The notes under the pieces: model-generated
The model's input: only the letters and a program-made list of their open reading frames with translations
Told to the model about the DNA's origin: nothing
Databases searched by the model: none
Position numbers and translations under genes: made by a program
Shown here: positions 1-64,000 of the stretch, one piece after another
Layout: the number at the start of each line of letters is the position of its first letter
How positions within the stretch are numbered: the stretch's first letter is position 1
From: a virus
DNA length: 64,000 nt
Direction: 5' to 3' (one strand)
Virus record (IMG/VR): IMGVR_UViG_3300025853_000044
Span: 31,368 to 95,367 of that record

Positions 1-2
1 CT

Positions 3-290
3 CACCTTCGTGCTACGAACTTCTCCTACGGCAAGGAGAGCGACAAGACAACGCTCGCCCCGGAGTGGGAGAAGAAGACCAACAACTACCTTCCTACCAT
101 CATTTGGATGGAGCAGGAACAACACTACAACGACGAGAACGAATTGGTCAAGACGGAGTACAAGGCTCGCTTCAAGAAATGCAAGACGAACCCGGAACTT
201 CAAGACCAAACACGCACTGTGTTTGTGACTCGTCCTAATGGTGAACCCGAATGGTTTGGCTTGCCCGAACTGTATGATGGGAGTTTGTGA
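3..290 (+). CDS. C-terminal part of an upstream gene truncated by the window edge, possibly a RecA/RadA-like (AAA_24-type) ATPase
   Basis: Frame 3 is open from the window start (HLRATNFSYGKESDKTTLAPEWEKKTNNYLPTIIWMEQ...YDGSL*). The function is a guess from its place in the replication operon. Confidence 0.35.
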   Translation, partial: HLRATNFSYGKESDKTTLAPEWEKKTNNYLPTIIWMEQEQHYNDENELVKTEYKARFKKCKTNPELQDQTRTVFVTRPNGEPEWFGLPELYDGSL

Positions 291-310
291 TACTCGTTGC
301 ATCCCGGTAA

Positions 311-434
311 TTGAGAGAGGTTTTAGCAGGTAATGAATGGACAATGTTTCATGGCTTGTGCAATTTAGGTTGCACGCTAAGGGGGCTTTGTATCTTGGTT
401 CGGTGTTTCCCCTCCTTCCATTCCCCTCTCTTAC
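311..434 (+). ncRNA. Candidate structured RNA element in the leader of the clamp/polB genes
   Basis: Nested inverted repeats: TGAGAGAGG 312-320 / CCTCTCTTA 425-433; GAATGGA 335-341 / TCCATTC 417-423; GTGCAA 358-363 / TTGCAC 370-375; AGGGG 380-384 / CCCCT 409-413. It ends just before the SD AGGTGA (436-441). Confidence 0.35.
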
Positions 435-447
435 AAGGTGATTTGAT

Positions 448-1200
448 ATGACGAAAGTAGTAATTGACAGAAAGAGTTTGCTGGACTTCCTTACCTCGTT
501 TGGTAAGGGCGTGACTGATGTACGCATGAGTTGTGCTGGCAACCGCTTGACGGTTGAGGTGGGCTTCGCAACCTACTACCTGCGTAAGCAACTCGTTGGT
601 GTCACCATTGAGGATGAGGGCATCATCCACATTGCTTTACTGGAAAAAGCAATTGCTTTCCTCAAGGCCAGCAAGCAGGATAGCGTGACGCTACGGCAGA
701 CGGCTGAGACAAAGCCACTTCACTTGGAGGCTGGTGGGAACAAACTGCAACTACCAAGCACTGACGACATTACCTCAGCGGCCAAGACCGTGGTAGTGCG
801 TGCCCTACTTGAGAAGGCATCGGCACAGGGATGGAGCAAGTTCGCTGATGATGAACTGTCCGTACACGCTACGCTCAAGACGAAGGACTTGATTTCACTG
901 GCTGGTATGAAAGGATTGCTGGCCAAAGACTCCATGTACAAGATGCGTATCCACTGCGGCGAGGGTGAGTTTGGTATCGTGGCTGGCAAGGCGGCTACTG
1001 GTCGCCTGTTTACCACTCTACCTGCCCTTGACACGGACGGCCCGAATGCTACCGTACAGACACACTTCGGTGAATGGCTACCCACTTGTTTGCAGTATCT
1101 TGACGATGGTGAGGCCCGCCTCTACATGGGTGATGATACACTGGTCATCTTTGAGCAACAGAATACTTTACTGATGATTGTAAACGAGAGTGATGTTTGA
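448..1200 (+). CDS. Putative DNA sliding clamp (PCNA-like)
   Basis: 250 aa, the size of PCNA, with an alternating helix/strand pattern ending LVIFEQQNTLLMI. Overlaps the polB start; AGGTGA SD. No diagnostic motif seen. Confidence 0.55.
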   Translation: MTKVVIDRKSLLDFLTSFGKGVTDVRMSCAGNRLTVEVGFATYYLRKQLVGVTIEDEGIIHIALLEKAIAFLKASKQDSVTLRQTAETKPLHLEAGGNKLQLPSTDDITSAAKTVVVRALLEKASAQGWSKFADDELSVHATLKTKDLISLAGMKGLLAKDSMYKMRIHCGEGEFGIVAGKAATGRLFTTLPALDTDGPNATVQTHFGEWLPTCLQYLDDGEARLYMGDDTLVIFEQQNTLLMIVNESDV

Positions 1201-3596
1201 TGATTATTGACTTCATCTCCGATGACCCCTACGAACCGCTCACCATTTACGAGCGTACTCGTAGGGCTGACGGGGTGTTGAAGGAACGCTACATCACCCA
1301 CGAAGACAGGGGGTATGTGTATCCATTCTGTTGGGTACGACAAGGTGCACCGAACTGGGTGCTTAATCGCTTACGCAACATCCATGCCCGTGTACTCAAG
1401 GACGAGGTTGGTGTAGGACTTGACGGTGGAAAGTTGTGGAAGGTGCAGGTGAACCACCCCAATCAATTGTGGGAAATCAAAGACTTGGTAGGCAAGTGGA
1501 CATACGAAGCCGATTTGAATTACCTTGACCAAATCCTTCTTACCAACTATCCCGATGAGTTGCCGGAGTTTCACCCACGCAAGTGGTACTACGACTTGGA
1601 GTGGGAAACATCGGGCGACGGTGCCATCACGGTCATGGCTGTGGCTGACACACACGCTGAACACAATGTGGTGTTCGCTTGGAGTCAAGAGTCCATTCGT
1701 GATACCATCACCAAGACCGAGTGGATTGACCGCTACGAAGGGTACGAGTTGCGTACCTACCCCAATGAGGACAAGATGCTCATGGGTTTCCTTGAACACC
1801 TCAAGGAGTGCGACCCCGACATGCTGATTGCTCACGCTGGTGGATGGGCTGACCTACCCAAGTTGCACGAGCGTATGGGTGCCCTGCGTCACGACATGTC
1901 TCCCATTGGTTACTTCCTCCCACCGAAGAAGGACGGGTCGGGATACAAGTCCACGGCTCAACCCATCAAAGGGCGGCTGGTGTTTGACACAGCGGCTCAA
2001 GCGGCTGAGGGTAGTGGCTTTGAGGGTGTGTGGCAGAAGAGCGGGCGTGGGCAAGCACAGCAACGCAAGTTGAATTGGTTCGCCACCGAACTCGGACTTG
2101 GTCACAAACTTACTGATGAAATAGAAGGCATGACCGTACACAACGGTTGGGCTGAATACTATGATGACTTCGTGGATTACTGTTTGGTGGATACTACACT
2201 GCTTCGTGACATTGACAAGAAACTCAACTGCACTGATTTCCACCTCGCACTACAGCAAGTTGCTGGTGTACAGTTCGGTAGCACGCACAATGTGAGCCGA
2301 TACTTCCGTGGTTTAATTGGTCGTAAAACAAATCTCAAGGCACCAACCTCCTACATTGAGGAACGGCCCGAACTACAGGCCGCATGGGTAATGCCTCCTG
2401 TACCGGGTCGTCACATGAATGTGGCGTTGAAGGATTTCGCATCCCTATACCCGAACATCATTCTCTCCGCCAACTTGTGTCACACAACACTTACTGACCA
2501 ACCCGGCCCCAATGTTCTCACACTTGACATCCCACCTAAGTTGGGTGATGATGGTAACTACATTCCCGGCACGGGTGGTGTATTCCATTGGAAGCAAGAC
2601 AAGGAAGGTTTGCTTCCGAAGGTTGTCAAAGACCTACTCGCTCTTCGTAAGCACTACAAAGGTATGATGAAAGAGGCTACCGACCCCGATGAGAAGTTGG
2701 GATACAACATGCTACAGATGGCTGTCAAGGTTTCAGTGAATGCCATCTACGGTATGGTGGGTAGTCGCAAGGTTCGTGGGCAGTGGAGCAGTTATGAGAT
2801 TGCTCAGTCCATCACTTACCTTGGGCGACAATCCATCGCCATGCTGGTAGAGCGTAGCGAAGAGATGGGGTACCGTGCGTTGGCTGGCCACACTGATTCA
2901 TGCTACATCCAAGTACCCTTTGAGGAGGCTGAAGAAGTAGCACAGAAACTCACCACCATCGCACAAGAAGAGATGGGGCTGAAGTACCTTGATGTGGAGT
3001 TGGAGGCGTTCTTCCCGTACTGGTTTACTGGTAATGTGAAGAACCGTAACTTCGGTGTCAAGTCATGGCCACCCGAAGAAGAGGGTGGTATGAAAGTGAC
3101 TGGCTTCTCCATCAAAGCCTCAAGTGCGCCACCGCTGACAAAAGAATTACTGGGTAAAGTATTCCGAATGGTTTCCACTGGAAGTGAGGAAGAGGAAATC
3201 TTTGATGAGATTCGTCCCGCTATCCGTGAGGTGTACTTGGGTGAGCGGCCCGCTACTGATGCCTCTTCGTATGGGCGTGTCAATAAGAACTTGGACGACT
3301 ACGACAAGGTGGTACCCAACCCCGCTAAGGCGGCACGATATTCCAACGAGCATCTTGGTACAGGCTACAAGAAGAACGACAGCGTAAGGTGGGTGTTTGT
3401 AGATGATGTACCCGAAGGACAACCATACTGCAATGTGGTGGCCTACGAGGATGAGCGACAACTCAGTGAGTACGGCATTGACTGGACAACCATCGTTGAC
3501 AAATGGATTCATCGTAAATTAAAATTGGTGTATGAAACACTTGATTGGGATTTGGAAAGGCTGACGGCACGCCGAGTGCCGAGAAAACTGTGGTGA
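1197..3596 (+). CDS. polB: Family B DNA polymerase with 3'-5' exonuclease
   Basis: ExoI YYDLEW, ExoIII YCLVD, motif A DFASLYPNII, motif B KVSVNAIYG, motif C variant AGHTDS. No intein. Confidence 0.95.
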   Translation: MMIIDFISDDPYEPLTIYERTRRADGVLKERYITHEDRGYVYPFCWVRQGAPNWVLNRLRNIHARVLKDEVGVGLDGGKLWKVQVNHPNQLWEIKDLVGKWTYEADLNYLDQILLTNYPDELPEFHPRKWYYDLEWETSGDGAITVMAVADTHAEHNVVFAWSQESIRDTITKTEWIDRYEGYELRTYPNEDKMLMGFLEHLKECDPDMLIAHAGGWADLPKLHERMGALRHDMSPIGYFLPPKKDGSGYKSTAQPIKGRLVFDTAAQAAEGSGFEGVWQKSGRGQAQQRKLNWFATELGLGHKLTDEIEGMTVHNGWAEYYDDFVDYCLVDTTLLRDIDKKLNCTDFHLALQQVAGVQFGSTHNVSRYFRGLIGRKTNLKAPTSYIEERPELQAAWVMPPVPGRHMNVALKDFASLYPNIILSANLCHTTLTDQPGPNVLTLDIPPKLGDDGNYIPGTGGVFHWKQDKEGLLPKVVKDLLALRKHYKGMMKEATDPDEKLGYNMLQMAVKVSVNAIYGMVGSRKVRGQWSSYEIAQSITYLGRQSIAMLVERSEEMGYRALAGHTDSCYIQVPFEEAEEVAQKLTTIAQEEMGLKYLDVELEAFFPYWFTGNVKNRNFGVKSWPPEEEGGMKVTGFSIKASSAPPLTKELLGKVFRMVSTGSEEEEIFDEIRPAIREVYLGERPATDASSYGRVNKNLDDYDKVVPNPAKAARYSNEHLGTGYKKNDSVRWVFVDDVPEGQPYCNVVAYEDERQLSEYGIDWTTIVDKWIHRKLKLVYETLDWDLERLTARRVPRKLW

Positions 3597-3597
3597 T

Positions 3598-4203
3598 ATG
3601 ATGAGCAGAATTGAAGACGAAGTGTGTAAGAAGATTGCACAGCGAGCGGAAGTAGGCAAGAACAAGTACGGGGTGACTATGGAGACAGCCCCGTTGTCTC
3701 GCCTTGAATGGCTCATTCATGCACAGGAAGAGGCCATGGACTTGGCCGTGTACTTGCAGAAGTTGATTGAGATGGAAACACCTGTAGAAGAAAAATTCTT
3801 TCCTGTTAAAGAAGCATACGAAGAACTCACCGACGATAATTCCCCTGTTCCTTTACACAAAGTAGTGTCGCAGATAATTGAAACTCAAAAAATTCCTTAT
3901 GGTGAGGCTATCAAGTTGTTGGAACAAGAAAAGAGAGAATATATTTTTAATTTCAAAGAGGGTATCAGCATGATTCAAATGGCACCTCATCCAAACAAAG
4001 AAGAGATATACTCACAAGACCAGCACAATACACATCCTAAACGATGTGAGGCAATTACTGTACATGGCACACGATGTCAAGTTCCCGTTCACCACGACAG
4101 ACCTCACTACAACAACCCACACAACCCTTGTAAGAAGGAAAAGTTGCTTTGCTGGCAACATTGTGATTGTGGTGGCTCTCATTTCAATGAGGTGGAAGAA
4201 TGA
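3598..4203 (+). CDS. MazG-like/NTP-pyrophosphohydrolase-fold N-terminal domain fused to a Cys/His finger
   Basis: RAEVGKNKYG...WLIHAQEEAMDLAVY is a common viral all-alpha EExxD motif. The C-terminus carries RCEAITVHGTRC...LCWQHC. Confidence 0.5.
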   Translation: MMSRIEDEVCKKIAQRAEVGKNKYGVTMETAPLSRLEWLIHAQEEAMDLAVYLQKLIEMETPVEEKFFPVKEAYEELTDDNSPVPLHKVVSQIIETQKIPYGEAIKLLEQEKREYIFNFKEGISMIQMAPHPNKEEIYSQDQHNTHPKRCEAITVHGTRCQVPVHHDRPHYNNPHNPCKKEKLLCWQHCDCGGSHFNEVEE

Positions 4204-5228
4204 GATGGAACCCCAACGGTGATGATAGTCGTCCACTCATTGAGGACTACCTCGCTGAGACAGGCCACGAGGAGGAGGCCGAGTCCTACCGCATGAGTAC
4301 CTATGCGTGGAGTCCACTGCTCACGCCCGACAAGAAACTGCGGGTCACCAAGTCAAGCCTCGGTACCTTCGGTTGGTGTCGCCAGCAATACTACCTTGAG
4401 AAGTTCAAGGGCTTGCGTGGAGAGACAGTCGCTCACCACATTCGTGGGTTGAATGTCCACGACATGATGGAATGGTTTTGGGCAAACTTCACTACTGAAC
4501 AAGAGGTTGAGGTATTGGCACTGGCTGATGATGTACCCAAGGCTCGCCAATTGTTTTACGCCGCTATCCCTACACCACCCGAACCTTACATTTATGGTGA
4601 GGATGAGCAGATTGCTCAGTGGACTGAGTGGCAGTTCCAACGCCTCCTGCACACTGGTGGTAAGCAATGGCGACCTACGGGAGTTGAGGCCAATGTCCAC
4701 GCTACACGGTTTGTAGAAGTGGACGGCGAGGCTATTCCTATTCACATCAATGGATTCATTGATACGCTGTTTGCTGATGATGACGGCTTTGCTCTCATGG
4801 AATTGAAGACGGGTAAGTACAAAGCCCGTAGCAAAGTCCCATCCATGCGAAAAGAAATGGCGTTTTACAAGATGATGCTGGAACACAGCAAGCACGCTGA
4901 GTTCCTACCCATCACCCATTGGGGATGGGAGTTTCCCGGTGGGGGTATCAACGGGGGCGAAGGCCCAACGATTTACTACGAGCCTACTGAGAAGAAGTGG
5001 GCGGCGATGAAGTCTGTGGAGAAGGCACTTGAAAAACTGGTGAAGGCTCACATAGACATGGACTTCCCTCCCGACCCATGGATGGGTAGGAAGCGAGAAG
5101 ATGAAACACTTGAGGACTTGTTGGAACGCAACGGCATGAAATGTTCGTGGTGCGACCACAGGGAACACTGTTCCTTTTGGTCACTAACTGATGAGTTCCT
5201 TGACGATATAATGGAGGAAAAACAATGA
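4200..5228 (+). CDS. Cas4-like PD-(D/E)xK exonuclease with probable Fe-S cluster
   Basis: KSSLGTFGWC near the N-terminus, GFIDTL, MELKTGK, EMAFY and C-terminal CSWCDHREHC: the 1+3 Cys layout of the Cas4/AddB family. Confidence 0.85.
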   Translation: MRWNPNGDDSRPLIEDYLAETGHEEEAESYRMSTYAWSPLLTPDKKLRVTKSSLGTFGWCRQQYYLEKFKGLRGETVAHHIRGLNVHDMMEWFWANFTTEQEVEVLALADDVPKARQLFYAAIPTPPEPYIYGEDEQIAQWTEWQFQRLLHTGGKQWRPTGVEANVHATRFVEVDGEAIPIHINGFIDTLFADDDGFALMELKTGKYKARSKVPSMRKEMAFYKMMLEHSKHAEFLPITHWGWEFPGGGINGGEGPTIYYEPTEKKWAAMKSVEKALEKLVKAHIDMDFPPDPWMGRKREDETLEDLLERNGMKCSWCDHREHCSFWSLTDEFLDDIMEEKQ

Positions 5229-5533
5229 GAAATGCAGTGATGCTATTGGAAAAAGTGTTGAACGACACAGTGAACGAAGAGAAGTACAGGGTGCGAGTCC
5301 AAGTGACGAAGCAAGGCAATTTGCCAAACCGTGCGGCTTTCATCCGAAAGTCGTACAGGCAAACAACTTTGCATCAATTCATGGACAGCGGTATTGGTGA
5401 AACACCACACACCGTTGGCCCACTGGACATCATCTACACCGTGCAAGCATGGTACATGAAGAGTGAAAACATTTCCGATACGCAAGATAGTTTGAAGAAA
5501 GATTTGAACGAATACCTGTTTAGCCTACGGTGA
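5225..5533 (+). CDS. Small protein with a PIP-box-like motif
   Basis: ATGA/GTGA overlaps with both neighbours; contains QTTLHQFM. Confidence 0.6.
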   Translation: MRNAVMLLEKVLNDTVNEEKYRVRVQVTKQGNLPNRAAFIRKSYRQTTLHQFMDSGIGETPHTVGPLDIIYTVQAWYMKSENISDTQDSLKKDLNEYLFSLR

Positions 5534-6627
5534 TTGTAGTGCCCTTCGTGCCCATTGATTATCCTCGTGAGGTGCTTGAGTTATCAAGCACTGGGGATAA
5601 GGGCTGGCGGCGCATGGTAAAAAACGCTGAGGAATTAGAATCCTATTGGCGAGGCAAGAGTGGTAGCGGTAATGTGTACTTCACTGCCTACGGCTACACA
5701 GCGACACAGGCACCAAAGCACCACCGTGTGGACTACAACACACCACTCATTCATCACTTTGTGATGGACTTTGATTGCAAGGACTTTAACAACAAAGGTG
5801 CTGATGTAGCGTTTGATGTACCACAGGAAGAGGTACGCCGCCTGCATCAATATCTTATGAGTAGCAACACCCTACACTACATTTGGTTTAGCGGTGGTGG
5901 ATTCCATGTATGGATTCCGTTGGCTGAAACACTCGTACCGAAAAGTGGTAGCGAGGTTTCTCGCATCAAACAGTCGGGGCGGGTGTTGATTAAATCATGG
6001 GAAAAAGAAATTGGGCCGTTAAACTGTAACGACCCAACTGTGATGTTTGATACCAGTGGTATGATTCGCATACCCAACTCGTACAACGCCAAGCGCGGTG
6101 CGTGGTCTGTACCACTCACCAGTGAAGAGGTGATGACCCTCTCGTTTGACGGTTTGATGGACAAGGGTATGGAAGCACACAGTGGGTACATCGCCCACGG
6201 CGAAAATAAATTACTGATGAATTTAATTGAAAATAAGTTTGCTGTCAATTATGACCTCAAGCCGGTGGACTTGCCTACCGTATCACTCAACGACATTCAC
6301 ATCCTCCCTTGTTTATCTCAAGCGGCCATGGGTGGGGGCAACCCACCGCACCGGGCAAGGTATCATTTCGCATCGTACTTGGCTGACCGTTTCCGTATGT
6401 TCTTCCCTGCTTGGCGTGTAGGAAACGAAGAGAAGGAAGAACACATAAGGAACATCGTGAGTATCTGTGAACAACAGGAATGGGTGGACTACCGATACGA
6501 GAAGACTGAGGAACAAGTGAGGAGCATTGTCATGACAGGATACTCTCATGCCACCTGTTCAACATTATATACTGAAGGCTTCTGTATGGGAAAGTGCAAG
6601 TATTACGATGGTACGGGTGTGAATTAA
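5530..6627 (+). CDS. Archaeo-eukaryotic primase, catalytic (PriS) domain fused to PriL Fe-S domain
   Basis: DFD motif (FVMDFDCKD), SGGGFH and RIPNSYN; C-terminal LPCL...HRAR...CSTL...FCMGKC. Confidence 0.88.
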   Translation: MIVVPFVPIDYPREVLELSSTGDKGWRRMVKNAEELESYWRGKSGSGNVYFTAYGYTATQAPKHHRVDYNTPLIHHFVMDFDCKDFNNKGADVAFDVPQEEVRRLHQYLMSSNTLHYIWFSGGGFHVWIPLAETLVPKSGSEVSRIKQSGRVLIKSWEKEIGPLNCNDPTVMFDTSGMIRIPNSYNAKRGAWSVPLTSEEVMTLSFDGLMDKGMEAHSGYIAHGENKLLMNLIENKFAVNYDLKPVDLPTVSLNDIHILPCLSQAAMGGGNPPHRARYHFASYLADRFRMFFPAWRVGNEEKEEHIRNIVSICEQQEWVDYRYEKTEEQVRSIVMTGYSHATCSTLYTEGFCMGKCKYYDGTGVN

Positions 6628-6840
6628 ATGAGGAATAAATGGGTTATCAAGAGATTAACTAAAATGCTCTACGAAACAAATGGTGCTGTTTCAATTGAAA
6701 CACTGTACGATGGGTGTCTCAGTTTGAAACAATCACCAACAAGACAGCACATAGGCACAATCCTCTCATCCATGAAGAATGTAGAGTTTGTAGAAGAAGG
6801 TGTATGGAGGTTAAAGGATGAAACCCCAACTGATAATTGA
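6628..6840 (+). CDS. Small winged-helix-like protein
   Basis: 70 aa, coupled to both neighbours; PTRQHIGTILSS...VEFVEEGVWRL pattern. Confidence 0.5.
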   Translation: MRNKWVIKRLTKMLYETNGAVSIETLYDGCLSLKQSPTRQHIGTILSSMKNVEFVEEGVWRLKDETPTDN

Positions 6841-7516
6841 CAGCAATGAGCGTGGCTTGCTTTGCGAATCCGTAGAGCGCAAGGCCACTAAAGCAGGATT
6901 AACCGTGGCACGCCAAGTGTTGGTGGTTGGAGACTACCAACTTGGTGGGGCGTGCGTTGAAGCCAAGAGCATAGGTGATTTGTTTCAGTCAAGCCACAGT
7001 GGACACCTGTGGCGACAACTGGATAACATGGATGCCAACTACGAGCGTTTCTTCCTTGTCGTACACGGCGACATCGCCAAATACATCGCCATGGCGAAAA
7101 GGAATGGGCGAACAAAAATTTCATATTCAAAAGTGCAAAATGAATTGATAGGCACAATGGCTCGGTTGATGGCTGATTTTGATTGCCAAGTGTTTTACTG
7201 CAACAATGTGAGTGAAGCCGCATCGTTCATTGTGCGTTTGCATGGTAAACTACACAAGCCAGCGAGCAAGCACGGAGCGCAGGCGATACGCCGTGTAGCC
7301 TCCAATGACTTACGCCTTGACATGCTGATGACTGTACCGGGTATCGGACAGGAGACAGCCGAGAAGTTGCTTGAGAAGTGTGGGAACATTGAGGAGATGT
7401 GCTTCCCCGAATCCATCAAGCAGGTGAAAGGGCTTGGAGAAGTGAGAAGAAAGATGCTTGTTGATGTACTAACGAGTGAGGAGCCTGTGCGTCAAGAGCG
7501 CAGGGTTCGTCGTTGA
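6818..7516 (+). CDS. ERCC4/XPF(Hef/Mus81)-family nuclease with tandem HhH motifs
   Basis: IIDSNE, VGDY, VEAKSIGDL; HhH motifs VPGIGQETAEKLL and VKGLGEVRRK. Confidence 0.88.
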   Translation: MKPQLIIDSNERGLLCESVERKATKAGLTVARQVLVVGDYQLGGACVEAKSIGDLFQSSHSGHLWRQLDNMDANYERFFLVVHGDIAKYIAMAKRNGRTKISYSKVQNELIGTMARLMADFDCQVFYCNNVSEAASFIVRLHGKLHKPASKHGAQAIRRVASNDLRLDMLMTVPGIGQETAEKLLEKCGNIEEMCFPESIKQVKGLGEVRRKMLVDVLTSEEPVRQERRVRR

Positions 7517-7517
7517 G

Positions 7518-7525
7518 TATATAAA
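7518..7525 (+). promoter_or_regulatory. Archaeal TATA box
   Basis: TATATAAA lies in the short gap upstream of the helicase ATGs (7544/7553), at a spacing compatible with a leaderless or short-leader transcript. Confidence 0.5.
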
Positions 7526-7543
7526 TCGGCAAAGAAAGAGGGG

Positions 7544-8950
7544 ATGAAGAACATGTTACTCAAAGAATACCGTGCCGTTGAACGATTCCCCATTTTGAAG
7601 GCTTACCTTCATCACTTTTCACAGACCTCAATGAAGAATGAGATGCCGGGTTTGCTGTCATTCTTTTTCATTCAAGGACAAACTACACTACCATACCTCC
7701 GGTTACCTACTGGTGATACTCACCTTGACTTGCGAGTGCATGTCTTTTGGATTCAACCGTCCCGTACAGGGAAATCAATCGCTTGGAACTTTATCAGTGA
7801 CATTATGGAGCAGGCTGAGATTCCCTTTGAGTTGTTTGCATCGGGTACTGATGCAGGTTTGATTGGCTCAACCAACGCTATTCTTGATGACAAAGGAAAA
7901 CCTACTGGTGATGTAGAAACTGTAGAGGGTCTTCTTGCGGGGCGTAAGGGTATCAATTTTGACGAAGGTTCCATCCTTCTTACACCCAACAAGCACAGCC
8001 AAGAGACAGTATTGTACCTACAGACGGCGTGCAACCCTGTGGGTAGCGGCAACAACACACTCGTGAAGCACATGAAGGGAAACAAAATTGAGTGTCCCTC
8101 AATGGTGTCGTTGTGGATTACCACTTACCCACCAAAGGGTGTCAAAGATTATGTTCTCACGAAGGGTATCTTTCAGCGTGTGCTGTTGTACTATCGCCAC
8201 TGGGACATGGATGAGCGACAGGAGGTAAGCAATCGCCGTCTTGGTACATTCTTTGGCCGACCGCCCAAGAATGAAATCACCAAGGATGATTTGTATGCGT
8301 ACTTCAAGGATACAGACAAGCGTATTCGTGACCGCCTACTTGACATGGGTGAACTCACCTTCACACAGTGGTCGGAGATGAGCGGTGATGACAAAGAGAT
8401 AGTTGTACAGGAGCACATGTGGGAGATGTTTACCCCATCCGACGATTATCAAACGGCTTTGTATCAAGCGTCCGATGAGTTGTACGACCTGTTGCGAAAC
8501 ATGAGTCCATCCATGTCCGAGATTGTGGCATCGTTTACTCCCGCCATTGAGAACTACTTGGGTATCTTCTCAGTACACATGGCTATCCTTGATGAGAAGT
8601 GGGAGGTCACTGCGGAGCATGTGGACTTGGCTCACGAGATTTTGATTGACTTATTCCAAAACCTCATCGCATGGCTTGAGGATTCAGTTGAGGTTGGTGG
8701 CAACAAGCAGAAAGAGTCTAAGGCTCATGAGGGTATGATTGCCGCTTACAATGAATGTCAAGCCTACGAGATTGATGGGCATGGCGACGGGTGGCGATTA
8801 CGCTCCATGTTCTTCAACATCTACATGGAGAAAGCCAAGGTGTCCAAGAGCACCGCCGAAAGACACTTCAAGGATTACGGTGGCTCCCTGTTTAAGAGCA
8901 AGAAGAGCGGTGGGCGTGTGTTCATTCGCAAGGTAGGCGATGCACAATGA
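7544..8950 (+). CDS. MCM-like AAA+ helicase without the MCM N-terminal domain
   Basis: Walker A QPSRTGKS, GTDAGLIG (MCM 'S/T.AGL.G' motif), Walker B INFDEG, arginine-finger-like GIFQR, C-terminal wHTH-like segment. Confidence 0.7.
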   Translation: MKNMLLKEYRAVERFPILKAYLHHFSQTSMKNEMPGLLSFFFIQGQTTLPYLRLPTGDTHLDLRVHVFWIQPSRTGKSIAWNFISDIMEQAEIPFELFASGTDAGLIGSTNAILDDKGKPTGDVETVEGLLAGRKGINFDEGSILLTPNKHSQETVLYLQTACNPVGSGNNTLVKHMKGNKIECPSMVSLWITTYPPKGVKDYVLTKGIFQRVLLYYRHWDMDERQEVSNRRLGTFFGRPPKNEITKDDLYAYFKDTDKRIRDRLLDMGELTFTQWSEMSGDDKEIVVQEHMWEMFTPSDDYQTALYQASDELYDLLRNMSPSMSEIVASFTPAIENYLGIFSVHMAILDEKWEVTAEHVDLAHEILIDLFQNLIAWLEDSVEVGGNKQKESKAHEGMIAAYNECQAYEIDGHGDGWRLRSMFFNIYMEKAKVSKSTAERHFKDYGGSLFKSKKSGGRVFIRKVGDAQ

Positions 8951-9549
8951 GCGACATACTGGCACTGGATATTGAAACTGCGAACTTTTCTCATGAAATA
9001 GGTGGGTGGCACAACACTCACTTGTTTGAGCCATCGGTGGTCGCTACATGGGACGGGCACGATGGAACGATTTACTGCAACGAGGGATTGGATGTGGACA
9101 ACAAGGTGAAAGCCTTGCACCCACGCACCCTCGGTGACGATTTAGCCAACCATGTGGAGAAGGGTGGTAAAATCCTTGGACACAACATAAAGGCATTTGA
9201 CTTACCAGTGCTGAGGGATGCACTGGATTGCTGGACAGCCAGCGACTTGATGAAGTCGGATGCTGTCGTTGATACTCGCAACTTGGTACGCAGTGCCGCA
9301 TTAAGTGTTGGGAGGGTGGATACATCGCTTGGTATGCTTACCAAGCACACCTTCAACACCAATAAGTTGATGAACAGTGCGGATGCACCCGTGGCTTGGA
9401 GAGAAGGCCGGTATGATGAGGTGGCGAAGTATTGCTTAAGCGATGCTCAACTTACCTACGACTTGTATCAGTTTGGAAAAGCCGAGGGACATGTCCTCTC
9501 AAGGAGCCTTGAGTCGGGAGAAGTTGTAGAAATAGAAGTGGAATGGTGA
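8947..9549 (+). CDS. DEDD/DnaQ-like 3'-5' exonuclease (RNase_H_2/YprB-like)
   Basis: LALDIET, GHNIKAFDLPVL, KYCLSDAQLT. Confidence 0.85.
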   Translation: MSDILALDIETANFSHEIGGWHNTHLFEPSVVATWDGHDGTIYCNEGLDVDNKVKALHPRTLGDDLANHVEKGGKILGHNIKAFDLPVLRDALDCWTASDLMKSDAVVDTRNLVRSAALSVGRVDTSLGMLTKHTFNTNKLMNSADAPVAWREGRYDEVAKYCLSDAQLTYDLYQFGKAEGHVLSRSLESGEVVEIEVEW

Positions 9550-11060
9550 AGAACATGACAGAAAAAGATAGCGCAAAAGGCGGAAAAGCACAGATACACA
9601 ACATTCGGGCGGCGAAGACGGTTGCAGAAACCGTCAAGACAACGCTTGGCCCGATGGGTATGGACAAAATGATGGTTGATGGTGGCGGTAATGTCATCGT
9701 CACGAATGACGGAGCAACAATCCTGCGAGAGTTGGATGTCTCCCACCCCGGTGGGAAGATGATTGCAGAAGTCGCTCGTACCCAAGAGTCGCTGTGTTAC
9801 GATGGAACAACAAGTACGGTCGTCCTTTCGGGACAACTGCTCGGCAACAGCGAGATGCTGTTTGAGAAGGGGTTGCACCCCAATGTGATTTGCCGTGGTT
9901 ATCACGAAGCCGCTCAAATGGCGGTGAAGTATCTCGTTAATGAGGTAGCCCAAGACAGCGATGACCGTGACAGGCTCGTGCATGTAGCCAAGACCGCCAT
10001 CACTGGTAAGACCCTTGAAACGGCTCTTGATGCCGTGGCGGAACTGTGCGTGAGCGCAGTGGAGAAGGCTGGCGATGCTGAAAGTGTCAAGGTTGTTTCG
10101 TTCCCCGGTGGCTCACTTGAGGACTCATACCTGTACAACGGTGTGATTGTCAACAAGGACTTCGTGCTTGAAGGTGACAACGATTACCAAAGCATGTTGC
10201 TCATCAACACGGGTCTTGAGACTGAGAAGGCTGAGGACAATGTGCAGGTGCAACTTGATGCTAAGTCGTATCAGTCCTTCAAGGGTGCAAGTAAAGCCGA
10301 CTTGGTGGCCAGTGCAAAGCACATCGTAGATGCCATGCCCAAGGGCGGTGTCGTGTTCGTGCGTGATGGTGTGAGCGACATGGTGTGTTCGTACCTCAAG
10401 AAGAACGGTATCATGGTCGTGCGTCGTATGCCTGAATCATCCATGCGTGCCTTGGGTCGCATGTCCGGTCTTGACATCGTGCAGGTGCCCGAAGAGATTG
10501 AAGGTGCCGCCGATGTTTCAATTACTCGTGAAAGAAAAAATGATATTTGGTATTTATTTGTTGGTAGCGAACAAGAGAATGAAGAGGCCACGCTGGTCTT
10601 GCACGGTGCTACCTCGCACACGCTGGAAGAAGTTGAGCGTGGGTTTGATGACGCACTGGGTGTTGTCTCGCTGGTCATGAAGAGTGGGCAGTTCGTCGTT
10701 GGTGGAGGCAACGCCTATGTGCGTATGGCCACGCACCTGCGCCAACATGCCGCCTCAGTGGGTGGACGGGCACAGATGGCCATTGAGTCGTTTGCTGATG
10801 CCTTGGAGGTCATTCCTGCCACCATCGCTGAGAATGCTGGTCATGACCCACTGGACACGATTCTCGCTATGCGCCACGAAATCCTACAGGGTAGGGTGTC
10901 GGTTGGCCCGGATGTCACCGAAGGTGGTGTGCGGGACTTGCTGGCTGATGGTGTGATTGAACCTGTAGCATTGGTGCGTCAAGCCGTGCTGAGTGCTGGT
11001 GAGGTCACTAACGCTATTCTACGCATTGATGACATCGTGGCTCGTCGCCCTACGCAGTGA
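9543..11060 (+). CDS. Group II chaperonin (thermosome-like); start may be ATG 9555
   Basis: TLGPMGMDKM, TNDGATIL, HPGGKM, DGTTST, GLHP, VVGGGNA, GVIEP, ILRIDD. Confidence 0.95.
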   Translation: MVKNMTEKDSAKGGKAQIHNIRAAKTVAETVKTTLGPMGMDKMMVDGGGNVIVTNDGATILRELDVSHPGGKMIAEVARTQESLCYDGTTSTVVLSGQLLGNSEMLFEKGLHPNVICRGYHEAAQMAVKYLVNEVAQDSDDRDRLVHVAKTAITGKTLETALDAVAELCVSAVEKAGDAESVKVVSFPGGSLEDSYLYNGVIVNKDFVLEGDNDYQSMLLINTGLETEKAEDNVQVQLDAKSYQSFKGASKADLVASAKHIVDAMPKGGVVFVRDGVSDMVCSYLKKNGIMVVRRMPESSMRALGRMSGLDIVQVPEEIEGAADVSITRERKNDIWYLFVGSEQENEEATLVLHGATSHTLEEVERGFDDALGVVSLVMKSGQFVVGGGNAYVRMATHLRQHAASVGGRAQMAIESFADALEVIPATIAENAGHDPLDTILAMRHEILQGRVSVGPDVTEGGVRDLLADGVIEPVALVRQAVLSAGEVTNAILRIDDIVARRPTQ

Positions 11061-11064
11061 TACC

Positions 11065-11289
11065 ATGGGAAAACTGATGGACAAGTTGAGGCAGAAGTGC
11101 CCTGTGTGCAAAGCGTATGAGATACCTCGCCGCCTTCGTGGTCGCTTCATTGACTACGGTAGTGAGCGTGTGTATCTCTTGCACTGTCGCAAGTGTGGCT
11201 TCTTTTGGCTTGACCCATCAGTGAAGAAACTCAAGCCGTATCGTTTGAAGGGTATTTATTTGCACCCGTCAATGGACGAAGAGGAGTAA
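11065..11289 (+). CDS. Zn-ribbon protein (start corrected to ATG 11065)
   Basis: MGKLMDKLRQKCPVC...HCRKCGFFW; starts 4 nt after the chaperonin stop. Confidence 0.7.
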   Translation: MGKLMDKLRQKCPVCKAYEIPRRLRGRFIDYGSERVYLLHCRKCGFFWLDPSVKKLKPYRLKGIYLHPSMDEEE

Positions 11290-12480
11290 TCACTGCAACC
11301 GCACAAAAGTCGGGTCGGTGGCGTGGCTCACCGTACATACAAAGCGTGCATACCCACCGTCAGCGTCAGCGGTATCACCAATGGCTGATGTGGTAGAGTT
11401 GGTCAGTGCGAAGGTGCCGGTATTTGAACCATGAGTGTTTTTTATCTCAATGATGTAACCAGCAGGGAATGGGCCACTTGTAGTAACTGCAAACGACCCA
11501 CCGGGTGTTAGCACGAGGATGTTTGCATCAGCCGAGGTGATGTCAATGCTCGTGGCTGTGCTGGTCAACACACGGTCAAACACGGAACGGGTAAAGCGGG
11601 CGGCGTGGGTGCCGCTGTAGTACAGTACATCTTTCGCACTATCGCCAGCAGTTGTGCTTCCAATTTGAGAGCCGAATGATTGCCACAACGCACCAAAGCG
11701 GCTTGCGGTGAAATTACCTGTATCTTGGTTGTAAGCATCAAGTTCAGTGTGTATGTCCACAGGGGTTGTAGCACCTACGGCCCCACTGGTCACTGGTGAA
11801 AGGTACATTGGGGTAGGGCGCACAAACACTCGCTTGTCATTGCTTTCACTGATGGACAACTTAAGGTCGCCACCCGATGCAGAATAAACAACACGAAGAA
11901 CTGCAAGCACAACACTTTGCTTTACATCAAGACTTGCTAAAGGAGTGCTAAGAAATGCCGAAGGTGTAGTGGGATAGGTGTTAGATGATGTAGCCACAGG
12001 TGTGCCCAATTCCCATGTGATGCACTCTTCCGCAGTGTTGGTGCTTACATACACGACAATCAAGGCTTCCTGTCCACTGGTCAGTGCACTGTAATTTGAA
12101 GTGCTGGTATGGCTCCCTTGACGAGCATGATGGCTACTTGTTTGCAACTCCACATCTTGGGAAGAACCCGGCCCACCTGCAAACTTGTACAACACTCCAT
12201 CAAGCACTGCGTGACCACCCGCTACCCGCACAGTGTATGTGTTCGTGACTTGTTCACAAACACCCGGTAGGTCTTCGGGATTATCACGAATGCTTGCCGT
12301 ACCTGCTGTGTCTTCTTCAAGGATGATACCGTTCCCATGCACACCCTCAAGCATGTTTGTGAGGGAGGGGCTGGTGATATGTTCACCGTCTTCTAAACTG
12401 TCTGTAAAGACCCCGCTACCAGTCATTGCTGATGCGTGGTTTGCCGCTGTATGTCCCGATAATGGATTGCCTGTCATCAT
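11290..12480 (-). CDS. Putative virion/tail-tip protein
   Basis: 396 aa, Ser/Thr/Gly-rich with beta-strand character; last gene of the tail module. Confidence 0.5.
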   Translation of the reverse strand: MMTGNPLSGHTAANHASAMTGSGVFTDSLEDGEHITSPSLTNMLEGVHGNGIILEEDTAGTASIRDNPEDLPGVCEQVTNTYTVRVAGGHAVLDGVLYKFAGGPGSSQDVELQTSSHHARQGSHTSTSNYSALTSGQEALIVVYVSTNTAEECITWELGTPVATSSNTYPTTPSAFLSTPLASLDVKQSVVLAVLRVVYSASGGDLKLSISESNDKRVFVRPTPMYLSPVTSGAVGATTPVDIHTELDAYNQDTGNFTASRFGALWQSFGSQIGSTTAGDSAKDVLYYSGTHAARFTRSVFDRVLTSTATSIDITSADANILVLTPGGSFAVTTSGPFPAGYIIEIKNTHGSNTGTFALTNSTTSAIGDTADADGGYARFVCTVSHATDPTFVRLQ

Positions 12481-12821
12481 GCCACCTCAATTGCGATTTG
12501 GATTTTTAATTCATTTGCTGATGATTTAGTTATAGGGGAAATTGTGTACCGAGCCACGGGCGTGAAATCGCTTGTATCACGGAACTGGATGTACACCTCC
12601 TTTATTTGGTCAGCAAATGTAGTGTCATAGGGTAGTTTGGCCTCAACGAGTAGAGAGGTGTCGTCCACGATGGTGATGGTGGGGGTAAGGGTGATAGCAG
12701 GGCGACCCGCCGAGCCATCGTCAGTGGTGGCTGGTGTGCCGTCAAAGCCCAAAATCACCTCGTTGATGTTGCTGGCGAGTGTGTCAAGCAACAACCTTCG
12801 CATGTAATCGCTAATCGGCAT
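12477..12821 (-). CDS. Small tail/baseplate protein resembling tail-fibre N-terminal attachment domains
   Basis: IKEVYI...ARYTISPITKSSANELKIQIAIEV pattern; coupled gene. Confidence 0.45.
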   Translation of the reverse strand: MPISDYMRRLLLDTLASNINEVILGFDGTPATTDDGSAGRPAITLTPTITIVDDTSLLVEAKLPYDTTFADQIKEVYIQFRDTSDFTPVARYTISPITKSSANELKIQIAIEVA

Positions 12822-14226
12822 AGATGTTCCTCCTTTCCACTGTCTTGTTTACTCCAATAGGCAAGCCATTTCCGCCTATCAGTCCACGATTATGTGTTCC
12901 CTTCACACCACCGATAAGGTATGCTGTGTTAAATACTCCTCTTTCCTTAACGACCGATACGATACGCAACTCCACCTTGCCAAACAAGGCCAAGTTCTGT
13001 TCCACCACCTGCACATAGGTGGCGGGGTTGCTGTCGTTTGCGCCCACGCTACTGCCCTCGGCCACGCCCTGTAGGATGCCCTCAATACCCGTATCTAAGT
13101 TCATCATTGTGAGGTCGCTCATGTTCTTCATTGGCATGTGTTTAACCTCAGTAACTACTTTGTTACCACCGTCATACTTGACAGTCATACCGGGACGCAG
13201 ATTGAGTAGGTTGAGGTGGCCAGCACTGGATATAGAGCCACGGATGAGCGAGCGTGATTTGAGTACCTGCCGTGCTACACGACGGGCGGCGTTGGTGGTG
13301 CGGGCGGTGTTGTCCACGATAGGTGCGCTGTCCTCTCGCACTTCCTCTACCTGTCCTTCTACATCGTCCACCGTGACAATCACCAAGTCATTGAGAGCCA
13401 ACGGCTGGCCTTGCACAGTGACACGGTTAGCGATGTTCTCAATCGGGTTATCGGTCTTGGCACCGAATCGCAGGTTCTTGTCCACGAACACGCTTGCCTC
13501 GCTGAATGTGATGGGAATGTACAACAGGTTGCCGAAGCGGTCAAGCAGGAGCATACGGCTGTCGTGACGGCCAAGGAAGCGCAGAGCGGTCATGAGGTTC
13601 ATGTTGTTGAAGTCTTGACCCACGAAGCGTGTGCTATGCTTGCGTGCTGATGATGCGGTGACATTCTGTGGGCGTGAGATGTTCACGCTGGTTGCACCGC
13701 TGTTGATGGACTCACCAAGGCGCACAGCCAAGTCTGTGGTACGCAGGCCCACATCCACAGGCTGGCCGAGTTTGACAGTGCGACCAGTGAACCCGATACC
13801 ATCCAGCGTCTTACCCTTCATGTTGCGTAGGTTTACCAACACACCAAACGATGATGATTCAACCGTGTGCGGCAACAGGCGTTGCGCTGATGCGTCAGCG
13901 TTGTAGATGAGCATGGGGCTGTTGGTGCTGGAAATTAAATCATCAGCAAAGAAAGGGGCAGTATTGAGTGAATGACCGGGGGTATTGTTATGCGACAACT
14001 GGATGTACGATTCACCCTCAAGGATGCGGTAATTGCGTTGCGGCATCACTTGTAAATTACGAGTGTTTTTCTTTTCTACCGTGACCTTAGCCTTGTTTGC
14101 CTTCTGCACGCTGATGCGACCGTGATGAATGGCGTTGTCCACGAACACGGGCTTACGCACATGCGTCATGACCTCATCTGCATCAGTGCTGTACCGACCA
14201 GTCCTTGTGTTCTTGAGGACGGTCAT
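12811..14226 (-). CDS. Putative baseplate hub / tail-tip protein
   Basis: LRFLGRHDSRMLLLDRFGNLLY, ANRVTVQG and LRPGMTVKY...VTEVKH resemble hub (gp27/gpD-like) proteins. Confidence 0.5.
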   Translation of the reverse strand: MTVLKNTRTGRYSTDADEVMTHVRKPVFVDNAIHHGRISVQKANKAKVTVEKKNTRNLQVMPQRNYRILEGESYIQLSHNNTPGHSLNTAPFFADDLISSTNSPMLIYNADASAQRLLPHTVESSSFGVLVNLRNMKGKTLDGIGFTGRTVKLGQPVDVGLRTTDLAVRLGESINSGATSVNISRPQNVTASSARKHSTRFVGQDFNNMNLMTALRFLGRHDSRMLLLDRFGNLLYIPITFSEASVFVDKNLRFGAKTDNPIENIANRVTVQGQPLALNDLVIVTVDDVEGQVEEVREDSAPIVDNTARTTNAARRVARQVLKSRSLIRGSISSAGHLNLLNLRPGMTVKYDGGNKVVTEVKHMPMKNMSDLTMMNLDTGIEGILQGVAEGSSVGANDSNPATYVQVVEQNLALFGKVELRIVSVVKERGVFNTAYLIGGVKGTHNRGLIGGNGLPIGVNKTVERRNIYAD

Positions 14227-14235
14227 GGCTTAACC

Positions 14236-14571
14236 TCAGCAGTTCCATCGCTTCAAGGATGCTCCCTTTGGTGTGAGTTTACCACCTTTACTGGTCGGGC
14301 CTTTGACACCCGACATGCGAGCGCAAAACGATTTACGACGCTTTGCCTTCTTTGAGCCGGGTTTGAGTTTGCTTGGTTTGGTTGTCACGGGAGGTTTGAG
14401 GTTTGCACCACTCTTACGCTTGGCGGCGGCACGACCTTTAGCGTTCAGTCCACCTTTCTTACTGTGCTTATTTGGGTTATAACCATGAAATGGCTTACTT
14501 TTTTTGGCCTTCATTACAGCAAAGGCTAATTCAGCAGGCGAACAACAATCACAAAAATCGTAATCCATCAC
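14236..14571 (-). CDS. Small, very basic protein (DUF6321-like)
   Basis: GGLNAKGRA...NLKPPV...RRKSFCARMSG...SLKRWNC. Confidence 0.65.
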   Translation of the reverse strand: MMDYDFCDCCSPAELAFAVMKAKKSKPFHGYNPNKHSKKGGLNAKGRAAAKRKSGANLKPPVTTKPSKLKPGSKKAKRRKSFCARMSGVKGPTSKGGKLTPKGASLKRWNC

Positions 14572-17500
14572 GAAGCATCACCACTATGGTCATTTGAATT
14601 GTAGGAGACATCTCCTTTATGTCCTTTGGGATGCAGGGATTGGGAGAAACGAGGCTGGACGGTGTAATCCATGCGCTCTTCCTTGCTCTCGCCCTCTTGA
14701 TGGGTGCGGCGGCGAGCGGCATCTGCACGGTAGTGTTGCAGGGTGTTTTCACTCATCACGACACGAGTAATCTCGTTGTCCAATAACGATGAATCAAAGC
14801 CCGTGGCGGCGGTGCCGATGATTTTCGGGCCTTGACTCATTGGCACAGTGTCACTTGTACTGATGTCCATGTAGTATGCGGGCGCATAAGGTGGGTTGGT
14901 GTCGGGGTTGGTGCTACGAATGTAGGAGCCTGCCGATGCTTGACCGTTGGTTGTCTCGTACACATATAGCCCGTACTTACCACCAGCGGTGGCACCGAAG
15001 TAGTTGCTACCATACTGTGGGCTTGATGAGTGCAAGTTGAGGTTGGAGCGGAACATCTCGGCATGTTGTTTGTCCAGTAAACGAACTGGGCGCAACATGT
15101 AGGAAATGCGCTTGTCGGTGAGGTTGGTACGCTGGTGCCCGTTGGTGTCGGTTTGATATGGGTTGCTGGACTTCCATTGTGAAACATTGTTTGTGAATCC
15201 GTATTTTTCCGCAAGGTAGCCTTCTACTTGTTGTCTTTCTGTTGTACTCATAGCCCGATTATACTGAATGATTTCTGCAATTTTACCTTTTAATTCAAAC
15301 GAACCTACATGGCCGATACCATATGGGTCTTCATCAGCCACATACCAAGCACCAGTGCTACTTCCTACACTAACACCTTGTAAAAATAGTTCAAAGTTAG
15401 CGTTGCTACCTGCGCCATCTCCACCTGCTATGGTTCCAGTAACCAATTCTGCTTGATTAACGACTACAGCATTACTTGGGGAGTTTACAACAGTGTAAGT
15501 AGTGTCAGCACCACCTCTCCACTGCCACTTGTCGCTTGAATCCCACCGAATAAACAACGAATGACCAGCACGGGTTACTGGGCTGTTTGCGAATGTTTCC
15601 AAAACCCCTTGAGCATTTCCATCGTCGTCATCCGACCAAGCAACGACAAAGAGTGTTACATCGGTAGTGTTTAAGCGAGCATCAAATGGTGTACTCATAA
15701 TGTCTGTTCCATCACAATCTACAACTGGCATGTTGTTCACATTGGATGATGACGCAATATAGACTGGTTGTTTGGATGCAGTAGATTGTGTGAACTCAAA
15801 GCCATGCGGCCCGCTGTCTTTCCATGATGTTACAGCCGCCCCGTCTGCCAAATCAAGGCTATCGGCTTTGAGCCACAACGCCATGCCGGATGTGGGAATG
15901 CCGCCCCATTCAGTATCGTCAATAGGTGATACGAAGTTGCGGGCTTCTGCAATGTAGGTACCGCCGAGTGGGTTGAAGTTGGAGGTATGGGAGAGTCGCA
16001 TAGCACCACCCTGCGGCTGGCCGCTGAAGTCAAGGGCGGTGAGGTCGTAATGGCCAATCGTCTGCGAGCCTGCTTGCATACCACCATGCACGATAACACG
16101 CTGGCCTACACCACGGTCGGAGTGTAGGCTGTGAGCCTCGGTGTTGATGGCAATGAGGTTATCATCCACACCCTCTACATTCTCAGTGTCAAGTCCAATG
16201 CGGGGTGCACTGCGGCTTACAGCGTCTTTGTGTGGAGAGTCACCGCTCACGGTTTCTACACGGTCGCTTACCACGGCTTCCGGCTTGAGCAAGCCGTCTT
16301 CTGCGATGTCAAGGCGTGCGCTGATACCACGAGGCACCTCGTCAGCCTGCAACACATCGTTGCGAGCACGGATGTAGCCGTCGTTCATGTTCGGCTCAGC
16401 GGTGTGATGAGACAACACAACACCCGATGCGTGATACGGCTCGTCAAGGGCTGTCAACACATCCTCGTTAAAGGCAGTAGGGTATCGCAAACCACGCCCG
16501 TGCCCGTCGTCGCCAACACGGTGAGCGTTGGTGGGGAAGTACACATCCACAAGTTCAGTAGCGTCGTTAGAGTTTACATTGTTAAGCCGTCCAGCAAAGC
16601 GTGGTATAGTAAAGCCCGTCGTGACACTGATGTTGCCCGAAGCATCTATCAACGCTTTCGTATTCATGATTGGGAAGCCACCGTTGTAGATTCTGTCAAA
16701 CGGTGTTTTGTTGCCGGTGCGGTCATATTCGTACACATCACCAGCATCCCACGCAGGGCGAATACCGAAACCACGAACAGGGTGACGGCGTACTTCTTCA
16801 CCACGGGTGTTACCCCACCAGTCCACCAAATAGTACGCTACAGCCTCATCCAACTTGTAGATGCCCTTTCCTTCTCCATCTCCCCACCAATCTCGTAGCA
16901 CGCCGCTTGCGTTGCGTAGTGTGCGTACAGGACAACCGAAAGCACGAGCCATACGCATTCCATCACTGTAGCGCACCTGCCATTCGGGTTTATCCACACC
17001 GAGCATACCGGAGAAGTTGGTCTGCCGTTCCATAATACCGAGTTGAGTGTTGGGGTATGTGCCATTGGAAAGACCGCTACCACCTGCGTATGTCCATGTT
17101 TCAGTCTCGCCTTGCACAAGTGGGCCGTGTGGATAACCCACGCTGGTGTTTGTCCCAGTTACAGCGGCTTCTCGGAATGCACGCATACCATACAACGACC
17201 ATTGTGGTTTGTTGTAGGGTTGGCGTAGGCCAATACGATAACCGAATGGTCGGGTGCGTGTTTGTACAGGAGTGAATGTGAGCGTGCCATTCGTCACAGA
17301 CCCACCCGTGGTGGACGCACTCAACTCAAAGGTCGTAGCGTTGGTGATGGATGAAACCGTGGCACTTCCCGGTATGCCTGTGCCACTTACTCCCATACCG
17401 ACTACAAGTTTTGCCGTAGAATCCATGGTGATGGTCGGGTCATTGTTGTAGTCGCATGTTGCATCGGTAAACGCATCGTATGTGGATTTGACCACACCGT

Positions 17501-20500
17501 TGGTGACAACATACGAACCGTCATCGTCTTGGTCAGCCCACACCGGGCCGTCAAAGGTGTATTCTCGTGGGAAGTCCCATGAGGTAGAAACATACCCATA
17601 CCCGTCAAGTCGGCTGATGAGTGGGCCACCACGACTACCACACGGCCAGTAGTGGTTGAGATTGGTTTTGGTTGCGGCATCGGAAGCATCGGCCTGCCCA
17701 CCCTGTGGGTCAAAGTTACCAGCAATTATCGGACTACCAAAGGTGGTGTCAAGTACATCGGCTGTTAGCATACTTCCGATAGCGTGTGCCATTATGGTAG
17801 AACCAATTGGTATGGTAGCGACTATTGGTTCAATAACAGGCATAACACCAAGTACATGATTGTCAAATACACTACCACCGTCGTCTTGTACCGTGTAAGC
17901 GATACCATCAATCATTATTTTTGTTCCACCGACAAGTTTTGCAGTTCTGCGAGTTGTGGTGATGAGTTTATTGGGAATATCTACCGATACTACAGTAGAT
18001 GGCACATTAGTTCCAACTGAGGCGTGAGCAATGATTTCGTATGGAGGGGCCGGCGTTTTGCGGTCAAACGCAAACGGGCCGAGGCTGGCGTAGTATGCCG
18101 CATCATGGTAGTGTACAGTCTCAAAGTGTTCGGGCATACTGTTCAATGGTTTTTGGGCAACAGCACGGTCAGTCAACGGGTTGAGCCATGTACGGCTGGA
18201 ATCCGAGTAGAAGGTGTGTGGTCGGCCAAGGTTGGGGTGCCATAGACACAGGAAGGCATCGGCCACATGTAGGCTGTTGGTATCTCGGCTACCCTGTAGC
18301 ATCTGCGGTAAAATGCGTGTCACCATGCTGGTCTTGGAGTCTGTAAAGATGGCACCAGCAGGGCGGAAGTCGTAGGCACGGGTAAGGCGCAATTTTGTGC
18401 CAGCGGTCAGATTGCTGGTGAAAGAAGACTTGGCTGTGATGGTAAACTGCTTTGGTTTGTTCATGTTGCTTGAATCGTACCCGCTACGCTCAGTGTAAGT
18501 GTGTGTGCGTCGTACACCGTTTACATCCGTGTATTCCAACTTGTTGCCGTAATACGGTTTCTGTGGGAAGCCACGAGCATCATCAACAGTGATTTGAGTT
18601 GTAGAATCAACGCTTACTACAGTACACACAGGATTGAGGCTGATGTTTTCAAGCACCTCGTGGTAGATGTCGGGGTAAATGCTTGGATAACCTGCGAGTG
18701 TGATTTGACACGCTATGCTTCCTGTGCTTGCACGAAGGAACTCGTAGTAGTTGTCAAGTCGGTGATGGTTGAGATGGCGGAACCCTGTAGCGTCAGCGTG
18801 GTCGGGGCCGTCTTTATGGACAATACTCCACCATGGTATGTTGGTCGTCATACCCGGTGTAGCGTTATCAAACATTTGTGGTTGATATGGAAGTGAACGC
18901 TTGACAAAGGCGGGGCTTTCGGTTGCCTGTACACCCAATGCGTTGTACAGCATCAACGGTGGGATGTTGGTGAATTGGCTACCGTGGTCGGGGTCATGGT
19001 CAAGAATCAACTCATTGACAAACACCTCACAGCCTCGTACATCGGCCATCGTAGCCTCAGCCAACACAAGACCAACAGCACCCGTGGCACTGTCGGGTTC
19101 TCGTAGGCCAATAACCAGTGCAACCTGCTGGCTGGTCAATTCATTAACCGAACCATCGGGTAGTGCTGTTGCTCCACCATTGGCGTGATAACCCATGAGT
19201 TGTGATTTGTGGATGTTAGGTTGAATGACGATTTGGTATGCTCCCACTTCACTTGGGTCGGGGAAGTGATGACGCAGGGTGTAGGTAGCGGCGGCTTCCA
19301 ACACGATGGTGTGTCCACCAGCGGCATTGATGACACCAGCCTGTCCTTCGGATGCCAGCACACCGTATCCGTCGCTACGAATCTTGGACTCAAACATCAG
19401 CGTGAAAGCCCCACCGTGTATGTCGCTTGGCCCACTGGGTGTGGCCGTGAGCGCACCGAAAGTATGCAGGGTATCGTAACCGTGTAAATTGTTTGTGAGT
19501 GTTGTTGAGATGTCAGTCTTCAAATTGCTCATGGTTTGCTCTTCCATCAACAAGGTTTCGTGCGGTTTAACCGTAGCAGAACGGATTGCTCGGTGTTTGT
19601 TGTACAACCCTTGGTATGCAGGATGAGCGAAATGGCCGGGGAGCATGGCCATTGTAGGGTTGACAAAGTGATGCCCCATTCTTGGTAATGCCATTGGTGT
19701 CATTTTCGGCCTTGAATAAACCGTATGACACAACAAAGCGTTGAGGGTTAATCCTGTGATATAGGTGCTGTGTACAATGTCGGGACTGTTGCCACTCACT
19801 TCCGCATGGTCACGCAAGCGGCGTGATGCAAAGAAGCGAGTGCTACCAGCAGGGATGTAATACGAAGGTACGACCTTGAGCGTTGTGATAGATGACTTGA
19901 CCAATTCGGCAAAGTCGGCATCACCTACACAACCTGTGAAAGTAGAACTGCTGATACCCGTGAACGATGCAACTCCACCTTTATCGGTTGTGGGGTCATA
20001 CAACCGTAGGAATTTGCGGCCATCACGAATAGATTCGTTAAACAGCGAAGCGTTAGGAGCAGTGTTGACAGTGAGAGTGGTGCCGCTAAACGATACAGCC
20101 GTCAATTCAGCGTTGACTACACCACCCGCATGTGTGTAGAAAGTTGGGTGGCGGTGGCTGTGCGTGTTGCCGTTCTTCGTGATGTGGAAGAACAGTGTGC
20201 GGTCGTGCAATTCGTAGGATGTTTCAAGTGGTGCGTTGCCCGTGGCTGTTTCCCATCCTGCGTATGTCGGGTCGGGGAACGAACCTTGGCTGATGTGTTC
20301 CCAGTTGTGGTCGCTGAATGTACCACCAAGGCGTGGCCCCTTTGTATCATCAGTAAACAAATGCTTGATGCTACTGCTTGACATTGGGCGCATCATACCG
20401 CCAGTGCCCATGCTTTCGTTTTGGTAGGCTTGCAGGCGGTCAAATCCAGCACGAATGAGAAGGTTGCCGGGGATGCTATCGGGATGGGGCAGACGCACTT

Positions 20501-23500
20501 TGAGGTTAGGCTCTACACCACTACCTGCGGTTGCAGGCGCAAACCCTTCTGCGCTACGGTCGGACACGGCGTTGAAGGTGCGAATAATCGTACCGAATGG
20601 CGAGCCGCCCTCAATGATGTGGATTTGGCCCGTGTCGTCTTCAACTTGCATCTCTTCAAACTGCAATTCCTCATTGGGGATGGCCAATACATTTCGCAAC
20701 TCATCGGGATGTGCGGCGGCGATTTGTGGGTGTGCCAACTCTTGCGCCTGTATGATGGGGAACATGGCACTGTTGGTTGTTTCAAACGAGAATCGGTTGA
20801 TACCGTACAATTTCTCTCCCATCGTATGCGGTGTGTTACTCAAGACACGAGTGACAAATGGAACAGCACCAAGACCACGAGCATTGACGGCTGGTAACGA
20901 TAGATTACCTCCATCCATACGCTTCCACACAACATGCTCAACGGAGAAGTTCTTGGCGGGTGAGCGTTGATTCATCTTGAAAGCGTTGGTGTCGCCAAGC
21001 CAGTAGTTGGCATCGTCGCCATATCGGTCAAGTTCAGCACTGGTACTCGTTTTGAGGTCTGTAATGAGGTTGCGCTCTACACTGGTAGCGTCTTCCAAAA
21101 AGAAACTACCGGGGCTTTCATCAAGGTCAAAGAATAAATCACCAGTCTTTGCATAGCATGGTTCAGCGTTAAACAGTTCAATATCAGCGGCAAGAGGCGC
21201 ATTGAACAAAAATGGGTCTGCTGGTATATCATCAGCAGGTAGAGACAAATTGGTCACAAGAGCCTCAATGTTTGGCCCACCGTGAGCAGGTGCAACGAAC
21301 CTGTCAACACTGTGGATTCGCTCGTCCCACTGTGCAGTACCAGCAAAGGTGATGGCTGTAGCGGCGGCTACACCACCAGCAGTTTTGTTGACAACAGCCA
21401 ACCAATCACCCATAGCAGTCACACCGTCACGGTCACGCTTTGCTACAAGACCCAATTCACCCTCATACGATATGACAAGGAAGGCACGACCAAAGACACC
21501 TTGTGGGTGATGAAGAGCACGAGGCACTGCATCTGCATCACCGATGTGTACGGGATTAGCGAAGTAGTCCGAGTGTTCCGCATCTGTTTTATCAGTATTA
21601 TATGCAGGATTTGTATTTGTAGAAGCGTAAGTCCATGAGTAGGGTGTAGTGAGCATGGTTTCATCGTTATCTGTTCCACTTATTGGCCCACTGGCTTCGG
21701 GTGAGTTTCGCATTGGTGCGTAGTGTGGTAAATGGCTGTATGTACTCATTACACTTGATGCTGGCCCGTAAGGTGAGAAGCCCAATTTAGCGTGCCATGC
21801 ACCCAAGCCCGCACCGTACAGGTTCGTGGTGAAGGTAAGCGTACCGTTTGTCACAGCCCCACCAGTTGTGCTTGCTGATAATTCAAAGGTCGTAGCATTG
21901 GTGATTGAAACCACAAACGCACCCGCTGGTATGCCTGTTCCGCTCACCAGCATGTTTTTCTTGAGTAAAGCAGTTGAGTCCATTGTAATGGTCGTAGCGT
22001 TGTTGTAATCACAAGTCGCATCGGTAAATGATGAAGTTGTAACTTTCAACGAATTAAGGTATGAGTATCGCTCACCCGACCAGCCCATTGCACCTACGGG
22101 TCGTGTGCGGTCTATGGCATCCACAAGGCCACTAAAGTGAGAACGAGTCATGTGGTCACGAGGTGTGTCGTAAGCGTTGTTGTGGTAATGTACGCCCGAC
22201 TTGCTCCACACATACAATTTAGTTGGAAGGTTTGGTGGCACAGCCGTGAGGTCAAAGTCGGGCACAGTTATACCCGCACTTTCACACCTATTGTGCCAAG
22301 TTGTCATGTCCTCAAACTGTGCTTTACCAGTAATTTTGTTTGGTGCCAACCAAAATCGCACAGTCAGCACACCAGCCTTTTCATAAATTTCACGAGAATG
22401 ATATGGAGCAAATGCAGGACAGGAATTATTTGGCGCAGTGGACGGGTGGCTTCTTCCACCCGTATCGGTACGAATCCAACCACATGCTGGTATTTGCTCT
22501 AAAACATCTCTTGTTGAACCCGCAATTGAACCTTCAATGTATGATTGTGAACTGCCACCAGTGGTAGCATTTTGATAAGAATTTGATGGGTCACCATAGT
22601 CCATTTCAATCCAACCGTAGCGGTCTTGGCGTTGAGCGTTGCTCATGCTTGGCATAAAGGTACCACCCATGGCTTTGAGTGCGCCCTTGCCGGGATTTTC
22701 GTTAATGGCTTGGCCGATGATAGTCGCTAACTCTTCACCGTTTTGACAGCGTGTGCCATCTACGACAATTATTTCACGGTCAAAGTCTGTCGCTGTTTCA
22801 CCCAATGAACCAGCAAGCACGCTTTTGGCAATCACACCCGACACACGGTAAGCCGTAGGTTGTACAGCGTTTGCAAACAGTTTACTGATTTGCAAGTCGT
22901 CCTTTTCCATGGGTGGGTTGAATGCCATTTGGTTGTCCATCCATGAACCACCGGGGTGGTAGCCACCGTCCATGTGGAAAGTCATGTCAGCACTCATAGC
23001 AATGCCGTAGTATGCCATGGCGCAATGTTGGTAGGGATGTGCTTTCTTGTAATCAGCCTCGTTGTTTGCTACCACTCTACCACTTACGGGATTCATGAAA
23101 TGCTCACCGTAATGGTAGCCGTGTTCGGGTCGTTGTTTCAACCCATAACCACTCGCTCCTGTGTCGCCAATGTTTGGTGTCCCTTGTGCTGGCGACCAAT
23201 TCAATGTTGTTTGCCAGTGGAAACGATTCCGTCTTGATTGGTAATTAGCATCGGGTGGGCCGTAATCGTTGTCGTTGTTGGTAATCTCGTTGGGTAGGTT
23301 CTTGCTGTGAGGTACCTTACTCCATGAGTTTCCTGTTGTGACAACATATCCGGGGTGAGGCTCTACAACACCGAGGTTGCTTGCTGTTTCATTGAATGGG
23401 AAGGCTTGACCGGGGCCGTAGATGAGGTAAGTCGTGAAATACGGCGTGGCGGTCTTGTGGTCGGTATAGCGTGCCGTTTGATGAGGCATACGCATGATGA

Positions 23501-26500
23501 GTGGGATTGGACGCTGGCGTACAATTCCCGCAGTGTAGCGTGCTGTGACATGCGAAGGTTGACCCGATGCCAAATTGGGTAGAGTTCCACTGTCAATATC
23601 GGCAGATAGCACATTGTTTTGATTGTAGGCTGGTGGGTTGATGCTACCACGATGTTGATTGAGATATGGGGTACCGGGGAAGAAAGCAAGCAGGGCGTTG
23701 CAATCCATCAACGCATACGCTGTGCTGATTTCGTTAGCGTTCTGTATGCCTGCTGTACCAGTCGGGCCGTTGGAGTATGGATGTGTGTAGAATGACGAGT
23801 AATCGTTTTGCGAACCGTCGTTGACATCCAACACCACACCGCTAAATCCACCACCAAAGTAGAGTGGAACGCTGTGGTCGTTGCTGTCACGCCCGTTCTT
23901 GAAGTAAGTAACTGGTTCACTCTCAATGCTTCCATACAAACGATAACCGCTGAAATCCTTGTCAGCATGAAGCATCAACAAAACATCGGCCCTATCAGCA
24001 CTTGCTCCGTACAATGTATTCCATTCTTCGTTGTAATTTATTGCAACAACTTTCAGTTTGGTTGCAGAATTAGCACCTTGAACAGAAGTCACAGTAGCGA
24101 ACCTGTTGCTTCCCGACCAAATGACCTTTGCATCACCGAAAGAAACCAACTTGGTAAGGCTGTCAAATGTAGCCGCTTCTTCCCCTGCCGGAACAAGTAT
24201 ATGTGTCGTTGTTTCACCGGAATTTGTAGTAAAAACATCATCACTGTGGGTAAAGTCTGTAGTCACCAAGGCGTTGTCAAGAGCGGGTAAAATGTGGTCG
24301 CCGCTACGAGAAGTGTAAGTCAATCCTTTGAGGTTATTCGCCCAAGTCTTGGTAGGCACAGGGTCGTTATAGGAGTCAACAAGAATGGGTGTGGGTGTGT
24401 TGGTGTGATAACCACGGGCTTTTGTGCGAATCTGTAAGACAGTGTGGGGTAAGTAGCCGCAATCTACTTTGCGGTGATTGTCTTCAATATCAGCATCCGA
24501 TACAGGTTTGTTGAAAGCCGCCGGTGCCGTGACCGTCCATTGACTGTTTGATGACTGGTCAAGTTTTTCGTACTCACCAAATTCAAGATGTGGTGCCTCA
24601 ATACCCAAGTCTCGGTGCAGTGATGCCTCAAACATTGTGGACAGTGGGCGTGCGCCACGCTGTGGGTTGTGGGCACGGATTCGGATGGCATCAGCGGCCA
24701 CACCCCACTCTCCAAAGGTACGCCCGTCAACCGCATACATGTGTCGGCAATCAAACGGAATGCCTTCGGGTGTGTTTGGGTCGGCCATGTTGATAGCCTC
24801 GGCAGTGACAGCCGCCATCAACTCATCAGTCATCAGCGTTGTCCAATTGATTCGTGGTGAAATAAGTGCTTTGATGATGCGGTCTGTAGATGCGTTAAAC
24901 ATTGACACCGCAGTATTGGTGAGAGAAGTTGCCGTAAGACCGGTCAATGAGTGAGATGCTGTAAACTCACTTCCTCTCACACCGTAGAATGTGTGAACTC
25001 CCGAATCACCAGCACTGTTCAGTTGTGTACGGCTTTCGTAAGAGATGACATTCCCCACAGTTCCCTTATCCGTTGTACCAGTCATCGGGTCAGTGATTTG
25101 AATGACACCGTTTTGACGAGGGAAACCGAGATAACCAAGAATGTCGGGGTGGTTGCCAAGTTCTTGCCCGCTATCAAACGGCGCACCAAGTTGTACCGTA
25201 AGCGTGGTTGCACTTGCATCCCAAGAAATAGCACAATCAATTCCAGCCGAAGGAGCATACACCCCTCGCCATTGATTCCCTCGCCAACTGTTCATCGTGA
25301 CAGTAGTGACATCCAATCGCCCTGTAGCATCACCAAAGCCAAGCATGTGCTGTCCAATGGTAAAACCACCCTTAGCCACATCCCCATCGTTAAAGTAAAC
25401 GCAAATCTCATCATCAAGTGTAGAGGGTATGGTTGTCAAATCGTTGGCAAACGCTTCATCCATTTTGCGATAAATGAAACGCACACCGTAACCTTGTCCT
25501 CGGTGGTCGTTAAAGCGGAAACCGTACAATGGTGTGTCTCCTACCGCATCGTCTGTTATTTCAGCAGTGTTTACATGTCCACTGTATGAAGTGATGGCTG
25601 TAGGGGATGTGCCCGCTTTGGGTAAGCCTTCGTTGTACAACTTGTCAAACTCGTCATCACCCTTGCGCCCAAGCCCATGCTTACCAGCGATAGGTGAAAA
25701 TCCCGGTACCCCCGACGCTACAAGCCCACCGAAGTTGATACGACCAGTTGCTTGTTTGCCCATTCGCAATCCCTTAACCAACGCAGTGGACGGGCTTTGT
25801 GTTTCAAACGATTCGTCGTTTACGCTGTTATGTGCGATACCACCAAGATGAGCGGAAATGTTTCGTCCCTTGGGGTTAGCCGTTTCATTACGGCGTGGGG
25901 TAATATCGTGATTACTGGTGAAAGCCTCATCCGGTTCTTCTTGTGCTACGAACTCACGCAAAGTAGAGACTGGTGCAAATGGCCTTCCATCCTTGTTAAG
26001 CGGCATAGGGGCAGGGTGCATGTTTTCACTCAGTATTTCATCGGGTTGTGCCCAAAAATTGCGGAAACGACCACCATGACCGATGAGGAATTGCGGTTGA
26101 TAGGAAGATTGCCCTTTGCTGTTGTCAAGCCACACACAGAAGTTGCGACCCGATGCACCGGGAATAGTAGAGTGAATAACAATGCTATAGCCCTCGTTGC
26201 CGTTGATGTCTTCAACAACCCGACCCATGTGCGCCCGAACATAACCCATGTGTGAACCACGGTCATGTGAGTCAAAGGCGATGTCTCCATACCAAAAGGG
26301 AGCAGGGTCATAGGTAGAGCCTGTAGCCGCAAAATCAGCGTTGATGTGAGCGGAGGTTGGGTCTTTGTTCGGGTCTGCTGTGTCTTGTCGCACACCAATA
26401 CGAGTGAGGTCAAGCCGCTCACTTTCACCGGGGTATTGTTGTGATGGACGACGAGCATGTGTGCGACCGTTAAGCGCACCCCCTTGATTGATGAGGCGCA

Positions 26501-29500
26501 CCATTTCTCGTGCCGCCGCCTCAATATCCGTGACACCTTCCTTCACACCAACTTCACCCAAATCAAGTGTCATGCGGCGTACAAAGTCCATCTGTGTCCA
26601 ATGTTTGAGGTGTTGCAAGCGAGACTCTTCATGGCTGGCAAGTTCAAGTGTAGTGTTTCTTTTCCCCTTCAAACAAAGGAATGCTGAGATAACACGAGTA
26701 CCATCGGGTGTGTCAAAGAGCGTGCTTGCATCTTTCAAAGAGTGCGTAGCGGGGTTTTGAGTTGCACGGTGTAATTTTAGTTCACGCAACAACAAATCTC
26801 CTTCTTTTGCTTTGCGAATCAACTTGTGAATTTCATTTGCGTAATACACTGATGCCACAGCAGGTTGTACACGAGGAAGCACGCTATCACCCACAGTATG
26901 TGTGTTCCCTGTTTCTTCGTGATATAATCCAGTATGTACAAAGTGTCCGTGTCCCTTACCTCGCAACAACGGATTGTTCCCAAGGCTACTTGGGTCTTGT
27001 AGGGTGTATTTGGTATCGGAGCCGGGTGTGCCGTCCACGAGGTCTTGTGATGCTGTATTGGGCACATTGTGTGCGTAGGCACTCTCAATGAATTTTGATT
27101 GTTGCGTAGAGCGCACATACTTGTTCTCCGATGGGAACCCATTGGCTACATCTATCTGCGTAGTGAAGTAATGGGGAGCACCGCCGTTGACACTGATAAG
27201 ATGCTTGTCAAGTTTGATGGTGCCACCTTCGTATGCGATGTTGCGAGTAAAACCAATTGTTGGTGTATCGGCACTGGATTGCACTTGCATGTGAAGGTCG
27301 TGAAAGGCAATGAACTCACGGTCATGTCCCACATCAAACAAAAGGACACGAGCATTACCGTCAGTAGAAAGGTATGGGTCAATGTAGGCCACGGTGGGAG
27401 CCTGCGTTGCGTCCAGCCCCATAGCCTCGTAATTCATCTCCACTGTCTTGTTTACATGCTGAGCAAAGTTTTGCGCTGTTTCAAGACACGAGTTGCCAAT
27501 CAAGAAGTTTTCAAGCGGAATAGAATCTCTTGGACGATTTGCCAGTGCCCCTTCGCCACCGTTAAATCCACTCCAAACAAAAGCCTCATTCATTACACCT
27601 CTACTTTTGGCGAACAACCCTTCCACAGCATGTGGATTATTGATGGTCATGTTCATCCAAACGGTATCTCCATCTCGTAGTCCACCTTGAGCGAATGGAT
27701 AGACCCAACTTCGGTTGAGAATGGCATCAGCGTCATTCTGCACAACGGTGCCTACACCTATACGCACATCGTCGCCATTTGCTACAGCAACAGCATTTGC
27801 GGCCACAAGCGTGACAACTGTGTGTGCCCCGCTTGTCAAATTGGACTTTACATCTGCAACTTCACCCACATATTTTATGACATTGCTTGAATCTTCAAGG
27901 AATAACAAATCACCAGTACGAATGTTCGTACCGATGGTGTTAGCATGAGCAAAGCGATTATTTCCGTTTGTGATGTTTAGCGTTGTGGATGCACCTGCTG
28001 ATGTGGCACCTACAAATGTCCACTGCTCGGCTGATGTAGATGGATGGAAAGTAGCCGTTTGCAACTCTTGGTTTTGCATGTTTGCGGGATTCACTATGGA
28101 TTGGAAGGCGTTTCCTGCTTTTACAAGTTTAAACTCAGCCCCAACGAAGTCTCCAACAGTCAGCGAAACATTTTTTGGTGTTGTTACCAATACAGAATTT
28201 GCACCTGCTATTGAATCCAACTTGCCTAAATAGTACACTTCAAGCGGAGTGTCTGTGCCAATTTCAGCAATGTAGGTTAAATCGCCTTGTTCAGCGATGC
28301 TGTTATTATTGCTGTCCCTTGAGTATGGAACATCGGGAAAAAGTGAAGCATCATCAAGAATGATGTTGAATTGAAAGCCATCGGTTGCATTACCACTTAT
28401 TTCTTGTACTTGCATGATGGTTGATTTTGCTCGTTTTGATATGGTGCGAGGTGCGTGTGGGTTGGCCAATGGGCCAGCCTTGAACTCCACGGCTGAAACA
28501 TACTGGCGCAGGCCGTAATCAAGGTTCCCACCTTGCGTTTTCATGTTTGCCGCATCGTAATAAAATGGTGAGCGGCCTTCCAAATCCGACGATGGTAACT
28601 CAGCATCGGAGTCAATCGGCATGAGCGTTTCATTTCGGAAGCCGCCACCTGTATGGATTTTTGCCCCAACAATGGCGTTTTGGAAGAATGTCTCGGAATA
28701 CCCATCAAAATAACCTCCTGTAGCATTGATTGGAATTGACAAAAACCCATCCAACGCTGGATTATTGTCATACACAGCCCATTCTCCGCTGGTGAGAAAT
28801 ACCCTGCGTAGGCGGTTAATCCCCTTGAGATTACCCACATCATCAGCCGCTACAATTGTAGGCGTAGCATCGGAAGAGTTTGTGGCATCGGGGAACATGT
28901 TTGGATGAGATACAAAAATGTGGAAGTGGTTGGTGTAAGTCGTGCCTCCTGTGCCTGTGCCTGTGCTTGTGTGTTTGTGGCTTGCAGTAGCATCTTCAAT
29001 ACGAAGAATGGTAGCCGACTCAATGTAATTTTGATTATTGATAGTGTACGAATACGCTGATTTTGCGCTCTTATCCGCTGTGGCAACATCGTTTGCTCTT
29101 CTACCCACTGGTGTTGGGTTCCATGTGTGAGCGGTGTAGGTAGCATCTACATGCACTTTCATGCTGTTATCGGGGCCGGGGAAAATACCAAGGTCGGTGT
29201 GGTCAAAGAATTGCTGAGGAAATATCGGTATCTCAACCATGGCACGGGTACTGGCATATTGAGTGCCCAACTGATAGTCGTGCGTTACATCGTCAAGCGA
29301 TTGGAACAAGCGGTCATTGACGGTGCTACCGTCCTGTGTCAATGAGTCGTTGTCAAAGTCTCCATCGTTGAAGATGTAAACCGAGGTCAAATAAGTGCCT
29401 GCTGAGCCTTGACTGATGATACCTGTGGCGTTACACCACTCGTGGAAAGTCGCATACGCCGTACCTGCACCATCCAAAAATGTTCTACTGGCCACTGCAT

Positions 29501-32500
29501 TGCTTTCACTGAAATAGAATCCTGCGCCCGTTTTTTCTGTGTATGCCGCACTTGCACCGTCTTCAAGGAATATGCGCCCTACCTGTGGGAAACAAATAGT
29601 TCCCCATGATTTAAGGTCGGGGGAGTCGTTGTTGAGCGGTGTGACGCTCATGCTAAAGGCACCAGTGGTGGTGACTATTCGTGCCTGTGTAGCGCAACTG
29701 CGACGAGTAGAACCCGGAAGTCGCATCAGCGGGCTTGGGTCAAAGGTAGGCTTGGTGTTCACACCGCCCTGCCCCGGCCCACCAAGCGTGACCGTGACCA
29801 CGGGTGCGTTGGGTTCAATCTCCTTTACCACATGCGAGTCGGGCGAGCCACTACCAACAGCAGAGACATTCTCATTCACGAAGGAGTCAGCGATGCCCGA
29901 AGCAGTGATAACCACCGTGGTCATGTTGGTTTCGGGGCTTTCTTGCTTGGATACTCCACGCACACGACAGCGGCTCATGAGGAACATGATGCTGGCGATG
30001 TTGGGTGAATCACCTGCGCCAAGGGAACGCACCAGCGACAATTGATTTACTCGTGATTTAACAGACGGCTGAACGAAAATCTTCGCCATGATGCCCGCTT
30101 CATCAGTAATCAAAACATTGTCAATGATGTTAAACATCTCAAAGACACGACTTGAATGTGTGGTGGGGCCGAGGTCAAACACACCTGTGCCCGACTTGTC
30201 GGTGGTGGGCTGGCGTGTGCGTTTGCCTGCGCCTTCGTCGGTGATGGTGTCGCTTTGACTGGACGACATCGCTTCAATGGCAAGACGGTGGTACACGGAT
30301 TCGTGCGTGCCTCCGTTGTGGGAACGAGCGACGGCCTTTGGTGGGCCTGCTGGTTCAGCATTGACATCGTTTGGTGGTGTGTACAATGCAGGTGTACGGC
30401 TAAGGTCAAGTTCAGTGTCGCTGTCCTGCCCGCCCGTGTTGTCACCAATCAGCGTGTGTGACTCCTGCATGAGTGAACCGTAGCCACTGATGGCGTTTGA
30501 CAGGTAAATCACACCACCGGGCGAATAGAGTGTGGTGTTGGCAAGGTCGGAGGTGATGACATCCAACACCCGTGTTGTGCCAGTGAGAATGTGAGAACCT
30601 GCTGGTACGGTCTTGGTGACCATGAGCATGGGGGTGGATTGTCCCATGCTTGCTCCTGTGAGGTCTATGGCGTTGTAATGCACCTCAACATACGGGGCAA
30701 GGTCATGCGAAGTCCTCAAGGCAGGGACATGCAGAAGGGCCACACGGCTTTCGCTTTCGGGTGTAAGGTGGAAGAGGCGGTTGTTCTCGTCAATGTCGCC
30801 TGCTTCGGGCACCGGGCCTTTGAGCATAAACGGAGCATACTTGAAGCCGCTACCGCCAATGGCGATGAGTTCCTTCTTGCTGGCAGGCATACCGTTGTTG
30901 ACGATGGTAGCAACGCTGGACGAGTTCTCAATGCGAGCGATGGGTGCTTCCAGTGTTTCGCTGTAGAAGTCAAGAAGTGAGTTCATTGGGAACATCTCGT
31001 CAATGTCACGAGTGTTGGAGTCATACGCCATCTGCACGATGTCAGCGGAGCCGTCAGCCTGCTGGTCAATGATGAGTTCACTGGGCTTGGGATAGCGGCG
31101 CATGTACTCGTGGCCGATGATGTGCGAGAAAGTGTGCCGCCCACTGTGTCCTACTTGGAACAGGGTGTCAAGAGTGGCTGGCCATGTCACGGCGTAAGGG
31201 TTGTTGGTGGTGTCAGTGGCCATCTGCGAAGAGTACACCAGCCCGTGATTACTGGCATTACCTTCGTCAAGCACCATCTGTCCCGTCTTGTCAAAGATTT
31301 GAGTGCCGTAGTGCGGAGGTTGGTATGGCTTACCCGTGCCGTTGTCAATGAGCAGGTCGGCCCCGATGACCACGAAATAATTGTCCACATTGGCTGTACG
31401 GCTGTGCAAAGCACCTCGCAGACCACTTGTACCGTTGATGAAATCTACATGAATGCTGTTGAATGTCACAACACCCGTGTTTCCATTGATGCTTTCCAGT
31501 CGTACCCTTTCGGGTGGGGATTGGTTGGGCTTCTGCGTGTTGCGATTGATGGCACCGGGGTTGATGAGTAGGTTGTAAGGTGTGTGCGCTACGCTTAGGG
31601 TAGCGGCTGTGCCACTGTTAGTGTAGTAGTCCACGACCTTGTAGTTGCCCATGCTATACGGTGTGCTTGTGAATGTGGTTGTTGGTGAAGTAGCGTCGTA
31701 TGCCTTGCCGGTCAAGCGAGCGATAAGCGTCTGTGCATCAGCCGCCGTCATGGTTAGCGTTTTTGTTGTTCCATCGCTGGCCGCTGTAAATGCAGAAAAC
31801 TCGTAAGTTCCCTCTACGATGTCTATTGGCTCTTCAAATCGGAAGAGTGCCGAAGTTGTATTACCCTTGATGGCCATAGATGGTTGAAGCATATTCTCAT
31901 CAAATTCGTTTGAGAAGTGAATGGCTTCAATTGCACCACGGAACTCACCACCTTTACCACCGAGGTACACATGCTCAGTAGAGCGTGCAAGGCGTGTTTC
32001 GGGCGGAATGTCTTGTTGAGACACAATTTCACCGTTGACAGCCAAGAACACACGGTTCTTTTGAATACCAGCCACGACATGATATAGCGGTCGGTTGTTG
32101 AAGTTGAGGTTGGTGGCATCACCGTAGTTGCTCTTGTCGTAGCGATTGTACGAGTCGTGGATGCCGCCGTGTTCTTGCTGTGGGTACACGATACCGTCCC
32201 ATCGTGTACTGGCATCGTAGGCAGTAGCCAAGCGGAAATACGATGGGCCAGCGATAGATTCAACATTAACGCTGAACACAGCGGGGCCGGGAGTATCCAC
32301 GGTACCCATTTCAAGTGTAAACTGCCCCTCTCGGTGAGCAATCACACCGCCACAGTCGGGTACAACCCATGCCTCAATTACGAAGTCTCCCGCCGCCTTA
32401 TCGTTGATTGTGGCAGAATCTCCAACTCCTTGCAGTGTCTTGGTCATGACCTTAGTACCACTACTGTCCTTTACACCCGTCTTGGTGAAGCGTCCTTGAG

Positions 32501-32567
32501 GGATAATCACTGAATCGCTCACGCCATCAAAGAAGAAGGCGTGACTACTGCGACCGATTGCAACCAT
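14568..32567 (-). CDS. Giant 5999-aa virion/tail-associated protein with LamG (ConA-like) domains
   Basis: Uninterrupted 18-kb ORF with GAGGTGA SD. N-terminal LamG (FFFDGVSD...IEAWV...YLGGKGGEFRGAIE) and a second LamG near the C-terminus (ALWLKAD...KGKIAEIIQYNRAMS...EGYLAEKYG). Lies in the tail module. Confidence 0.8.
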   Translation of the reverse strand: MVAIGRSSHAFFFDGVSDSVIIPQGRFTKTGVKDSSGTKVMTKTLQGVGDSATINDKAAGDFVIEAWVVPDCGGVIAHREGQFTLEMGTVDTPGPAVFSVNVESIAGPSYFRLATAYDASTRWDGIVYPQQEHGGIHDSYNRYDKSNYGDATNLNFNNRPLYHVVAGIQKNRVFLAVNGEIVSQQDIPPETRLARSTEHVYLGGKGGEFRGAIEAIHFSNEFDENMLQPSMAIKGNTTSALFRFEEPIDIVEGTYEFSAFTAASDGTTKTLTMTAADAQTLIARLTGKAYDATSPTTTFTSTPYSMGNYKVVDYYTNSGTAATLSVAHTPYNLLINPGAINRNTQKPNQSPPERVRLESINGNTGVVTFNSIHVDFINGTSGLRGALHSRTANVDNYFVVIGADLLIDNGTGKPYQPPHYGTQIFDKTGQMVLDEGNASNHGLVYSSQMATDTTNNPYAVTWPATLDTLFQVGHSGRHTFSHIIGHEYMRRYPKPSELIIDQQADGSADIVQMAYDSNTRDIDEMFPMNSLLDFYSETLEAPIARIENSSSVATIVNNGMPASKKELIAIGGSGFKYAPFMLKGPVPEAGDIDENNRLFHLTPESESRVALLHVPALRTSHDLAPYVEVHYNAIDLTGASMGQSTPMLMVTKTVPAGSHILTGTTRVLDVITSDLANTTLYSPGGVIYLSNAISGYGSLMQESHTLIGDNTGGQDSDTELDLSRTPALYTPPNDVNAEPAGPPKAVARSHNGGTHESVYHRLAIEAMSSSQSDTITDEGAGKRTRQPTTDKSGTGVFDLGPTTHSSRVFEMFNIIDNVLITDEAGIMAKIFVQPSVKSRVNQLSLVRSLGAGDSPNIASIMFLMSRCRVRGVSKQESPETNMTTVVITASGIADSFVNENVSAVGSGSPDSHVVKEIEPNAPVVTVTLGGPGQGGVNTKPTFDPSPLMRLPGSTRRSCATQARIVTTTGAFSMSVTPLNNDSPDLKSWGTICFPQVGRIFLEDGASAAYTEKTGAGFYFSESNAVASRTFLDGAGTAYATFHEWCNATGIISQGSAGTYLTSVYIFNDGDFDNDSLTQDGSTVNDRLFQSLDDVTHDYQLGTQYASTRAMVEIPIFPQQFFDHTDLGIFPGPDNSMKVHVDATYTAHTWNPTPVGRRANDVATADKSAKSAYSYTINNQNYIESATILRIEDATASHKHTSTGTGTGGTTYTNHFHIFVSHPNMFPDATNSSDATPTIVAADDVGNLKGINRLRRVFLTSGEWAVYDNNPALDGFLSIPINATGGYFDGYSETFFQNAIVGAKIHTGGGFRNETLMPIDSDAELPSSDLEGRSPFYYDAANMKTQGGNLDYGLRQYVSAVEFKAGPLANPHAPRTISKRAKSTIMQVQEISGNATDGFQFNIILDDASLFPDVPYSRDSNNNSIAEQGDLTYIAEIGTDTPLEVYYLGKLDSIAGANSVLVTTPKNVSLTVGDFVGAEFKLVKAGNAFQSIVNPANMQNQELQTATFHPSTSAEQWTFVGATSAGASTTLNITNGNNRFAHANTIGTNIRTGDLLFLEDSSNVIKYVGEVADVKSNLTSGAHTVVTLVAANAVAVANGDDVRIGVGTVVQNDADAILNRSWVYPFAQGGLRDGDTVWMNMTINNPHAVEGLFAKSRGVMNEAFVWSGFNGGEGALANRPRDSIPLENFLIGNSCLETAQNFAQHVNKTVEMNYEAMGLDATQAPTVAYIDPYLSTDGNARVLLFDVGHDREFIAFHDLHMQVQSSADTPTIGFTRNIAYEGGTIKLDKHLISVNGGAPHYFTTQIDVANGFPSENKYVRSTQQSKFIESAYAHNVPNTASQDLVDGTPGSDTKYTLQDPSSLGNNPLLRGKGHGHFVHTGLYHEETGNTHTVGDSVLPRVQPAVASVYYANEIHKLIRKAKEGDLLLRELKLHRATQNPATHSLKDASTLFDTPDGTRVISAFLCLKGKRNTTLELASHEESRLQHLKHWTQMDFVRRMTLDLGEVGVKEGVTDIEAAAREMVRLINQGGALNGRTHARRPSQQYPGESERLDLTRIGVRQDTADPNKDPTSAHINADFAATGSTYDPAPFWYGDIAFDSHDRGSHMGYVRAHMGRVVEDINGNEGYSIVIHSTIPGASGRNFCVWLDNSKGQSSYQPQFLIGHGGRFRNFWAQPDEILSENMHPAPMPLNKDGRPFAPVSTLREFVAQEEPDEAFTSNHDITPRRNETANPKGRNISAHLGGIAHNSVNDESFETQSPSTALVKGLRMGKQATGRINFGGLVASGVPGFSPIAGKHGLGRKGDDEFDKLYNEGLPKAGTSPTAITSYSGHVNTAEITDDAVGDTPLYGFRFNDHRGQGYGVRFIYRKMDEAFANDLTTIPSTLDDEICVYFNDGDVAKGGFTIGQHMLGFGDATGRLDVTTVTMNSWRGNQWRGVYAPSAGIDCAISWDASATTLTVQLGAPFDSGQELGNHPDILGYLGFPRQNGVIQITDPMTGTTDKGTVGNVISYESRTQLNSAGDSGVHTFYGVRGSEFTASHSLTGLTATSLTNTAVSMFNASTDRIIKALISPRINWTTLMTDELMAAVTAEAINMADPNTPEGIPFDCRHMYAVDGRTFGEWGVAADAIRIRAHNPQRGARPLSTMFEASLHRDLGIEAPHLEFGEYEKLDQSSNSQWTVTAPAAFNKPVSDADIEDNHRKVDCGYLPHTVLQIRTKARGYHTNTPTPILVDSYNDPVPTKTWANNLKGLTYTSRSGDHILPALDNALVTTDFTHSDDVFTTNSGETTTHILVPAGEEAATFDSLTKLVSFGDAKVIWSGSNRFATVTSVQGANSATKLKVVAINYNEEWNTLYGASADRADVLLMLHADKDFSGYRLYGSIESEPVTYFKNGRDSNDHSVPLYFGGGFSGVVLDVNDGSQNDYSSFYTHPYSNGPTGTAGIQNANEISTAYALMDCNALLAFFPGTPYLNQHRGSINPPAYNQNNVLSADIDSGTLPNLASGQPSHVTARYTAGIVRQRPIPLIMRMPHQTARYTDHKTATPYFTTYLIYGPGQAFPFNETASNLGVVEPHPGYVVTTGNSWSKVPHSKNLPNEITNNDNDYGPPDANYQSRRNRFHWQTTLNWSPAQGTPNIGDTGASGYGLKQRPEHGYHYGEHFMNPVSGRVVANNEADYKKAHPYQHCAMAYYGIAMSADMTFHMDGGYHPGGSWMDNQMAFNPPMEKDDLQISKLFANAVQPTAYRVSGVIAKSVLAGSLGETATDFDREIIVVDGTRCQNGEELATIIGQAINENPGKGALKAMGGTFMPSMSNAQRQDRYGWIEMDYGDPSNSYQNATTGGSSQSYIEGSIAGSTRDVLEQIPACGWIRTDTGGRSHPSTAPNNSCPAFAPYHSREIYEKAGVLTVRFWLAPNKITGKAQFEDMTTWHNRCESAGITVPDFDLTAVPPNLPTKLYVWSKSGVHYHNNAYDTPRDHMTRSHFSGLVDAIDRTRPVGAMGWSGERYSYLNSLKVTTSSFTDATCDYNNATTITMDSTALLKKNMLVSGTGIPAGAFVVSITNATTFELSASTTGGAVTNGTLTFTTNLYGAGLGAWHAKLGFSPYGPASSVMSTYSHLPHYAPMRNSPEASGPISGTDNDETMLTTPYSWTYASTNTNPAYNTDKTDAEHSDYFANPVHIGDADAVPRALHHPQGVFGRAFLVISYEGELGLVAKRDRDGVTAMGDWLAVVNKTAGGVAAATAITFAGTAQWDERIHSVDRFVAPAHGGPNIEALVTNLSLPADDIPADPFLFNAPLAADIELFNAEPCYAKTGDLFFDLDESPGSFFLEDATSVERNLITDLKTSTSAELDRYGDDANYWLGDTNAFKMNQRSPAKNFSVEHVVWKRMDGGNLSLPAVNARGLGAVPFVTRVLSNTPHTMGEKLYGINRFSFETTNSAMFPIIQAQELAHPQIAAAHPDELRNVLAIPNEELQFEEMQVEDDTGQIHIIEGGSPFGTIIRTFNAVSDRSAEGFAPATAGSGVEPNLKVRLPHPDSIPGNLLIRAGFDRLQAYQNESMGTGGMMRPMSSSSIKHLFTDDTKGPRLGGTFSDHNWEHISQGSFPDPTYAGWETATGNAPLETSYELHDRTLFFHITKNGNTHSHRHPTFYTHAGGVVNAELTAVSFSGTTLTVNTAPNASLFNESIRDGRKFLRLYDPTTDKGGVASFTGISSSTFTGCVGDADFAELVKSSITTLKVVPSYYIPAGSTRFFASRRLRDHAEVSGNSPDIVHSTYITGLTLNALLCHTVYSRPKMTPMALPRMGHHFVNPTMAMLPGHFAHPAYQGLYNKHRAIRSATVKPHETLLMEEQTMSNLKTDISTTLTNNLHGYDTLHTFGALTATPSGPSDIHGGAFTLMFESKIRSDGYGVLASEGQAGVINAAGGHTIVLEAAATYTLRHHFPDPSEVGAYQIVIQPNIHKSQLMGYHANGGATALPDGSVNELTSQQVALVIGLREPDSATGAVGLVLAEATMADVRGCEVFVNELILDHDPDHGSQFTNIPPLMLYNALGVQATESPAFVKRSLPYQPQMFDNATPGMTTNIPWWSIVHKDGPDHADATGFRHLNHHRLDNYYEFLRASTGSIACQITLAGYPSIYPDIYHEVLENISLNPVCTVVSVDSTTQITVDDARGFPQKPYYGNKLEYTDVNGVRRTHTYTERSGYDSSNMNKPKQFTITAKSSFTSNLTAGTKLRLTRAYDFRPAGAIFTDSKTSMVTRILPQMLQGSRDTNSLHVADAFLCLWHPNLGRPHTFYSDSSRTWLNPLTDRAVAQKPLNSMPEHFETVHYHDAAYYASLGPFAFDRKTPAPPYEIIAHASVGTNVPSTVVSVDIPNKLITTTRRTAKLVGGTKIMIDGIAYTVQDDGGSVFDNHVLGVMPVIEPIVATIPIGSTIMAHAIGSMLTADVLDTTFGSPIIAGNFDPQGGQADASDAATKTNLNHYWPCGSRGGPLISRLDGYGYVSTSWDFPREYTFDGPVWADQDDDGSYVVTNGVVKSTYDAFTDATCDYNNDPTITMDSTAKLVVGMGVSGTGIPGSATVSSITNATTFELSASTTGGSVTNGTLTFTPVQTRTRPFGYRIGLRQPYNKPQWSLYGMRAFREAAVTGTNTSVGYPHGPLVQGETETWTYAGGSGLSNGTYPNTQLGIMERQTNFSGMLGVDKPEWQVRYSDGMRMARAFGCPVRTLRNASGVLRDWWGDGEGKGIYKLDEAVAYYLVDWWGNTRGEEVRRHPVRGFGIRPAWDAGDVYEYDRTGNKTPFDRIYNGGFPIMNTKALIDASGNISVTTGFTIPRFAGRLNNVNSNDATELVDVYFPTNAHRVGDDGHGRGLRYPTAFNEDVLTALDEPYHASGVVLSHHTAEPNMNDGYIRARNDVLQADEVPRGISARLDIAEDGLLKPEAVVSDRVETVSGDSPHKDAVSRSAPRIGLDTENVEGVDDNLIAINTEAHSLHSDRGVGQRVIVHGGMQAGSQTIGHYDLTALDFSGQPQGGAMRLSHTSNFNPLGGTYIAEARNFVSPIDDTEWGGIPTSGMALWLKADSLDLADGAAVTSWKDSGPHGFEFTQSTASKQPVYIASSSNVNNMPVVDCDGTDIMSTPFDARLNTTDVTLFVVAWSDDDDGNAQGVLETFANSPVTRAGHSLFIRWDSSDKWQWRGGADTTYTVVNSPSNAVVVNQAELVTGTIAGGDGAGSNANFELFLQGVSVGSSTGAWYVADEDPYGIGHVGSFELKGKIAEIIQYNRAMSTTERQQVEGYLAEKYGFTNNVSQWKSSNPYQTDTNGHQRTNLTDKRISYMLRPVRLLDKQHAEMFRSNLNLHSSSPQYGSNYFGATAGGKYGLYVYETTNGQASAGSYIRSTNPDTNPPYAPAYYMDISTSDTVPMSQGPKIIGTAATGFDSSLLDNEITRVVMSENTLQHYRADAARRRTHQEGESKEERMDYTVQPRFSQSLHPKGHKGDVSYNSNDHSGDAS
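17271..17471 (-). repeat. 67-aa inserted module, copy B (FTDATCDYNNDPTITMDST...GTLTFT)
   Basis: 201 bp, same length and highly similar protein sequence to 21828-22028. Confidence 0.9.
21828..22028 (-). repeat. 67-aa inserted module, copy A (FTDATCDYNNATTITMDST...GTLTFT)
   Basis: Shares VSGTGIP and SITNATTFELSASTTGG.VTNGTLTFT with copy B. Confidence 0.9.
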
Positions 32568-32576
32568 CCATTCACC

Positions 32577-33752
32577 TCAAAATATCCAATCAATCGGTGC
32601 AAAGTTGATGGTGTAAGAATAAATCGGCTCACCACCAAGTTGAACGAATGTAGCGTTGGCTACAGTACCTTTGATTGCTGTGTATTCATCCCCTGTACCA
32701 GTGTATTCCGAACCTGCAACTACAGCGTTATCTGCTGTTTTATCATCTGTTTTCATAAAACCACCAGTTGGCATATAAAACAAAGATTCGTTGCTATTAA
32801 CATTTGAAGAAAATGGGATTTGAATTGCGATGATATAATCACCGTATTTACTGTTTTGTAAAGCCAAAGCCGCCGCTAATCCAGCACCGCCACCTTGCAC
32901 TGCTAACGCTCCACCGCTTGCGGCACCTGCTAACAATGCACCGCCGCCCACTAAAGCCGCTCCTCCTACAAAGGCTCCTCCTCCACCGTTGTTGCTGTTG
33001 TTAAGCACAGCATACAATTCAGCCACTTTGTCGCCAGCACTTTTGTTGGTGGTAGATGATGAATCACGACCTCCCGAATACTGAGTGTGATATGGTTTGA
33101 AAACATCCACCCCTGCATCATAATTTGGAAATGAAATGGTTTCATTATTTCCTGCTTTTCCTTTGTTTACATTTGTCAAAGTCACCGCAGTGTTAGTAGC
33201 ACCGCTAATTGGTGAGTTAATTCGGGTTGCTGTTAATTCAAATGTACTACTGTATGTAGTCACGAGGGCAACAAGGCTGGCCGCAATATCCGATGCGCTT
33301 CTTGCAGAAGTATTGTTGTGAACGGCAATGTAATACCTCCCCGAAGAAAGTCCTTCGGTGGTACCGGAAGAAGTTTTTACCAAATAAACCTCATAAGAAT
33401 TGTTGATTTTGATGGCATAATCGGCATCTGCTATAGCACCATTTCCATGACCACTTACCAAAGCGTCTATTTTTGTAGGCCAGTCCACTGTTGTTGAATT
33501 AAAAGCCTGTGAAAAATCAATTGTAGCACTTGCTTCTTGTTGGGAACTCGTATTTACCAATTGGTCATCAGTCATCACTCCCTCAATGGTGATGAGGGAT
33601 TTGGGGAGGTTGAGGTCAAAGGCAAAGCGAGAGCCACCAGCAAAGGGCATAGGAAGGGGTGTAACGCCCCTGTCCACATTCATGGTCATCGTGGTAGCCA
33701 TCAACTCAATGATGCCGCCATCGTTGCGTACAAGACGAATTGGCGTGCCCAT
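32577..33752 (-). CDS. Putative distal tail (Dit/gpU-like) protein with a Gly/Ala hydrophobic insert
   Basis: Directly downstream of the tape-measure-like gene; TMNVDRGVTPLPMP...DLNLPKSLITIEG and C-terminal YSYTINF. Confidence 0.5.
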   Translation of the reverse strand: MGTPIRLVRNDGGIIELMATTMTMNVDRGVTPLPMPFAGGSRFAFDLNLPKSLITIEGVMTDDQLVNTSSQQEASATIDFSQAFNSTTVDWPTKIDALVSGHGNGAIADADYAIKINNSYEVYLVKTSSGTTEGLSSGRYYIAVHNNTSARSASDIAASLVALVTTYSSTFELTATRINSPISGATNTAVTLTNVNKGKAGNNETISFPNYDAGVDVFKPYHTQYSGGRDSSSTTNKSAGDKVAELYAVLNNSNNGGGGAFVGGAALVGGGALLAGAASGGALAVQGGGAGLAAALALQNSKYGDYIIAIQIPFSSNVNSNESLFYMPTGGFMKTDDKTADNAVVAGSEYTGTGDEYTAIKGTVANATFVQLGGEPIYSYTINFAPIDWIF

Positions 33753-35005
33753 CAGTACCGCCCCCTCATGGTGGTGCCGCCGATGTTGCGGGCCATCTCT
33801 TGTTGAATCATGTTACCAATTTCACGAGCAAGTGTGCGTTTGTCCGTGCGGTCGGTAATGCCGCTGGCGTTGACGGTGACATTGACCGTTCCACCACCCA
33901 TGCCTACACCACCGGGGTTGTTACGCTGTGAAAGCGGGACAACGGCTTCCGGGCCGTCTTCACCAATCATAGCGAGTGTGGGCTTGTTCACGATACCACC
34001 CTTAGCAAGTTCGGGTATTTTCCAATCGGAAAGGTCAAAACTGTATTTTTCACCACCGATTAAAGGCACCCAATCGGGAATATCAATACTGAAATTAACA
34101 GCACTAAACGCCGCATTGATACCGGAAATCAACAAGTTGAAAGGTGCTTTAACGATGTCTCCAAGAGTCAAACCTTCAAACAATTCAGTGATTCCCTTCC
34201 CTACATCTGCAAAGGTGCCGAGTGGGTCATCAACCAATTTCTTGATAAAGTCCCACGCATCACCAACAAGGTCAATACCGAAGTCAATGTAGTCTCCAAT
34301 GGAGATACCAAATACCCCTTGGAACAGGTCAGCGATGAACTTGAATGGCTGAGGCAACGCCCCAATAGCCAAATCCAATCGGTCGCCAATGCTGAATCCA
34401 GCAAACGGCCCATCTCCCGTCAAGAAGTCAATGGTGGTGAGAAGCCAGTCGGGGAGGTTAAAGGCGAAGTCAAGCCTGTCGGACAGGGAGAAGCCTGCAA
34501 ACGCACCGTTTCCAAGAATGAAATCAACGGAGGTTTGCAACCAGTCGGGAAGTTCAAAAGAGAACATAGCACCCCAGTCGGGGCTTTCAAAAGTGAACAA
34601 ATCAATCCAGTATTGTGCCGTTAAAAAGTCGGGCAATTCGGGTAACATGTCCCATATCGCACCAGCCCATCCATTGACAGTTTCACCTATACTCTCAAAC
34701 AACCCTGTCCAAAATTCAAGTGTAAACACTGCTGGTAATTCTTGTAGCAAGTCCCACAGTGTGCCAAGAACACCAAGCGCAGTTTCTCCTATACTTGTAA
34801 AAACCGCACCAACCATCTCTTTGAGTGCATCCCATTTTTCTCCTACACTATCAACTGCATCACGAATGGGTTGAATGACGGTATCGTTGAACCAAGACGC
34901 TAAGCCTTTGAGAGCATCCATCGCCATCGTTCCAGCCGCTTTAAAGCCGGGGCCAATTTGTGACACCATGCTGGACATGGACGAAATCATGGAAATTAGC
35001 GACAT
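33752..35005 (-). CDS. Tape-measure-like protein (short, 417 aa)
   Basis: Trp/Phe-spaced amphipathic repeats; C-terminal IPELAKGGIVNKPTLAMIGEDGPEAVVPL typical of tape measure proteins; follows the tail chaperone pair. Confidence 0.75.
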   Translation of the reverse strand: MSLISMISSMSSMVSQIGPGFKAAGTMAMDALKGLASWFNDTVIQPIRDAVDSVGEKWDALKEMVGAVFTSIGETALGVLGTLWDLLQELPAVFTLEFWTGLFESIGETVNGWAGAIWDMLPELPDFLTAQYWIDLFTFESPDWGAMFSFELPDWLQTSVDFILGNGAFAGFSLSDRLDFAFNLPDWLLTTIDFLTGDGPFAGFSIGDRLDLAIGALPQPFKFIADLFQGVFGISIGDYIDFGIDLVGDAWDFIKKLVDDPLGTFADVGKGITELFEGLTLGDIVKAPFNLLISGINAAFSAVNFSIDIPDWVPLIGGEKYSFDLSDWKIPELAKGGIVNKPTLAMIGEDGPEAVVPLSQRNNPGGVGMGGGTVNVTVNASGITDRTDKRTLAREIGNMIQQEMARNIGGTTMRGRY

Positions 35006-35009
35006 TCTT

Positions 35010-35285
35010 TCACTCCCAGTCTAAAAACGAATAATCCAATGGTACGACTTCCCTATCTCCGGCTTTGGCCTGTTGCTTCTTACGCTCAATCTCCTTATTG
35101 TTCTCTTCGGTTGATACCATAGCCCAAACAAGCGATTGCTTGAACAAGTGAGGGGGCATTGAGTAAACTTCCATCAGTGAAATACCAAAGTGTTTTGCGA
35201 TGATGTAAGCCCACAGTTCAATCTGTGTGCTTATGTCCTCCACCGAATTGTACTTGTCTTTCTTGAGGAAACTCTCTACCCTCAC
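35010..35285 (-). CDS. Tail assembly chaperone downstream ORF (gpT-like)
   Basis: IAKHFGISLMEVYSMP pattern; in the -1 frame relative to the upstream chaperone. Confidence 0.65.
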   Translation of the reverse strand: MRVESFLKKDKYNSVEDISTQIELWAYIIAKHFGISLMEVYSMPPHLFKQSLVWAMVSTEENNKEIERKKQQAKAGDREVVPLDYSFLDWE

Positions 35286-35653
35286 TCGGTCGGCTTGGTA
35301 AACCCCCCTTGCAGTGCCTCCGCCAACTCCTGTGGCTGTGGGAGCACCTTGCAGACCTGTTCTCCGACATGTCCTTTGAGGGAAAGTAATTCATCAGTGG
35401 TTAAACTGGGGTTGGTCTTGGTAATCCAATTGGAGAAGGCAAATGTCCAGTAGCCTGCCAAGTCAAGTGTCACATCGCCCTTTTCAACACGAAGCATGTG
35501 TTGTGCGGCGGCTTGTATGTCAAGGAAGGATATGTCTCGTATCCATACCTCAATGACCTGTGATTCATCGTCGGGGTCAATCCCAATCACATGCTTGGTC
35601 GTATCGTCATTCTTCAATAACAGGCTCTTGTTTGTCACTACTGTCTTTTTCAT
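35282..35653 (-). CDS. Tail assembly chaperone (gpG-like); start probably ATG 35653
   Basis: Lies between tail tube and tape measure genes; GGAGAGG SD before MKKTVV; ends in a G-run. Confidence 0.65.
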   Translation of the reverse strand: MKKTVVTNKSLLLKNDDTTKHVIGIDPDDESQVIEVWIRDISFLDIQAAAQHMLRVEKGDVTLDLAGYWTFAFSNWITKTNPSLTTDELLSLKGHVGEQVCKVLPQPQELAEALQGGFTKPTE

Positions 35654-36095
35654 TTGTTTCCTCTCCATTGGATGCGGCTACCTCATCGGTAGGGGCTTCC
35701 GAATCGCCTTCAAGGGCCGCTTCTTCAGCAGGGCTTTCGGGGTCTTCTTCGGGAATAACGCCTCCGTCATTCTGCTTAAGGCGCAGGATGATTTCGGCCT
35801 TCGTACCGTACACAGGTAGGCCACGCTCTTTGCAAAGCGCACGCAGTTCTGCGACGGTCAATGAATCGTATTCTTGGATGTCAGTAGGGAAAGGGTTCAC
35901 GACATCCTCTTCCACCAGCGGTGCTGGCTCGTTAGCAGGAGCAGGGGAAGATTTCTCAATCACCCATCGTTCAATGGAATGCCTATCCATGAGGTCAATC
36001 ATTTCTTCGCTAAACTCCACTCCATTGTTTTCACACAACCAGCGGGCATAACCGAGCGCACCCATTCGTCGGTATTGTTGAAATGATGTTTTCAT
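35607..36095 (-). CDS. SAP-domain protein with acidic tail
   Basis: YDSLTVAELRALCKERGLPVYGTKAEIILRL matches the SAP consensus. Confidence 0.8.
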   Translation of the reverse strand: MKTSFQQYRRMGALGYARWLCENNGVEFSEEMIDLMDRHSIERWVIEKSSPAPANEPAPLVEEDVVNPFPTDIQEYDSLTVAELRALCKERGLPVYGTKAEIILRLKQNDGGVIPEEDPESPAEEAALEGDSEAPTDEVAASNGEETNEKDSSDKQEPVIEE

Positions 36096-36104
36096 GTTAA
36101 TCCC

Positions 36105-38207
36105 TCAGTATTTAACGATGGTATCTCGTGAAATTACCTTGATGGTCTTTGGCATGATTTTAAGTTGCGATTTGACCATACCTTTGTCTTCGGGGATTTG
36201 CAGTGGTGCCTCAATGATGTAGTAGTCATCAATGATAAGCATCATACGCTCAGTGGTTCCCGAAGTGGTTGTCTTTTCAAAATTGATGCGTATTTGGTTG
36301 GTAGTAGTTCCGTCTTCACTTGAACTGAACTCAGTAGTGGAACGCATTTTGTGGTAAAAGAGCGGGTCATCCACACCAATTTCCATGGTCATCTCGTAGG
36401 AAGTCTGCCCTTCAACCATAAGAGAGGTGTTGCGAGAGCCACCAAATGGAACTTGACTTGTAGCACTGGTTTGACTGTTTTCACCGTTGATAACATGGAA
36501 TGCCTGCATACCTGTTTGGCCAGTGAGGGAGAAATTAAGCACCTGTGCGACTTGCACACCAGCCATGTTGATTGTACCGTTGTAAAACATGAATGGTTTT
36601 TGGGTCTTTGGCCCAATACCGCTTTGAAACCTTTTGATGTCCGTGTTAGCGGTATCATTGAACATACGATGGGAAGCATACCTTGAGGTGCTACCTTCCA
36701 AACGGGCAGTGTCCGTATAGCACAAAGCGGCGTTGAAGTTCACAGCCAAGCGAAGAGCGGCATCGTTGTCGGTCGTGAGGGTAAAGTCGGTGACCTTACA
36801 TCCACGGAACACACGAGTCAACTCTTTGGAGTCTGTTGCAGTACCATCTACTGCTCCATCGTCTGTATCAACATCACGACGGCGTTGCGACACCTCAAGA
36901 GCAAAGGAGGGTTGGTGAGTATGTGTGAAAAGTAAGTGTGTTTGTGCATCTGCAATAACACCAGTGGATGAGACTGTGGGCGGGTTTGTATTGGGAGCAT
37001 CATTAAAGTCAATGAATTGTACAGCCATGTTATCCCCGTGAGGGAAAAGAAGGGGTTCATCCAAGTAAACTTTGGTGCCATCCATACCGATGACACGACG
37101 GACTTCACTACGCAATGCGGTGTCAAAACGAGTGTCCGTAAATGACCCATCCCATTGTAAAGCGGCATCCGATATATCTGCCTCGTGTGTTGTGGTCACA
37201 GGGACATAAGTTGTGTCCACAATGAGTACATAATGGTTAGCGGCCAAATTACCATGGTCGTCAGTGAGAGTGATAAACGACTGTCCTGCTTTTGTTGCAC
37301 CGTCAAGCGTCGTGAAGTGATTTGCTTCGGGGTTTGCCACTGGGTGAGCCAATTCACCACCAAGGCAGTATTTGAGCCAACGAGCAGAGTGCATTGCTAC
37401 TTCAAAAGAGCCACCTTCCGTAATCAGTTTACCGGGCACTTGCACGCTGGTGTCTCGTCCAAGACCAACAACATGGAACCGCTTCAAATCTACCTTGGTT
37501 TCGGGAACGGTAAGAGCGTTAGCGATACCAAGAAACTGGTCAGTCAATACTGATTCTTCCGCTACTCCACCCGTTTTAGACTCATTCATAGTTGTGTCAA
37601 ATGGTGGAGTTTTGTAAGGTAGAATGTGAAGGTCAATAGCGGCGGCACTAAGAGTTGCACCTCCTGTTTTCATTGCTGGTGAAATTTTGAGAGTTCGCCC
37701 ATCGTTCTCCACGATAGTAAAAACACCAGCAGTGTCGTTTGCATCAATAGTTGAGCCAGTATCAGTCCACTTGACTTGAGAACCCACAAGCATGTTTTTT
37801 GGGTAACGAAGTGCATTACTTAAGAAAGTCAATGTAGCACCCGAAACAGCACCACCTGTTGTGGAAGCGGATAATTCAAATTCTGTAGCCGAGGTTATGC
37901 TGGCTACCGTAGAAGAGGCTGGAATACCAGCACCACTTGATGTGACTGTCATCCCTACTCGGATTTGGGTACTGGCATCGGAAGCGTGTGTGATAGTTGG
38001 GTCATCGTTGTAAGCACCGCTTCCAAGAGTAAAAGAAGGTTTGAAGAGTACGGCGTTAGATTGTGCGGAAAATGTGATGGTGGTAAAATCGTTGCCTGCA
38101 ACTGTGGCAATGGTCATGTTTGCATCGGTATTTGCGTTAATTGAAACACCTACTTCGGGAGCGAAAGAAACCTCCGCCAAATCGCCCTTGTACACTGTTG
38201 ATGGCAT
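36105..38207 (-). CDS. Major tail (tube) protein with inserted domains
   Basis: Follows the tail-terminator-like gene; RVFRGCKVTDFTL, PFMFYNG and EGQTSYEMTMEI are tube-like segments; unusually long at 700 aa. Confidence 0.65.
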   Translation of the reverse strand: MPSTVYKGDLAEVSFAPEVGVSINANTDANMTIATVAGNDFTTITFSAQSNAVLFKPSFTLGSGAYNDDPTITHASDASTQIRVGMTVTSSGAGIPASSTVASITSATEFELSASTTGGAVSGATLTFLSNALRYPKNMLVGSQVKWTDTGSTIDANDTAGVFTIVENDGRTLKISPAMKTGGATLSAAAIDLHILPYKTPPFDTTMNESKTGGVAEESVLTDQFLGIANALTVPETKVDLKRFHVVGLGRDTSVQVPGKLITEGGSFEVAMHSARWLKYCLGGELAHPVANPEANHFTTLDGATKAGQSFITLTDDHGNLAANHYVLIVDTTYVPVTTTHEADISDAALQWDGSFTDTRFDTALRSEVRRVIGMDGTKVYLDEPLLFPHGDNMAVQFIDFNDAPNTNPPTVSSTGVIADAQTHLLFTHTHQPSFALEVSQRRRDVDTDDGAVDGTATDSKELTRVFRGCKVTDFTLTTDNDAALRLAVNFNAALCYTDTARLEGSTSRYASHRMFNDTANTDIKRFQSGIGPKTQKPFMFYNGTINMAGVQVAQVLNFSLTGQTGMQAFHVINGENSQTSATSQVPFGGSRNTSLMVEGQTSYEMTMEIGVDDPLFYHKMRSTTEFSSSEDGTTTNQIRINFEKTTTSGTTERMMLIIDDYYIIEAPLQIPEDKGMVKSQLKIMPKTIKVISRDTIVKY
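37824..38033 (-). repeat. Third copy of the inserted module, in the tail tube protein
   Basis: YNDDPTITH...VGMTVTSSGAGIPASSTVASITSATEFELSASTTGGAVSGATLTF. Confidence 0.85.
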
Positions 38208-38217
38208 TCTTGTTCAC

Positions 38218-38670
38218 CTATGGTATCAGTTCCGCTAAAATTACGACTTCAATTTGGAATGTCATACGGAAAAGGAATTTGCTTCGGTCGCTTAAATCGG
38301 TGCGGGTTTTGAACACGAGTCGGTCAAAGTTTGTACCGTCGCCTTTCCTCTTGGTATGTATCACCCTCCGAATTTCATTCTCAAGAGCCTGTAAATGCTT
38401 ACGCCCCTTAACTGTACGGACATCAACCGTGATATTTATGCGTGTCGTTACAAAGTCGTAAAACAGTTCGGGTGCTTCTTCGTTGTGGGCTGTTTCATAC
38501 AGCAGGACATAATCGTGTTTGTCCAAGTCAAGACGCTTTCCTTTCTCGGCTGATGTATCAGCGATGTCAAGCACGACAGGGCGGTAGTTGCTGGTGTTTC
38601 CACGGTTCCAATCGGACTGAAAGAGGTTGATGAGAGCGTCCAGCCCTTCTGTCCATGTGGCTACCATCAC
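38218..38670 (-). CDS. Putative tail terminator/completion protein
   Basis: 150 aa directly upstream of the tube gene; NITVDVRT...FRMTFQIEV. Confidence 0.55.
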   Translation of the reverse strand: MMVATWTEGLDALINLFQSDWNRGNTSNYRPVVLDIADTSAEKGKRLDLDKHDYVLLYETAHNEEAPELFYDFVTTRINITVDVRTVKGRKHLQALENEIRRVIHTKRKGDGTNFDRLVFKTRTDLSDRSKFLFRMTFQIEVVILAELIP

Positions 38671-39035
38671 AGCCCCTCCTTCTCAATGATTTTCTTAAAG
38701 TCAATAGGGATGATAAAACCGTTGTCATGACGCATGTTGTACCGCTCAAGGTCGGGGTTTTGGCGTAGCATGGCCTTGTCCGTAGCGTCTTGAATGAGTT
38801 TGTGTTCTATCTCACTGGCTGGCTCTCCGGTCTTGTTGTTGATAGCCACACCGTCTTGCATGGCGAAGCCCTTAGCACCAGCCTCAATGCGCTCCATTTG
38901 CTCACGAAAAGCGGCAGGTTGAGTTGTGAATTGCTCACGAAACTGCGCCTGCATTTGCTTGTCTTTCTTGAATATCTCTTCAATCATACGCTGATGAATT
39001 GTTTCACCCTGCTTGTTGAAGTCACGCTGATTCAC
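38667..39035 (-). CDS. Hypothetical protein, neck region
   Basis: Coupled by GTGA overlaps on both sides. Confidence 0.55.
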   Translation of the reverse strand: MNQRDFNKQGETIHQRMIEEIFKKDKQMQAQFREQFTTQPAAFREQMERIEAGAKGFAMQDGVAINNKTGEPASEIEHKLIQDATDKAMLRQNPDLERYNMRHDNGFIIPIDFKKIIEKEGL

Positions 39036-40633
39036 TCAAACACCACCATCTCAATGTACTTTGGTAGTGTTCGCTCAATCTCGGCTTGGTACAGTTGTAC
39101 CTTGCTGGCGAGGTCAATGTTCTGTGTGCCTTCGGGAATCAGCACGCTACGGTCGTCAGCCATCAGCAATTCAATGGCCACCATCTTCGTACAGATGTCC
39201 TCAATGGCTTTCTCCACATACCGCTCACCGTAGATGTAGGCTACCTTGATGGCGTTCCACTCAAAGAACGGATAGGAGTTGTTGAAGTAAACGATACCCA
39301 TTTCATGGTCAATCCACCAGTCTCGCAAACGACCTACATCGCCGCTACCACTGCCACCTTGCAAATCCACAAGGAAGGATTTCTGTGTAATCGTACCAGT
39401 GATTGCACCCAAACTACCAGTGACAGCCACGCATCCTGTAAAAGAGGTAGCCGTTTTTCCTGTGTACCGGAATACATCACCACTTGCATCTATGGCTACA
39501 CCAGCGTTCACAAAACCTGTGGTGGAGACTACATTGATGGTGGTACTATCAAGGCTTGAGAATGTCGTGCTGTTGTTTTGTACTTGGTCAAGTTCAATGT
39601 CGCTTGATGTGGTGACAATGCTACACACCTCACCAGCCTTGACAGGACGCATGGAAGTGACTTTCACCACTCCCGTACCATAGTCGCTGTTGGCTGATGC
39701 CAAGAACTCGTTGTGAACCGCTACGGCGTTTGTGCTACCCTCCAAGGTAAATGTGGTGGTTGCATCAGTTGGAGTAAAGAGAAAGTTCACAGCCGTCTTG
39801 TCCACCCTGTCCTCTTTGTTGATGAGGTCAGCGAGGTTTTGGGCTACGGTGGTAGCGTCAAAATCGTCACGCCACTGGCCCGTGCCTGTGCCTTGAGCGA
39901 GTGTTGCTACACTGCCGTTGCCGGGTGATAGGTAGATGGCGGCTGATGAAAGGCTTGACACATCGTTGAACTTGATGCGTGCCTCAGCCCCGCAAATCTC
40001 ACGGTAGTCATCACCTTGCCACAATTCTATGCGTAGCATTTGCTGGACATTGCGGAATAGAAGGGGACTGGTACCGACATAATCCGTATAATAACGGCGG
40101 CGATATGGCTTGTAAGTGTCAAAGTTGATGTATTCAGCCGACACCAAATACGGTCGCCATGCGTTGCGTGTCATGTTGTCAATACGGTCTTGCATTTTAA
40201 GAATAACATGCTCCACTTTTGCCTTGGTCACGCCACGAACACGCCCGTTGGTGAACGAGGCTTTGTTCTGCACATACCCGTTGTCAGCCACTTGATAGTC
40301 CGATGCTGTCAGCGTTGCTCCACTAAAGGTGATTTTGACATGTCCAGCCTTGCTACTCGTGCCTTTACCGATGGCAGTGATGGTCAACTCCTCTTCACCC
40401 AGTGGGTCAGCATCACTGTACACACGGATTTTGTCGCCTACGCTAAAGCCTACTTGACGGTACTCGTTGCCTGTGACATATACTGCGTCCGTGTCAGCGT
40501 CAGCACTCATGAGGATAGCGTCTTGTGGGCCGATGTCCAGTAGGTCAGCGACTTGTTGAGCGGTGCAGTACACAACAGCAGTGGGGTCAAGAGGCCGGGT
40601 TTCCGGCTCACCGGGACTGAACACTACTGGCAC
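39032..40633 (-). CDS. Head-tail adaptor-like protein with inserted beta domains
   Basis: N-terminal YCTAQQVADLL and C-terminal YIYG...IEDICTKMVAIELL, like gp6/gp15-type adaptors. Confidence 0.6.
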   Translation of the reverse strand: MPVVFSPGEPETRPLDPTAVVYCTAQQVADLLDIGPQDAILMSADADTDAVYVTGNEYRQVGFSVGDKIRVYSDADPLGEEELTITAIGKGTSSKAGHVKITFSGATLTASDYQVADNGYVQNKASFTNGRVRGVTKAKVEHVILKMQDRIDNMTRNAWRPYLVSAEYINFDTYKPYRRRYYTDYVGTSPLLFRNVQQMLRIELWQGDDYREICGAEARIKFNDVSSLSSAAIYLSPGNGSVATLAQGTGTGQWRDDFDATTVAQNLADLINKEDRVDKTAVNFLFTPTDATTTFTLEGSTNAVAVHNEFLASANSDYGTGVVKVTSMRPVKAGEVCSIVTTSSDIELDQVQNNSTTFSSLDSTTINVVSTTGFVNAGVAIDASGDVFRYTGKTATSFTGCVAVTGSLGAITGTITQKSFLVDLQGGSGSGDVGRLRDWWIDHEMGIVYFNNSYPFFEWNAIKVAYIYGERYVEKAIEDICTKMVAIELLMADDRSVLIPEGTQNIDLASKVQLYQAEIERTLPKYIEMVVFE

Positions 40634-40646
40634 TCATATTCCTCCC

Positions 40647-41327
40647 TCAAGACTTCATAGCACAATCGGTACACATACCCATTTCATGAATGAATAACAA
40701 ATCGTCTTCATCTTCCCGATAAATACCTTTGCGGCATCTTGGACAATGTGTATAGTATTCTTGCCCCTGCCAATCATACGGGTCATTTTTCAACACACTC
40801 CAAGCATCACGAATAGCGACATCACGAGAAGTCATGATACGACGGAGGTGTTCAGCCTCAGCATCGGGGTTGAACTCTTCTTCGGGCGATTTACCTGCTT
40901 GCCATCGTTGCACTTTTGGGTCGCCATCATCCACTTTAGGGTCATCCGGTATATCATCACGGAGTTTACCTTGCTCATCAAAAATGTCGGGTATTTCGGG
41001 CTTTTCCGGGGCAAACTCTTGGTCAACAGCGGCTTGCTCGCCCTCAACATCGGGTTCACTCAACGACTCTTCCAAGGTTTGACCCTCAAAGGGCACACGC
41101 TCGCCCATGAACTTGAGTCCATGCTCGTCGGGATTGGCTACAGCCTCACGCATGAGAGCGTCACGAGCCTGTGTGAATTGTTCACCACCGGCCTCTCCGC
41201 CAGCACCACGAAGAGCGGCTGATGCTGTTTTGTTTGCCCACTGTTGCAGGCGCATCTCTTGTCCGTCTTCAGTCAACACCTTTTGTCGGTGCGGTCGCAT
41301 TGCTTTGATAAGTACCTTCATGTTCAC
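40647..41327 (-). CDS. Acidic protein with AWSVLK tag followed by a Zn finger
   Basis: IRDAWSVLKNDP...CPRC...CTDC. Confidence 0.65.
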   Translation of the reverse strand: MNMKVLIKAMRPHRQKVLTEDGQEMRLQQWANKTASAALRGAGGEAGGEQFTQARDALMREAVANPDEHGLKFMGERVPFEGQTLEESLSEPDVEGEQAAVDQEFAPEKPEIPDIFDEQGKLRDDIPDDPKVDDGDPKVQRWQAGKSPEEEFNPDAEAEHLRRIMTSRDVAIRDAWSVLKNDPYDWQGQEYYTHCPRCRKGIYREDEDDLLFIHEMGMCTDCAMKS

Positions 41328-41623
41328 AGCCTCTTCTTTTCATCACGGTGCGCTAAGTTGTATTCCATTGGTTTACCGCAAGTAGCACATGTGGCTCTCC
41401 ATAAGAAATGAAGAAATCCACAATGTACACAGCGTGTACCCGAACCAATGTTAAGGATGTCTCCTATTTCTTGATTACGGTTGCGCTGAGATTGAGTCAC
41501 ACCTGCAAGTGGGTGGTCTGTGTTGGATACGACCTCACTACCGTATTGATAGTCGGCTTTGCGACCTTGCTTACCAGCACGGTTAATGTCGCTCAAGTCT
41601 ATGTTTCGGACATCAAACCCCAT
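41324..41623 (-). CDS. Zn-ribbon protein
   Basis: CVHCG...CATCG. Confidence 0.7.
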   Translation of the reverse strand: MGFDVRNIDLSDINRAGKQGRKADYQYGSEVVSNTDHPLAGVTQSQRNRNQEIGDILNIGSGTRCVHCGFLHFLWRATCATCGKPMEYNLAHRDEKKRL

Positions 41624-41638
41624 GCTAACCCCTCAACA

Positions 41639-41842
41639 TCATGCGAGTTGATAGGTCACCATGACGAAAAAATTGCCTAAAACAGGGAAGACCTCAGTAT
41701 CAATCACCGAACTGGTGCTATTCGCATCAGCAATCGCTTGGATGTCTGCTTGAATAGCCGCTTGAAGGGTACCTGTGGCACTGAACTCCTTTGGGGAGAA
41801 CGGGCCAAAGACCTTCACGCCAATCTTAGTCAGTGCCGCCAC
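41639..41842 (-). CDS. Small hypothetical virion protein
   Basis: GAGGTGA SD before GTG; colinear with the late module. Confidence 0.6.
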   Translation of the reverse strand: MAALTKIGVKVFGPFSPKEFSATGTLQAAIQADIQAIADANSTSSVIDTEVFPVLGNFFVMVTYQLA

Positions 41843-41853
41843 GAGGAATCACC

Positions 41854-42393
41854 TCATCTCTTTCCAAGAATCCACCAGCGTCCATCGGATGTTGATGTAG
41901 TAGCGGTTGCGCTCACTTTACCAACTTCAAACAACACCAAGTTGTTGGTTTCATCAACAGAAACATCAACACCAACCGATTTAAGAGTGATTGATGGCTT
42001 GTGGCCACCAAGAACTGCTATTTCAGTGTCATCCAAAAGCGGTTGCTCAGTGCCCCCACCAACGGTAATGCTCGTATCGCTACCGATTGCGGTTAGAACA
42101 CCAATTTTAAAACCTGTATCAGCAGCGTAAAGCGTCTGTCCGACTGTAAGTGCCGCTCGTGCGGCAACAGTATCTACAGTCATTGCGCCTGTTTCTCCGG
42201 GGTTGTACCCCGGCCCGTTGTTAATGAGAACACCAGTTCCAGTCACACTGGTCAAATGTCCACCTGCCGCAAAGACTTCGGTGAGTTGGTCAGTAAAATC
42301 GTACTGCGTACCACCATCAGTAAATGTGCCTGTAATCAACACCATGTCGCCAAGAACATGGAGCCTTGAGTCGTCTGTATTTCCGTATGCCAT
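41854..42393 (-). CDS. Putative capsid-associated beta-rich protein
   Basis: GAGGTGA SD; Gly/Thr-rich; downstream of the capsid gene. Confidence 0.55.
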   Translation of the reverse strand: MAYGNTDDSRLHVLGDMVLITGTFTDGGTQYDFTDQLTEVFAAGGHLTSVTGTGVLINNGPGYNPGETGAMTVDTVAARAALTVGQTLYAADTGFKIGVLTAIGSDTSITVGGGTEQPLLDDTEIAVLGGHKPSITLKSVGVDVSVDETNNLVLFEVGKVSATATTSTSDGRWWILGKR

Positions 42394-42404
42394 ATTTTTT
42401 CACC

Positions 42405-42728
42405 TCATTCTGTGGGATTCAAATGCCCTTCTACAAGAGCGAGAGCGGCGGTTTTCGTAAGATACCCGCTACCCTTGCTAACTCCGTTGTCGGTCAACCA
42501 CTTAAGGATGTCCTTTCGTGACCAACCTTCATCGGGGATGCCGTCATCGCCACCATCAACGGTGACTCCTTCATCTCCTTCAATGGAGAAATGTTTAGCG
42601 GGTAGCGTATGTCGCCATTCGTTTAACCACTCTTGCGTGACCTCTACTGTATCACCACGAATCCAAGAGGTAGGCGTATCACGCCTACGCCTCTCAAAGA
42701 AGGGGCCAGTGTAAGTCACATTGGGCAT
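42405..42728 (-). CDS. Small protein with a C-terminal HeH/LEM-like motif
   Basis: PDEGWSRKDILKWLTDNGV...TKTAALALV. Confidence 0.55.
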   Translation of the reverse strand: MPNVTYTGPFFERRRRDTPTSWIRGDTVEVTQEWLNEWRHTLPAKHFSIEGDEGVTVDGGDDGIPDEGWSRKDILKWLTDNGVSKGSGYLTKTAALALVEGHLNPTE

Positions 42729-42738
42729 TCAATCACAC

Positions 42739-43203
42739 TCAGTTAAGCATCATTACGGTTACCGTTCCAGCACCGCCAGCCTCGCCGTGAAGGACGATTG
42801 CTGGAAGGAGCGCACCAGTCTTTGCGGCAGGTGCGGCACCAGTGTTGGTGAAAGTTGCAGATAGAGTCTTGTCGGCCACTGCGAAAGTAGTACCGAGCAC
42901 ACCGATAATCTTTGATGCACCTGCGGTAATAACCAGCACTTGCTCATTGGCATCCGCCAAGGTAAAACCAATGGTCACCATTCGCATACTGCCCACTGCG
43001 TTCCCGTCAGTGTTTTGAGCGGTGAAACCAGTAAGGGTGCCGGGGTATGAACCACCAGCGTTACCGTCCAACCAACCCGTTTCATCAACAGGGGTACCAG
43101 TTCGCATATCCAAGTCCAAAAGAACTGATACAGTTCCAGTGGAGAAATCACCATCGTCAAATGAAATCGTCAAGCCTTTTTGTGTCTTCGTTTCTGTCGT
43201 CAT
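42739..43203 (-). CDS. Putative capsid decoration protein
   Basis: Immediately downstream of the major capsid gene; 154 aa, beta-rich. Confidence 0.5.
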   Translation of the reverse strand: MTTETKTQKGLTISFDDGDFSTGTVSVLLDLDMRTGTPVDETGWLDGNAGGSYPGTLTGFTAQNTDGNAVGSMRMVTIGFTLADANEQVLVITAGASKIIGVLGTTFAVADKTLSATFTNTGAAPAAKTGALLPAIVLHGEAGGAGTVTVMMLN

Positions 43204-43237
43204 AATTTACACATCCATGTTTTTTTGTTTTCAACCC

Positions 43238-44338
43238 TCACTTGAGGTCACGGATTGAGCCGTGTCCACCGAAGAAAGTCGTCCATAGTTCTCCCATGGT
43301 GCGGTACATTCCTTCTTGTCCGAGGCGGTTGATAGCGAATGGGTCGCCAGTTTCAATACCGCTCTCAAAGTATTGGGTTGGAATTGCAGTGCTGAAGTAC
43401 AAGTAATCCGTGTCAAGGAAGTACATACGGCTCAAAGTGTCCGTTTGAATGTCCTTGGATGGGATGATTGGGACACCGTTGTAGGTGGCCACAATGAAAC
43501 CTGCTTCAATACCGGGAACACCTTTCACACCGTTGTAGGTAGGGGTGACACGCTTCTCTTCCATAAACCGCTGTTGGCTTTGGAGGAGTTGTTGTAGGCG
43601 CATCAAGGTGTCGTATCCAGTAAGAATAACCTTGGGGTTTCCACCACGAGTCCAAATCTTTTGGAACAGGTCATCCAACTGGTCAAGGGACAAGTTGCGG
43701 TCAGTACCACTGTTTTCATTGTGCTCAGCGAGCGACCACGAGTTTGCACTGCGGTCAATGGAGTACATGTCTTCAGTTGAACCTGCGGAAGCACCAACGG
43801 TCACACGGTCAAGGGATTCAAAGTCGTTCCCTGCAACGGTGGCTTTGTCGGTCGTAAGCATCTTGTTCACATGCTCAGCGTGGTGCTTACCCATTTCTTC
43901 CTTGAGAATTGCACGAATGTCGCCCAATCCATCGTCCTTGTCGGACAGGAACATTGCGGTTTCGCTCATGTCAAAGGTGTGAACCACAGTCTTTGGCTTG
44001 GCGGCAATGTGCTGGAAGGTTGGTTTGGTGGTGTCGGGGAGCGTAGCGTTTTCTGCAACACCGCCGCCAACCGTGAAGGAAGGACGCTCGGTGATGACTC
44101 GCCAACCACTGCGTTCCCAAGGTCGCTTGGGAAGGATGGAGAAGGCGTTGAACTCTTGGTTCAACTGGCTCCAAACCTTGCGTCCATAGATGGCTTGGTA
44201 AGTACCAGCCGTGGTGGACAGCATTGGAGCGTCAGCCTTGAGCAACTCGCTACCGGAGTAGGAGTATCCCATTGCGTTGCCTGCGCCGTAGTAGTATCGT
44301 TCCATGTCAGTAATGTTTCGGATGTAGTCTCTTGCCAT
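43238..44338 (-). CDS. Major capsid protein (HK97 fold)
   Basis: Follows protease/scaffold; GGGVAENATLP, DFESLDRV, YNGVPIIP...MYFLDTDYL; GAGGTGA SD. Confidence 0.85.
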   Translation of the reverse strand: MARDYIRNITDMERYYYGAGNAMGYSYSGSELLKADAPMLSTTAGTYQAIYGRKVWSQLNQEFNAFSILPKRPWERSGWRVITERPSFTVGGGVAENATLPDTTKPTFQHIAAKPKTVVHTFDMSETAMFLSDKDDGLGDIRAILKEEMGKHHAEHVNKMLTTDKATVAGNDFESLDRVTVGASAGSTEDMYSIDRSANSWSLAEHNENSGTDRNLSLDQLDDLFQKIWTRGGNPKVILTGYDTLMRLQQLLQSQQRFMEEKRVTPTYNGVKGVPGIEAGFIVATYNGVPIIPSKDIQTDTLSRMYFLDTDYLYFSTAIPTQYFESGIETGDPFAINRLGQEGMYRTMGELWTTFFGGHGSIRDLK

Positions 44339-44365
44339 ATCATTTCACCTCATTTATTTGTGTGT

Positions 44366-45745
44366 TCATTCCCCTCGCAGGGTGCGATGTGCAAGGGCGT
44401 GAACTTCGTCCCACCCCATGTTCGCCATGTCTTGCGTTGAGGGAATGTCAATGGATGCAACCGACTTTTGAATGGTCGTGCCTGCTCCTGCACCGATGTT
44501 GTCAATGCGCTCGGAAAGAGCCTCAATGGACTTCACGATTTCCGTAAGTGGTGCTCGTGCGTCAAAGGCGGCTTTATCAGCCTCGGATTTAGCAACTTCC
44601 ATCTCGTTGTTGAAGCGAGCGGCAAAGTTGCCTTCAAGGTTGTTTCGGAAGTCTTGTTCCAAAGCGGCGGCTTTGTAAACTTCGTAAGCGGCTTCAAGGT
44701 CTGCATCACTCACATTTTCGGAGTTGAGGTAGCCCTTGGACAATGAGGCTGGCCCCATTGCTCCGGCAGGAGTTTTACCACCGGAAGCGGTGATAGCGTT
44801 GATTGCACCAGTGGAGGGAGAACCGTTCTCCTGTCCTCGGCCACGGACTTGACCACCGAAGTAGTCAGCACCGTCAACAGCGTCGGGGTTGTCAAAGCCA
44901 CCAAGTTGGGCTTTCTCAAGTTGGTCAAAGTGGAGGCGAGCACCATCAGTGTCAACGCCAGCCGACTTGAGGGTGTTTTCCATCCAAGAAAGGTATTCGG
45001 AGGAAATAACATCGGAGTATTCTCCTTTGTCCATGTACATCTTGTCATCGTCTTTCTTTTCGTCTTTCATTTCGTCACCTTCTTCTTTTTCGGGCTTTTT
45101 TTCTTCATCACTACCCTTACCCTTCATGTGTTCACGGAGTTGAGGAGGTAGTTCTCCCTTTTCCATGGCATCCAGTCGGCTTTCAAGTCGTGACATAATT
45201 TCTGTCAAATCACTGTTTTCGTTTGTCATAGTGTTGTCCTCCTTCAAAATGCGGAACTGTGCTTCGGGGTTGATACCCTTTTCACAAATCGTCACCTCAT
45301 GCAACTCCATTTTTGAAATCTCTTGGTAGTCGCCTTTTTCCATGTCGGACTTTCGCACTCGCTTGAATGCTTGCCCTCCAATAGAAAATCCACGAAGGTT
45401 GCCCTTGCGGATTTCAGCGGCTACTTCACGAGCCTTCTCTATATCGTTGCGGAGTTTAACAACAACGAACAGCCCTGTGTCATCCGTTTCGGATTTCCAC
45501 ATGCGTCCGTTGGAATCAATGTACGAGTCAATGACTTCGCCAACTTGAATGTTGGAGTGAGCCAACTGTACATTGCGGTACTTTTCACCCTTCATGAAGC
45601 CATCAAAGGCATCCTTTAGGGCGGAGCGAGTAATGAGGTCGCCTTGCTTATCTACAAGTTCAACTGATGCGTAGCCAGCAACAACCAAATCGTTACCACT
45701 CTTGAGGAGAGTGATACCGTCAGTAGGTCGTTGAATGCTCAGCAT
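44366..45745 (-). CDS. Prohead maturation protease fused to scaffold
   Basis: VAGYASVELVDKQGD, LAHSN, LRGFSIGG, LHEVTIC...NPEA (HK97 gp4-type His/Ser protease), followed by an acidic coiled-coil scaffold. Confidence 0.9.
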   Translation of the reverse strand: MLSIQRPTDGITLLKSGNDLVVAGYASVELVDKQGDLITRSALKDAFDGFMKGEKYRNVQLAHSNIQVGEVIDSYIDSNGRMWKSETDDTGLFVVVKLRNDIEKAREVAAEIRKGNLRGFSIGGQAFKRVRKSDMEKGDYQEISKMELHEVTICEKGINPEAQFRILKEDNTMTNENSDLTEIMSRLESRLDAMEKGELPPQLREHMKGKGSDEEKKPEKEEGDEMKDEKKDDDKMYMDKGEYSDVISSEYLSWMENTLKSAGVDTDGARLHFDQLEKAQLGGFDNPDAVDGADYFGGQVRGRGQENGSPSTGAINAITASGGKTPAGAMGPASLSKGYLNSENVSDADLEAAYEVYKAAALEQDFRNNLEGNFAARFNNEMEVAKSEADKAAFDARAPLTEIVKSIEALSERIDNIGAGAGTTIQKSVASIDIPSTQDMANMGWDEVHALAHRTLRGE

Positions 45746-45767
45746 TGAACTTCCGACTCCCTGTTAT

Positions 45768-45776
45768 GGTATAAGA
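45768..45776 (-). promoter_or_regulatory. Candidate TATA box for the protease-capsid operon
   Basis: TCTTATACC on the - strand about 25 nt upstream of ATG 45745, in the 39-nt gap. Confidence 0.4.
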
Positions 45777-45784
45777 ATGGTTCG

Positions 45785-48700
45785 TCAAGTCCGAGACACC
45801 AACGGCTGGTCATTGTCGTAGTCTATAGAGAGTCTTTCACCCTCGTCAGTTTCTACTTGAATGTGATTCAGTCGCTCGGTTTTCTTCTCTTTCTTTTCAT
45901 CAGTAATTTTTTTCTCACCGTCAAAATCCGGTAAGGTTGACTCGTGACGAAGTTGGGTTGGGCCACGGGGCGATTCCTGCGGTGTACCAACATCAATACC
46001 CAGTCCCTTTGGCCCAGTCCATGTCATGCGCTCTTTGCTGATTTTATCCAAGGCTCGTACAATAACTTCCAATGCTTTCTTTGTTTGATTGGGTTTGAGA
46101 AGGCGATTTTCATCATCTTCTTCAAGAATACCCACGCTTTGCTCTTCAGTTCGTTTATCGCTCGGCTTCTTCGGCATTACATCACTTTCAGTTTGTTTAC
46201 TGAGTAATCCTTTTACCATTAGTGGAGCAACCGACGACCAAAACGGCATAAGACTTTCAGCCAGCACCACAGGGTAATCGGTCTTGGTCAAATCACCCAT
46301 CGTGCTTTTTGGTGAATGCACACACCACACATCGCCTATTTCTTCCATGTTGTACACTACTGTGTCAACTCCCTTCAACACGATTTGAATCTGTGAGTCC
46401 GAGATTTCAATATCGTGAGGAATAAGAATTGGTGCGAATGCTTTGGTCATGAGGTCAAGAGATTCTGTGCTGGCCGCACCCTCTCCTTCACCCTCCCCTT
46501 CCAACTCCTTGACTTGTACATTGTACACAGGGCGGTTTTTGCGGTTTTTCTTGGAAATACCCGTGATGGATGCACGAACAATGTCGCCAACCTTGAACAC
46601 CATACGCTGGTTATGAGCCGTACCCACATCCATGTAATGTTCACCATCATGCTCCACAGCCCTGTTTCCAAGCCCCTCAATCTCAAGGATAGGGCCAGCA
46701 CCCAACTGATAGGTGTACGGGCCTTTGCCACGACGGTCAAGGATGATGAAGTTGAAGTCTCGGCTGTCACGGTAAACAATCCACTTTGGATGTCGTCGCT
46801 CTCCACGCATGTAGGTGGATTTGTTGTCTCGCAACAAAATGTTGTCGTGGTCGTCTTTGAGGTTCTTTACAGCGTCGGCCAGTCCCTCATCGTCTGTCAT
46901 ACGAGTATCGTGTGGGCCGGGTACAATCACAGGCTCTTGACTGTCAAACTGTGAGCGTAGAATTTTCAACCGCTCAAACAACTGCATTTCACCCACATTG
47001 GTATCGTCGTAATTGATAATGTCAATGATGTTCAACTCTTCTTCACCAAGAATAGCGTCCAGCGTATAGTTCTTGTCGTTCATTTTTTCAAGAGCCTCTT
47101 TCGTGGCTTTGCGTAGCCCCTTCTTACGACCGTTTTCATCATACGCCGTAATCTCGTCATCACTGCGTACAATGATAATTCGCTTCCCATCATACCACTT
47201 ACTTACAACCCACGAGCCGCTGAAACCACGAAGGTGTTCAAGGTCGGCCAAATCAAAAATGCGGTGCATAGGGCGAACAGCAGGACTCCATTTCGCATCG
47301 TCGCTCTTGCTCAACAACACATCCGGGTCAAGTAGAGAGGTGATGAGTTCGGTCATCTCACTTGCCGCTACCGTAGTTGGAATCTCGCTTGCTGTTTCTG
47401 CTGTCTCCATGTTCATGCTTTGGTGAGGATTGTCGGGGTACTGAGGTGGTGGTGCATTTGCATAGACTTGTTGCGCTACTTCTTTTCCGTGAATCATAGC
47501 GGTCAAATCCTCCGGCACAGAATGATACAACCCTGTGCCTACATTTGAACCGATGTGAATTGTACCGTCGTCGCCAAACTCAGCACCAAGTGTAGGTGTT
47601 GCTTCATACCCATGGTGCCACGCACCGCTGTCAAAGTTATCCGTCAACCCTGCGTGTGCGGGCGAAGGAATACCCAGTGGATACTGAGACATGCCTGCTG
47701 TTTCAGGAATTTCCAAGTCGGGTGTGAAGACACCTTCCTCTTCTTCAAGTACACGAGGGTCAAAGTGAATAATCGTGTCAAGGTGATTCTTGGTGTCGTT
47801 TGTTTTACGGGATTTTGATTGACTACCAAAGCCCTTTGCACCGTGAATATCACCTTTGACGGCACCAATACCAGCGGCTTTCATTGAGTCTTTGAATTGC
47901 TGTGGGTTAAGTTTCATACCCATGGCTCGTGGAATACCGTGAGAAAGATGTCCACCCCATGCTTTTATGTCAGTTTGTTGTGCAAAGTGGTTAATGGCTT
48001 GATGATACCCGTTTTCTCGTGCGTGGCGATAGAACGCCTCATGGTCGTCCAACTCCTCTTCGGGCTTGTTCATCATCTCTTCGTCGGTGAAATGATTGAG
48101 GTCAAGCCCGTCAATGTTCGGGATTTTACCACTGAGAAGAATGTTCTTAATTGTAGAAACTTGTAACGGCGCACCTCTTTCACCCACCATATCAATGAGT
48201 TCTTGGGCTTTCACTTTTGCAACAGGAGTTCGTTGGATTCCAAGTTTGTCCAACAGTTTGTCAGCATTTTCATCACCCTCAACCATTATACCGTCTGTGG
48301 ACAAATGATTAGCGATAGTAGCGTGGAATGGATTTTGTGCCGCAGGGTCGGTGTCTCGTACAGAAGCCTGTAATCCATAATTGGTTGAAGAAACACCGTG
48401 TACACTGTGAGGAACAGACACAATGTAGCGTTGAGCGTCACGCATCAGTTGATGGGTGTTTGCGATAAACTTCTCCGGCTCGTCGGGATTGAAAGCATCG
48501 GGGTCATGCTCAAGGTATTTTGGTAGAAGAACATCTCGTGCAACCTCAGCAATGGTTTGTCGGTGGCCACCAAACAATTGCTCCATACGAGTGGCATCAA
48601 GTTTCCACATTGTGTTTTTACTCTTCTTTTGTGTGCTTTGCTGTACCTTTTCCAATTGTTGAGTCGTATCGTTGATTTCAGCCATCAACGGTTGCAATTC

Positions 48701-51571
48701 TTCAATGGGTGCGCCAGTGGTTTGCTTTTCAGTCAACTCTTGATTTAATTCTTCAAGCATTGTTGTGAGTTCGGATTCTTGTTGCGAAGCGGGTAACATA
48801 CCGCCGAATTGAAGCAAACGAGAAACGGCATCCTTTTCGTCAGCCGCCATTGTGGTTTTTGTTTTCTGTGTCTTTTTCTTCGCTTGCAGTTCCTCAGTCA
48901 TGGTTTCCGTCATGCTTTGAAGAGAAGAAAGCAACTTCTGTTCATCAAACTCACCAAGACCTCGGCCCAACAAAGCAGTGTTTAATTCGGGATGCTTATC
49001 TGTAACGACACCGGGTGCCATCGGGAGAGTGTTTCTACCGTGCATAAGGTACTCAAGAATCTCCTTTGGGTCTTGTGTACCCAGTATTTTTGACGCTTGA
49101 GTAATGGCCGTCATAGCGTGATTCATATCGGGATTGGTCAACACTTGATTCTTCAACGCATTGAACGAAAAGCCACTACCACCGCCCCATCGCATAAAAT
49201 CAATGAAGTGTTCTTTGCTCTCCCCACCACTGAATGCCTCATCTCCACGAAGGAAGTCTTGAACTTTCATCAGTGATTTTTGTGCTGGTTGATGAGGGTG
49301 ATTCATACGCCCGCCAAGCGTTTCAAGGAAGTGAGCCAGTTGTGCGTTCTTGTGCATATTGCTGTCCGAAGGAGATGCGCCGTAGGATGTGAAGGCACCC
49401 ACATGATAGGTGGGAATAATTGTGTGTGGATATGTCAACGGTTTGAGATGGGTGCCAAACCTGTCCTTACGCTCTTTGTCCGTCATGTGGCGAATCGTGT
49501 ATTCGTAATCGGGGTTGAGTGTCGTTTTGTGTTCTGTGTAGTTGTTCTTGCCGGTTGAACCGTCCCGGTACGCTCGTTTTTTGGAATGCCCTACGGGAGA
49601 AAGCAAGTTTTGTAGCAACTCTTTTTGGTTGAAGTATGAAAAGCCCTTACCAGTAGAAACAAATTGCTGTGTGCTTGTGTTTACCTTTTTCATTTTTTCG
49701 CCAAACTCACCAATCAACTTTGTTTTTAATGGCATGAAGTGATGAGCGAGCGTTGTGTTATCGGGATTGGCATTGATGTAATTTGCACCAGCATCGCTTA
49801 GTTCTGTGAATGGCGAAAGACCGTCCTCATCAGCATGTGTGGCGTGAAGGATGTCATGGTAAGTTGCAAGCGTTATACCTGCTCCGCCCGTTTTTGCAAA
49901 GGCTGAGTCCCAAAAGCGACCGGGGCCGTAAGTGAAACCGTCACTGTGGTTTCGCCAGTAATTCGGTTTTTCCTCTGTTGGATGAGGGCCGTGTGGGGAA
50001 GTAAAAAAGGCCCGATGATTGCGAGCATCCTTGATACCAGCATGAAGTGAAGAGTTCGCCTTAGCCATGGATTCAATGTCGTCAATCAAGTCAGCGTTGA
50101 CAATTGGTTCTTCCAATTTACCGTGAATTGGATGGTCGGTCATCAACTCCCGTGTCTTAGGGTCGTAGCCAGCCAAATAAAGCAAATCAGCCTTGCTCAT
50201 TCGCACATCGTCAAGACTTCGCTTTCTTCCCTTTACTTTGAAGTGGCTTGCCATTGCATCTTTCATTTCGTCTTGGTCAAGTTCTCTCATTGGGTTCTTG
50301 TCCACATAAAGGCGTGGTAGAAACTTGTGATGCCCCGATATACCGTAGTTGTCTCGGATGCGTTCAAGAATAATTTCTGAGAGTGAATGACCATCAAATT
50401 CATCCATAGGCTCGTGAGCAAATCTACCCATAGCCTGTTGCAAAAACATGTTGCTTTCACCAGCAATGTAGTCGTTGTCATTGTTTTCTTGATGGTAGTG
50501 TGCATTTCGCCCCATATGTGTCATTGGACGCATAGCCCAATTCATTTCGGGAGTCATACGCATGAGGGCGTTGTATTTGAGGCGAGCAGAAGGAAACTTT
50601 TGTCCGTTAGGTAGCGAAATCAAATCATGGTCGTCAAGACCCTTTTCACCGATATGCTCCATGATGGCTGTGCGTTCTTCGGGGTCAAACCATTCAAGGC
50701 CAAGCATGTAGCCAAGGTGCCCAAGCCGTGTTGGGTGTTCTTCATACTTGTCGCTGAGCATCATGTTGCTATCGTCATCAGCCTCCCACATGGCCGCTCG
50801 GTCAGCAAAGTGTTCTTTGCGAAGTTGCTCTTTCATCTCAGCGTTGTCCATACCTTCAGCCAGTAATTCCTCTTGACGATTCTTGTTCCGCTTTAACCAA
50901 CGGAAATAATCTCGCTCGTAGAGGTCATGCTGGTGATGAAGAAGTGTGCCGTTTGGACGGGTATCACCAAGAATGTTTACCTTCTTTCCTCCTTTTTGCT
51001 GAAACCCACCGACAAGAGGATGGTCTTTACCGAGAGTATCAAAGAATTGCTTTTCCATTTCCTTCTCGGCTTCACCATGCCCACCCAGTGCCCAACTTCG
51101 TAGCATCTCTACATAGGCAGGCATCCCCGACACTGCGTTGGTACGAAGAAGCGGGTGGTTGACTTCGTGAAACGGGAAGTGGTGCCGCTGGTATGGATGT
51201 GTGCCGTCCTTTGGTTGGTAGTACGGCCACATTGCATGGCCGTGCTTTTTGTTTACAGGTGATTGAAGCCCGTCTTTCCATACATGGTTGGTCGGCTCGC
51301 CATGTGAGTGTTGAAGAGCGAACAAGTAGCCCATACCTTCGGGATATTTGTAATCGGTTTCACCGACTTTTACTGCATCTTTTTCTGCTTGTTCTTTATT
51401 CTTGTAAATCATCTCAGCCGTGGCTTTGAGAGATTTGAACAACGGTTCGCTTGGAGTCGTGTCAAGTGCTTCGTAGGCAAGAATGTATTCAGCCGCCGAA
51501 TAAACAAGGTCAAGACCATCATCCAGTGATTTAAGCAGTTGGTTGCTACACACAAAGAAATGGTCGTTCAC
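45785..51571 (-). CDS. 1928-aa head-module protein with a degenerate ATP-dependent DNA ligase (nucleotidyltransferase + OB) domain
   Basis: WVVSKWYDGKR, YTLDAIL, IIDII, ILLRD, YMRGERRHPKW and an OB-like YQLGAG...DVGT...VGDIVR at about 46500-47300. The ~1400-aa N-terminus is unrecognised. Confidence 0.75.
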   Translation of the reverse strand: MNDHFFVCSNQLLKSLDDGLDLVYSAAEYILAYEALDTTPSEPLFKSLKATAEMIYKNKEQAEKDAVKVGETDYKYPEGMGYLFALQHSHGEPTNHVWKDGLQSPVNKKHGHAMWPYYQPKDGTHPYQRHHFPFHEVNHPLLRTNAVSGMPAYVEMLRSWALGGHGEAEKEMEKQFFDTLGKDHPLVGGFQQKGGKKVNILGDTRPNGTLLHHQHDLYERDYFRWLKRNKNRQEELLAEGMDNAEMKEQLRKEHFADRAAMWEADDDSNMMLSDKYEEHPTRLGHLGYMLGLEWFDPEERTAIMEHIGEKGLDDHDLISLPNGQKFPSARLKYNALMRMTPEMNWAMRPMTHMGRNAHYHQENNDNDYIAGESNMFLQQAMGRFAHEPMDEFDGHSLSEIILERIRDNYGISGHHKFLPRLYVDKNPMRELDQDEMKDAMASHFKVKGRKRSLDDVRMSKADLLYLAGYDPKTRELMTDHPIHGKLEEPIVNADLIDDIESMAKANSSLHAGIKDARNHRAFFTSPHGPHPTEEKPNYWRNHSDGFTYGPGRFWDSAFAKTGGAGITLATYHDILHATHADEDGLSPFTELSDAGANYINANPDNTTLAHHFMPLKTKLIGEFGEKMKKVNTSTQQFVSTGKGFSYFNQKELLQNLLSPVGHSKKRAYRDGSTGKNNYTEHKTTLNPDYEYTIRHMTDKERKDRFGTHLKPLTYPHTIIPTYHVGAFTSYGASPSDSNMHKNAQLAHFLETLGGRMNHPHQPAQKSLMKVQDFLRGDEAFSGGESKEHFIDFMRWGGGSGFSFNALKNQVLTNPDMNHAMTAITQASKILGTQDPKEILEYLMHGRNTLPMAPGVVTDKHPELNTALLGRGLGEFDEQKLLSSLQSMTETMTEELQAKKKTQKTKTTMAADEKDAVSRLLQFGGMLPASQQESELTTMLEELNQELTEKQTTGAPIEELQPLMAEINDTTQQLEKVQQSTQKKSKNTMWKLDATRMEQLFGGHRQTIAEVARDVLLPKYLEHDPDAFNPDEPEKFIANTHQLMRDAQRYIVSVPHSVHGVSSTNYGLQASVRDTDPAAQNPFHATIANHLSTDGIMVEGDENADKLLDKLGIQRTPVAKVKAQELIDMVGERGAPLQVSTIKNILLSGKIPNIDGLDLNHFTDEEMMNKPEEELDDHEAFYRHARENGYHQAINHFAQQTDIKAWGGHLSHGIPRAMGMKLNPQQFKDSMKAAGIGAVKGDIHGAKGFGSQSKSRKTNDTKNHLDTIIHFDPRVLEEEEGVFTPDLEIPETAGMSQYPLGIPSPAHAGLTDNFDSGAWHHGYEATPTLGAEFGDDGTIHIGSNVGTGLYHSVPEDLTAMIHGKEVAQQVYANAPPPQYPDNPHQSMNMETAETASEIPTTVAASEMTELITSLLDPDVLLSKSDDAKWSPAVRPMHRIFDLADLEHLRGFSGSWVVSKWYDGKRIIIVRSDDEITAYDENGRKKGLRKATKEALEKMNDKNYTLDAILGEEELNIIDIINYDDTNVGEMQLFERLKILRSQFDSQEPVIVPGPHDTRMTDDEGLADAVKNLKDDHDNILLRDNKSTYMRGERRHPKWIVYRDSRDFNFIILDRRGKGPYTYQLGAGPILEIEGLGNRAVEHDGEHYMDVGTAHNQRMVFKVGDIVRASITGISKKNRKNRPVYNVQVKELEGEGEGEGAASTESLDLMTKAFAPILIPHDIEISDSQIQIVLKGVDTVVYNMEEIGDVWCVHSPKSTMGDLTKTDYPVVLAESLMPFWSSVAPLMVKGLLSKQTESDVMPKKPSDKRTEEQSVGILEEDDENRLLKPNQTKKALEVIVRALDKISKERMTWTGPKGLGIDVGTPQESPRGPTQLRHESTLPDFDGEKKITDEKKEKKTERLNHIQVETDEGERLSIDYDNDQPLVSRT

Positions 51572-51583
51572 GCTATCACCGCC

Positions 51584-51730
51584 CTATTGGAGCGGTACAA
51601 ATTGTGGACAAGCGTGCAAATCCATTCCGCCATGTTGCGGCAATTGACATCCTGTGCGTTCAACGCCTCCACACAGACCACAAATAACTGGTGCACCGCT
51701 TTCACGCATTGCCGCTTTTGGGTTAGGCAT
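51584..51730 (-). CDS. 48-aa Cys-rich protein, not in the ORF track
   Basis: MPNPKAAMRESGAPVICGLCGGVERTGCQLPQHGGMDLHACPQFVPLQ*; TGATG overlap with the upstream stop; fills the gap. Confidence 0.7.
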   Translation of the reverse strand: MPNPKAAMRESGAPVICGLCGGVERTGCQLPQHGGMDLHACPQFVPLQ

Positions 51731-52245
51731 CAACGCCCACCCGCCGTGTCTTCTCGCTCAGCCCCTCGTCCCTCATGAGGATTCATACGAGAGCCGAGGC
51801 GTTGAGTGTCAATGGCTTCTTTGGGCTTCTTTTTCTTGGGAGCATCCTCAGTCTCAATGGTGCGTCCGTTAGTGGTAAAGTAACCACTTTTGGTTTGTCC
51901 ACCCGATTCAGCGTGGAAAGAAGGATTGACATCGGTGATTTTCTCAGCCTTGAAGCCCGGTTCGGCTTTGGCCATTTTACCATGAGACTTGTTGCATTGT
52001 GCCTTTTGCTTTTCCGAGCATTCCGAATACTTCTTACCGAAGTTCTTCATACAGTATTTATCTTTGGTAGCCATGTCAGCCTTAGCCATTTTGCCACCGC
52101 AACCCATTTTCATACATTGGCCCATTTTGTTGAGTTTACCACCTTTACACTTTGGACAATCTTCACCTTTTAGCAATTCGTCAATTCGTTGTTCAAGTTC
52201 AATGGCCTTTGTCAAATATCCGTTTTCTACTGGTCGTGGTTTCAT
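51730..52245 (-). CDS. Lys/Cys-rich protein with LLKG/MAKA motifs (start corrected to ATG 52245)
   Basis: ATGA overlap with the upstream gene; GGAGG SD; CPKC and two KMAKA. Confidence 0.65.
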   Translation of the reverse strand: MKPRPVENGYLTKAIELEQRIDELLKGEDCPKCKGGKLNKMGQCMKMGCGGKMAKADMATKDKYCMKNFGKKYSECSEKQKAQCNKSHGKMAKAEPGFKAEKITDVNPSFHAESGGQTKSGYFTTNGRTIETEDAPKKKKPKEAIDTQRLGSRMNPHEGRGAEREDTAGGR

Positions 52246-52583
52246 TGTACACCCTCCTTTGCACCTAAAGCCAATTCGTGAATGTCTTCCCACGACATGG
52301 CATGAATGTCCTCATTACTCATTGTGCCTATTTCGGGTGAACTCTTGAGAAGAGCACCACCTTCAAGAGCCATATCTCCCCGGAAAGGGTCAACTTGTAA
52401 GTCATTTGTGAAAGGAGTAGAGACATTGACAAGTCCCATTTTACGAAGAAGTTGTTGTGGGTTGTTGATGAGTCTTTTGAGAGCATCATTTTCAGCCTTA
52501 AGAATTGAAAGATTGGAATCCATAGACTCCATCTTATTGATGAGAACACCAATCAATTGTTCAGCATCGGATGATTCACTCAT
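52242..52583 (-). CDS. Mini scaffold-like protein
   Basis: N-terminal coiled coil; C-terminal SNEDIHAMSWEDIHELA resembles the scaffold C-terminus STQDMANMGWDEVHALA. Confidence 0.6.
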   Translation of the reverse strand: MSESSDAEQLIGVLINKMESMDSNLSILKAENDALKRLINNPQQLLRKMGLVNVSTPFTNDLQVDPFRGDMALEGGALLKSSPEIGTMSNEDIHAMSWEDIHELALGAKEGVQ

Positions 52584-52592
52584 TTAATCACC

Positions 52593-52943
52593 TCAAAGAC
52601 GACGACCGTAGGAACCTGCGCTTCGTTTGTACTGTGGGCTGTGGCGGGAGGAAGACATAAAGCCGAGTCGCTGTCCTTCAATGGCGGGCTTAGATGCTTC
52701 TTGTGGTTGCATTTTCAACACAGGGACACCGCCAGCAAAAATATCCCGTGGGCCTTGTGGGGTCACCACATCGGATTTAGCAATCTCTTGGTGCAAATCA
52801 TCAGCCAAAAAATCGCTGAGTTTTTGTACTTCACTAAGGTGTTGCTTGGCCATTTGACCATCTCCACTTTCAAGAGCAGAAATAAATGATTTCTGTGCTT
52901 GTTCCATTTTTCGGGCCATCGGGTGCATTTTCAATAAGTCCAT
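52593..52943 (-). CDS. Hypothetical head-module protein (start corrected to ATG 52943)
   Basis: MDLLKMHP...EIAKSD; the GGGATTAACATG start context also occurs at 36095. Confidence 0.6.
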   Translation of the reverse strand: MDLLKMHPMARKMEQAQKSFISALESGDGQMAKQHLSEVQKLSDFLADDLHQEIAKSDVVTPQGPRDIFAGGVPVLKMQPQEASKPAIEGQRLGFMSSSRHSPQYKRSAGSYGRRL

Positions 52944-52989
52944 GTTAATCCCTGCTATGTTCGCCTCATGCCTTTCGTCTTTAAGAGCA

Positions 52990-54771
52990 TTACTGTCCAC
53001 GGGGGCGACGAGCATCCAAAAGTGCATTACTCAAGTTTTGTTGCATAGATGGTGCTGGCCCTCTTTGTTGTACATTCGTAAATGGTGCACCGCTACCCAT
53101 ACTTCCTCGTCGTTGAGGAGTCGCTGGCCCACGGTTTCGTAATCCCACGCCTTGACCTCCGGGTTGTGGAGGTGGCATCACCTGTTGAGCGAGTTGTGGA
53201 GGCATTTGTGGGCCTCTTCCTTGCATCATAGGCATACCCGGAGGCATACCCGGAGGCATACCGGGAGGCATACCGGGAGGCATACCGGGAGGCATACCTC
53301 CTCCCATTGGTGGAGCACCACCCGGCGGAGCACCTTGTTGTGGTGGTTGAGGTTCGGGACGCTTGTAAGTGAAACGGATGTCTCGGTTGGCTGTGTCTTC
53401 AATGAGTTCGGGCATAAAGCCAAGTTGCGCCATGCGTTGTGCGACATTGAGTTCTTCCGAATCACGGCGTAGGCGTGTAATCTCATCTTCTTCTTCGTTG
53501 GGATAGAGCGTAAGTTTCCAATCATTGATGTCCATTTGTTTGAGAAGACGAGGGAACAGAACTTCTGTGTACACTTTTTGTCCAAACTCAACGGCTCGGT
53601 TTGTCACGAGAATCTGCATACCTTCATTGTTAAGACCGCCTTTTTTACCAGCATCCATCATGAAAACCGACGAAACACCGTAGAAAGCGGCAATGCGATT
53701 ACGAATTTCATCACGCACTGCAATGTATTGCATTTCTTCCAGTGTGTCCATGAACTTAACCCAATTAACGCCACCACGACCTGTAGATGATTCAATGCCA
53801 ACCTTGGGCACATAGTGAGGGTCACGCTCCATTTTTTCGTCCACAGCCTTCCAAAATGACTTCATGGACTCCAAGTTATCTGTGGTGACTGATACGATAC
53901 CCTTTGGCATCCGTCGCTTTTGATATGCTGTGTAAATGTAATTGTCCATAGCCGTGAGTGTCATGGCTTGTCGCCACATGGTGTTGACAGGAGAGCGACC
54001 ATACAGTTTAGACGCTTTGTACTTACTCACATGAAGAATTTCGCCTTCAACGAAGTATTGGGTTTTTCCGCTACCTGCCATGTTTACATAATGCACATCG
54101 TGGAGGTCAGCACCGCACACTTCACATGTATCATCCTCAGCGTGTGTTTTGATTTGGTCACGATGAATTAAACATGTTTTGTAGCGTCCACCACGCACAC
54201 CTCGCTTATCAGCAACGATACGCATGAAAATAGGGTCGCCACGCATGATTTCTTTAACACGGTAAAAAGCCACTTCTTTGCTCTTAGGGTCAATAAAATA
54301 CTCCTTGACTAAAATCAAGAAAGCATCATCTACGATGTTGAGGTCAGCCTCTATTTCATTGAGTACAGTAATGAACGATTGCTCCATGCTGTTCTCTTGT
54401 TTAAGGAGCCACTTGGCGTAAGTCAATTCATCTATATCGGGTTTTCTTACAGCCCCGCCGCACTCAGCACATGTTTCCACTTCACTTTGATACTCCTCAT
54501 CACACACCGTACATTTGCGTGCAAATTTCTTCTCCCAGTAGTAGCCACGACGAAACATCTCTTGGCGCAACTTGGCAAGCACTGTACGAAGAATCAGCGA
54601 CTCGTTGCTTACAGCATACAACGCAGGGATGGTGATACCCTGCGCCATCACAGGCTCTTGAATACCACTTGTCCACAGCGGCATGGTTGGAGTGGGAGAT
54701 TCTTTGCGACGGAAAGGCGTACCCAACGCTGAAAGAAATCGTGAAATTCTACCTTGTTCTTCAGCCATCAC
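52990..54771 (-). CDS. Portal protein with Zn-ribbon inserts and a Pro/Gly/Met/Gln tail
   Basis: ADLNIVDDAFL, EILHV...LYGRSP, RMPKGIV, RIAAFYGV: HK97-like portal motifs. Confidence 0.88.
   Translation of the reverse strand: MMAEEQGRISRFLSALGTPFRRKESPTPTMPLWTSGIQEPVMAQGITIPALYAVSNESLILRTVLAKLRQEMFRRGYYWEKKFARKCTVCDEEYQSEVETCAECGGAVRKPDIDELTYAKWLLKQENSMEQSFITVLNEIEADLNIVDDAFLILVKEYFIDPKSKEVAFYRVKEIMRGDPIFMRIVADKRGVRGGRYKTCLIHRDQIKTHAEDDTCEVCGADLHDVHYVNMAGSGKTQYFVEGEILHVSKYKASKLYGRSPVNTMWRQAMTLTAMDNYIYTAYQKRRMPKGIVSVTTDNLESMKSFWKAVDEKMERDPHYVPKVGIESSTGRGGVNWVKFMDTLEEMQYIAVRDEIRNRIAAFYGVSSVFMMDAGKKGGLNNEGMQILVTNRAVEFGQKVYTEVLFPRLLKQMDINDWKLTLYPNEEEDEITRLRRDSEELNVAQRMAQLGFMPELIEDTANRDIRFTYKRPEPQPPQQGAPPGGAPPMGGGMPPGMPPGMPPGMPPGMPPGMPMMQGRGPQMPPQLAQQVMPPPQPGGQGVGLRNRGPATPQRRGSMGSGAPFTNVQQRGPAPSMQQNLSNALLDARRPRGQ
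53231..53298. repeat. 12-bp tandem repeat encoding (GMPP)n
   Basis: GGCATACC(C/G)GGA, five full copies plus a partial one. Confidence 0.9.
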
Positions 54772-56084
54772 AATCCCTCAGCGTATGTACCTATCGTGTC
54801 AGCATTTAAGCCCCACTTATCAAGAAGAGAAGCGGCTTTGTTTTTATGTTCTTTCCAATTGTTGTAGGTAACCAATTGATACAACTCAGTCTTTCGCATG
54901 GTGTCCTTCTCTTCAATGTAATTCAACACCGCTTTGGCTTGTAGTGATTTGAGTTTAAGGTGTGGAAGCACCCCTTTGAGTATTTCACGAATGTCATTCT
55001 TTGATGAGAAAATAAGGCGATGAACGGGCTTAATGGTATTTTTTGCCAACTTTTGGTCGGACACAAGGCGACCACAACCAATCATTTTTTGCAATTCTTC
55101 ACAATGGCTGAAACCATTGTCGCCACTGGCTACAATCGTCACACGAGGGTCGCCACGCTCGGAGATGAAAATGCTTCCATCGGCATCAACAAAACCAGCG
55201 GTGTATGCCCACATGTCTTTGATGATGAAACCATCAGTGCCTTGTTTGACAAAAGTTTGTCGTGCGCTACCTTTGTACACATCAACCTCTTCACCATACA
55301 TTTTGAGTAAAGAACTCATTTTACCGGCTGTCATGGATTTGTTAAGGGTTCCATAGCCTCTACGCACAATTTCACGACTTCCGAGAGCACCTTCCTTTTG
55401 TAAAAGGTCGGATGCGAAATGCAATGCGGCTACATCTGTCTTTTTTAACCCATCAATTTGATGCAGTGTGTTCTTCCACATCTTTTGGGCTTCTTTCTTC
55501 ATGTCGTTTGCATCAACCCAGTTTTGCTGGTCGTCAGTGTTCCAATCCAACTTGTCGTTAAGGTGTTGAAGCACTGTAATTGCTTTGAGGTATTGTTGAC
55601 ATGATTTTTGTAAACTGATACCACGGGATTCACCAAATTTACGCAATGCTTTGAGTGAGCGGTCATCAAGTCCGATATTGCGTATGACATCCTCCATACC
55701 ATCAGCCCATGAAAGAGATTTGATGGTCAAATCAACCTCCATGGCTTTTACACGGCGTATGTCTTTGATGATGCCGTCATATTCATCCCGAAACGATTTG
55801 TCGTGTCGGCGCATTTTGCGACACATGCGAATAATAGTGTTGGCATCGGTACCGTATTTACTTTCAAACCAGCCATCTCCGTTTTTTGCAAACCGTGATA
55901 CTGCGTTGTCTTCTTTGATGACTGTATTTAAAGTCTTAAGGGGTACACTTTGTGGCTGAAAATGGGGATGTTGAGCAATACTTTTCAAAACAGTATTGGA
56001 AAAATCATCTGCGACACGCAACGGTACATCGTACTCGTCACCGATAAACAGACTCCCCCACATATTGACCACTGGATTGACCAT
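54768..56084 (-). CDS. Free-standing protein with a single C-terminal LAGLIDADG domain and a long N-terminal region
   Basis: WAYTAGFVDADGSIFI...LQKMIGCG...VLPHLKLKSLQA. Confidence 0.8.
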   Translation of the reverse strand: MVNPVVNMWGSLFIGDEYDVPLRVADDFSNTVLKSIAQHPHFQPQSVPLKTLNTVIKEDNAVSRFAKNGDGWFESKYGTDANTIIRMCRKMRRHDKSFRDEYDGIIKDIRRVKAMEVDLTIKSLSWADGMEDVIRNIGLDDRSLKALRKFGESRGISLQKSCQQYLKAITVLQHLNDKLDWNTDDQQNWVDANDMKKEAQKMWKNTLHQIDGLKKTDVAALHFASDLLQKEGALGSREIVRRGYGTLNKSMTAGKMSSLLKMYGEEVDVYKGSARQTFVKQGTDGFIIKDMWAYTAGFVDADGSIFISERGDPRVTIVASGDNGFSHCEELQKMIGCGRLVSDQKLAKNTIKPVHRLIFSSKNDIREILKGVLPHLKLKSLQAKAVLNYIEEKDTMRKTELYQLVTYNNWKEHKNKAASLLDKWGLNADTIGTYAEGL

Positions 56085-56088
56085 TCAT

Positions 56089-56487
56089 TTAATCCTTCTT
56101 CTTTTTGACACCGACTTTTTTCGGTTTGGCTGTGACCGCAATCACCATTACCATACCCTTCTTGCCTTTCATGTCTTTCTTTTTGTCTTTCATTGCTTTC
56201 ACCACCGTTGGTTTGCCGCCAACGCCTTGCTTTTTTGCACGCTTGCGTTTGGTAGCGGCTTGTTTTTGACCTTCACTCATAGAGCCACTGGTCTTAGGAG
56301 TTTTACTTGATACTTTGACGGAGGGACGGCACTTTGGGTAGCCTTTGCTTCCCTTCTTCGCTTTAGAACGGCCACATGGAGGGTGTTTTCCGTCTTTGTT
56401 CTTACGGGACACATCCACCCATTTCTCCTTGAACCAACGGTTCAAGTTTTTCACGATGAGAACATCATTCACTCTTTCCTCACCCAC
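56089..56487 (-). CDS. Small basic protein (DUF5872-like)
   Basis: LNRWFKEKWVDV...PCGRSKA...YPKCRP. Confidence 0.65.
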   Translation of the reverse strand: MGEERVNDVLIVKNLNRWFKEKWVDVSRKNKDGKHPPCGRSKAKKGSKGYPKCRPSVKVSSKTPKTSGSMSEGQKQAATKRKRAKKQGVGGKPTVVKAMKDKKKDMKGKKGMVMVIAVTAKPKKVGVKKKKD

Positions 56488-56687
56488 GCATCACAAATAT
56501 GGTCAGCCATACAGTTGAAATCGTACCACTTACAAAAACCAGTCTTAGGGTCGTTTGTAGCAGAACTGTCCCATGCCTTACATGTGCCACAGTTTTTCTT
56601 TGCCTTCATCTCCTTTTCCGTTGCCTCACGGTAGTTGGGAGCATCACGCTTTGCTTTGAGAAAAGCCATAACATAATCAAAGTCCAT
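56469..56687 (-). CDS. Small 4-Cys protein with HiPIP-like spacing
   Basis: PNYR...NCGTC...GFCKWY...HICDAW. Confidence 0.6.
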   Translation of the reverse strand: MDFDYVMAFLKAKRDAPNYREATEKEMKAKKNCGTCKAWDSSATNDPKTGFCKWYDFNCMADHICDAWVRKE

Positions 56688-56904
56688 CGTTTTTCACCGC
56701 CTCAAATGGATTTACAGGTTCAACCGGAGATTGTTCGGGCACCATGGTGTAGCATCCTGCACACATCATATCACCGCCACTTCTCTTACGGTACAACCCT
56801 CTCCCGCAATTGGGACAAGGTTGTTCGGGCTTTACACGAATCCAAGGGTCAGGATTTTCCGAATAAAACTTCAAAATATCCCAACTTTCTTCAAAGGGTT
56901 TCAC
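56677..56904 (-). CDS. Small Zn-ribbon protein with an N-terminal SWDILK tag
   Basis: MKPFEESWDILKF...CPNCG...CAGC. Confidence 0.65.
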   Translation of the reverse strand: MKPFEESWDILKFYSENPDPWIRVKPEQPCPNCGRGLYRKRSGGDMMCAGCYTMVPEQSPVEPVNPFEAVKNDGL

Positions 56905-57092
56905 TTCTTCTTACCTCCCTTTTTCTTGCGGAATTTACCTCGGCAGTATTGAACAGCCCAACCGTTAGCATAAGCAGACGGGTACACCTTGAACTTCCGC
57001 TTAGCGGCGGCTTTACCTTCGGGACACAGTTTCTTTTCAAGAGCGTCCCAAGCAATCCCCATTCCAAAGCAATGTCCACATTCACAAGTCAT
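56901..57092 (-). CDS. Small basic protein with AWDALEK tag and PSAYA motif
   Basis: CECGHC.GMGIAWDALEK...KFKVYPSAYANGW. Confidence 0.65.
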   Translation of the reverse strand: MTCECGHCFGMGIAWDALEKKLCPEGKAAAKRKFKVYPSAYANGWAVQYCRGKFRKKKGGKKK

Positions 57093-57121
57093 TCAAAACC
57101 CCCAGTCATCAAAAGGAAACA

Positions 57122-58612
57122 TCATGGAATCATCCACCCATCAGCAGGATTGTGTTCTTTTGAGCGGTGTGGTTTACCACGAATCCACTCATCAAAGCCG
57201 GGTAACACATCGTCAAGCAGGACAACCGAGCCTTTGAACTCCTTGGTAGCCCAGTTTGCCAGTGCAAGTGACATAGCCAAGTCATCGTGAGTACCCACGC
57301 TTTCCAATTTACCATTTTTCTGCATACCGAAACGGTTGAGTTCAGTTTCCAATTTGTGAGTAAACTCACGGCTTCGTTTGTCACCGTATGGAGTTTGAAT
57401 GCGGCCTTGCTCAAAAGCCATCAAAAGGGACATGAACAGGCTTTCCTTGCGTGTGCGTGTTGTCATGAAAGTCTTGATTGGAATGTCTTGGCGCATTTCA
57501 AGGAGTTCGGCTTGGAACATACGCTGGAAGTTGTTGCCTTCCAACTCAATGAGGTCGGGTTGGAAACGGTTGTTAAGCATCATGATTTGATTTTTCTGCG
57601 CCAGTCCCGACATACCACGCTCGTGAACGATGCCAACGATTTGTTTGACATCCTCACCCGGAAGCATACGCATGACGGTCATAGCGGTGAAGTCAGCGTT
57701 TTTATCCGATGCAATGGCTGTGTCCCACCCAATGAAATGTTGACCGAAAACTCCCATTGGTTCTCCTTCAGCATCGTACTCGGTATCAGCACGGTCAAGC
57801 AACACGAGGTCTTTGTTGCGTGCCTTTTCCAAGATGTCGTTAGGAAACATACTGGCAACATCGTGGATAGGCTCACACAGGTACTCACGAGAAAACTGAA
57901 TGGCTGGCATGGTGAGTCGCCGCTCGTTAAGTGAGTCTAAATCCCATCGCTCCGGCCACAGGGCTTCGCCTTCTTTGTTGATAGCGGGGTATGTTTCCAC
58001 TTGGAATGTTTCAGTTTGTTCCAACTGAGAGTACAAGTCGTTGTACGAAAACGGCGTACCCACCATCATAAGGCGACCCGTGTGGTGGAGAACAGGGAGC
58101 AGGACACCGTAGAACCAGTCTGCGGCACGCTGTAGTTCGGTACCCGTCGTACCCCACAGAATATCGTCGCACAACACAACATCCGGGTGGAAACCACGAG
58201 TACCACCGCCGACCGACTTGGCCATGATACGGCTACCATTGCTGAACTCAAAGTAGGTCTTGCGCCATGGTCGGCCTTCGGGGATGAGGTAGCGAATGGA
58301 GGGCGTGTTCTCAATGTTTTGACGGATGAAACGCATGTGTTCAAGCGTCTGTTCCAACGAGTGCGAGAAAATCATGATGTGCTTACCCGGCTGGAAAGCG
58401 GCAATCCACAGGGCGTAGGACATGAAGAACACGGACTTGCCGTGGTCACGAGATGCTTTCACGCAGTAGTATCGGTTGTCAGCCAGTCCTTTGTCCCACG
58501 ACTTGTGATGGCCCGAATAATCAAAGCCCAAAATCTCCTTGAAGAAGTATTCAAACGACTTTGCAGACATCTTTCTGTCCATGTCGTGAATAAACCCCTC
58601 CATGTCGCTCAT
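57122..58612 (-). CDS. terL: Terminase large subunit
   Basis: Walker A ASRDHGKS, Walker B VVLCDD, MVGTP, nuclease motifs IGWDTA and HDDLAMS. Confidence 0.93.
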   Translation of the reverse strand: MSDMEGFIHDMDRKMSAKSFEYFFKEILGFDYSGHHKSWDKGLADNRYYCVKASRDHGKSVFFMSYALWIAAFQPGKHIMIFSHSLEQTLEHMRFIRQNIENTPSIRYLIPEGRPWRKTYFEFSNGSRIMAKSVGGGTRGFHPDVVLCDDILWGTTGTELQRAADWFYGVLLPVLHHTGRLMMVGTPFSYNDLYSQLEQTETFQVETYPAINKEGEALWPERWDLDSLNERRLTMPAIQFSREYLCEPIHDVASMFPNDILEKARNKDLVLLDRADTEYDAEGEPMGVFGQHFIGWDTAIASDKNADFTAMTVMRMLPGEDVKQIVGIVHERGMSGLAQKNQIMMLNNRFQPDLIELEGNNFQRMFQAELLEMRQDIPIKTFMTTRTRKESLFMSLLMAFEQGRIQTPYGDKRSREFTHKLETELNRFGMQKNGKLESVGTHDDLAMSLALANWATKEFKGSVVLLDDVLPGFDEWIRGKPHRSKEHNPADGWMIP

Positions 58613-58616
58613 GGTA

Positions 58617-59540
58617 TCACCGCATCACTTTGTCCATGTACACTCGGAAGGCGAGTAAACCAGCCACATGTGGGTCAGCCTTGTGGAGCATGTCGCCAAA
58701 CTCGTTAAGCACTTGTTCTACAAAAGAGCGGAGAACAGGGTATGGTTGTCCAGTTGCCGGGTTAATTGTCCCTTGATAGTGAGTAAGACTGGCTGGTTGT
58801 AATGGATTAGCCGTTGAAGTAGGCTCTTCTTGATTATACATGGGTTGTACTGAACCATGTGTTGCTTGAATTATTTCGGGACTTACTGGTTGCTCCGATG
58901 CCACTGGCTGTATTGGTGGCGTTTGTTGCATATGGTCTGCTGGCGGCGTTGGTAAGTTTGCTGGTGGTGTTTGTGCAGGGACAGGAGGTGTTGGTAAGTT
59001 TGCTGGTGGTTGTGTTGCCGGTGTCGCAGAAGAGGAACCATAGGTGGGGGGTGCTACACCAACAGTAAGGTTGCCTTGTCTCGGTGGCGTGGCCTGTTGC
59101 ATCATAGCGTTTTGAGCCATCGTTTGTTGTTGTTGGTTGAATGCCTCCGTAGCCATGTCTTGGGTCTGCTGTGCTTCAGTAGGTCTGTTCGCCGTCAAAC
59201 CTTGCACATTCTGTGCATAAGTGTCTCCAACACTACCAAGCGCACCAACATTGCCTCCTTGTAGGCCGTATGCTGTTTGAAGACCCGTCAAAGCGGCGGC
59301 GAGTCCACGACCTGCGAGGTTAGCACCTGCACCCAATCTTTGCATCCTTGTAGGTGCGGCACCGGGAAGTTGTGCGCCGGGAATAAATGATTGACCACCT
59401 TGTGGATTAAGGCCCATTGCTCCACCACGAACAGCGGCCAAGTCTTGCATCAAGCCACCTTGACCTCGCCCGCCTACCTCACGAGTGTACATAATGCCGC
59501 CGCCACCGGCTTGCTTTCTCACTAAAATCGGTTTTTTCAT
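58617..59540 (-). CDS. Low-complexity Gly/Ala then Pro/Gln-rich protein (possible internal/ejection protein)
   Basis: LGAGANLAGRGLAAALTGL; PPANLPTPP occurs twice. Confidence 0.6.
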   Translation of the reverse strand: MKKPILVRKQAGGGGIMYTREVGGRGQGGLMQDLAAVRGGAMGLNPQGGQSFIPGAQLPGAAPTRMQRLGAGANLAGRGLAAALTGLQTAYGLQGGNVGALGSVGDTYAQNVQGLTANRPTEAQQTQDMATEAFNQQQQTMAQNAMMQQATPPRQGNLTVGVAPPTYGSSSATPATQPPANLPTPPVPAQTPPANLPTPPADHMQQTPPIQPVASEQPVSPEIIQATHGSVQPMYNQEEPTSTANPLQPASLTHYQGTINPATGQPYPVLRSFVEQVLNEFGDMLHKADPHVAGLLAFRVYMDKVMR

Positions 59541-61516
59541 CGTCGTCCACCTTTTACAATTTGCATGACATCATCCATGGCTTTGTCCATGGACTTGTAA
59601 TACTCGCTGAGAAGAGATTGCTGTGGGTCAGCCATGAGTCGCTGTGCCGCCGCTTCCATAGGAGAAAGCGGTGCATCGCTCATCGGCATGGGTCTGCGAC
59701 GGCCCGATTGTTCAAGCAGTTGTCGGAACTGCATGGGGTCAAGTTGCCCAATTTGCGGTCGCAATTGTTGATATTGCTGTCTCGCAGTATGCGGGAAAGA
59801 AGAAGGTGCCGCCCGAACCGGAGTAGGAACCGGAGAAGTAGTACCCGTTACAGGAGAAACGGGCTGAACAGGTGAAGAAATGACCTGCGGTTCGGGCGAC
59901 TGTGTAAGGGAGGGGTCAAACGCCTCCGTTGGTGCAAAATCATGGATTTCGTGAAAGTACGCATCCATGTGAGGGTCAAGAGGAGGCATGGAGTATTCTC
60001 CTGTCTCGGTATTGAGTTCGGGGTAGCCGCCAATGGACATACCGGGACGAGCGGTGGTAGGGATGTCACCAATACCTCGCTTAACCTCGTGGCCTTGTGC
60101 GCTGGCTTGATGGTCAGCCAATGCTTCCAAAACATTTCGGAAACGGTCAACTTGACCCATAAGACCCTCACTGTGATACATACCCATGGCTTGAAGTTCA
60201 TCAGCCGAGATACCGTGTTCACCAAATCGGCTACGACCTTCTTCACTACCCTCACCCGATGCACGGGCAAGAGCGAACATACGCTTAGCGGATTCGTGCA
60301 TTCCCTTGCCGCCTTTTGCACCCGCTGAGAGGTACTTGGCCTGCTCACCTGCTGAGAGCATGTCTTCGGATGCACCATACTTTTCCATCATGTGGTCGTA
60401 CAACTTTTTGAAATTACCTTGCCCACTACGACCAAACAGAAACATCATAGCAGGTACATGAGCCATGTCTTCTATCAGTTTATTTCGCAATTCGGGAGTT
60501 TGAAGGATTTCGTGAAGTGGTCGGCTTATCATGTTAGGGGCACCAAACGAACCAGTATTGACCGTGACATCTACATTGGGAATGTGTTCTATACCTTGTT
60601 GTAAAGCACTTTGAATCATTTTTGATGCCGCTTGATATAACCCATCTTTGTGTTCCCAAGAATGCTTTTTTCCTGTTTTTTGCATTTTTTCGTTAAGAGC
60701 AGGGTAAAAGAAAGCGTCGGGAAGGTGGTGCAAAACTTCCCATGTATGTACACCTTCTGTTTCACCAAAAAATCCTTCGGGGCCACGCCCCATCATGCTC
60801 TCATCAATGTCAGCACCGTGTTGCTTTTGATTTGAAACGAGGAAGTTTTTAGGTGTAAGAAAGTGAGGTTGCATCCAAGGATAGTCAAGAAACTTAAGTC
60901 CTTGTCGTATTTCTTGTGTTGGAATACCCATATCCTCTAATTGGTGAGTTATGTTACGGTGAAATGGAATGTAGCCACCCTCAACGAATTTACCAACAGG
61001 GGTGGACATGTGATTCTTATTGGTGAGCATCGTGATTTTTGTACCACCCTTTGTTCGTGCAGGCATGGTATTTTTTTCTCTTGTTGCATCCCCTCCGGGC
61101 ATATCCGAAGCCCTAATTTTACGCCATTCGGGAGAGTCAAAACCCGCTAAAGCGTGTGCATCACCGTGAGAATGTGTGTCATTGAACTCGTTGATAGCGT
61201 TATTGATGACTTCGGAGACTGGAATGTTGAATCCTCTTGCACGAAGGAAATCACCAAGTCGGTGTGCTACAGCGTCAATAGGATGATGAAAATCACCGTA
61301 ATCTGTTTGATATGTTTTTTGACCGTGTTCTCCGATAGCCCACTGGCCGGGAAGAAGGTTGCCCACACCATCGTGAGCATGTGCAGGAAGGTCATCCTCT
61401 CCTTCGGGGCGGAAAGCCTGTGGTGGTGGGTTGCGAAAAATTTGCGCTCCCGCTGGCCCGTGCCCCACAAGGCTCCATGCCTTCTTGAGAGGACGACCCA
61501 CACGAATCATCATCAC
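59537..61516 (-). CDS. Hypothetical 659-aa protein
   Basis: Coupled ORF; N-terminal LKKAW, Pro-rich linker, C-terminal QSLLSEYY. Confidence 0.65.
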   Translation of the reverse strand: MMMIRVGRPLKKAWSLVGHGPAGAQIFRNPPPQAFRPEGEDDLPAHAHDGVGNLLPGQWAIGEHGQKTYQTDYGDFHHPIDAVAHRLGDFLRARGFNIPVSEVINNAINEFNDTHSHGDAHALAGFDSPEWRKIRASDMPGGDATREKNTMPARTKGGTKITMLTNKNHMSTPVGKFVEGGYIPFHRNITHQLEDMGIPTQEIRQGLKFLDYPWMQPHFLTPKNFLVSNQKQHGADIDESMMGRGPEGFFGETEGVHTWEVLHHLPDAFFYPALNEKMQKTGKKHSWEHKDGLYQAASKMIQSALQQGIEHIPNVDVTVNTGSFGAPNMISRPLHEILQTPELRNKLIEDMAHVPAMMFLFGRSGQGNFKKLYDHMMEKYGASEDMLSAGEQAKYLSAGAKGGKGMHESAKRMFALARASGEGSEEGRSRFGEHGISADELQAMGMYHSEGLMGQVDRFRNVLEALADHQASAQGHEVKRGIGDIPTTARPGMSIGGYPELNTETGEYSMPPLDPHMDAYFHEIHDFAPTEAFDPSLTQSPEPQVISSPVQPVSPVTGTTSPVPTPVRAAPSSFPHTARQQYQQLRPQIGQLDPMQFRQLLEQSGRRRPMPMSDAPLSPMEAAAQRLMADPQQSLLSEYYKSMDKAMDDVMQIVKGGRR

Positions 61517-63294
61517 ATGTGCCCCCTTCGGCTGTTGATGATACCAACAGGGTCAAGCCCGAAGGTCTTAGCATCTGTCTCAAGGTTCTCAGTTGGGCCT
61601 TGTGGGTCTTCGTCATCAGTCGGTTTGACACCAGCAGGATGACCGGGTAAATCTGCGGCATCTGTCGCTGTCAAGTTTTTCTTTATTTTCGCTTCACGCT
61701 CTTTGGCTTGAATAAGCCGTCGCATGAGATTAAGCAACTCAATACGATGAAGACTGTTGCGAGCCTTAAGTATTTCACTTCGGTATCGCTCTTCACTCAT
61801 CATAATGCTGGAAGAAGGAGAAGGCATAGCAGGCACGCTGGATTGTGCCTGTGGCATCATAGGAGGAGAAGGAGGCATAGGAGCACGCATACGAGGCATA
61901 CGAGGCATACGAGGACGACGCATACGACGAAGTGCCGGACGAGCCATTTGTCCACTTTGTCCAGCCATCAATCCACCGAGTCGTCCAGCACCCGTAGGGC
62001 CAGCGTAGTTGGAGCGGGCACCATACCTTGCGTGCGGTGAGAACGGTGTGCGAACATTGCCCAAGATTTTACGGGCCTCGGATTGTCCTTTGTACTGCGT
62101 GTACTTCTGCGGGTCTTTGGATAGCGGTTGCTTGGTTTGAATACCACGGTGGCTCATCTCAACCGATAGGTGTGGCTTCATCAGCCCCGTCTTTTTGCCG
62201 CTTTTGATACCACGCATCTGTGCTTTGAAGCGGCGCATCGTTGCACCAGCCCCACCGCTCATACCACCCGGTGGTGTCTTGAATTGTCCAGTAGATGGAC
62301 GAAACTGTTGGCGTGCCTCACGCCGTCGTCGCCCTGCAATTGAGCGTGGAGTTTCACGCTTAAGCAGGCTACTCCAAGCATCCTCCATCGGCTCGCTGGC
62401 ATTCTTTGTTCTAAAATCATCATCGGGTTCACCCATTTGGGGGCCAATGAGTTGTCCGAGATAATTCAAATTAGTGTACAAACCTGCTATATTTGCGGCT
62501 ACTTGAGCATGTGAAGGTGCATCACTGAGCATCCTCGTCATATCCGCATTTTGATGTTGGTCAAGGAATTGTTGTGGTACAGTATCCCCCTTACCTTGCA
62601 TCATTGCATCCAAAACCAACAAAGAATTACGATGCTCCATTACCATGTCCATTGATGCCTGTGGATGAAGGTTTTCTTCGTGCATACCGCTTAGCGTTTC
62701 TGCATCTCCATGATGGTGGTTTTTGTAACCCATTGCATCCATCATTCCGCTGTTGACCAAGTTCTGTATCATTGGCGTTTCCATACCCATAATTTGGTCA
62801 TACCACTCGTGATTGGGTGATTTGAATACCTCGTTTAAATTGAATGAAAACGGCTCTTCATCCTGCTTTAACAAACTACTCCAAGCATCTTCCATCGGCT
62901 CGCTCATGGCGATTGGGAGGCCGGGACTCATGGCTGAGCCTGTTCCACTCTTTGCCCCAGTAGCAAGGTCAAGAAGTGTACCCCGACTTCCAGCAGGGCC
63001 ACCAGCCAAACCAATTTCACGCTCAGCATCACGCTTGTTGCCATCATCCAACGGGGATGGAGACTCTTCTCCGCTTAATCCTTGCGTGGCACGGATTTTG
63101 ATGTGCTTAATTTTTGCACGCTTGGCTTTCTTCTCCTCAGCCTTGCGCTTCTTTTCCTCACGCTTTTGCTCGTTGTACTCCGGGTCGGACGGGCTGTACT
63201 TGGTTTCATCCTCGTTGGCCGAGGAGTACATTTTGTCCGACTCGCTACGAGGCGAGTACATGCGAGTATCGGAGCCACGACCCATCATTGGCAT
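61513..63294 (-). CDS. Modular low-complexity protein with duplicated SEPMEDAWSSLLK
   Basis: Two identical 13-aa motifs; Arg/Lys-rich and (RMP)n segments. Confidence 0.7.
   Translation of the reverse strand: MPMMGRGSDTRMYSPRSESDKMYSSANEDETKYSPSDPEYNEQKREEKKRKAEEKKAKRAKIKHIKIRATQGLSGEESPSPLDDGNKRDAEREIGLAGGPAGSRGTLLDLATGAKSGTGSAMSPGLPIAMSEPMEDAWSSLLKQDEEPFSFNLNEVFKSPNHEWYDQIMGMETPMIQNLVNSGMMDAMGYKNHHHGDAETLSGMHEENLHPQASMDMVMEHRNSLLVLDAMMQGKGDTVPQQFLDQHQNADMTRMLSDAPSHAQVAANIAGLYTNLNYLGQLIGPQMGEPDDDFRTKNASEPMEDAWSSLLKRETPRSIAGRRRREARQQFRPSTGQFKTPPGGMSGGAGATMRRFKAQMRGIKSGKKTGLMKPHLSVEMSHRGIQTKQPLSKDPQKYTQYKGQSEARKILGNVRTPFSPHARYGARSNYAGPTGAGRLGGLMAGQSGQMARPALRRMRRPRMPRMPRMRAPMPPSPPMMPQAQSSVPAMPSPSSSIMMSEERYRSEILKARNSLHRIELLNLMRRLIQAKEREAKIKKNLTATDAADLPGHPAGVKPTDDEDPQGPTENLETDAKTFGLDPVGIINSRRGHM
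61887..61930. repeat. 9-bp tandem repeat encoding (RMP)n
   Basis: GCATACGAG repeated about 3-4 times. Confidence 0.75.
62359..62904. repeat. 39-bp imperfect direct repeats (62359-62397 and 62866-62904) flanking an in-frame cassette
   Basis: CTACTCCAAGCATC(C/T)TCCATCGGCTCGCT core in both copies. Confidence 0.85.
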
Positions 63295-63971
63295 TATTCA
63301 ACCCCCATGTTTTCTTGCAACTGCTTCTTAATTCGCATCCATGTGTCGGGGCTTTCCTTACCCAACTCCACTTGCAAAATGTTGAATGTTTGATTGACCT
63401 GCTGGCCGTCGCTCTTGGCACCCCATTGGTCTTGAAATCGCAGGAGGTCTTTGACAGTCTCACGCACTTCTTTATGTAGAGCCACAGCATCTCGCACGAA
63501 TCCGTCTTCATGAACTGTACCTTCATCCAACAACTCACTGAGTTTATGATTTAATTTCTCAGCATTTGAACGAAGAAGTGTAATTTCACTTCCAGCCGTG
63601 AGAGCGACTTCAATGGCGGCAGACTTCTGCACGAGTGGTTGGAAGTGATGTCGCATATGGTGGTACACATTGTCCTCGGAAATACCCATCTCTTGAGCAA
63701 TGTGTTCACTTACGCTTCCATCCTCAAAGTAAGCACGCTCATACTCGCTTCGCATGGGAGTGACACACAGCGCACAGTCGGTGTTTGCGGCCATGTGGTA
63801 GTCGCCCATGTGGTTGCGGAAATGACGGTCTGCGGTATTGCTTCTCCACCCCATATCTTTGTCCAGTTGACGGGCAGAAATGAAGCCTTGAAGCATTTGC
63901 TCTTCAAGTGAATCACGGTCTTCATGCGTGCAAAACGCACATGAGCGCTTCGTGACTCGCTCCCCCGCCAT
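63294..63971 (-). CDS. Tandem CxxC/HTH/HxxxH protein, possibly the terminase small subunit
   Basis: Two units (CAFC...RHFRNH; CALC...HHMRHH) plus a coiled coil; first gene of the late operon. Confidence 0.45.
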   Translation of the reverse strand: MAGERVTKRSCAFCTHEDRDSLEEQMLQGFISARQLDKDMGWRSNTADRHFRNHMGDYHMAANTDCALCVTPMRSEYERAYFEDGSVSEHIAQEMGISEDNVYHHMRHHFQPLVQKSAAIEVALTAGSEITLLRSNAEKLNHKLSELLDEGTVHEDGFVRDAVALHKEVRETVKDLLRFQDQWGAKSDGQQVNQTFNILQVELGKESPDTWMRIKKQLQENMGVE

Positions 63972-63991
63972 GGCGGTGTTAGGAAGTAGGG

Positions 63992-63999
63992 ATTAAAAA
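63992..63999 (-). promoter_or_regulatory. Candidate TATA box for the late operon
   Basis: TTTTTAAT on the - strand about 21-28 nt upstream of ATG 63971; no SD, consistent with a leaderless mRNA. Confidence 0.45.
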
Positions 64000-64000
64000 C

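Follow-up and report, generated by a model that had tools for sequence, protein, structure and literature searches.

What is the same short peptide doing on unrelated late proteins of an archaeal virus? The question arises in a magrovirus of which we analyzed 64,000 nucleotides (IMG/VR virus record IMGVR_UViG_3300025853_000044, positions 31,368 to 95,367; hereafter, the window) and in which about ten unrelated late proteins bear this tag. An original prediction, made from the DNA alone, had cited seven instances of a short motif ending in Lys; all seven are present, and the six coordinate ranges and one ORF (56469-56687) given for them translate on the minus strand as written. The motif is longer than that prediction had it, spanning about 11 residues (10-12) of the form [P/A]-[M/F]-[D/E]-x-[A/S]-W-x-x-[L/I/M/V]-(L/E)-K, with an aliphatic residue at W+3 in all cases. 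The final basic residue is Lys and almost never Arg, as found with an anchor that omits the Lys, and the residue most often following it is Ala (30%). The tag reads as a short amphipathic helix, its hydrophobic face formed by the F/M, A-W, and L-L positions. It may lie at the N terminus, internally in a polyprotein-like arrangement, or at the C terminus, and some polyprotein-like ORFs hold two to three tags each; in 96 of 145 IMG/VR matches, the start codon is exactly two codons upstream. The instances in the window are listed here with their profile scores, for which the best of 20 shuffles of the window's proteins (4.1 bits) sets the noise level.

62866..62904, minus strand: tag copy 1, SEPMEDAWSSLLK, residues 131-143 of the 593-aa polyprotein-like ORF 61513-63294; 14.7 bits
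62359..62397, minus strand: tag copy 2, SEPMEDAWSSLLK, residues 300-312 of the same ORF; 13.3 bits
57033..57062, minus strand: tag MGIAWDALEK, residues 11-20 of a 63-aa protein (56901-57092); 4.5 bits
56869..56898, minus strand: N-terminal tag PFEESWDILK, residues 3-12 of a 75-aa Zn-ribbon protein (56677-56904); 14.2 bits
56655..56678, minus strand: degenerate N-terminal tag DYVMAFLK, residues 4-11 of a 72-aa Cys-rich protein (56469-56687); below noise in this genome
56449..56472, minus strand: degenerate tag remnant VNDVLIVK, residues 6-13 of a 132-aa protein (56089-56487), the C-terminal half of DUF5872
40788..40820, minus strand: tag VAIRDAWSVLK, residues 170-180 of a 226-aa protein (40647-41327), followed by a Zn-ribbon payload; 9.7 bits
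14509..14535, minus strand: tag AELAFAVMK, residues 13-21 of a 111-aa DUF6321 protein (14236-14571), with a CxCC cluster before it; 3.1 bits

How well do homologues of these proteins keep the tag? Copy 1 of the 593-aa ORF is kept, and the residues past its Lys vary; the Zn-ribbon protein has a homologue with MKPFDTAWQILK at the tag. The tag is retained in 51 homologues of the 226-aa protein, after which the payload is swapped for other modules or the protein stops one to three residues on, and the Zn ribbon of this protein occurs by itself in L218, behind an N-terminal tag. The two weak instances (AFAVMK and VMAFLK) regain the AW in their homologues, which read AWAVMK or AWAITK for the 111-aa protein and AWSIIK, AWAFLK, or AWLLLK for the 72-aa protein. 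The junction K|NLNRWF of the 132-aa protein is preceded by a full tag, SEPMDLAFDAIK, in a polyprotein of genome G004. One annotation found no support: the 72-aa protein had been called HiPIP-like, and it has neither a Pfam match nor a PDB sequence match. A seventh strict-regex match in the window, GDAWDFIKK in a tape-measure-like protein (33752-35005), is probably an unrelated W-repeat.

Is the tag more frequent than chance would allow, and is it confined to late genes? Across five whole genomes, the extended regex matched 23 times against 0.09 expected from shuffles and the core regex 46 times against ~8, which places the motif well above shuffled controls and rules out a chance origin. Profile matches of at least 5 bits fell 49 times on the structural-gene (late) strand (108 k aa) and once on the opposite (replication) strand (59 k aa), with a profile partly trained on these same five genomes by a selection blind to strand. 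The claim that the plus-strand replication genes carry no tag holds in the window, where it is not significant by itself, and is significant with the five genomes. A shorter Φ-Φ-K-[S/A/G/N] site showed no enrichment, being about equally frequent in early and late proteins. Beyond the virus group, the tag had no match among 185,579 cellular genomes, nor did it turn up in the late half (52,400-102,319) of the halovirus HVTV-1, the closest cultured relative, whose virion proteome therefore cannot stand in. The magrovirus papers that we searched for related terms do not discuss a shared tag, motif, or targeting peptide.

What lies behind the tag? The sequence past the tag Lys is hypervariable: 55 tagged modules from the five genomes form 37 payload clusters, and 321 tagged ORFs form 157. 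Because these BLAST clusters are unrelated, a paralogous family with a conserved N terminus is ruled out, and the claim that unrelated proteins bear the same motif is borne out. The tag is, in short, a portable protein-level module common to unrelated late-strand proteins. It had also been said to stand directly before a distinct payload, and for both DUF5872 halves, the domains of phage relatives in Pfam and PHROG begin no more than one residue from the tag Lys. The 63-aa protein has a CxCxxC cluster before its tag and the N-terminal half of DUF5872 after it; PHROG 27331 begins at residue 20, so its phage relatives lack the tag. In the 132-aa protein, the Pfam and PHROG domains begin at residue 14. 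The predicted DUF6321-like domain of the 111-aa protein is indeed Pfam DUF6321 (E 2e-16, from residue 36), starting ~14 residues past the Lys. Judged by these domain boundaries, the tag is an add-on, since relatives of DUF5872 and DUF6321 from other phages begin just past it; a literature search on the two domains yielded nothing useful. Related contigs carry runs of 8-13 consecutive genes whose products begin MTAFDxAWxLLK; these arrays are on the late strand, upstream of the terminase genes. A Pfam search of 19 proteins from these arrays gave no significant match for the payloads, and a structure model assigns one payload family an ADP-ribosyltransferase (ART) fold. In that model, the ART-fold domain is confident, and the tag forms a separate helix at residues 3-11 with low confidence (mean pLDDT 48 over residues 1-10).

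Three further late-strand proteins in the window bear on what the tag might do.

44366..45745, minus strand: S78 prohead protease with a fused scaffold-like C-terminal part; Pfam PF04586, PF14550
43238..44338, minus strand: major capsid protein, HK97/SU10 type; Pfam PF17236, with SELLK|A in the N-arm at residues 30-35
52242..52583, minus strand: 113-aa coiled-coil protein with the C-terminal motif of the scaffold, M-[S/G]-W-[D/E]-[D/E]-[I/V]-H-x-[L/M]-A

We favor, at a probability of roughly 0.5 and by analogy with characterized phages, a capsid-targeting role: the tag would be a docking helix for incorporation into the procapsid, cut after its Lys by the virus's own S78 protease, with the cargo leaving alongside the DNA. 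During assembly, the helix would bind the scaffold or the inner side of the HK97-fold capsid. Cleavage by the protease after the invariant Lys would then free N-terminally tagged cargo and split polyproteins such as ORF 61513-63294, and the released proteins—in this virus, basic DUF5872 and DUF6321 domains as well as Zn ribbons; in relatives, ART-fold enzymes—would exit with the DNA. Much of the capsid address label originally proposed stands (i.e., a portable, protein-level peptide, confined to the late strand in the window and placed at module boundaries, in a virus that encodes an S78 protease); loading and cleavage themselves we infer. An S78 protease was found in every tag-bearing genome tested, and HK97, which provides the model enzyme of this family, cuts after Lys (K103/S104; PMC10275583). 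The protease-scaffold protein is a candidate for both the enzyme and the receptor of the tag. Its protease domain ends exactly at [F/Y]-x-[I/L]-L-K, and I-[Q/V]-K-S is found near the tail; both are kept down to 40% identity, and the Φ-L-K and the I-Q-K-S before the scaffold tail are candidate self-cleavage sites on sequence grounds. The first 70 residues of the major capsid protein are better conserved than the remainder in five genomes, and a Φ-L-K site in its N-arm is likewise conserved.

By eye, the tag resembles the C-terminal helix of the scaffold ([A/G/S]-W-x-x-[L/V]), more closely so in the 40%-identical group (LDAWRALE), and it likewise looks similar to the sites where the protease-scaffold is putatively cleaved. 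The tag profile nonetheless scores the scaffold tail, the "ELLK" site of the capsid protein, and the protease-boundary sites at about -3 bits, on a par with shuffles, and a single shared receptor or cleavage rule therefore lacks profile backing; that the tag mimics the scaffold helix or equals these cleavage sites is kept as a hypothesis only.

Which known systems does the tag resemble? In T4, the capsid-targeting sequence (CTS) has its own consensus, cleavage by the gp21 protease follows Glu (L/I-x-E), and the ART Alt is packaged and processed. The magrovirus tag shares with the CTS what defines it functionally, a short peptide common to head or late-module proteins that are otherwise unrelated: both are portable N-terminal peptides of ~10 residues on small, often basic proteins and an ADP-ribosyltransferase. 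The CTS ends at the prohead-protease cleavage position, and the tag may end at such a site. Homology is rejected, as the tag has no similarity to the T4 consensus and ends in Lys, and the protease is of the HK97 type (Pfam S78/S78_2). Unlike the CTS, moreover, the tag also occurs internally and C-terminally, on ~10% of genes, and in arrays of up to 13, and T4 has a separate scaffold core. The function is proven in T4 and putative in magroviruses. Encapsulin cargo-loading peptides are usually C-terminal, have another consensus (e.g., GSL-type), stay uncleaved, and belong to cellular compartments. They too are short, portable, and position-tolerant and dock diverse cargo inside an HK97-fold shell, but most of the tags are N-terminal or internal, and they come from viral contigs, with none in the cellular genomes searched, and we reject this assignment.

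Two real precedents for capsid targeting are the CTS of the T4 internal proteins IPI-III and Alt (Mullaney and Black 1996, as cited in PMC9024508) and the N-terminal signal of DarB in phage P1 (PMC9024508). The latter sends an injected anti-defense protein into an HK97-lineage head, a likeness to the proposed loading role of the tag, but it is ~30 residues long, is not a recognizable motif common to many proteins, and depends on stepwise Dar assembly (PMC9024508). Phage polyvalent and ejection proteins (e.g., of SPN3US and phiKZ) offer another likeness, as diverse head proteins that the prohead protease processes at a defined motif, with effector domains that include ARTs and Zn ribbons as in the magrovirus payloads; their propeptides, however, are mostly long (111-254 residues) with no single common short tag, and the cleavage motif is A/S/G-x-E (PMC10052503).

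Could the helix dock to something other than the capsid or scaffold? The partner might be the virus's group II chaperonin, the portal or tail, a host factor, or other tags in a mutual bundling into an inner body, and we regard this as unlikely, though it is the strongest competitor. The spacing of the tag is like that of a short linear interaction motif, and any position in the protein suffices. Magroviruses unusually encode a thermosome (window 9543-11060), present in all three near-complete tag-bearing genomes tested, and the T4 gp23 N terminus directs proteins to GroEL, a chaperonin-directing role of a T4 propeptide being cited in PMC10052503. Against this, no tag system is known for group II chaperonins, and the late-strand location, the terminase/portal neighborhood, and the invariant Lys suit virion assembly better. 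A thermosome was not seen in one tag-bearing genome that is 88% complete, which is not decisive, and thermosome presence is uninformative as a discriminator between the hypotheses.

A somewhat less probable alternative is that the tag is only an extended recognition site of the prohead or another protease, at which polyprotein modules would be split and short propeptides cut off, with no targeting role. The invariant Lys sits at exact module boundaries, two to three tags per ORF give a polyprotein-like layout, and Lys at the cleaved position has precedent among S78 proteases. Eleven conserved residues of an amphipathic helix, however, far exceed the needs of a cleavage site, and it is hard to see why an N-terminal peptide of 12 residues would be removed if it had not acted beforehand. 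Many proteins (the 226-aa family and L199) stop one to three residues past the Lys, where a cut is pointless; such C-terminal tags argue for docking, not cleavage, as the primary role. The first strand of the ART-fold model begins two to three residues past the tag Lys, which leaves little space for a protease and so counts against cleavage.

Is the peptide conserved as protein or as DNA? The tag Lys is encoded by AAA 22 times and AAG 18 times, the tag Pro uses all four codons, and across genomes every degenerate codon position varies synonymously with the peptide unchanged, so conservation is at the protein level and a DNA repeat is ruled out as the main cause. The two copies in the 593-aa ORF differ at 5 of 39 DNA sites, all synonymous, between unrelated flanks. 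The tag-bearing genomes compared are 77-80% identical to the window in terminase and 51-66% in polymerase, and retention of the peptide over such divergence implies purifying selection. A modest same-codon excess is seen in some arrays only. That the tag is merely a DNA-level recombination joint or duplication relic, its shared N terminus reflecting cassette swapping rather than present protein function, is very improbable given this synonymous variation, the selection on the peptide, and the lack of codon excess in arrays L171 (same-codon share at identical residues 0.37 vs. 0.39 predicted from codon usage) and L223 (0.47 vs. 0.44), even though sharing exceeds prediction in L222, L197, and L237 (0.57-0.64 vs. 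0.41), Met is overrepresented ~4-6 times directly after the Lys, as though the tag were set before an existing start codon, and genes split and fuse at tags.

What would capsid targeting mean for these viruses? Magroviruses are among the most abundant archaeal viruses of the surface ocean, and their hosts are the Poseidoniales (Marine Group II archaea). To our knowledge, these archaea have never been cultured, and we know of almost nothing about their conflict with viruses. With about even odds, in our estimate, one 11-residue address peptide of magroviruses loads more than 150 fast-changing payload families for co-injection, with release by the S78 protease after Lys. If so, archaeal viruses would have their first defined capsid-targeting system, which would extend the T4/P1 principle of targeted packaging to them and to HK97-type proteases, and the tag would be a compact peptide for recombinant procapsids and a possible handle for protein encapsidation. 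Across thousands of marine metagenomic contigs, each ORF with the tag would then be a candidate virion-delivered effector, and the tag would serve as a sequence key for listing, straight from metagenomes, the effectors that an uncultured virus group injects.

What is the genomic setting of the tag, a peptide of about 11 residues ending in lysine? The window comprises 64 kb from a viral record of 95,367 bp, and its replication and late genes lie on opposite strands.

Main features of the window (coordinates, strand, identity)
448-11289, plus strand: replication genes, among them those for a B-family polymerase and a group II chaperonin
11290-63971, minus strand: late genes
43238-44338, minus strand: major capsid protein, HK97 / SU10 type
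44366-45745, minus strand: prohead protease of the S78 type, domain aa 1-168, joined to a scaffold-like part
52990-54771, minus strand: portal
57122-58612, minus strand: large terminase

The late strand also carries a 1928-aa ORF. A terminase or capsid protein 76-99% identical is present in hundreds of IMG/VR contigs, and the gene set agrees with that of the magroviruses, viruses of Marine Group II archaea (PMC5434244). A single 5999-aa ORF (14568-32567, minus strand), with homologues in all four related genomes, makes up 18 kb of the tail module. A 438-aa ORF (54768-56084, minus strand), with the portal gene on one side and the small tagged genes on the other, matches LAGLIDADG only faintly (E 0.05).

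How well defined is the tag? The original prediction described it as AW-x-x-LK, and every stretch cited for it translates as claimed. This motif is present, but homologues of each family define a longer and sharper one: [P/A]-[M/F]-[D/E]-x-[A/S]-W-x-x-[L/I/M/V]-(L/E)-K. The weak window instances AFAVMK (111-aa DUF6321 protein) and VMAFLK (72-aa Cys-rich protein) have AW in relatives. When only the first half was used as an anchor (P-[M/F]-x-x-[A/S/C]-[W/F]), 81 of 107 distinct contexts had the lysine at W+4 or W+5; most of the others are chance matches lacking W, and arginine is rare at these positions. Under a profile made from 175 instances, four window sites score 9.7-14.7 bits and a further two score 3-4.5 bits; the top shuffle score is 4.1.

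We counted tags across whole genomes, using the window's own genome (G000) and four near-complete relatives whose polymerases are 51-66% identical. The late-versus-early and shuffle comparison put forward with the original prediction yielded 23 extended patterns against 0.09 expected, and 49 profile matches of at least 5 bits on the structural-gene strand (108 k residues) versus 1 on the other (59 k). The core pattern was found 46 times, with about 8 expected. The binomial tail for the strand split is ~1e-8, for matches that are non-independent and a profile partly trained on these genomes. The claim that replication genes lack the tag is therefore right, and becomes significant only at the five-genome scale. 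The sole tag-like N-terminus on the replication strand of these genomes belongs to locus L189, outside the window (G000 18532-19182, plus strand); it reads MSPFEQAFDYLRQ, ends in R rather than K, and scores 5.5 bits.

How widespread is the tag beyond these genomes? A back-translated A-F-D-x-A-W-x-x-L-K pattern gave 145 matches in 119 IMG/VR stretches, with a start codon exactly two codons 5' of the pattern in 96 of these matches, and the N-terminal cases are almost all on magrovirus-like contigs. Four related loci (L222, L197, L223, and L237) contain arrays of 8-13 consecutive genes, all starting MTAFDxAWxLLK, on the late strand upstream of the terminase genes. G000 lacks an array of this kind, with tags scattered instead across the structural module, and a further tagged 435-aa ORF lies just outside the window. 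Also outside the window, a ~3-kb stretch at G000 1483-4600, close to the start of the contig and flanked by this gene and the early genes, has no convincing ORF on either strand. A stricter N-terminal pattern had no match in 185,579 prokaryote species (one genome each), nor was such a motif found in the part scanned, the late half, of HVTV-1, whose protease is 31% identical and which is the closest relative in culture. Methionine comes directly after the tag lysine in 15% of tagged ORFs, K/MP being the commonest pair (L222, L197, L223, L237, and L248; the slash marks the end of the tag). It looks as if a 12-codon tag had been inserted right before a pre-existing start codon, and untagged isoforms arising from the internal ATG are conceivable.

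Is a peptide or a DNA repeat being conserved? Across 40 tag instances all degenerate codon positions vary: lysine is AAA in 22 and AAG in 18, and all four codons occur for both proline and alanine. Within the polyprotein-like ORF 61513-63294 (minus strand), the two 39-nt copies have five synonymous differences and unrelated flanks. This synonymous variation argues against a DNA repeat as the main cause. In some large arrays of relatives, same-codon sharing at identical residues reaches 0.57-0.64, versus 0.41 from codon usage, whereas other large arrays show no such excess; thus, recombination at the tag may help it spread but cannot account for its conservation.

The payloads, the modules that follow the tag lysine, are unrelated to one another. 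The 55 modules from five genomes fall into 37 BLAST clusters, and the 321 distinct N-terminally tagged ORFs from all fetched loci into 157, of which 111 are singletons. Fifty-one homologues of the 226-aa protein (40647-41327, minus strand) keep the tag almost unchanged, while the tag lysine is followed in them by different Zn ribbons, other sequence, a second tag and module, or a stop codon 1-3 residues on. In another related locus (L218), the Zn ribbon of the window protein is the sole module after an N-terminal tag. DUF5872 is divided between two genes within 56089-57092 (minus strand), encoding 63 aa and 132 aa and covering profile positions 4-42 and 55-114; a tag or its remnant accompanies each half, and two other small tagged genes lie in between. 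Pfam and PHROG profiles of other-phage relatives start at residues 20 (63-aa protein) and 14 (132-aa protein), in both cases at most one residue from the tag end. One relative (G004) also has the K/NLNRWF junction of the 132-aa protein, there following a full tag in a polyprotein with three tags. Two tags occur in ORF 61513-63294 itself, and one to three in its homologues. Ahead of the tag, both basic DUF proteins (14236-14571 and 56901-57092, minus strand) carry a small Cys cluster that homologues keep: CDCC and CECGHC, respectively. The DUF6321 domain forms the C-terminal end of 336-928-aa proteins in other phages (phrog_10346, 727, and 3477), and in magrovirus relatives it sits behind a ~300-aa N-terminal extension and a tag.

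What do the payloads encode? In the window they comprise the basic DUF5872 and DUF6321 domains, Zn ribbons, and the 72-aa Cys-rich protein, for which the earlier label "HiPIP-like" proved unsupported. Array payloads had no Pfam match. One recurrent family, K/MPYHGT..., gave a predicted fold (mean pLDDT 79) with a domain from residue 15 and the tag as a separate, low-confidence helix (residues 3-11). Foldseek placed this model in the ADP-ribosyltransferase (ART) superfamily, with Tpt1/KptA best (E ~1e-3) and further matches to diphtheria and pertussis toxin catalytic domains, DarT, and Rhs ART toxins; we read the family as having an ART-like fold, with no particular activity implied.

Encapsulin cargo-loading peptides are short peptides that dock cargo to an HK97-fold shell. 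The closest functional counterpart of the tag would be the T4 capsid targeting sequence, followed by the P1 DarB signal, giant-phage propeptides, and these encapsulin peptides. By sequence the tag belongs to none of them, and its associated protease family, S78, differs from those of the known targeting systems. [quoted passage not shown] The magrovirus literature, in the portions searched for related terms, discusses no shared tag, motif, or targeting peptide.

A 113-aa coiled-coil protein (52242-52583, minus strand) and the protease-scaffold have a common C-terminal motif, M-[S/G]-W-[D/E]-[D/E]-[I/V]-H-x-[L/M]-A, which reads [A/G]-W-R-A-[L/A/V]-E-x-L in a 40%-identical group and is probably the capsid-binding tail of the scaffold. 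The tag visibly resembles this tail, of which it may be a copy, but the tag profile gives the resemblance no statistical support.

How might the tag act? The peptide is amphipathic and conserved, tolerates different positions, and occurs on unrelated proteins of the late strand; its invariant lysine falls at a module boundary, and all tag-bearing viruses examined encode an S78 protease-scaffold. We infer that the peptide would dock cargo into the procapsid and that the protease would then cut behind the lysine. The loading and clipping originally predicted agree with the portable tag and the viral S78 protease. Counting against the mechanism, the tag profile picks out neither the scaffold tail nor the candidate cleavage sites, late proteins show no enrichment of the short Φ-Φ-K site, and the modeled ART-fold domain begins 2-3 residues past the tag lysine. 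Several observations argue for cutting. In HK97, the model for S78 systems, the cut falls at K103/S104 (PMC10275583). The protease domain has [F/Y]-x-[I/L]-L-K exactly at its C-terminal end and I-[Q/V]-K-S lies ahead of the scaffold tail, both kept down to 40% identity while their flanks are not; in the capsid protein, the highly conserved N-arm contains SELLK/A; and alanine is the most frequent residue after the tag lysine. Docking, rather than mere cutting, is supported by the 11-residue length of the conserved part, by C-terminal tags, where cleavage would take off just 1-3 residues, and by N-terminal tags, where losing a 12-residue peptide would otherwise be pointless.

What the first reader, a model, noticed from the sequence alone, without database searches (positions are those of the whole stretch)
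45785..51571. Apparently inactive ATP-dependent ligase fold inside a 1928-aa head-module protein
Seen: ligase motifs are in order but the catalytic residues are altered. Motif I KxDGxR reads K-W-Y-D-G-K-R (Trp at the adenylated Lys position, with Lys one residue earlier); motif III DGE reads DAI; motif IV EGxxxK reads DNILLR; motif V WxKxK reads WIVYR. The domain is bracketed by LLSKS and LMTKA sites, and the gene lies between portal and protease, the usual minor-head-protein slot. Inference: a ligase reused as a virion DNA-end- or nick-binding protein, released from a polyprotein by the maturation protease.
Basis: partly seen in the sequence, partly recalled or inferred. Interest (0 to 1): 0.75.

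Follow-up and report, generated by a model that had tools for sequence, protein, structure and literature searches.

The report
Dead ligase domain in giant head protein
A 1928-residue protein encoded between the portal and the capsid protease of a marine archaeal virus (magrovirus) contains a well-preserved DNA-ligase fold that has lost every residue needed for ligation; sister viruses keep an intact ligase at the same position, so the fold now serves a non-enzymatic and still unknown purpose.

Summary
ORF 45785-51571 (-) lies between the portal and the prohead protease/capsid genes. Residues about 1430-1710 fold as the nucleotidyltransferase (NTase) + OB core of an ATP-dependent ligase (AlphaFold pLDDT 92; Z 21.5 to Pyrococcus ligase 2cfm).

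The catalytic motifs are lost across the whole family. None of 183 giant homologues has Lys at the motif I position (W/F/M/Y instead). The neighbouring K1458 is present in only 89 of 183. The motif III Glu, the IIIa aromatic, the motif IV E-G..K and the first motif V Lys are gone, and a hairpin of about 25 residues is deleted.

The domain is nevertheless the most conserved part of the protein (dN/dS 0.03-0.04, against 0.12 elsewhere).

Sister magroviruses carry an ~830-residue protein in the same slot with all NTase motifs intact (Pfam 103 bits), plus a second ligase. Giant-type genomes, including one complete 107.6-kb genome, have no other detectable ligase.

Philosof et al. 2017 reported a "structural-module ligase". 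I found no paper noting its inactivation or its place inside a giant protein.

Capsid location, release by the protease and DNA binding remain inference. The candidate Lys-specific cleavage sites are conserved but untested.

First-stage readers noted the same feature on six other genomes.

The parts
45785..51571 (-). Giant head-module gene, 1928 aa (P0001)
   Evidence: One open frame. 215 full-length relatives of 1060-3374 aa. Same slot in related viruses.
47315..51571 (-). N-terminal body, residues 1-1419: large, mostly helical, acidic, His/Met-rich, no known fold found
   Evidence: AlphaFold model of residues 1-1200: pLDDT 81.4, pTM 0.70. No significant match in PDB or BFVD. No Pfam or PHROG hit. 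Least conserved part of the protein. dN/dS 0.12.
46442..47314 (-). Ligase-derived, catalytically dead module, residues 1420-1710 (P0002)
   Evidence: pLDDT 92.1. Z 21.5, rmsd 3.4 A over 264 residues to 2cfm. Most conserved segment of the protein. dN/dS 0.03-0.04.
46757..47275 (-). NTase (adenylation-like) subdomain, residues about 1433-1605, with degenerate motifs I, III, IIIa, IV and V
   Evidence: Aligns to human LIG1 506-750 at Z 19-20.6, rmsd 2.4-2.6 A over about 177 residues. Motif states.
47195..47197 (-). TGG codon for W1459 at the position of the adenylated Lys of motif I
   Evidence: Pairwise alignment to P0225 places it opposite the Lys of KYDGMR. Among 183 giants: W118, F18, M17, Y14, I6, L5, H3, Q2, K0.
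46493..46756 (-). OB-fold subdomain, residues about 1606-1693; no motif VI evident; followed by an (EG)4 linker and a short C-terminal helix
   Evidence: Secondary structure. Whole-module superposition on closed archaeal ligases. The GEGEGEG consensus is conserved.
47303..47317 (-). LLSKS: candidate protease site K1422|S1423, about 10 residues before the first strand of the domain
   Evidence: K1422 present in 99 of 121 close relatives. The ~1170-aa orthologues have h-x-K|[AS]-D at the same place. This stretch has low pLDDT. Cleavage untested.
46439..46453 (-). LMTKA: candidate protease site K1710|A1711, directly after the terminal helix
   Evidence: K1710 present in 121 of 121 close relatives. 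ETLxLL[TA]K|[SAG] is seen across the 1700-1960-aa representatives. It could instead be conserved as part of the ligase C-terminal helix.
45785..46441 (-). C-terminal tail, residues 1711-1928, moderately conserved (motifs such as GLGI and SPRGPT)
   Evidence: Conservation. Also matched in the ~1170-aa orthologues. No family hit.
52990..54771 (-). Portal protein (context)
   Evidence: PF04860 at 41 bits; phrog_18178 at E 3.6e-65.
44366..45745 (-). Prohead serine protease (S78) with a C-terminal scaffold-like extension (context; the presumed processing enzyme)
   Evidence: PF04586 at 41 bits; head maturation protease PHROGs. The N-terminal h-h-K|[SA] site is conserved in four related loci.
43238..44338 (-). 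Major capsid protein (context) with ELLK|A at residues 31-35
   Evidence: PF17236; phrog_24667 at E 2e-60. [LV]LK|[QAS] lies 27-38 residues in, in four orthologues.

Best explanation
The gene encodes a giant protein of the head-assembly module of a magrovirus (a tailed virus of marine group II archaea). Its best-conserved part, residues about 1430-1710, descends from an ATP-dependent DNA ligase that sister viruses still encode, with intact NTase motifs, at the same position. In this lineage the nucleotide-binding and catalytic residues were replaced. The Lys nucleophile became Trp/Phe/Met/Tyr. The motif III Glu became Ile/Val. The adenine-stacking aromatic became Ile. The motif IV Lys became Arg. 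The first motif V Lys became Leu/Val/Ile. A hairpin of about 25 residues was deleted. The result is a compact NTase+OB module predicted in the closed arrangement. It cannot form the enzyme-AMP intermediate and so cannot seal DNA, yet it is kept under very strong purifying selection, so it works non-catalytically. Shown here: the fold, the residue losses, the selection, the synteny and the relationship to the intact ligase. Inferred: the protein is built into the prohead, like other proteins encoded between portal and protease. The Lys-specific prohead protease probably cuts it at K1422|S and K1710|A, freeing a module of about 33 kDa. The most likely job of that module is to hold DNA (its backbone or an end) without joining it, inside the capsid or after ejection with the genome. 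My confidence is about 0.9 for 'conserved dead ligase fold in a head-module giant protein', about 0.5 for capsid location with proteolytic release, and about 0.35 for DNA binding as the retained activity.
For: Fold: (pLDDT 92; Foldseek E 1e-13; Z 21.5 over 264 of 291 residues to 2cfm). Motif losses across the family: (0 of 183 Lys at motif I; K1458 in only 89 of 183; motif IV Arg in 179 of 183; first motif V Lys in 0 of 183). Hairpin deletion: (spacing of 12 residues in 181 of 183 giants against 36-38 in the ligase type). Selection: most conserved segment; dN/dS 0.028 and 0.040 against 0.12. Origin: an intact-motif homologue sits in the same portal-to-protease slot. Colinear ~1170-aa orthologues are partly degenerate. 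One long, well-supported branch separates the Lys-bearing from the Lys-less sequences. Head-module context. Candidate Lys-specific sites are conserved in the capsid protein, the protease and at both ends of the domain. The segment just before motif V (S-T-Y-M-x-G-E-x-R-H-P-K-W) stays nearly invariant. By general knowledge of ligases it belongs to the conserved core around the active-site cleft. That is consistent with a surviving ligand-binding surface but does not show one.
Against: There is no direct evidence that the protein is in virions or is cleaved. The N-terminal LLK|S site of the giant protein is kept in only 78 of 178 relatives. The downstream 'site' is part of a helix that closed archaeal ligases also have. 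The deleted hairpin is the one that carries Phe635 in human LIG1 (my count; its role from memory). The predicted closed arrangement is not the DNA-encircling one, so nick recognition in the ligase manner is doubtful. The domain is acidic (net charge -7, pI 5.7), though no more so than the intact-ligase homologues.
Confidence: 0.55

Rival explanations
1. Purely structural exaptation. The dead ligase fold is a rigid protein-protein module (a plug, a core or scaffold element, or a docking unit for the portal or capsid) and no longer touches nucleic acid.
For: The predicted closed arrangement, with the OB domain packed on the NTase domain, is confident (pTM 0.84). The nick-wedging hairpin is deleted. 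All nucleotide-contacting side chains are replaced by hydrophobic ones. The domain is acidic. The rest of the protein is a huge helical body typical of capsid-internal proteins, though it has no significant structural match.
Against: Basic and polar residues inherited from ligases stay invariant (R1464, R1581, R1593, H1594, K1596), which is more than a packing role would seem to need. The ancestor at the same locus is a DNA enzyme.
Confidence: 0.27
2. It is still an enzyme. It either uses another nucleophile (for example the neighbouring K1458) for nucleotidyl transfer, or it has a new chemistry built on the retained Asp, Glu, His and Arg residues.
For: Many polar residues are invariant (H1436, R1437, D1505, D1517, D1582, E1591, H1594, K1596), and selection is very strong.
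Against: K1458 is Lys in only 89 of 183 giants and Ala, Ser, Thr, His or Val in the rest. The motif III Glu, the IIIa aromatic, the motif IV Glu-Gly and the first motif V Lys are all lost together. No motif VI is evident. Most of the invariant residues are also invariant in ordinary ligases, so they are inherited core rather than a new active site.
Confidence: 0.06
3. It is not a virion component. It is a cytoplasmic, non-catalytic factor of replication or packaging (for example a nick or end sensor acting with the neighbouring LAGLIDADG-type nuclease and the terminase), and its place in the head operon only serves late co-expression.
For: Philosof et al. 2017 (PMC5434244) note that a nuclease and a ligase are both 'inserted' in the structural module. 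Nothing here shows incorporation into capsids.
Against: The slot directly upstream of the protease and capsid genes is conserved across three groups. Lys sites like those in the capsid protein and protease flank the domain. A size of 218 kDa and a mostly helical body resemble packaged proteins, but this is resemblance only.
Confidence: 0.12

Closest known systems
The 'structural-module' ATP-dependent DNA ligase of magroviruses (Philosof et al. 2017, PMC5434244), represented here by P0225-type proteins of ~830-860 aa (loci L005, L027)
   Same: Homologous NTase+OB domain (E 1e-31). It shares the PM[HY]RIF and STY..G...PKW signatures. It occupies the same gene slot between the portal and the protease/capsid genes.
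   Different: The P0225 type keeps motif I KYDGMR, motif III LDAE, the IIIa FD, motif IV EGVVIK and motif V KWIKWK, and scores 103 bits on PF01068. The window's protein has lost all of these, lacks the ~25-aa hairpin, is 1928 aa long with a 1400-aa N-terminal body, and scores below the Pfam cut-off. P0225-type genomes carry a second ligase; giant-type genomes do not.
Archaeal ATP-dependent DNA ligases in the closed form (P. furiosus 2cfm, T. sibiricus 4eq5, A. fulgidus 3gde)
   Same: The whole-module superposition includes the domain arrangement and the C-terminal helix: Z 21.5, 20.2 and 19.6, rmsd 3.4-4.0 A over about 265 residues.
   Different: Only 15-16% identity. There is no N-terminal DNA-binding domain. 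No catalytic Lys and no nucleotide-binding residues. It is embedded in a giant viral protein.
~1170-aa orthologues in a third magrovirus group (P0230 type; loci L086, L109)
   Same: Colinear with the giant protein over five segments, including the N-terminal island, the ligase-like domain and the C-terminal tail. Same slot; the capsid protein is 63-64% identical. Motifs III, IV and V are degenerate and the hairpin is deleted.
   Different: About 750 residues shorter. Some members still have Lys at the motif I position (3 of 9 in the length class). They look like an intermediate state.
Large packaged or 'polyvalent' phage proteins and MuF-slot minor head proteins (Iyer et al. 2017, PMC5512222); T4 gp2 as a head-borne DNA-end protector (from memory)
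   Same: A large multidomain protein encoded next to the portal gene, possibly processed and delivered with the DNA. A functional analogy for an end-binding role.
   Different: No MuF domain or any other polyvalent-protein domain was detected. No ligase-fold module is described in that survey. Packaging is not shown here.

Membership tests
ATP-dependent DNA ligase (covalent nucleotidyltransferase superfamily) | NTase + OB fold | tested here: met
   AlphaFold pLDDT 92.1. Foldseek E 1e-13. VIA Z 21.5, rmsd 3.4 A over 264 residues to 2cfm.
ATP-dependent DNA ligase (covalent nucleotidyltransferase superfamily) | Motif I KxDGxR with the Lys nucleophile | tested here: not met
   W1459 aligns with the Lys of P0225. 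0 of 183 giants have Lys there. The adjacent K1458 is present in only 89 of 183.
ATP-dependent DNA ligase (covalent nucleotidyltransferase superfamily) | Motif III Glu, motif IIIa aromatic, motif IV EGxxxK, motif V Lys pair | tested here: not met
   Position 1507 is Ile or Val in 169 of 183. Position 1516 is Ile or Val in 139 of 183. Positions 1576/1577 are variable. Position 1581 is Arg in 179 of 183. Position 1599 is Leu, Val, Ile or Met in 182 of 183. Position 1601 is Arg in 124 and Lys in 2.
ATP-dependent DNA ligase (covalent nucleotidyltransferase superfamily) | Pfam PF01068 above the gathering score | tested here: not met
   By hmmscan of the protein: 21.2 bits against 26.2, covering profile positions 77-201 only. 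Five relatives score 16.6-24.5 bits. The six-frame genome search gives 20.1 bits for the match, and 28.3 only when neighbouring pieces in the frame are summed.
ATP-dependent DNA ligase (covalent nucleotidyltransferase superfamily) | Self-adenylation and nick sealing | not testable with these tools
   Needs biochemistry.
Magrovirus structural-module ligase family (Philosof 2017) | Homology to the family's ligase domain, and a position inside the head module between portal and protease | tested here: met
   E 1e-31 to P0225. Synteny in L005, L027, L086 and L109. A profile of the giant family matches those proteins.
Substrates of the prohead (S78) protease | Conserved cleavage motif shared with proven substrates of the same protease | tested here: inconclusive
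   [LM]-x-K|[SAG] is conserved at both ends of the domain, and similar sites are conserved in the capsid protein and the protease. LLK[SAG] occurs only in five adjacent head genes. No substrate of this protease has been mapped experimentally. The N-terminal site of the giant protein is kept in only 78 of 178 relatives.
MuF-slot / polyvalent packaged head proteins | MuF or other polyvalent-associated domain; presence in virions | tested here: inconclusive
   No such domain was found by Pfam or PHROGs, and the fold searches were non-significant. Virion presence cannot be tested here.

The most novel reading that the evidence does not exclude
Magroviruses carry a ligase-derived protein inside the capsid. 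In one group it is an active ligase delivered with the genome. In the window's large clade it has become a non-catalytic DNA-end or backbone holder that is cut out of a giant precursor by the prohead protease and ejected with the DNA. There it would protect or bridge the terminally redundant genome ends in a virus that no longer encodes any ligase. This would be a new class of virion-borne genome-end factor evolved from an enzyme.
Probability: 0.22. Interest if true: 0.8.

Novelty: new variant of a known kind. Interest (0 to 1): 0.6.

Why it matters
Magroviruses are among the most abundant archaeal viruses of the surface ocean. Their "structural-module ligase" has been an unexplained oddity since 2017. 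This analysis adds four points.

- In a large clade (at least 183 proteins here, 162 clusters at 50% identity) that "ligase" cannot ligate.
- It is nevertheless the most strongly constrained part of a 220-kDa head-module protein.
- The intact form, an intermediate form and the dead form sit at the same locus in three related groups, which gives a natural series for studying how an enzyme becomes a pseudoenzyme.
- The giant-type genomes examined lack any other detectable ligase. Gene-content surveys that count this domain as "DNA ligase" therefore overstate the replicative autonomy of these viruses.

It also makes the question "what does a ligase fold do in a capsid operon?" testable. The intact and the dead domains can be expressed side by side.

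Tried and rejected
- **Shifted-Lys idea.** Rejected: K1458 is not conserved.
- **Decaying pseudogene.** Rejected: dN/dS is 0.03-0.04 and the frame is intact in hundreds of relatives.
- **Other domains in the giant protein.** Pfam and PHROGs on it, on five relatives and on the C-terminal tail gave nothing. PDB sequence search gave only the ligase. ESM Atlas on residues 1-1400 gave no usable hit.
- **Fold of the N-terminal 1200 residues.** Foldseek against PDB and BFVD and VIA-wide gave only non-significant rows or generic helical hairpins.
- **GenBank phage collection.** No match.
- **The look-up of encoding contigs.** Context was obtained with the search for related loci instead.
- **Upstream ORFs in ligase-type viruses.** I asked whether the 640-760-aa ORF upstream of the ligase-type gene is the detached N-terminal body of the giant. 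There was no profile match.
- **N-terminal LLK|S of the giant as a universal propeptide site.** Rejected as general: kept in 78 of 178 relatives.
- **Charge comparison to judge DNA binding.** Uninformative.
- **Local L-INS-i alignment of full-length proteins.** Timed out; replaced by FFT-NS-2.
- **Tree.** The careful search did not finish, so the quick tree was used. It was drawn with a midpoint root only and did not include the ~1170-aa group, because of a coverage filter.
- **Model coordinates.** Not available, so no residue-level superposition on AMP-bound ligases was possible.
- **Magrovirus group.** Left undecided. The LAGLIDADG-type gene argues against group C.
Full report
**1. Observation**

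The minus-strand ORF 45785-51571 is a single 1928-codon frame starting at GTG.

| Feature | Sequence | Residues |
|---|---|---|
| Motif I | KWYDGKR | 1458-1464 |
| Motif III | DAI | 1505-1507 |
| Motif IV | DNILLR | 1576-1581 |
| Motif V | WIVYR | 1597-1601 |
| Upstream flank | LLSKS | 1419-1423 |
| Downstream flank | LMTKA | 1707-1711 |

The neighbours are as described. The portal is at 52990-54771 (PF04860; phrog_18178, E 3.6e-65). Three small ORFs follow, then the giant gene. After it come an S78 prohead protease with a long C-terminal extension (44366-45745) and an SU10/HK97-type capsid protein (43238-44338).

[quoted passage not shown] The relatives are marine metagenomic contigs of about 90-107 kb. 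Together with Philosof et al. 2017 (PMC5434244), this identifies a magrovirus.

**2. It is a ligase fold**

Sequence methods alone are weak. PF01068 scores 21.2 bits against a cut-off of 26.2 and covers only the C-terminal half of the NTase domain. The best PDB sequence hit is ligase 4eq5 at E 0.006.

Intermediate sequences close the gap. A search of 1.84 billion cluster representatives with residues 1420-1710 found 162 hits. Among them are proteins of about 850-910 aa that align to the window's domain at E 1e-31. Those proteins are themselves unambiguous ligases: PF01068 at 103 bits, and human LIG1 at E 3e-15.

An AlphaFold model of the domain, built from a 37-sequence alignment, has mean pLDDT 92.1 and pTM 0.84. 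It matches ATP-dependent ligases at Foldseek E 1e-13. Whole-module VIA scores are:

- Z 21.5 (rmsd 3.4 A over 264 of 291 residues) to Pyrococcus furiosus ligase 2cfm
- Z 20.2 to 4eq5
- Z 19.6 to 3gde

The NTase half alone matches human LIG1, LIG3 and LIG4 at Z 19-20.6, rmsd 2.4-2.6 A over about 177 residues.

The whole-module fits are to the closed, DNA-free archaeal structures. DNA-bound ligases superpose well only on the NTase half.

**3. It cannot be a ligase, and this holds for the whole family**

In the pairwise alignment with the intact homologue, the correspondences are:

| Window | Intact homologue (P0225) |
|---|---|
| W1459 | catalytic Lys of KYDGMR |
| DAI | DAE |
| DNILLR | EGVVIK |
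| PKWIVYR | PKWIKWK |

I aligned 183 homologues of at least 1500 aa to a profile of the domain. The counts were:

- **Motif I Lys position:** W118, F18, M17, Y14, I6, L5, H3, Q2. Never Lys.
Lys in only 89, otherwise Ala, Ser, Thr, His, Val and others.
- **Motif III Glu position:** Ile or Val in 169.
- **Motif IIIa aromatic position:** Ile or Val in 139.
- **Motif IV Lys:** Arg in 179.
- **First motif V Lys:** Leu, Val, Ile or Met in 182.
- **Second motif V Lys:** Arg in 124, otherwise small or polar residues.

The spacing between the motif III Asp and the motif IIIa Asp is 12 residues in 181 of 183 giants, against 36-38 in the intact homologues. A hairpin of about 25 residues is therefore missing. 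By my count on the alignment, that hairpin contains Phe635 in human LIG1. From memory of the LIG1-DNA structures, Phe635 wedges into the nick together with Phe872.

No motif VI is evident after the OB domain. It is not evident in the intact-motif homologues either, so I describe those as having all NTase motifs intact rather than as proven active.

**4. It is conserved, not decaying**

In an alignment of 58 full-length relatives, the ligase-like segment is the most conserved part of the protein. The mean frequency of the commonest residue is 0.55-0.84 per 20-residue block there, against 0.15-0.5 over most of the N-terminal 1400 residues.

Invariant or nearly invariant residues include PMHRIF (1434-1439), G1462, R1464, D1505, D1517, E1533-R1534, R1539, D1582, STYM (1585-1588), G-E (1590-1591) and R-H-P-K-W (1593-1597). 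Most of these are also core ligase residues.

Nei-Gojobori estimates against two relatives with unsaturated synonymous distances give the following:

| Region | dN/dS |
|---|---|
| Ligase-like domain | 0.028 and 0.040 |
| N-terminal body | 0.12 |
| C-terminal tail | 0.12 |

In all six comparisons dN in the domain is 3-7 times lower than in the N-terminal body.

**5. Evolutionary series at one locus**

Loci fetched from IMG/VR show the same gene order in three groups: LAGLIDADG-like gene, portal, small ORFs, X, protease, capsid protein.

- **Group 1 (L005, L027; capsid protein 37% identical to the window's).** X is about 830 aa with intact NTase motifs.
- **Group 2 (L086, L109; capsid protein 63-64% identical).** X is about 1170 aa. 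It is colinear with the giant protein over five segments, has the hairpin deletion and degenerate motifs III, IV and V, but sometimes still has Lys in motif I.
- **Group 3 (the window's group).** X is 1600-2500 aa and never has the Lys.

A quick maximum-likelihood tree separates the Lys-bearing from the Lys-less domains by one long, well-supported branch (SH-aLRT 99). It was drawn with a midpoint root only and did not include the ~1170-aa group. Because the catalytic motifs are ancestral to all ligases, the polarity is loss.

**6. Ligase content of the genomes**

The two complete ligase-type genomes (G003 at 89,940 bp; G004 at 90,867 bp with terminal repeats) each have two PF01068 genes: the head-module gene and a ~505-aa gene. 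This matches the 'two ligases' of Philosof et al.

The window's record, a complete giant-type genome (G001; 107,632 bp, terminal repeats, 100% complete) and two partial giant-type records (G002; G009) have only the degenerate domain as a PF01068 match. G000, G001 and G002 also have no PF09414 or PF01653 match.

Four partial records of the ~1170-aa group have no PF01068 hit at all.

A very divergent ligase could still be missed. Only one giant-type genome is complete.

**7. The rest of the protein**

Residues 1-1200 fold with unexpectedly high confidence (pLDDT 81.4, pTM 0.70) into a mostly helical body. Whole-model searches of PDB and BFVD gave nothing significant.

The protein is acidic (net charge -76) and rich in His (4.7%) and Met (3.8%).

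The C-terminal 218 residues are moderately conserved and are shared with the ~1170-aa orthologues.

**8. Processing and location (inference)**

The tetrapeptide LLK followed by Ser, Ala or Gly occurs five times in all long ORFs of the window (about 21,000 aa). It occurs once in each of five adjacent head genes: the capsid protein, the protease, the giant gene and two small ORFs.

The capsid protein site (ELLK|A, 34 residues in) and the protease N-terminal site are conserved in all four related loci examined. This fits a Lys-specific prohead protease. From memory, HK97 cuts its capsid protein after a Lys.

Around the domain:

- **Upstream.** K1422 is Lys in 99 of 121 close relatives. The ~1170-aa group has h-x-K|[AS]-D at the equivalent place.
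- **Downstream.** K1710 is invariant in 121 close relatives, within S-x-E-[ST]-L-x-[LIM]-[LMF]-[TAS]-K|[SAG].

Both sites lie just outside the folded core. The first is in a low-confidence linker. The second is after the terminal helix, which follows an (EG)4 linker.

Three caveats apply. The giant protein's own N-terminal LLK|S is kept in only 78 of 178 relatives. The terminal helix exists in ordinary closed archaeal ligases, so its conservation need not reflect cleavage. Nothing here shows that the protein is in particles.

**9. What it most likely does**

The core conclusion is that a conserved, catalytically dead ligase module forms the constrained heart of a giant head-module protein. I hold that with about 0.9 confidence.

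The module acts non-catalytically. That question remains open.

- **For DNA binding:** descent from a DNA enzyme at the same locus, and the invariant basic cluster before motif V.
- **Against ligase-style nick recognition:** the deleted hairpin and the closed predicted state.

I rank the DNA holder first (about 0.35), the structural module second (about 0.27), a non-virion factor third (about 0.12) and a residual enzyme last (about 0.06).

**10. Novelty**

Philosof et al. 2017 reported a distinct-family ligase embedded in the structural module of groups A and B, and treated it as a ligase. Later surveys list 'DNA ligase' among near-universal magrovirus genes.

In full-text searches I found no paper that notes the loss of the catalytic residues, the embedding in a ~1900-aa protein, or the absence of another ligase. 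I therefore class this as a new variant of a known kind.

First-stage readers of this scan noted the same feature on six other genomes. Those notes are unchecked, but they agree with the family-wide pattern measured here.

Noticed in passing
window 43238-52583 (-): LLK followed by S, A or G occurs only five times in all long ORFs of the window. It falls once in each of five adjacent head genes: the capsid protein, the protease, the giant gene, ORF 51730-52293 and ORF 52242-52583. The capsid protein and protease sites are conserved in three magrovirus groups. This suggests a Lys-specific prohead protease.
   Followed up: partly
G000 (own record), G001, G002, G009; G003 and G004 for contrast: Giant-type genomes have no detectable ATP-dependent DNA ligase gene (PF01068) other than the dead domain, and this includes one complete 107.6-kb genome with terminal repeats. 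G000, G001 and G002 also lack an RNA-ligase-family or NAD-dependent ligase gene. Ligase-type genomes have two PF01068 genes.
   Followed up: partly
window 47972-51571 (-), residues 1-1200 of the giant protein: The N-terminal body is predicted with high confidence (pLDDT 81, pTM 0.70) as a large helical structure with no significant match in PDB or BFVD. It is His- and Met-rich and acidic. It may contain undescribed folds.
   Followed up: partly
window 61516-63297 (-): A 594-aa ORF contains the 13-residue tag SEPMEDAWSSLLK twice, about 170 residues apart. Each copy ends in LLK followed by Q or R. This may be related to the Lys-site theme.
   Followed up: no
window 52242-52583 (-) and 44366-45745 (-): The 113-aa ORF ends in MSWEDIHELA..., which resembles the C-terminus of the protease/scaffold protein (MGWDEVHALA...). 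This may be a shared capsid- or portal-docking helix.
   Followed up: no
window 54768-56084 (-): A 438-aa ORF between the terminase region and the portal has a LAGLIDADG-like GFVDADGS motif and a weak HNH-endonuclease PHROG hit. It has homologues at the same place in all three virus groups. This matches the 'inserted nuclease' of Philosof et al.
   Followed up: partly
L005:7030-8952 and L027:6342-8624: Ligase-type magroviruses have an extra 640-760-aa ORF between the portal and the ligase gene. It has no family hit and no profile similarity to the giant protein's N-terminal body.
   Followed up: partly
window 46478-46501 (-), residues 1691-1698: A conserved (Glu-Gly)4 linker separates the OB domain from the terminal helix that carries the candidate K1710 cleavage site.
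   Followed up: no
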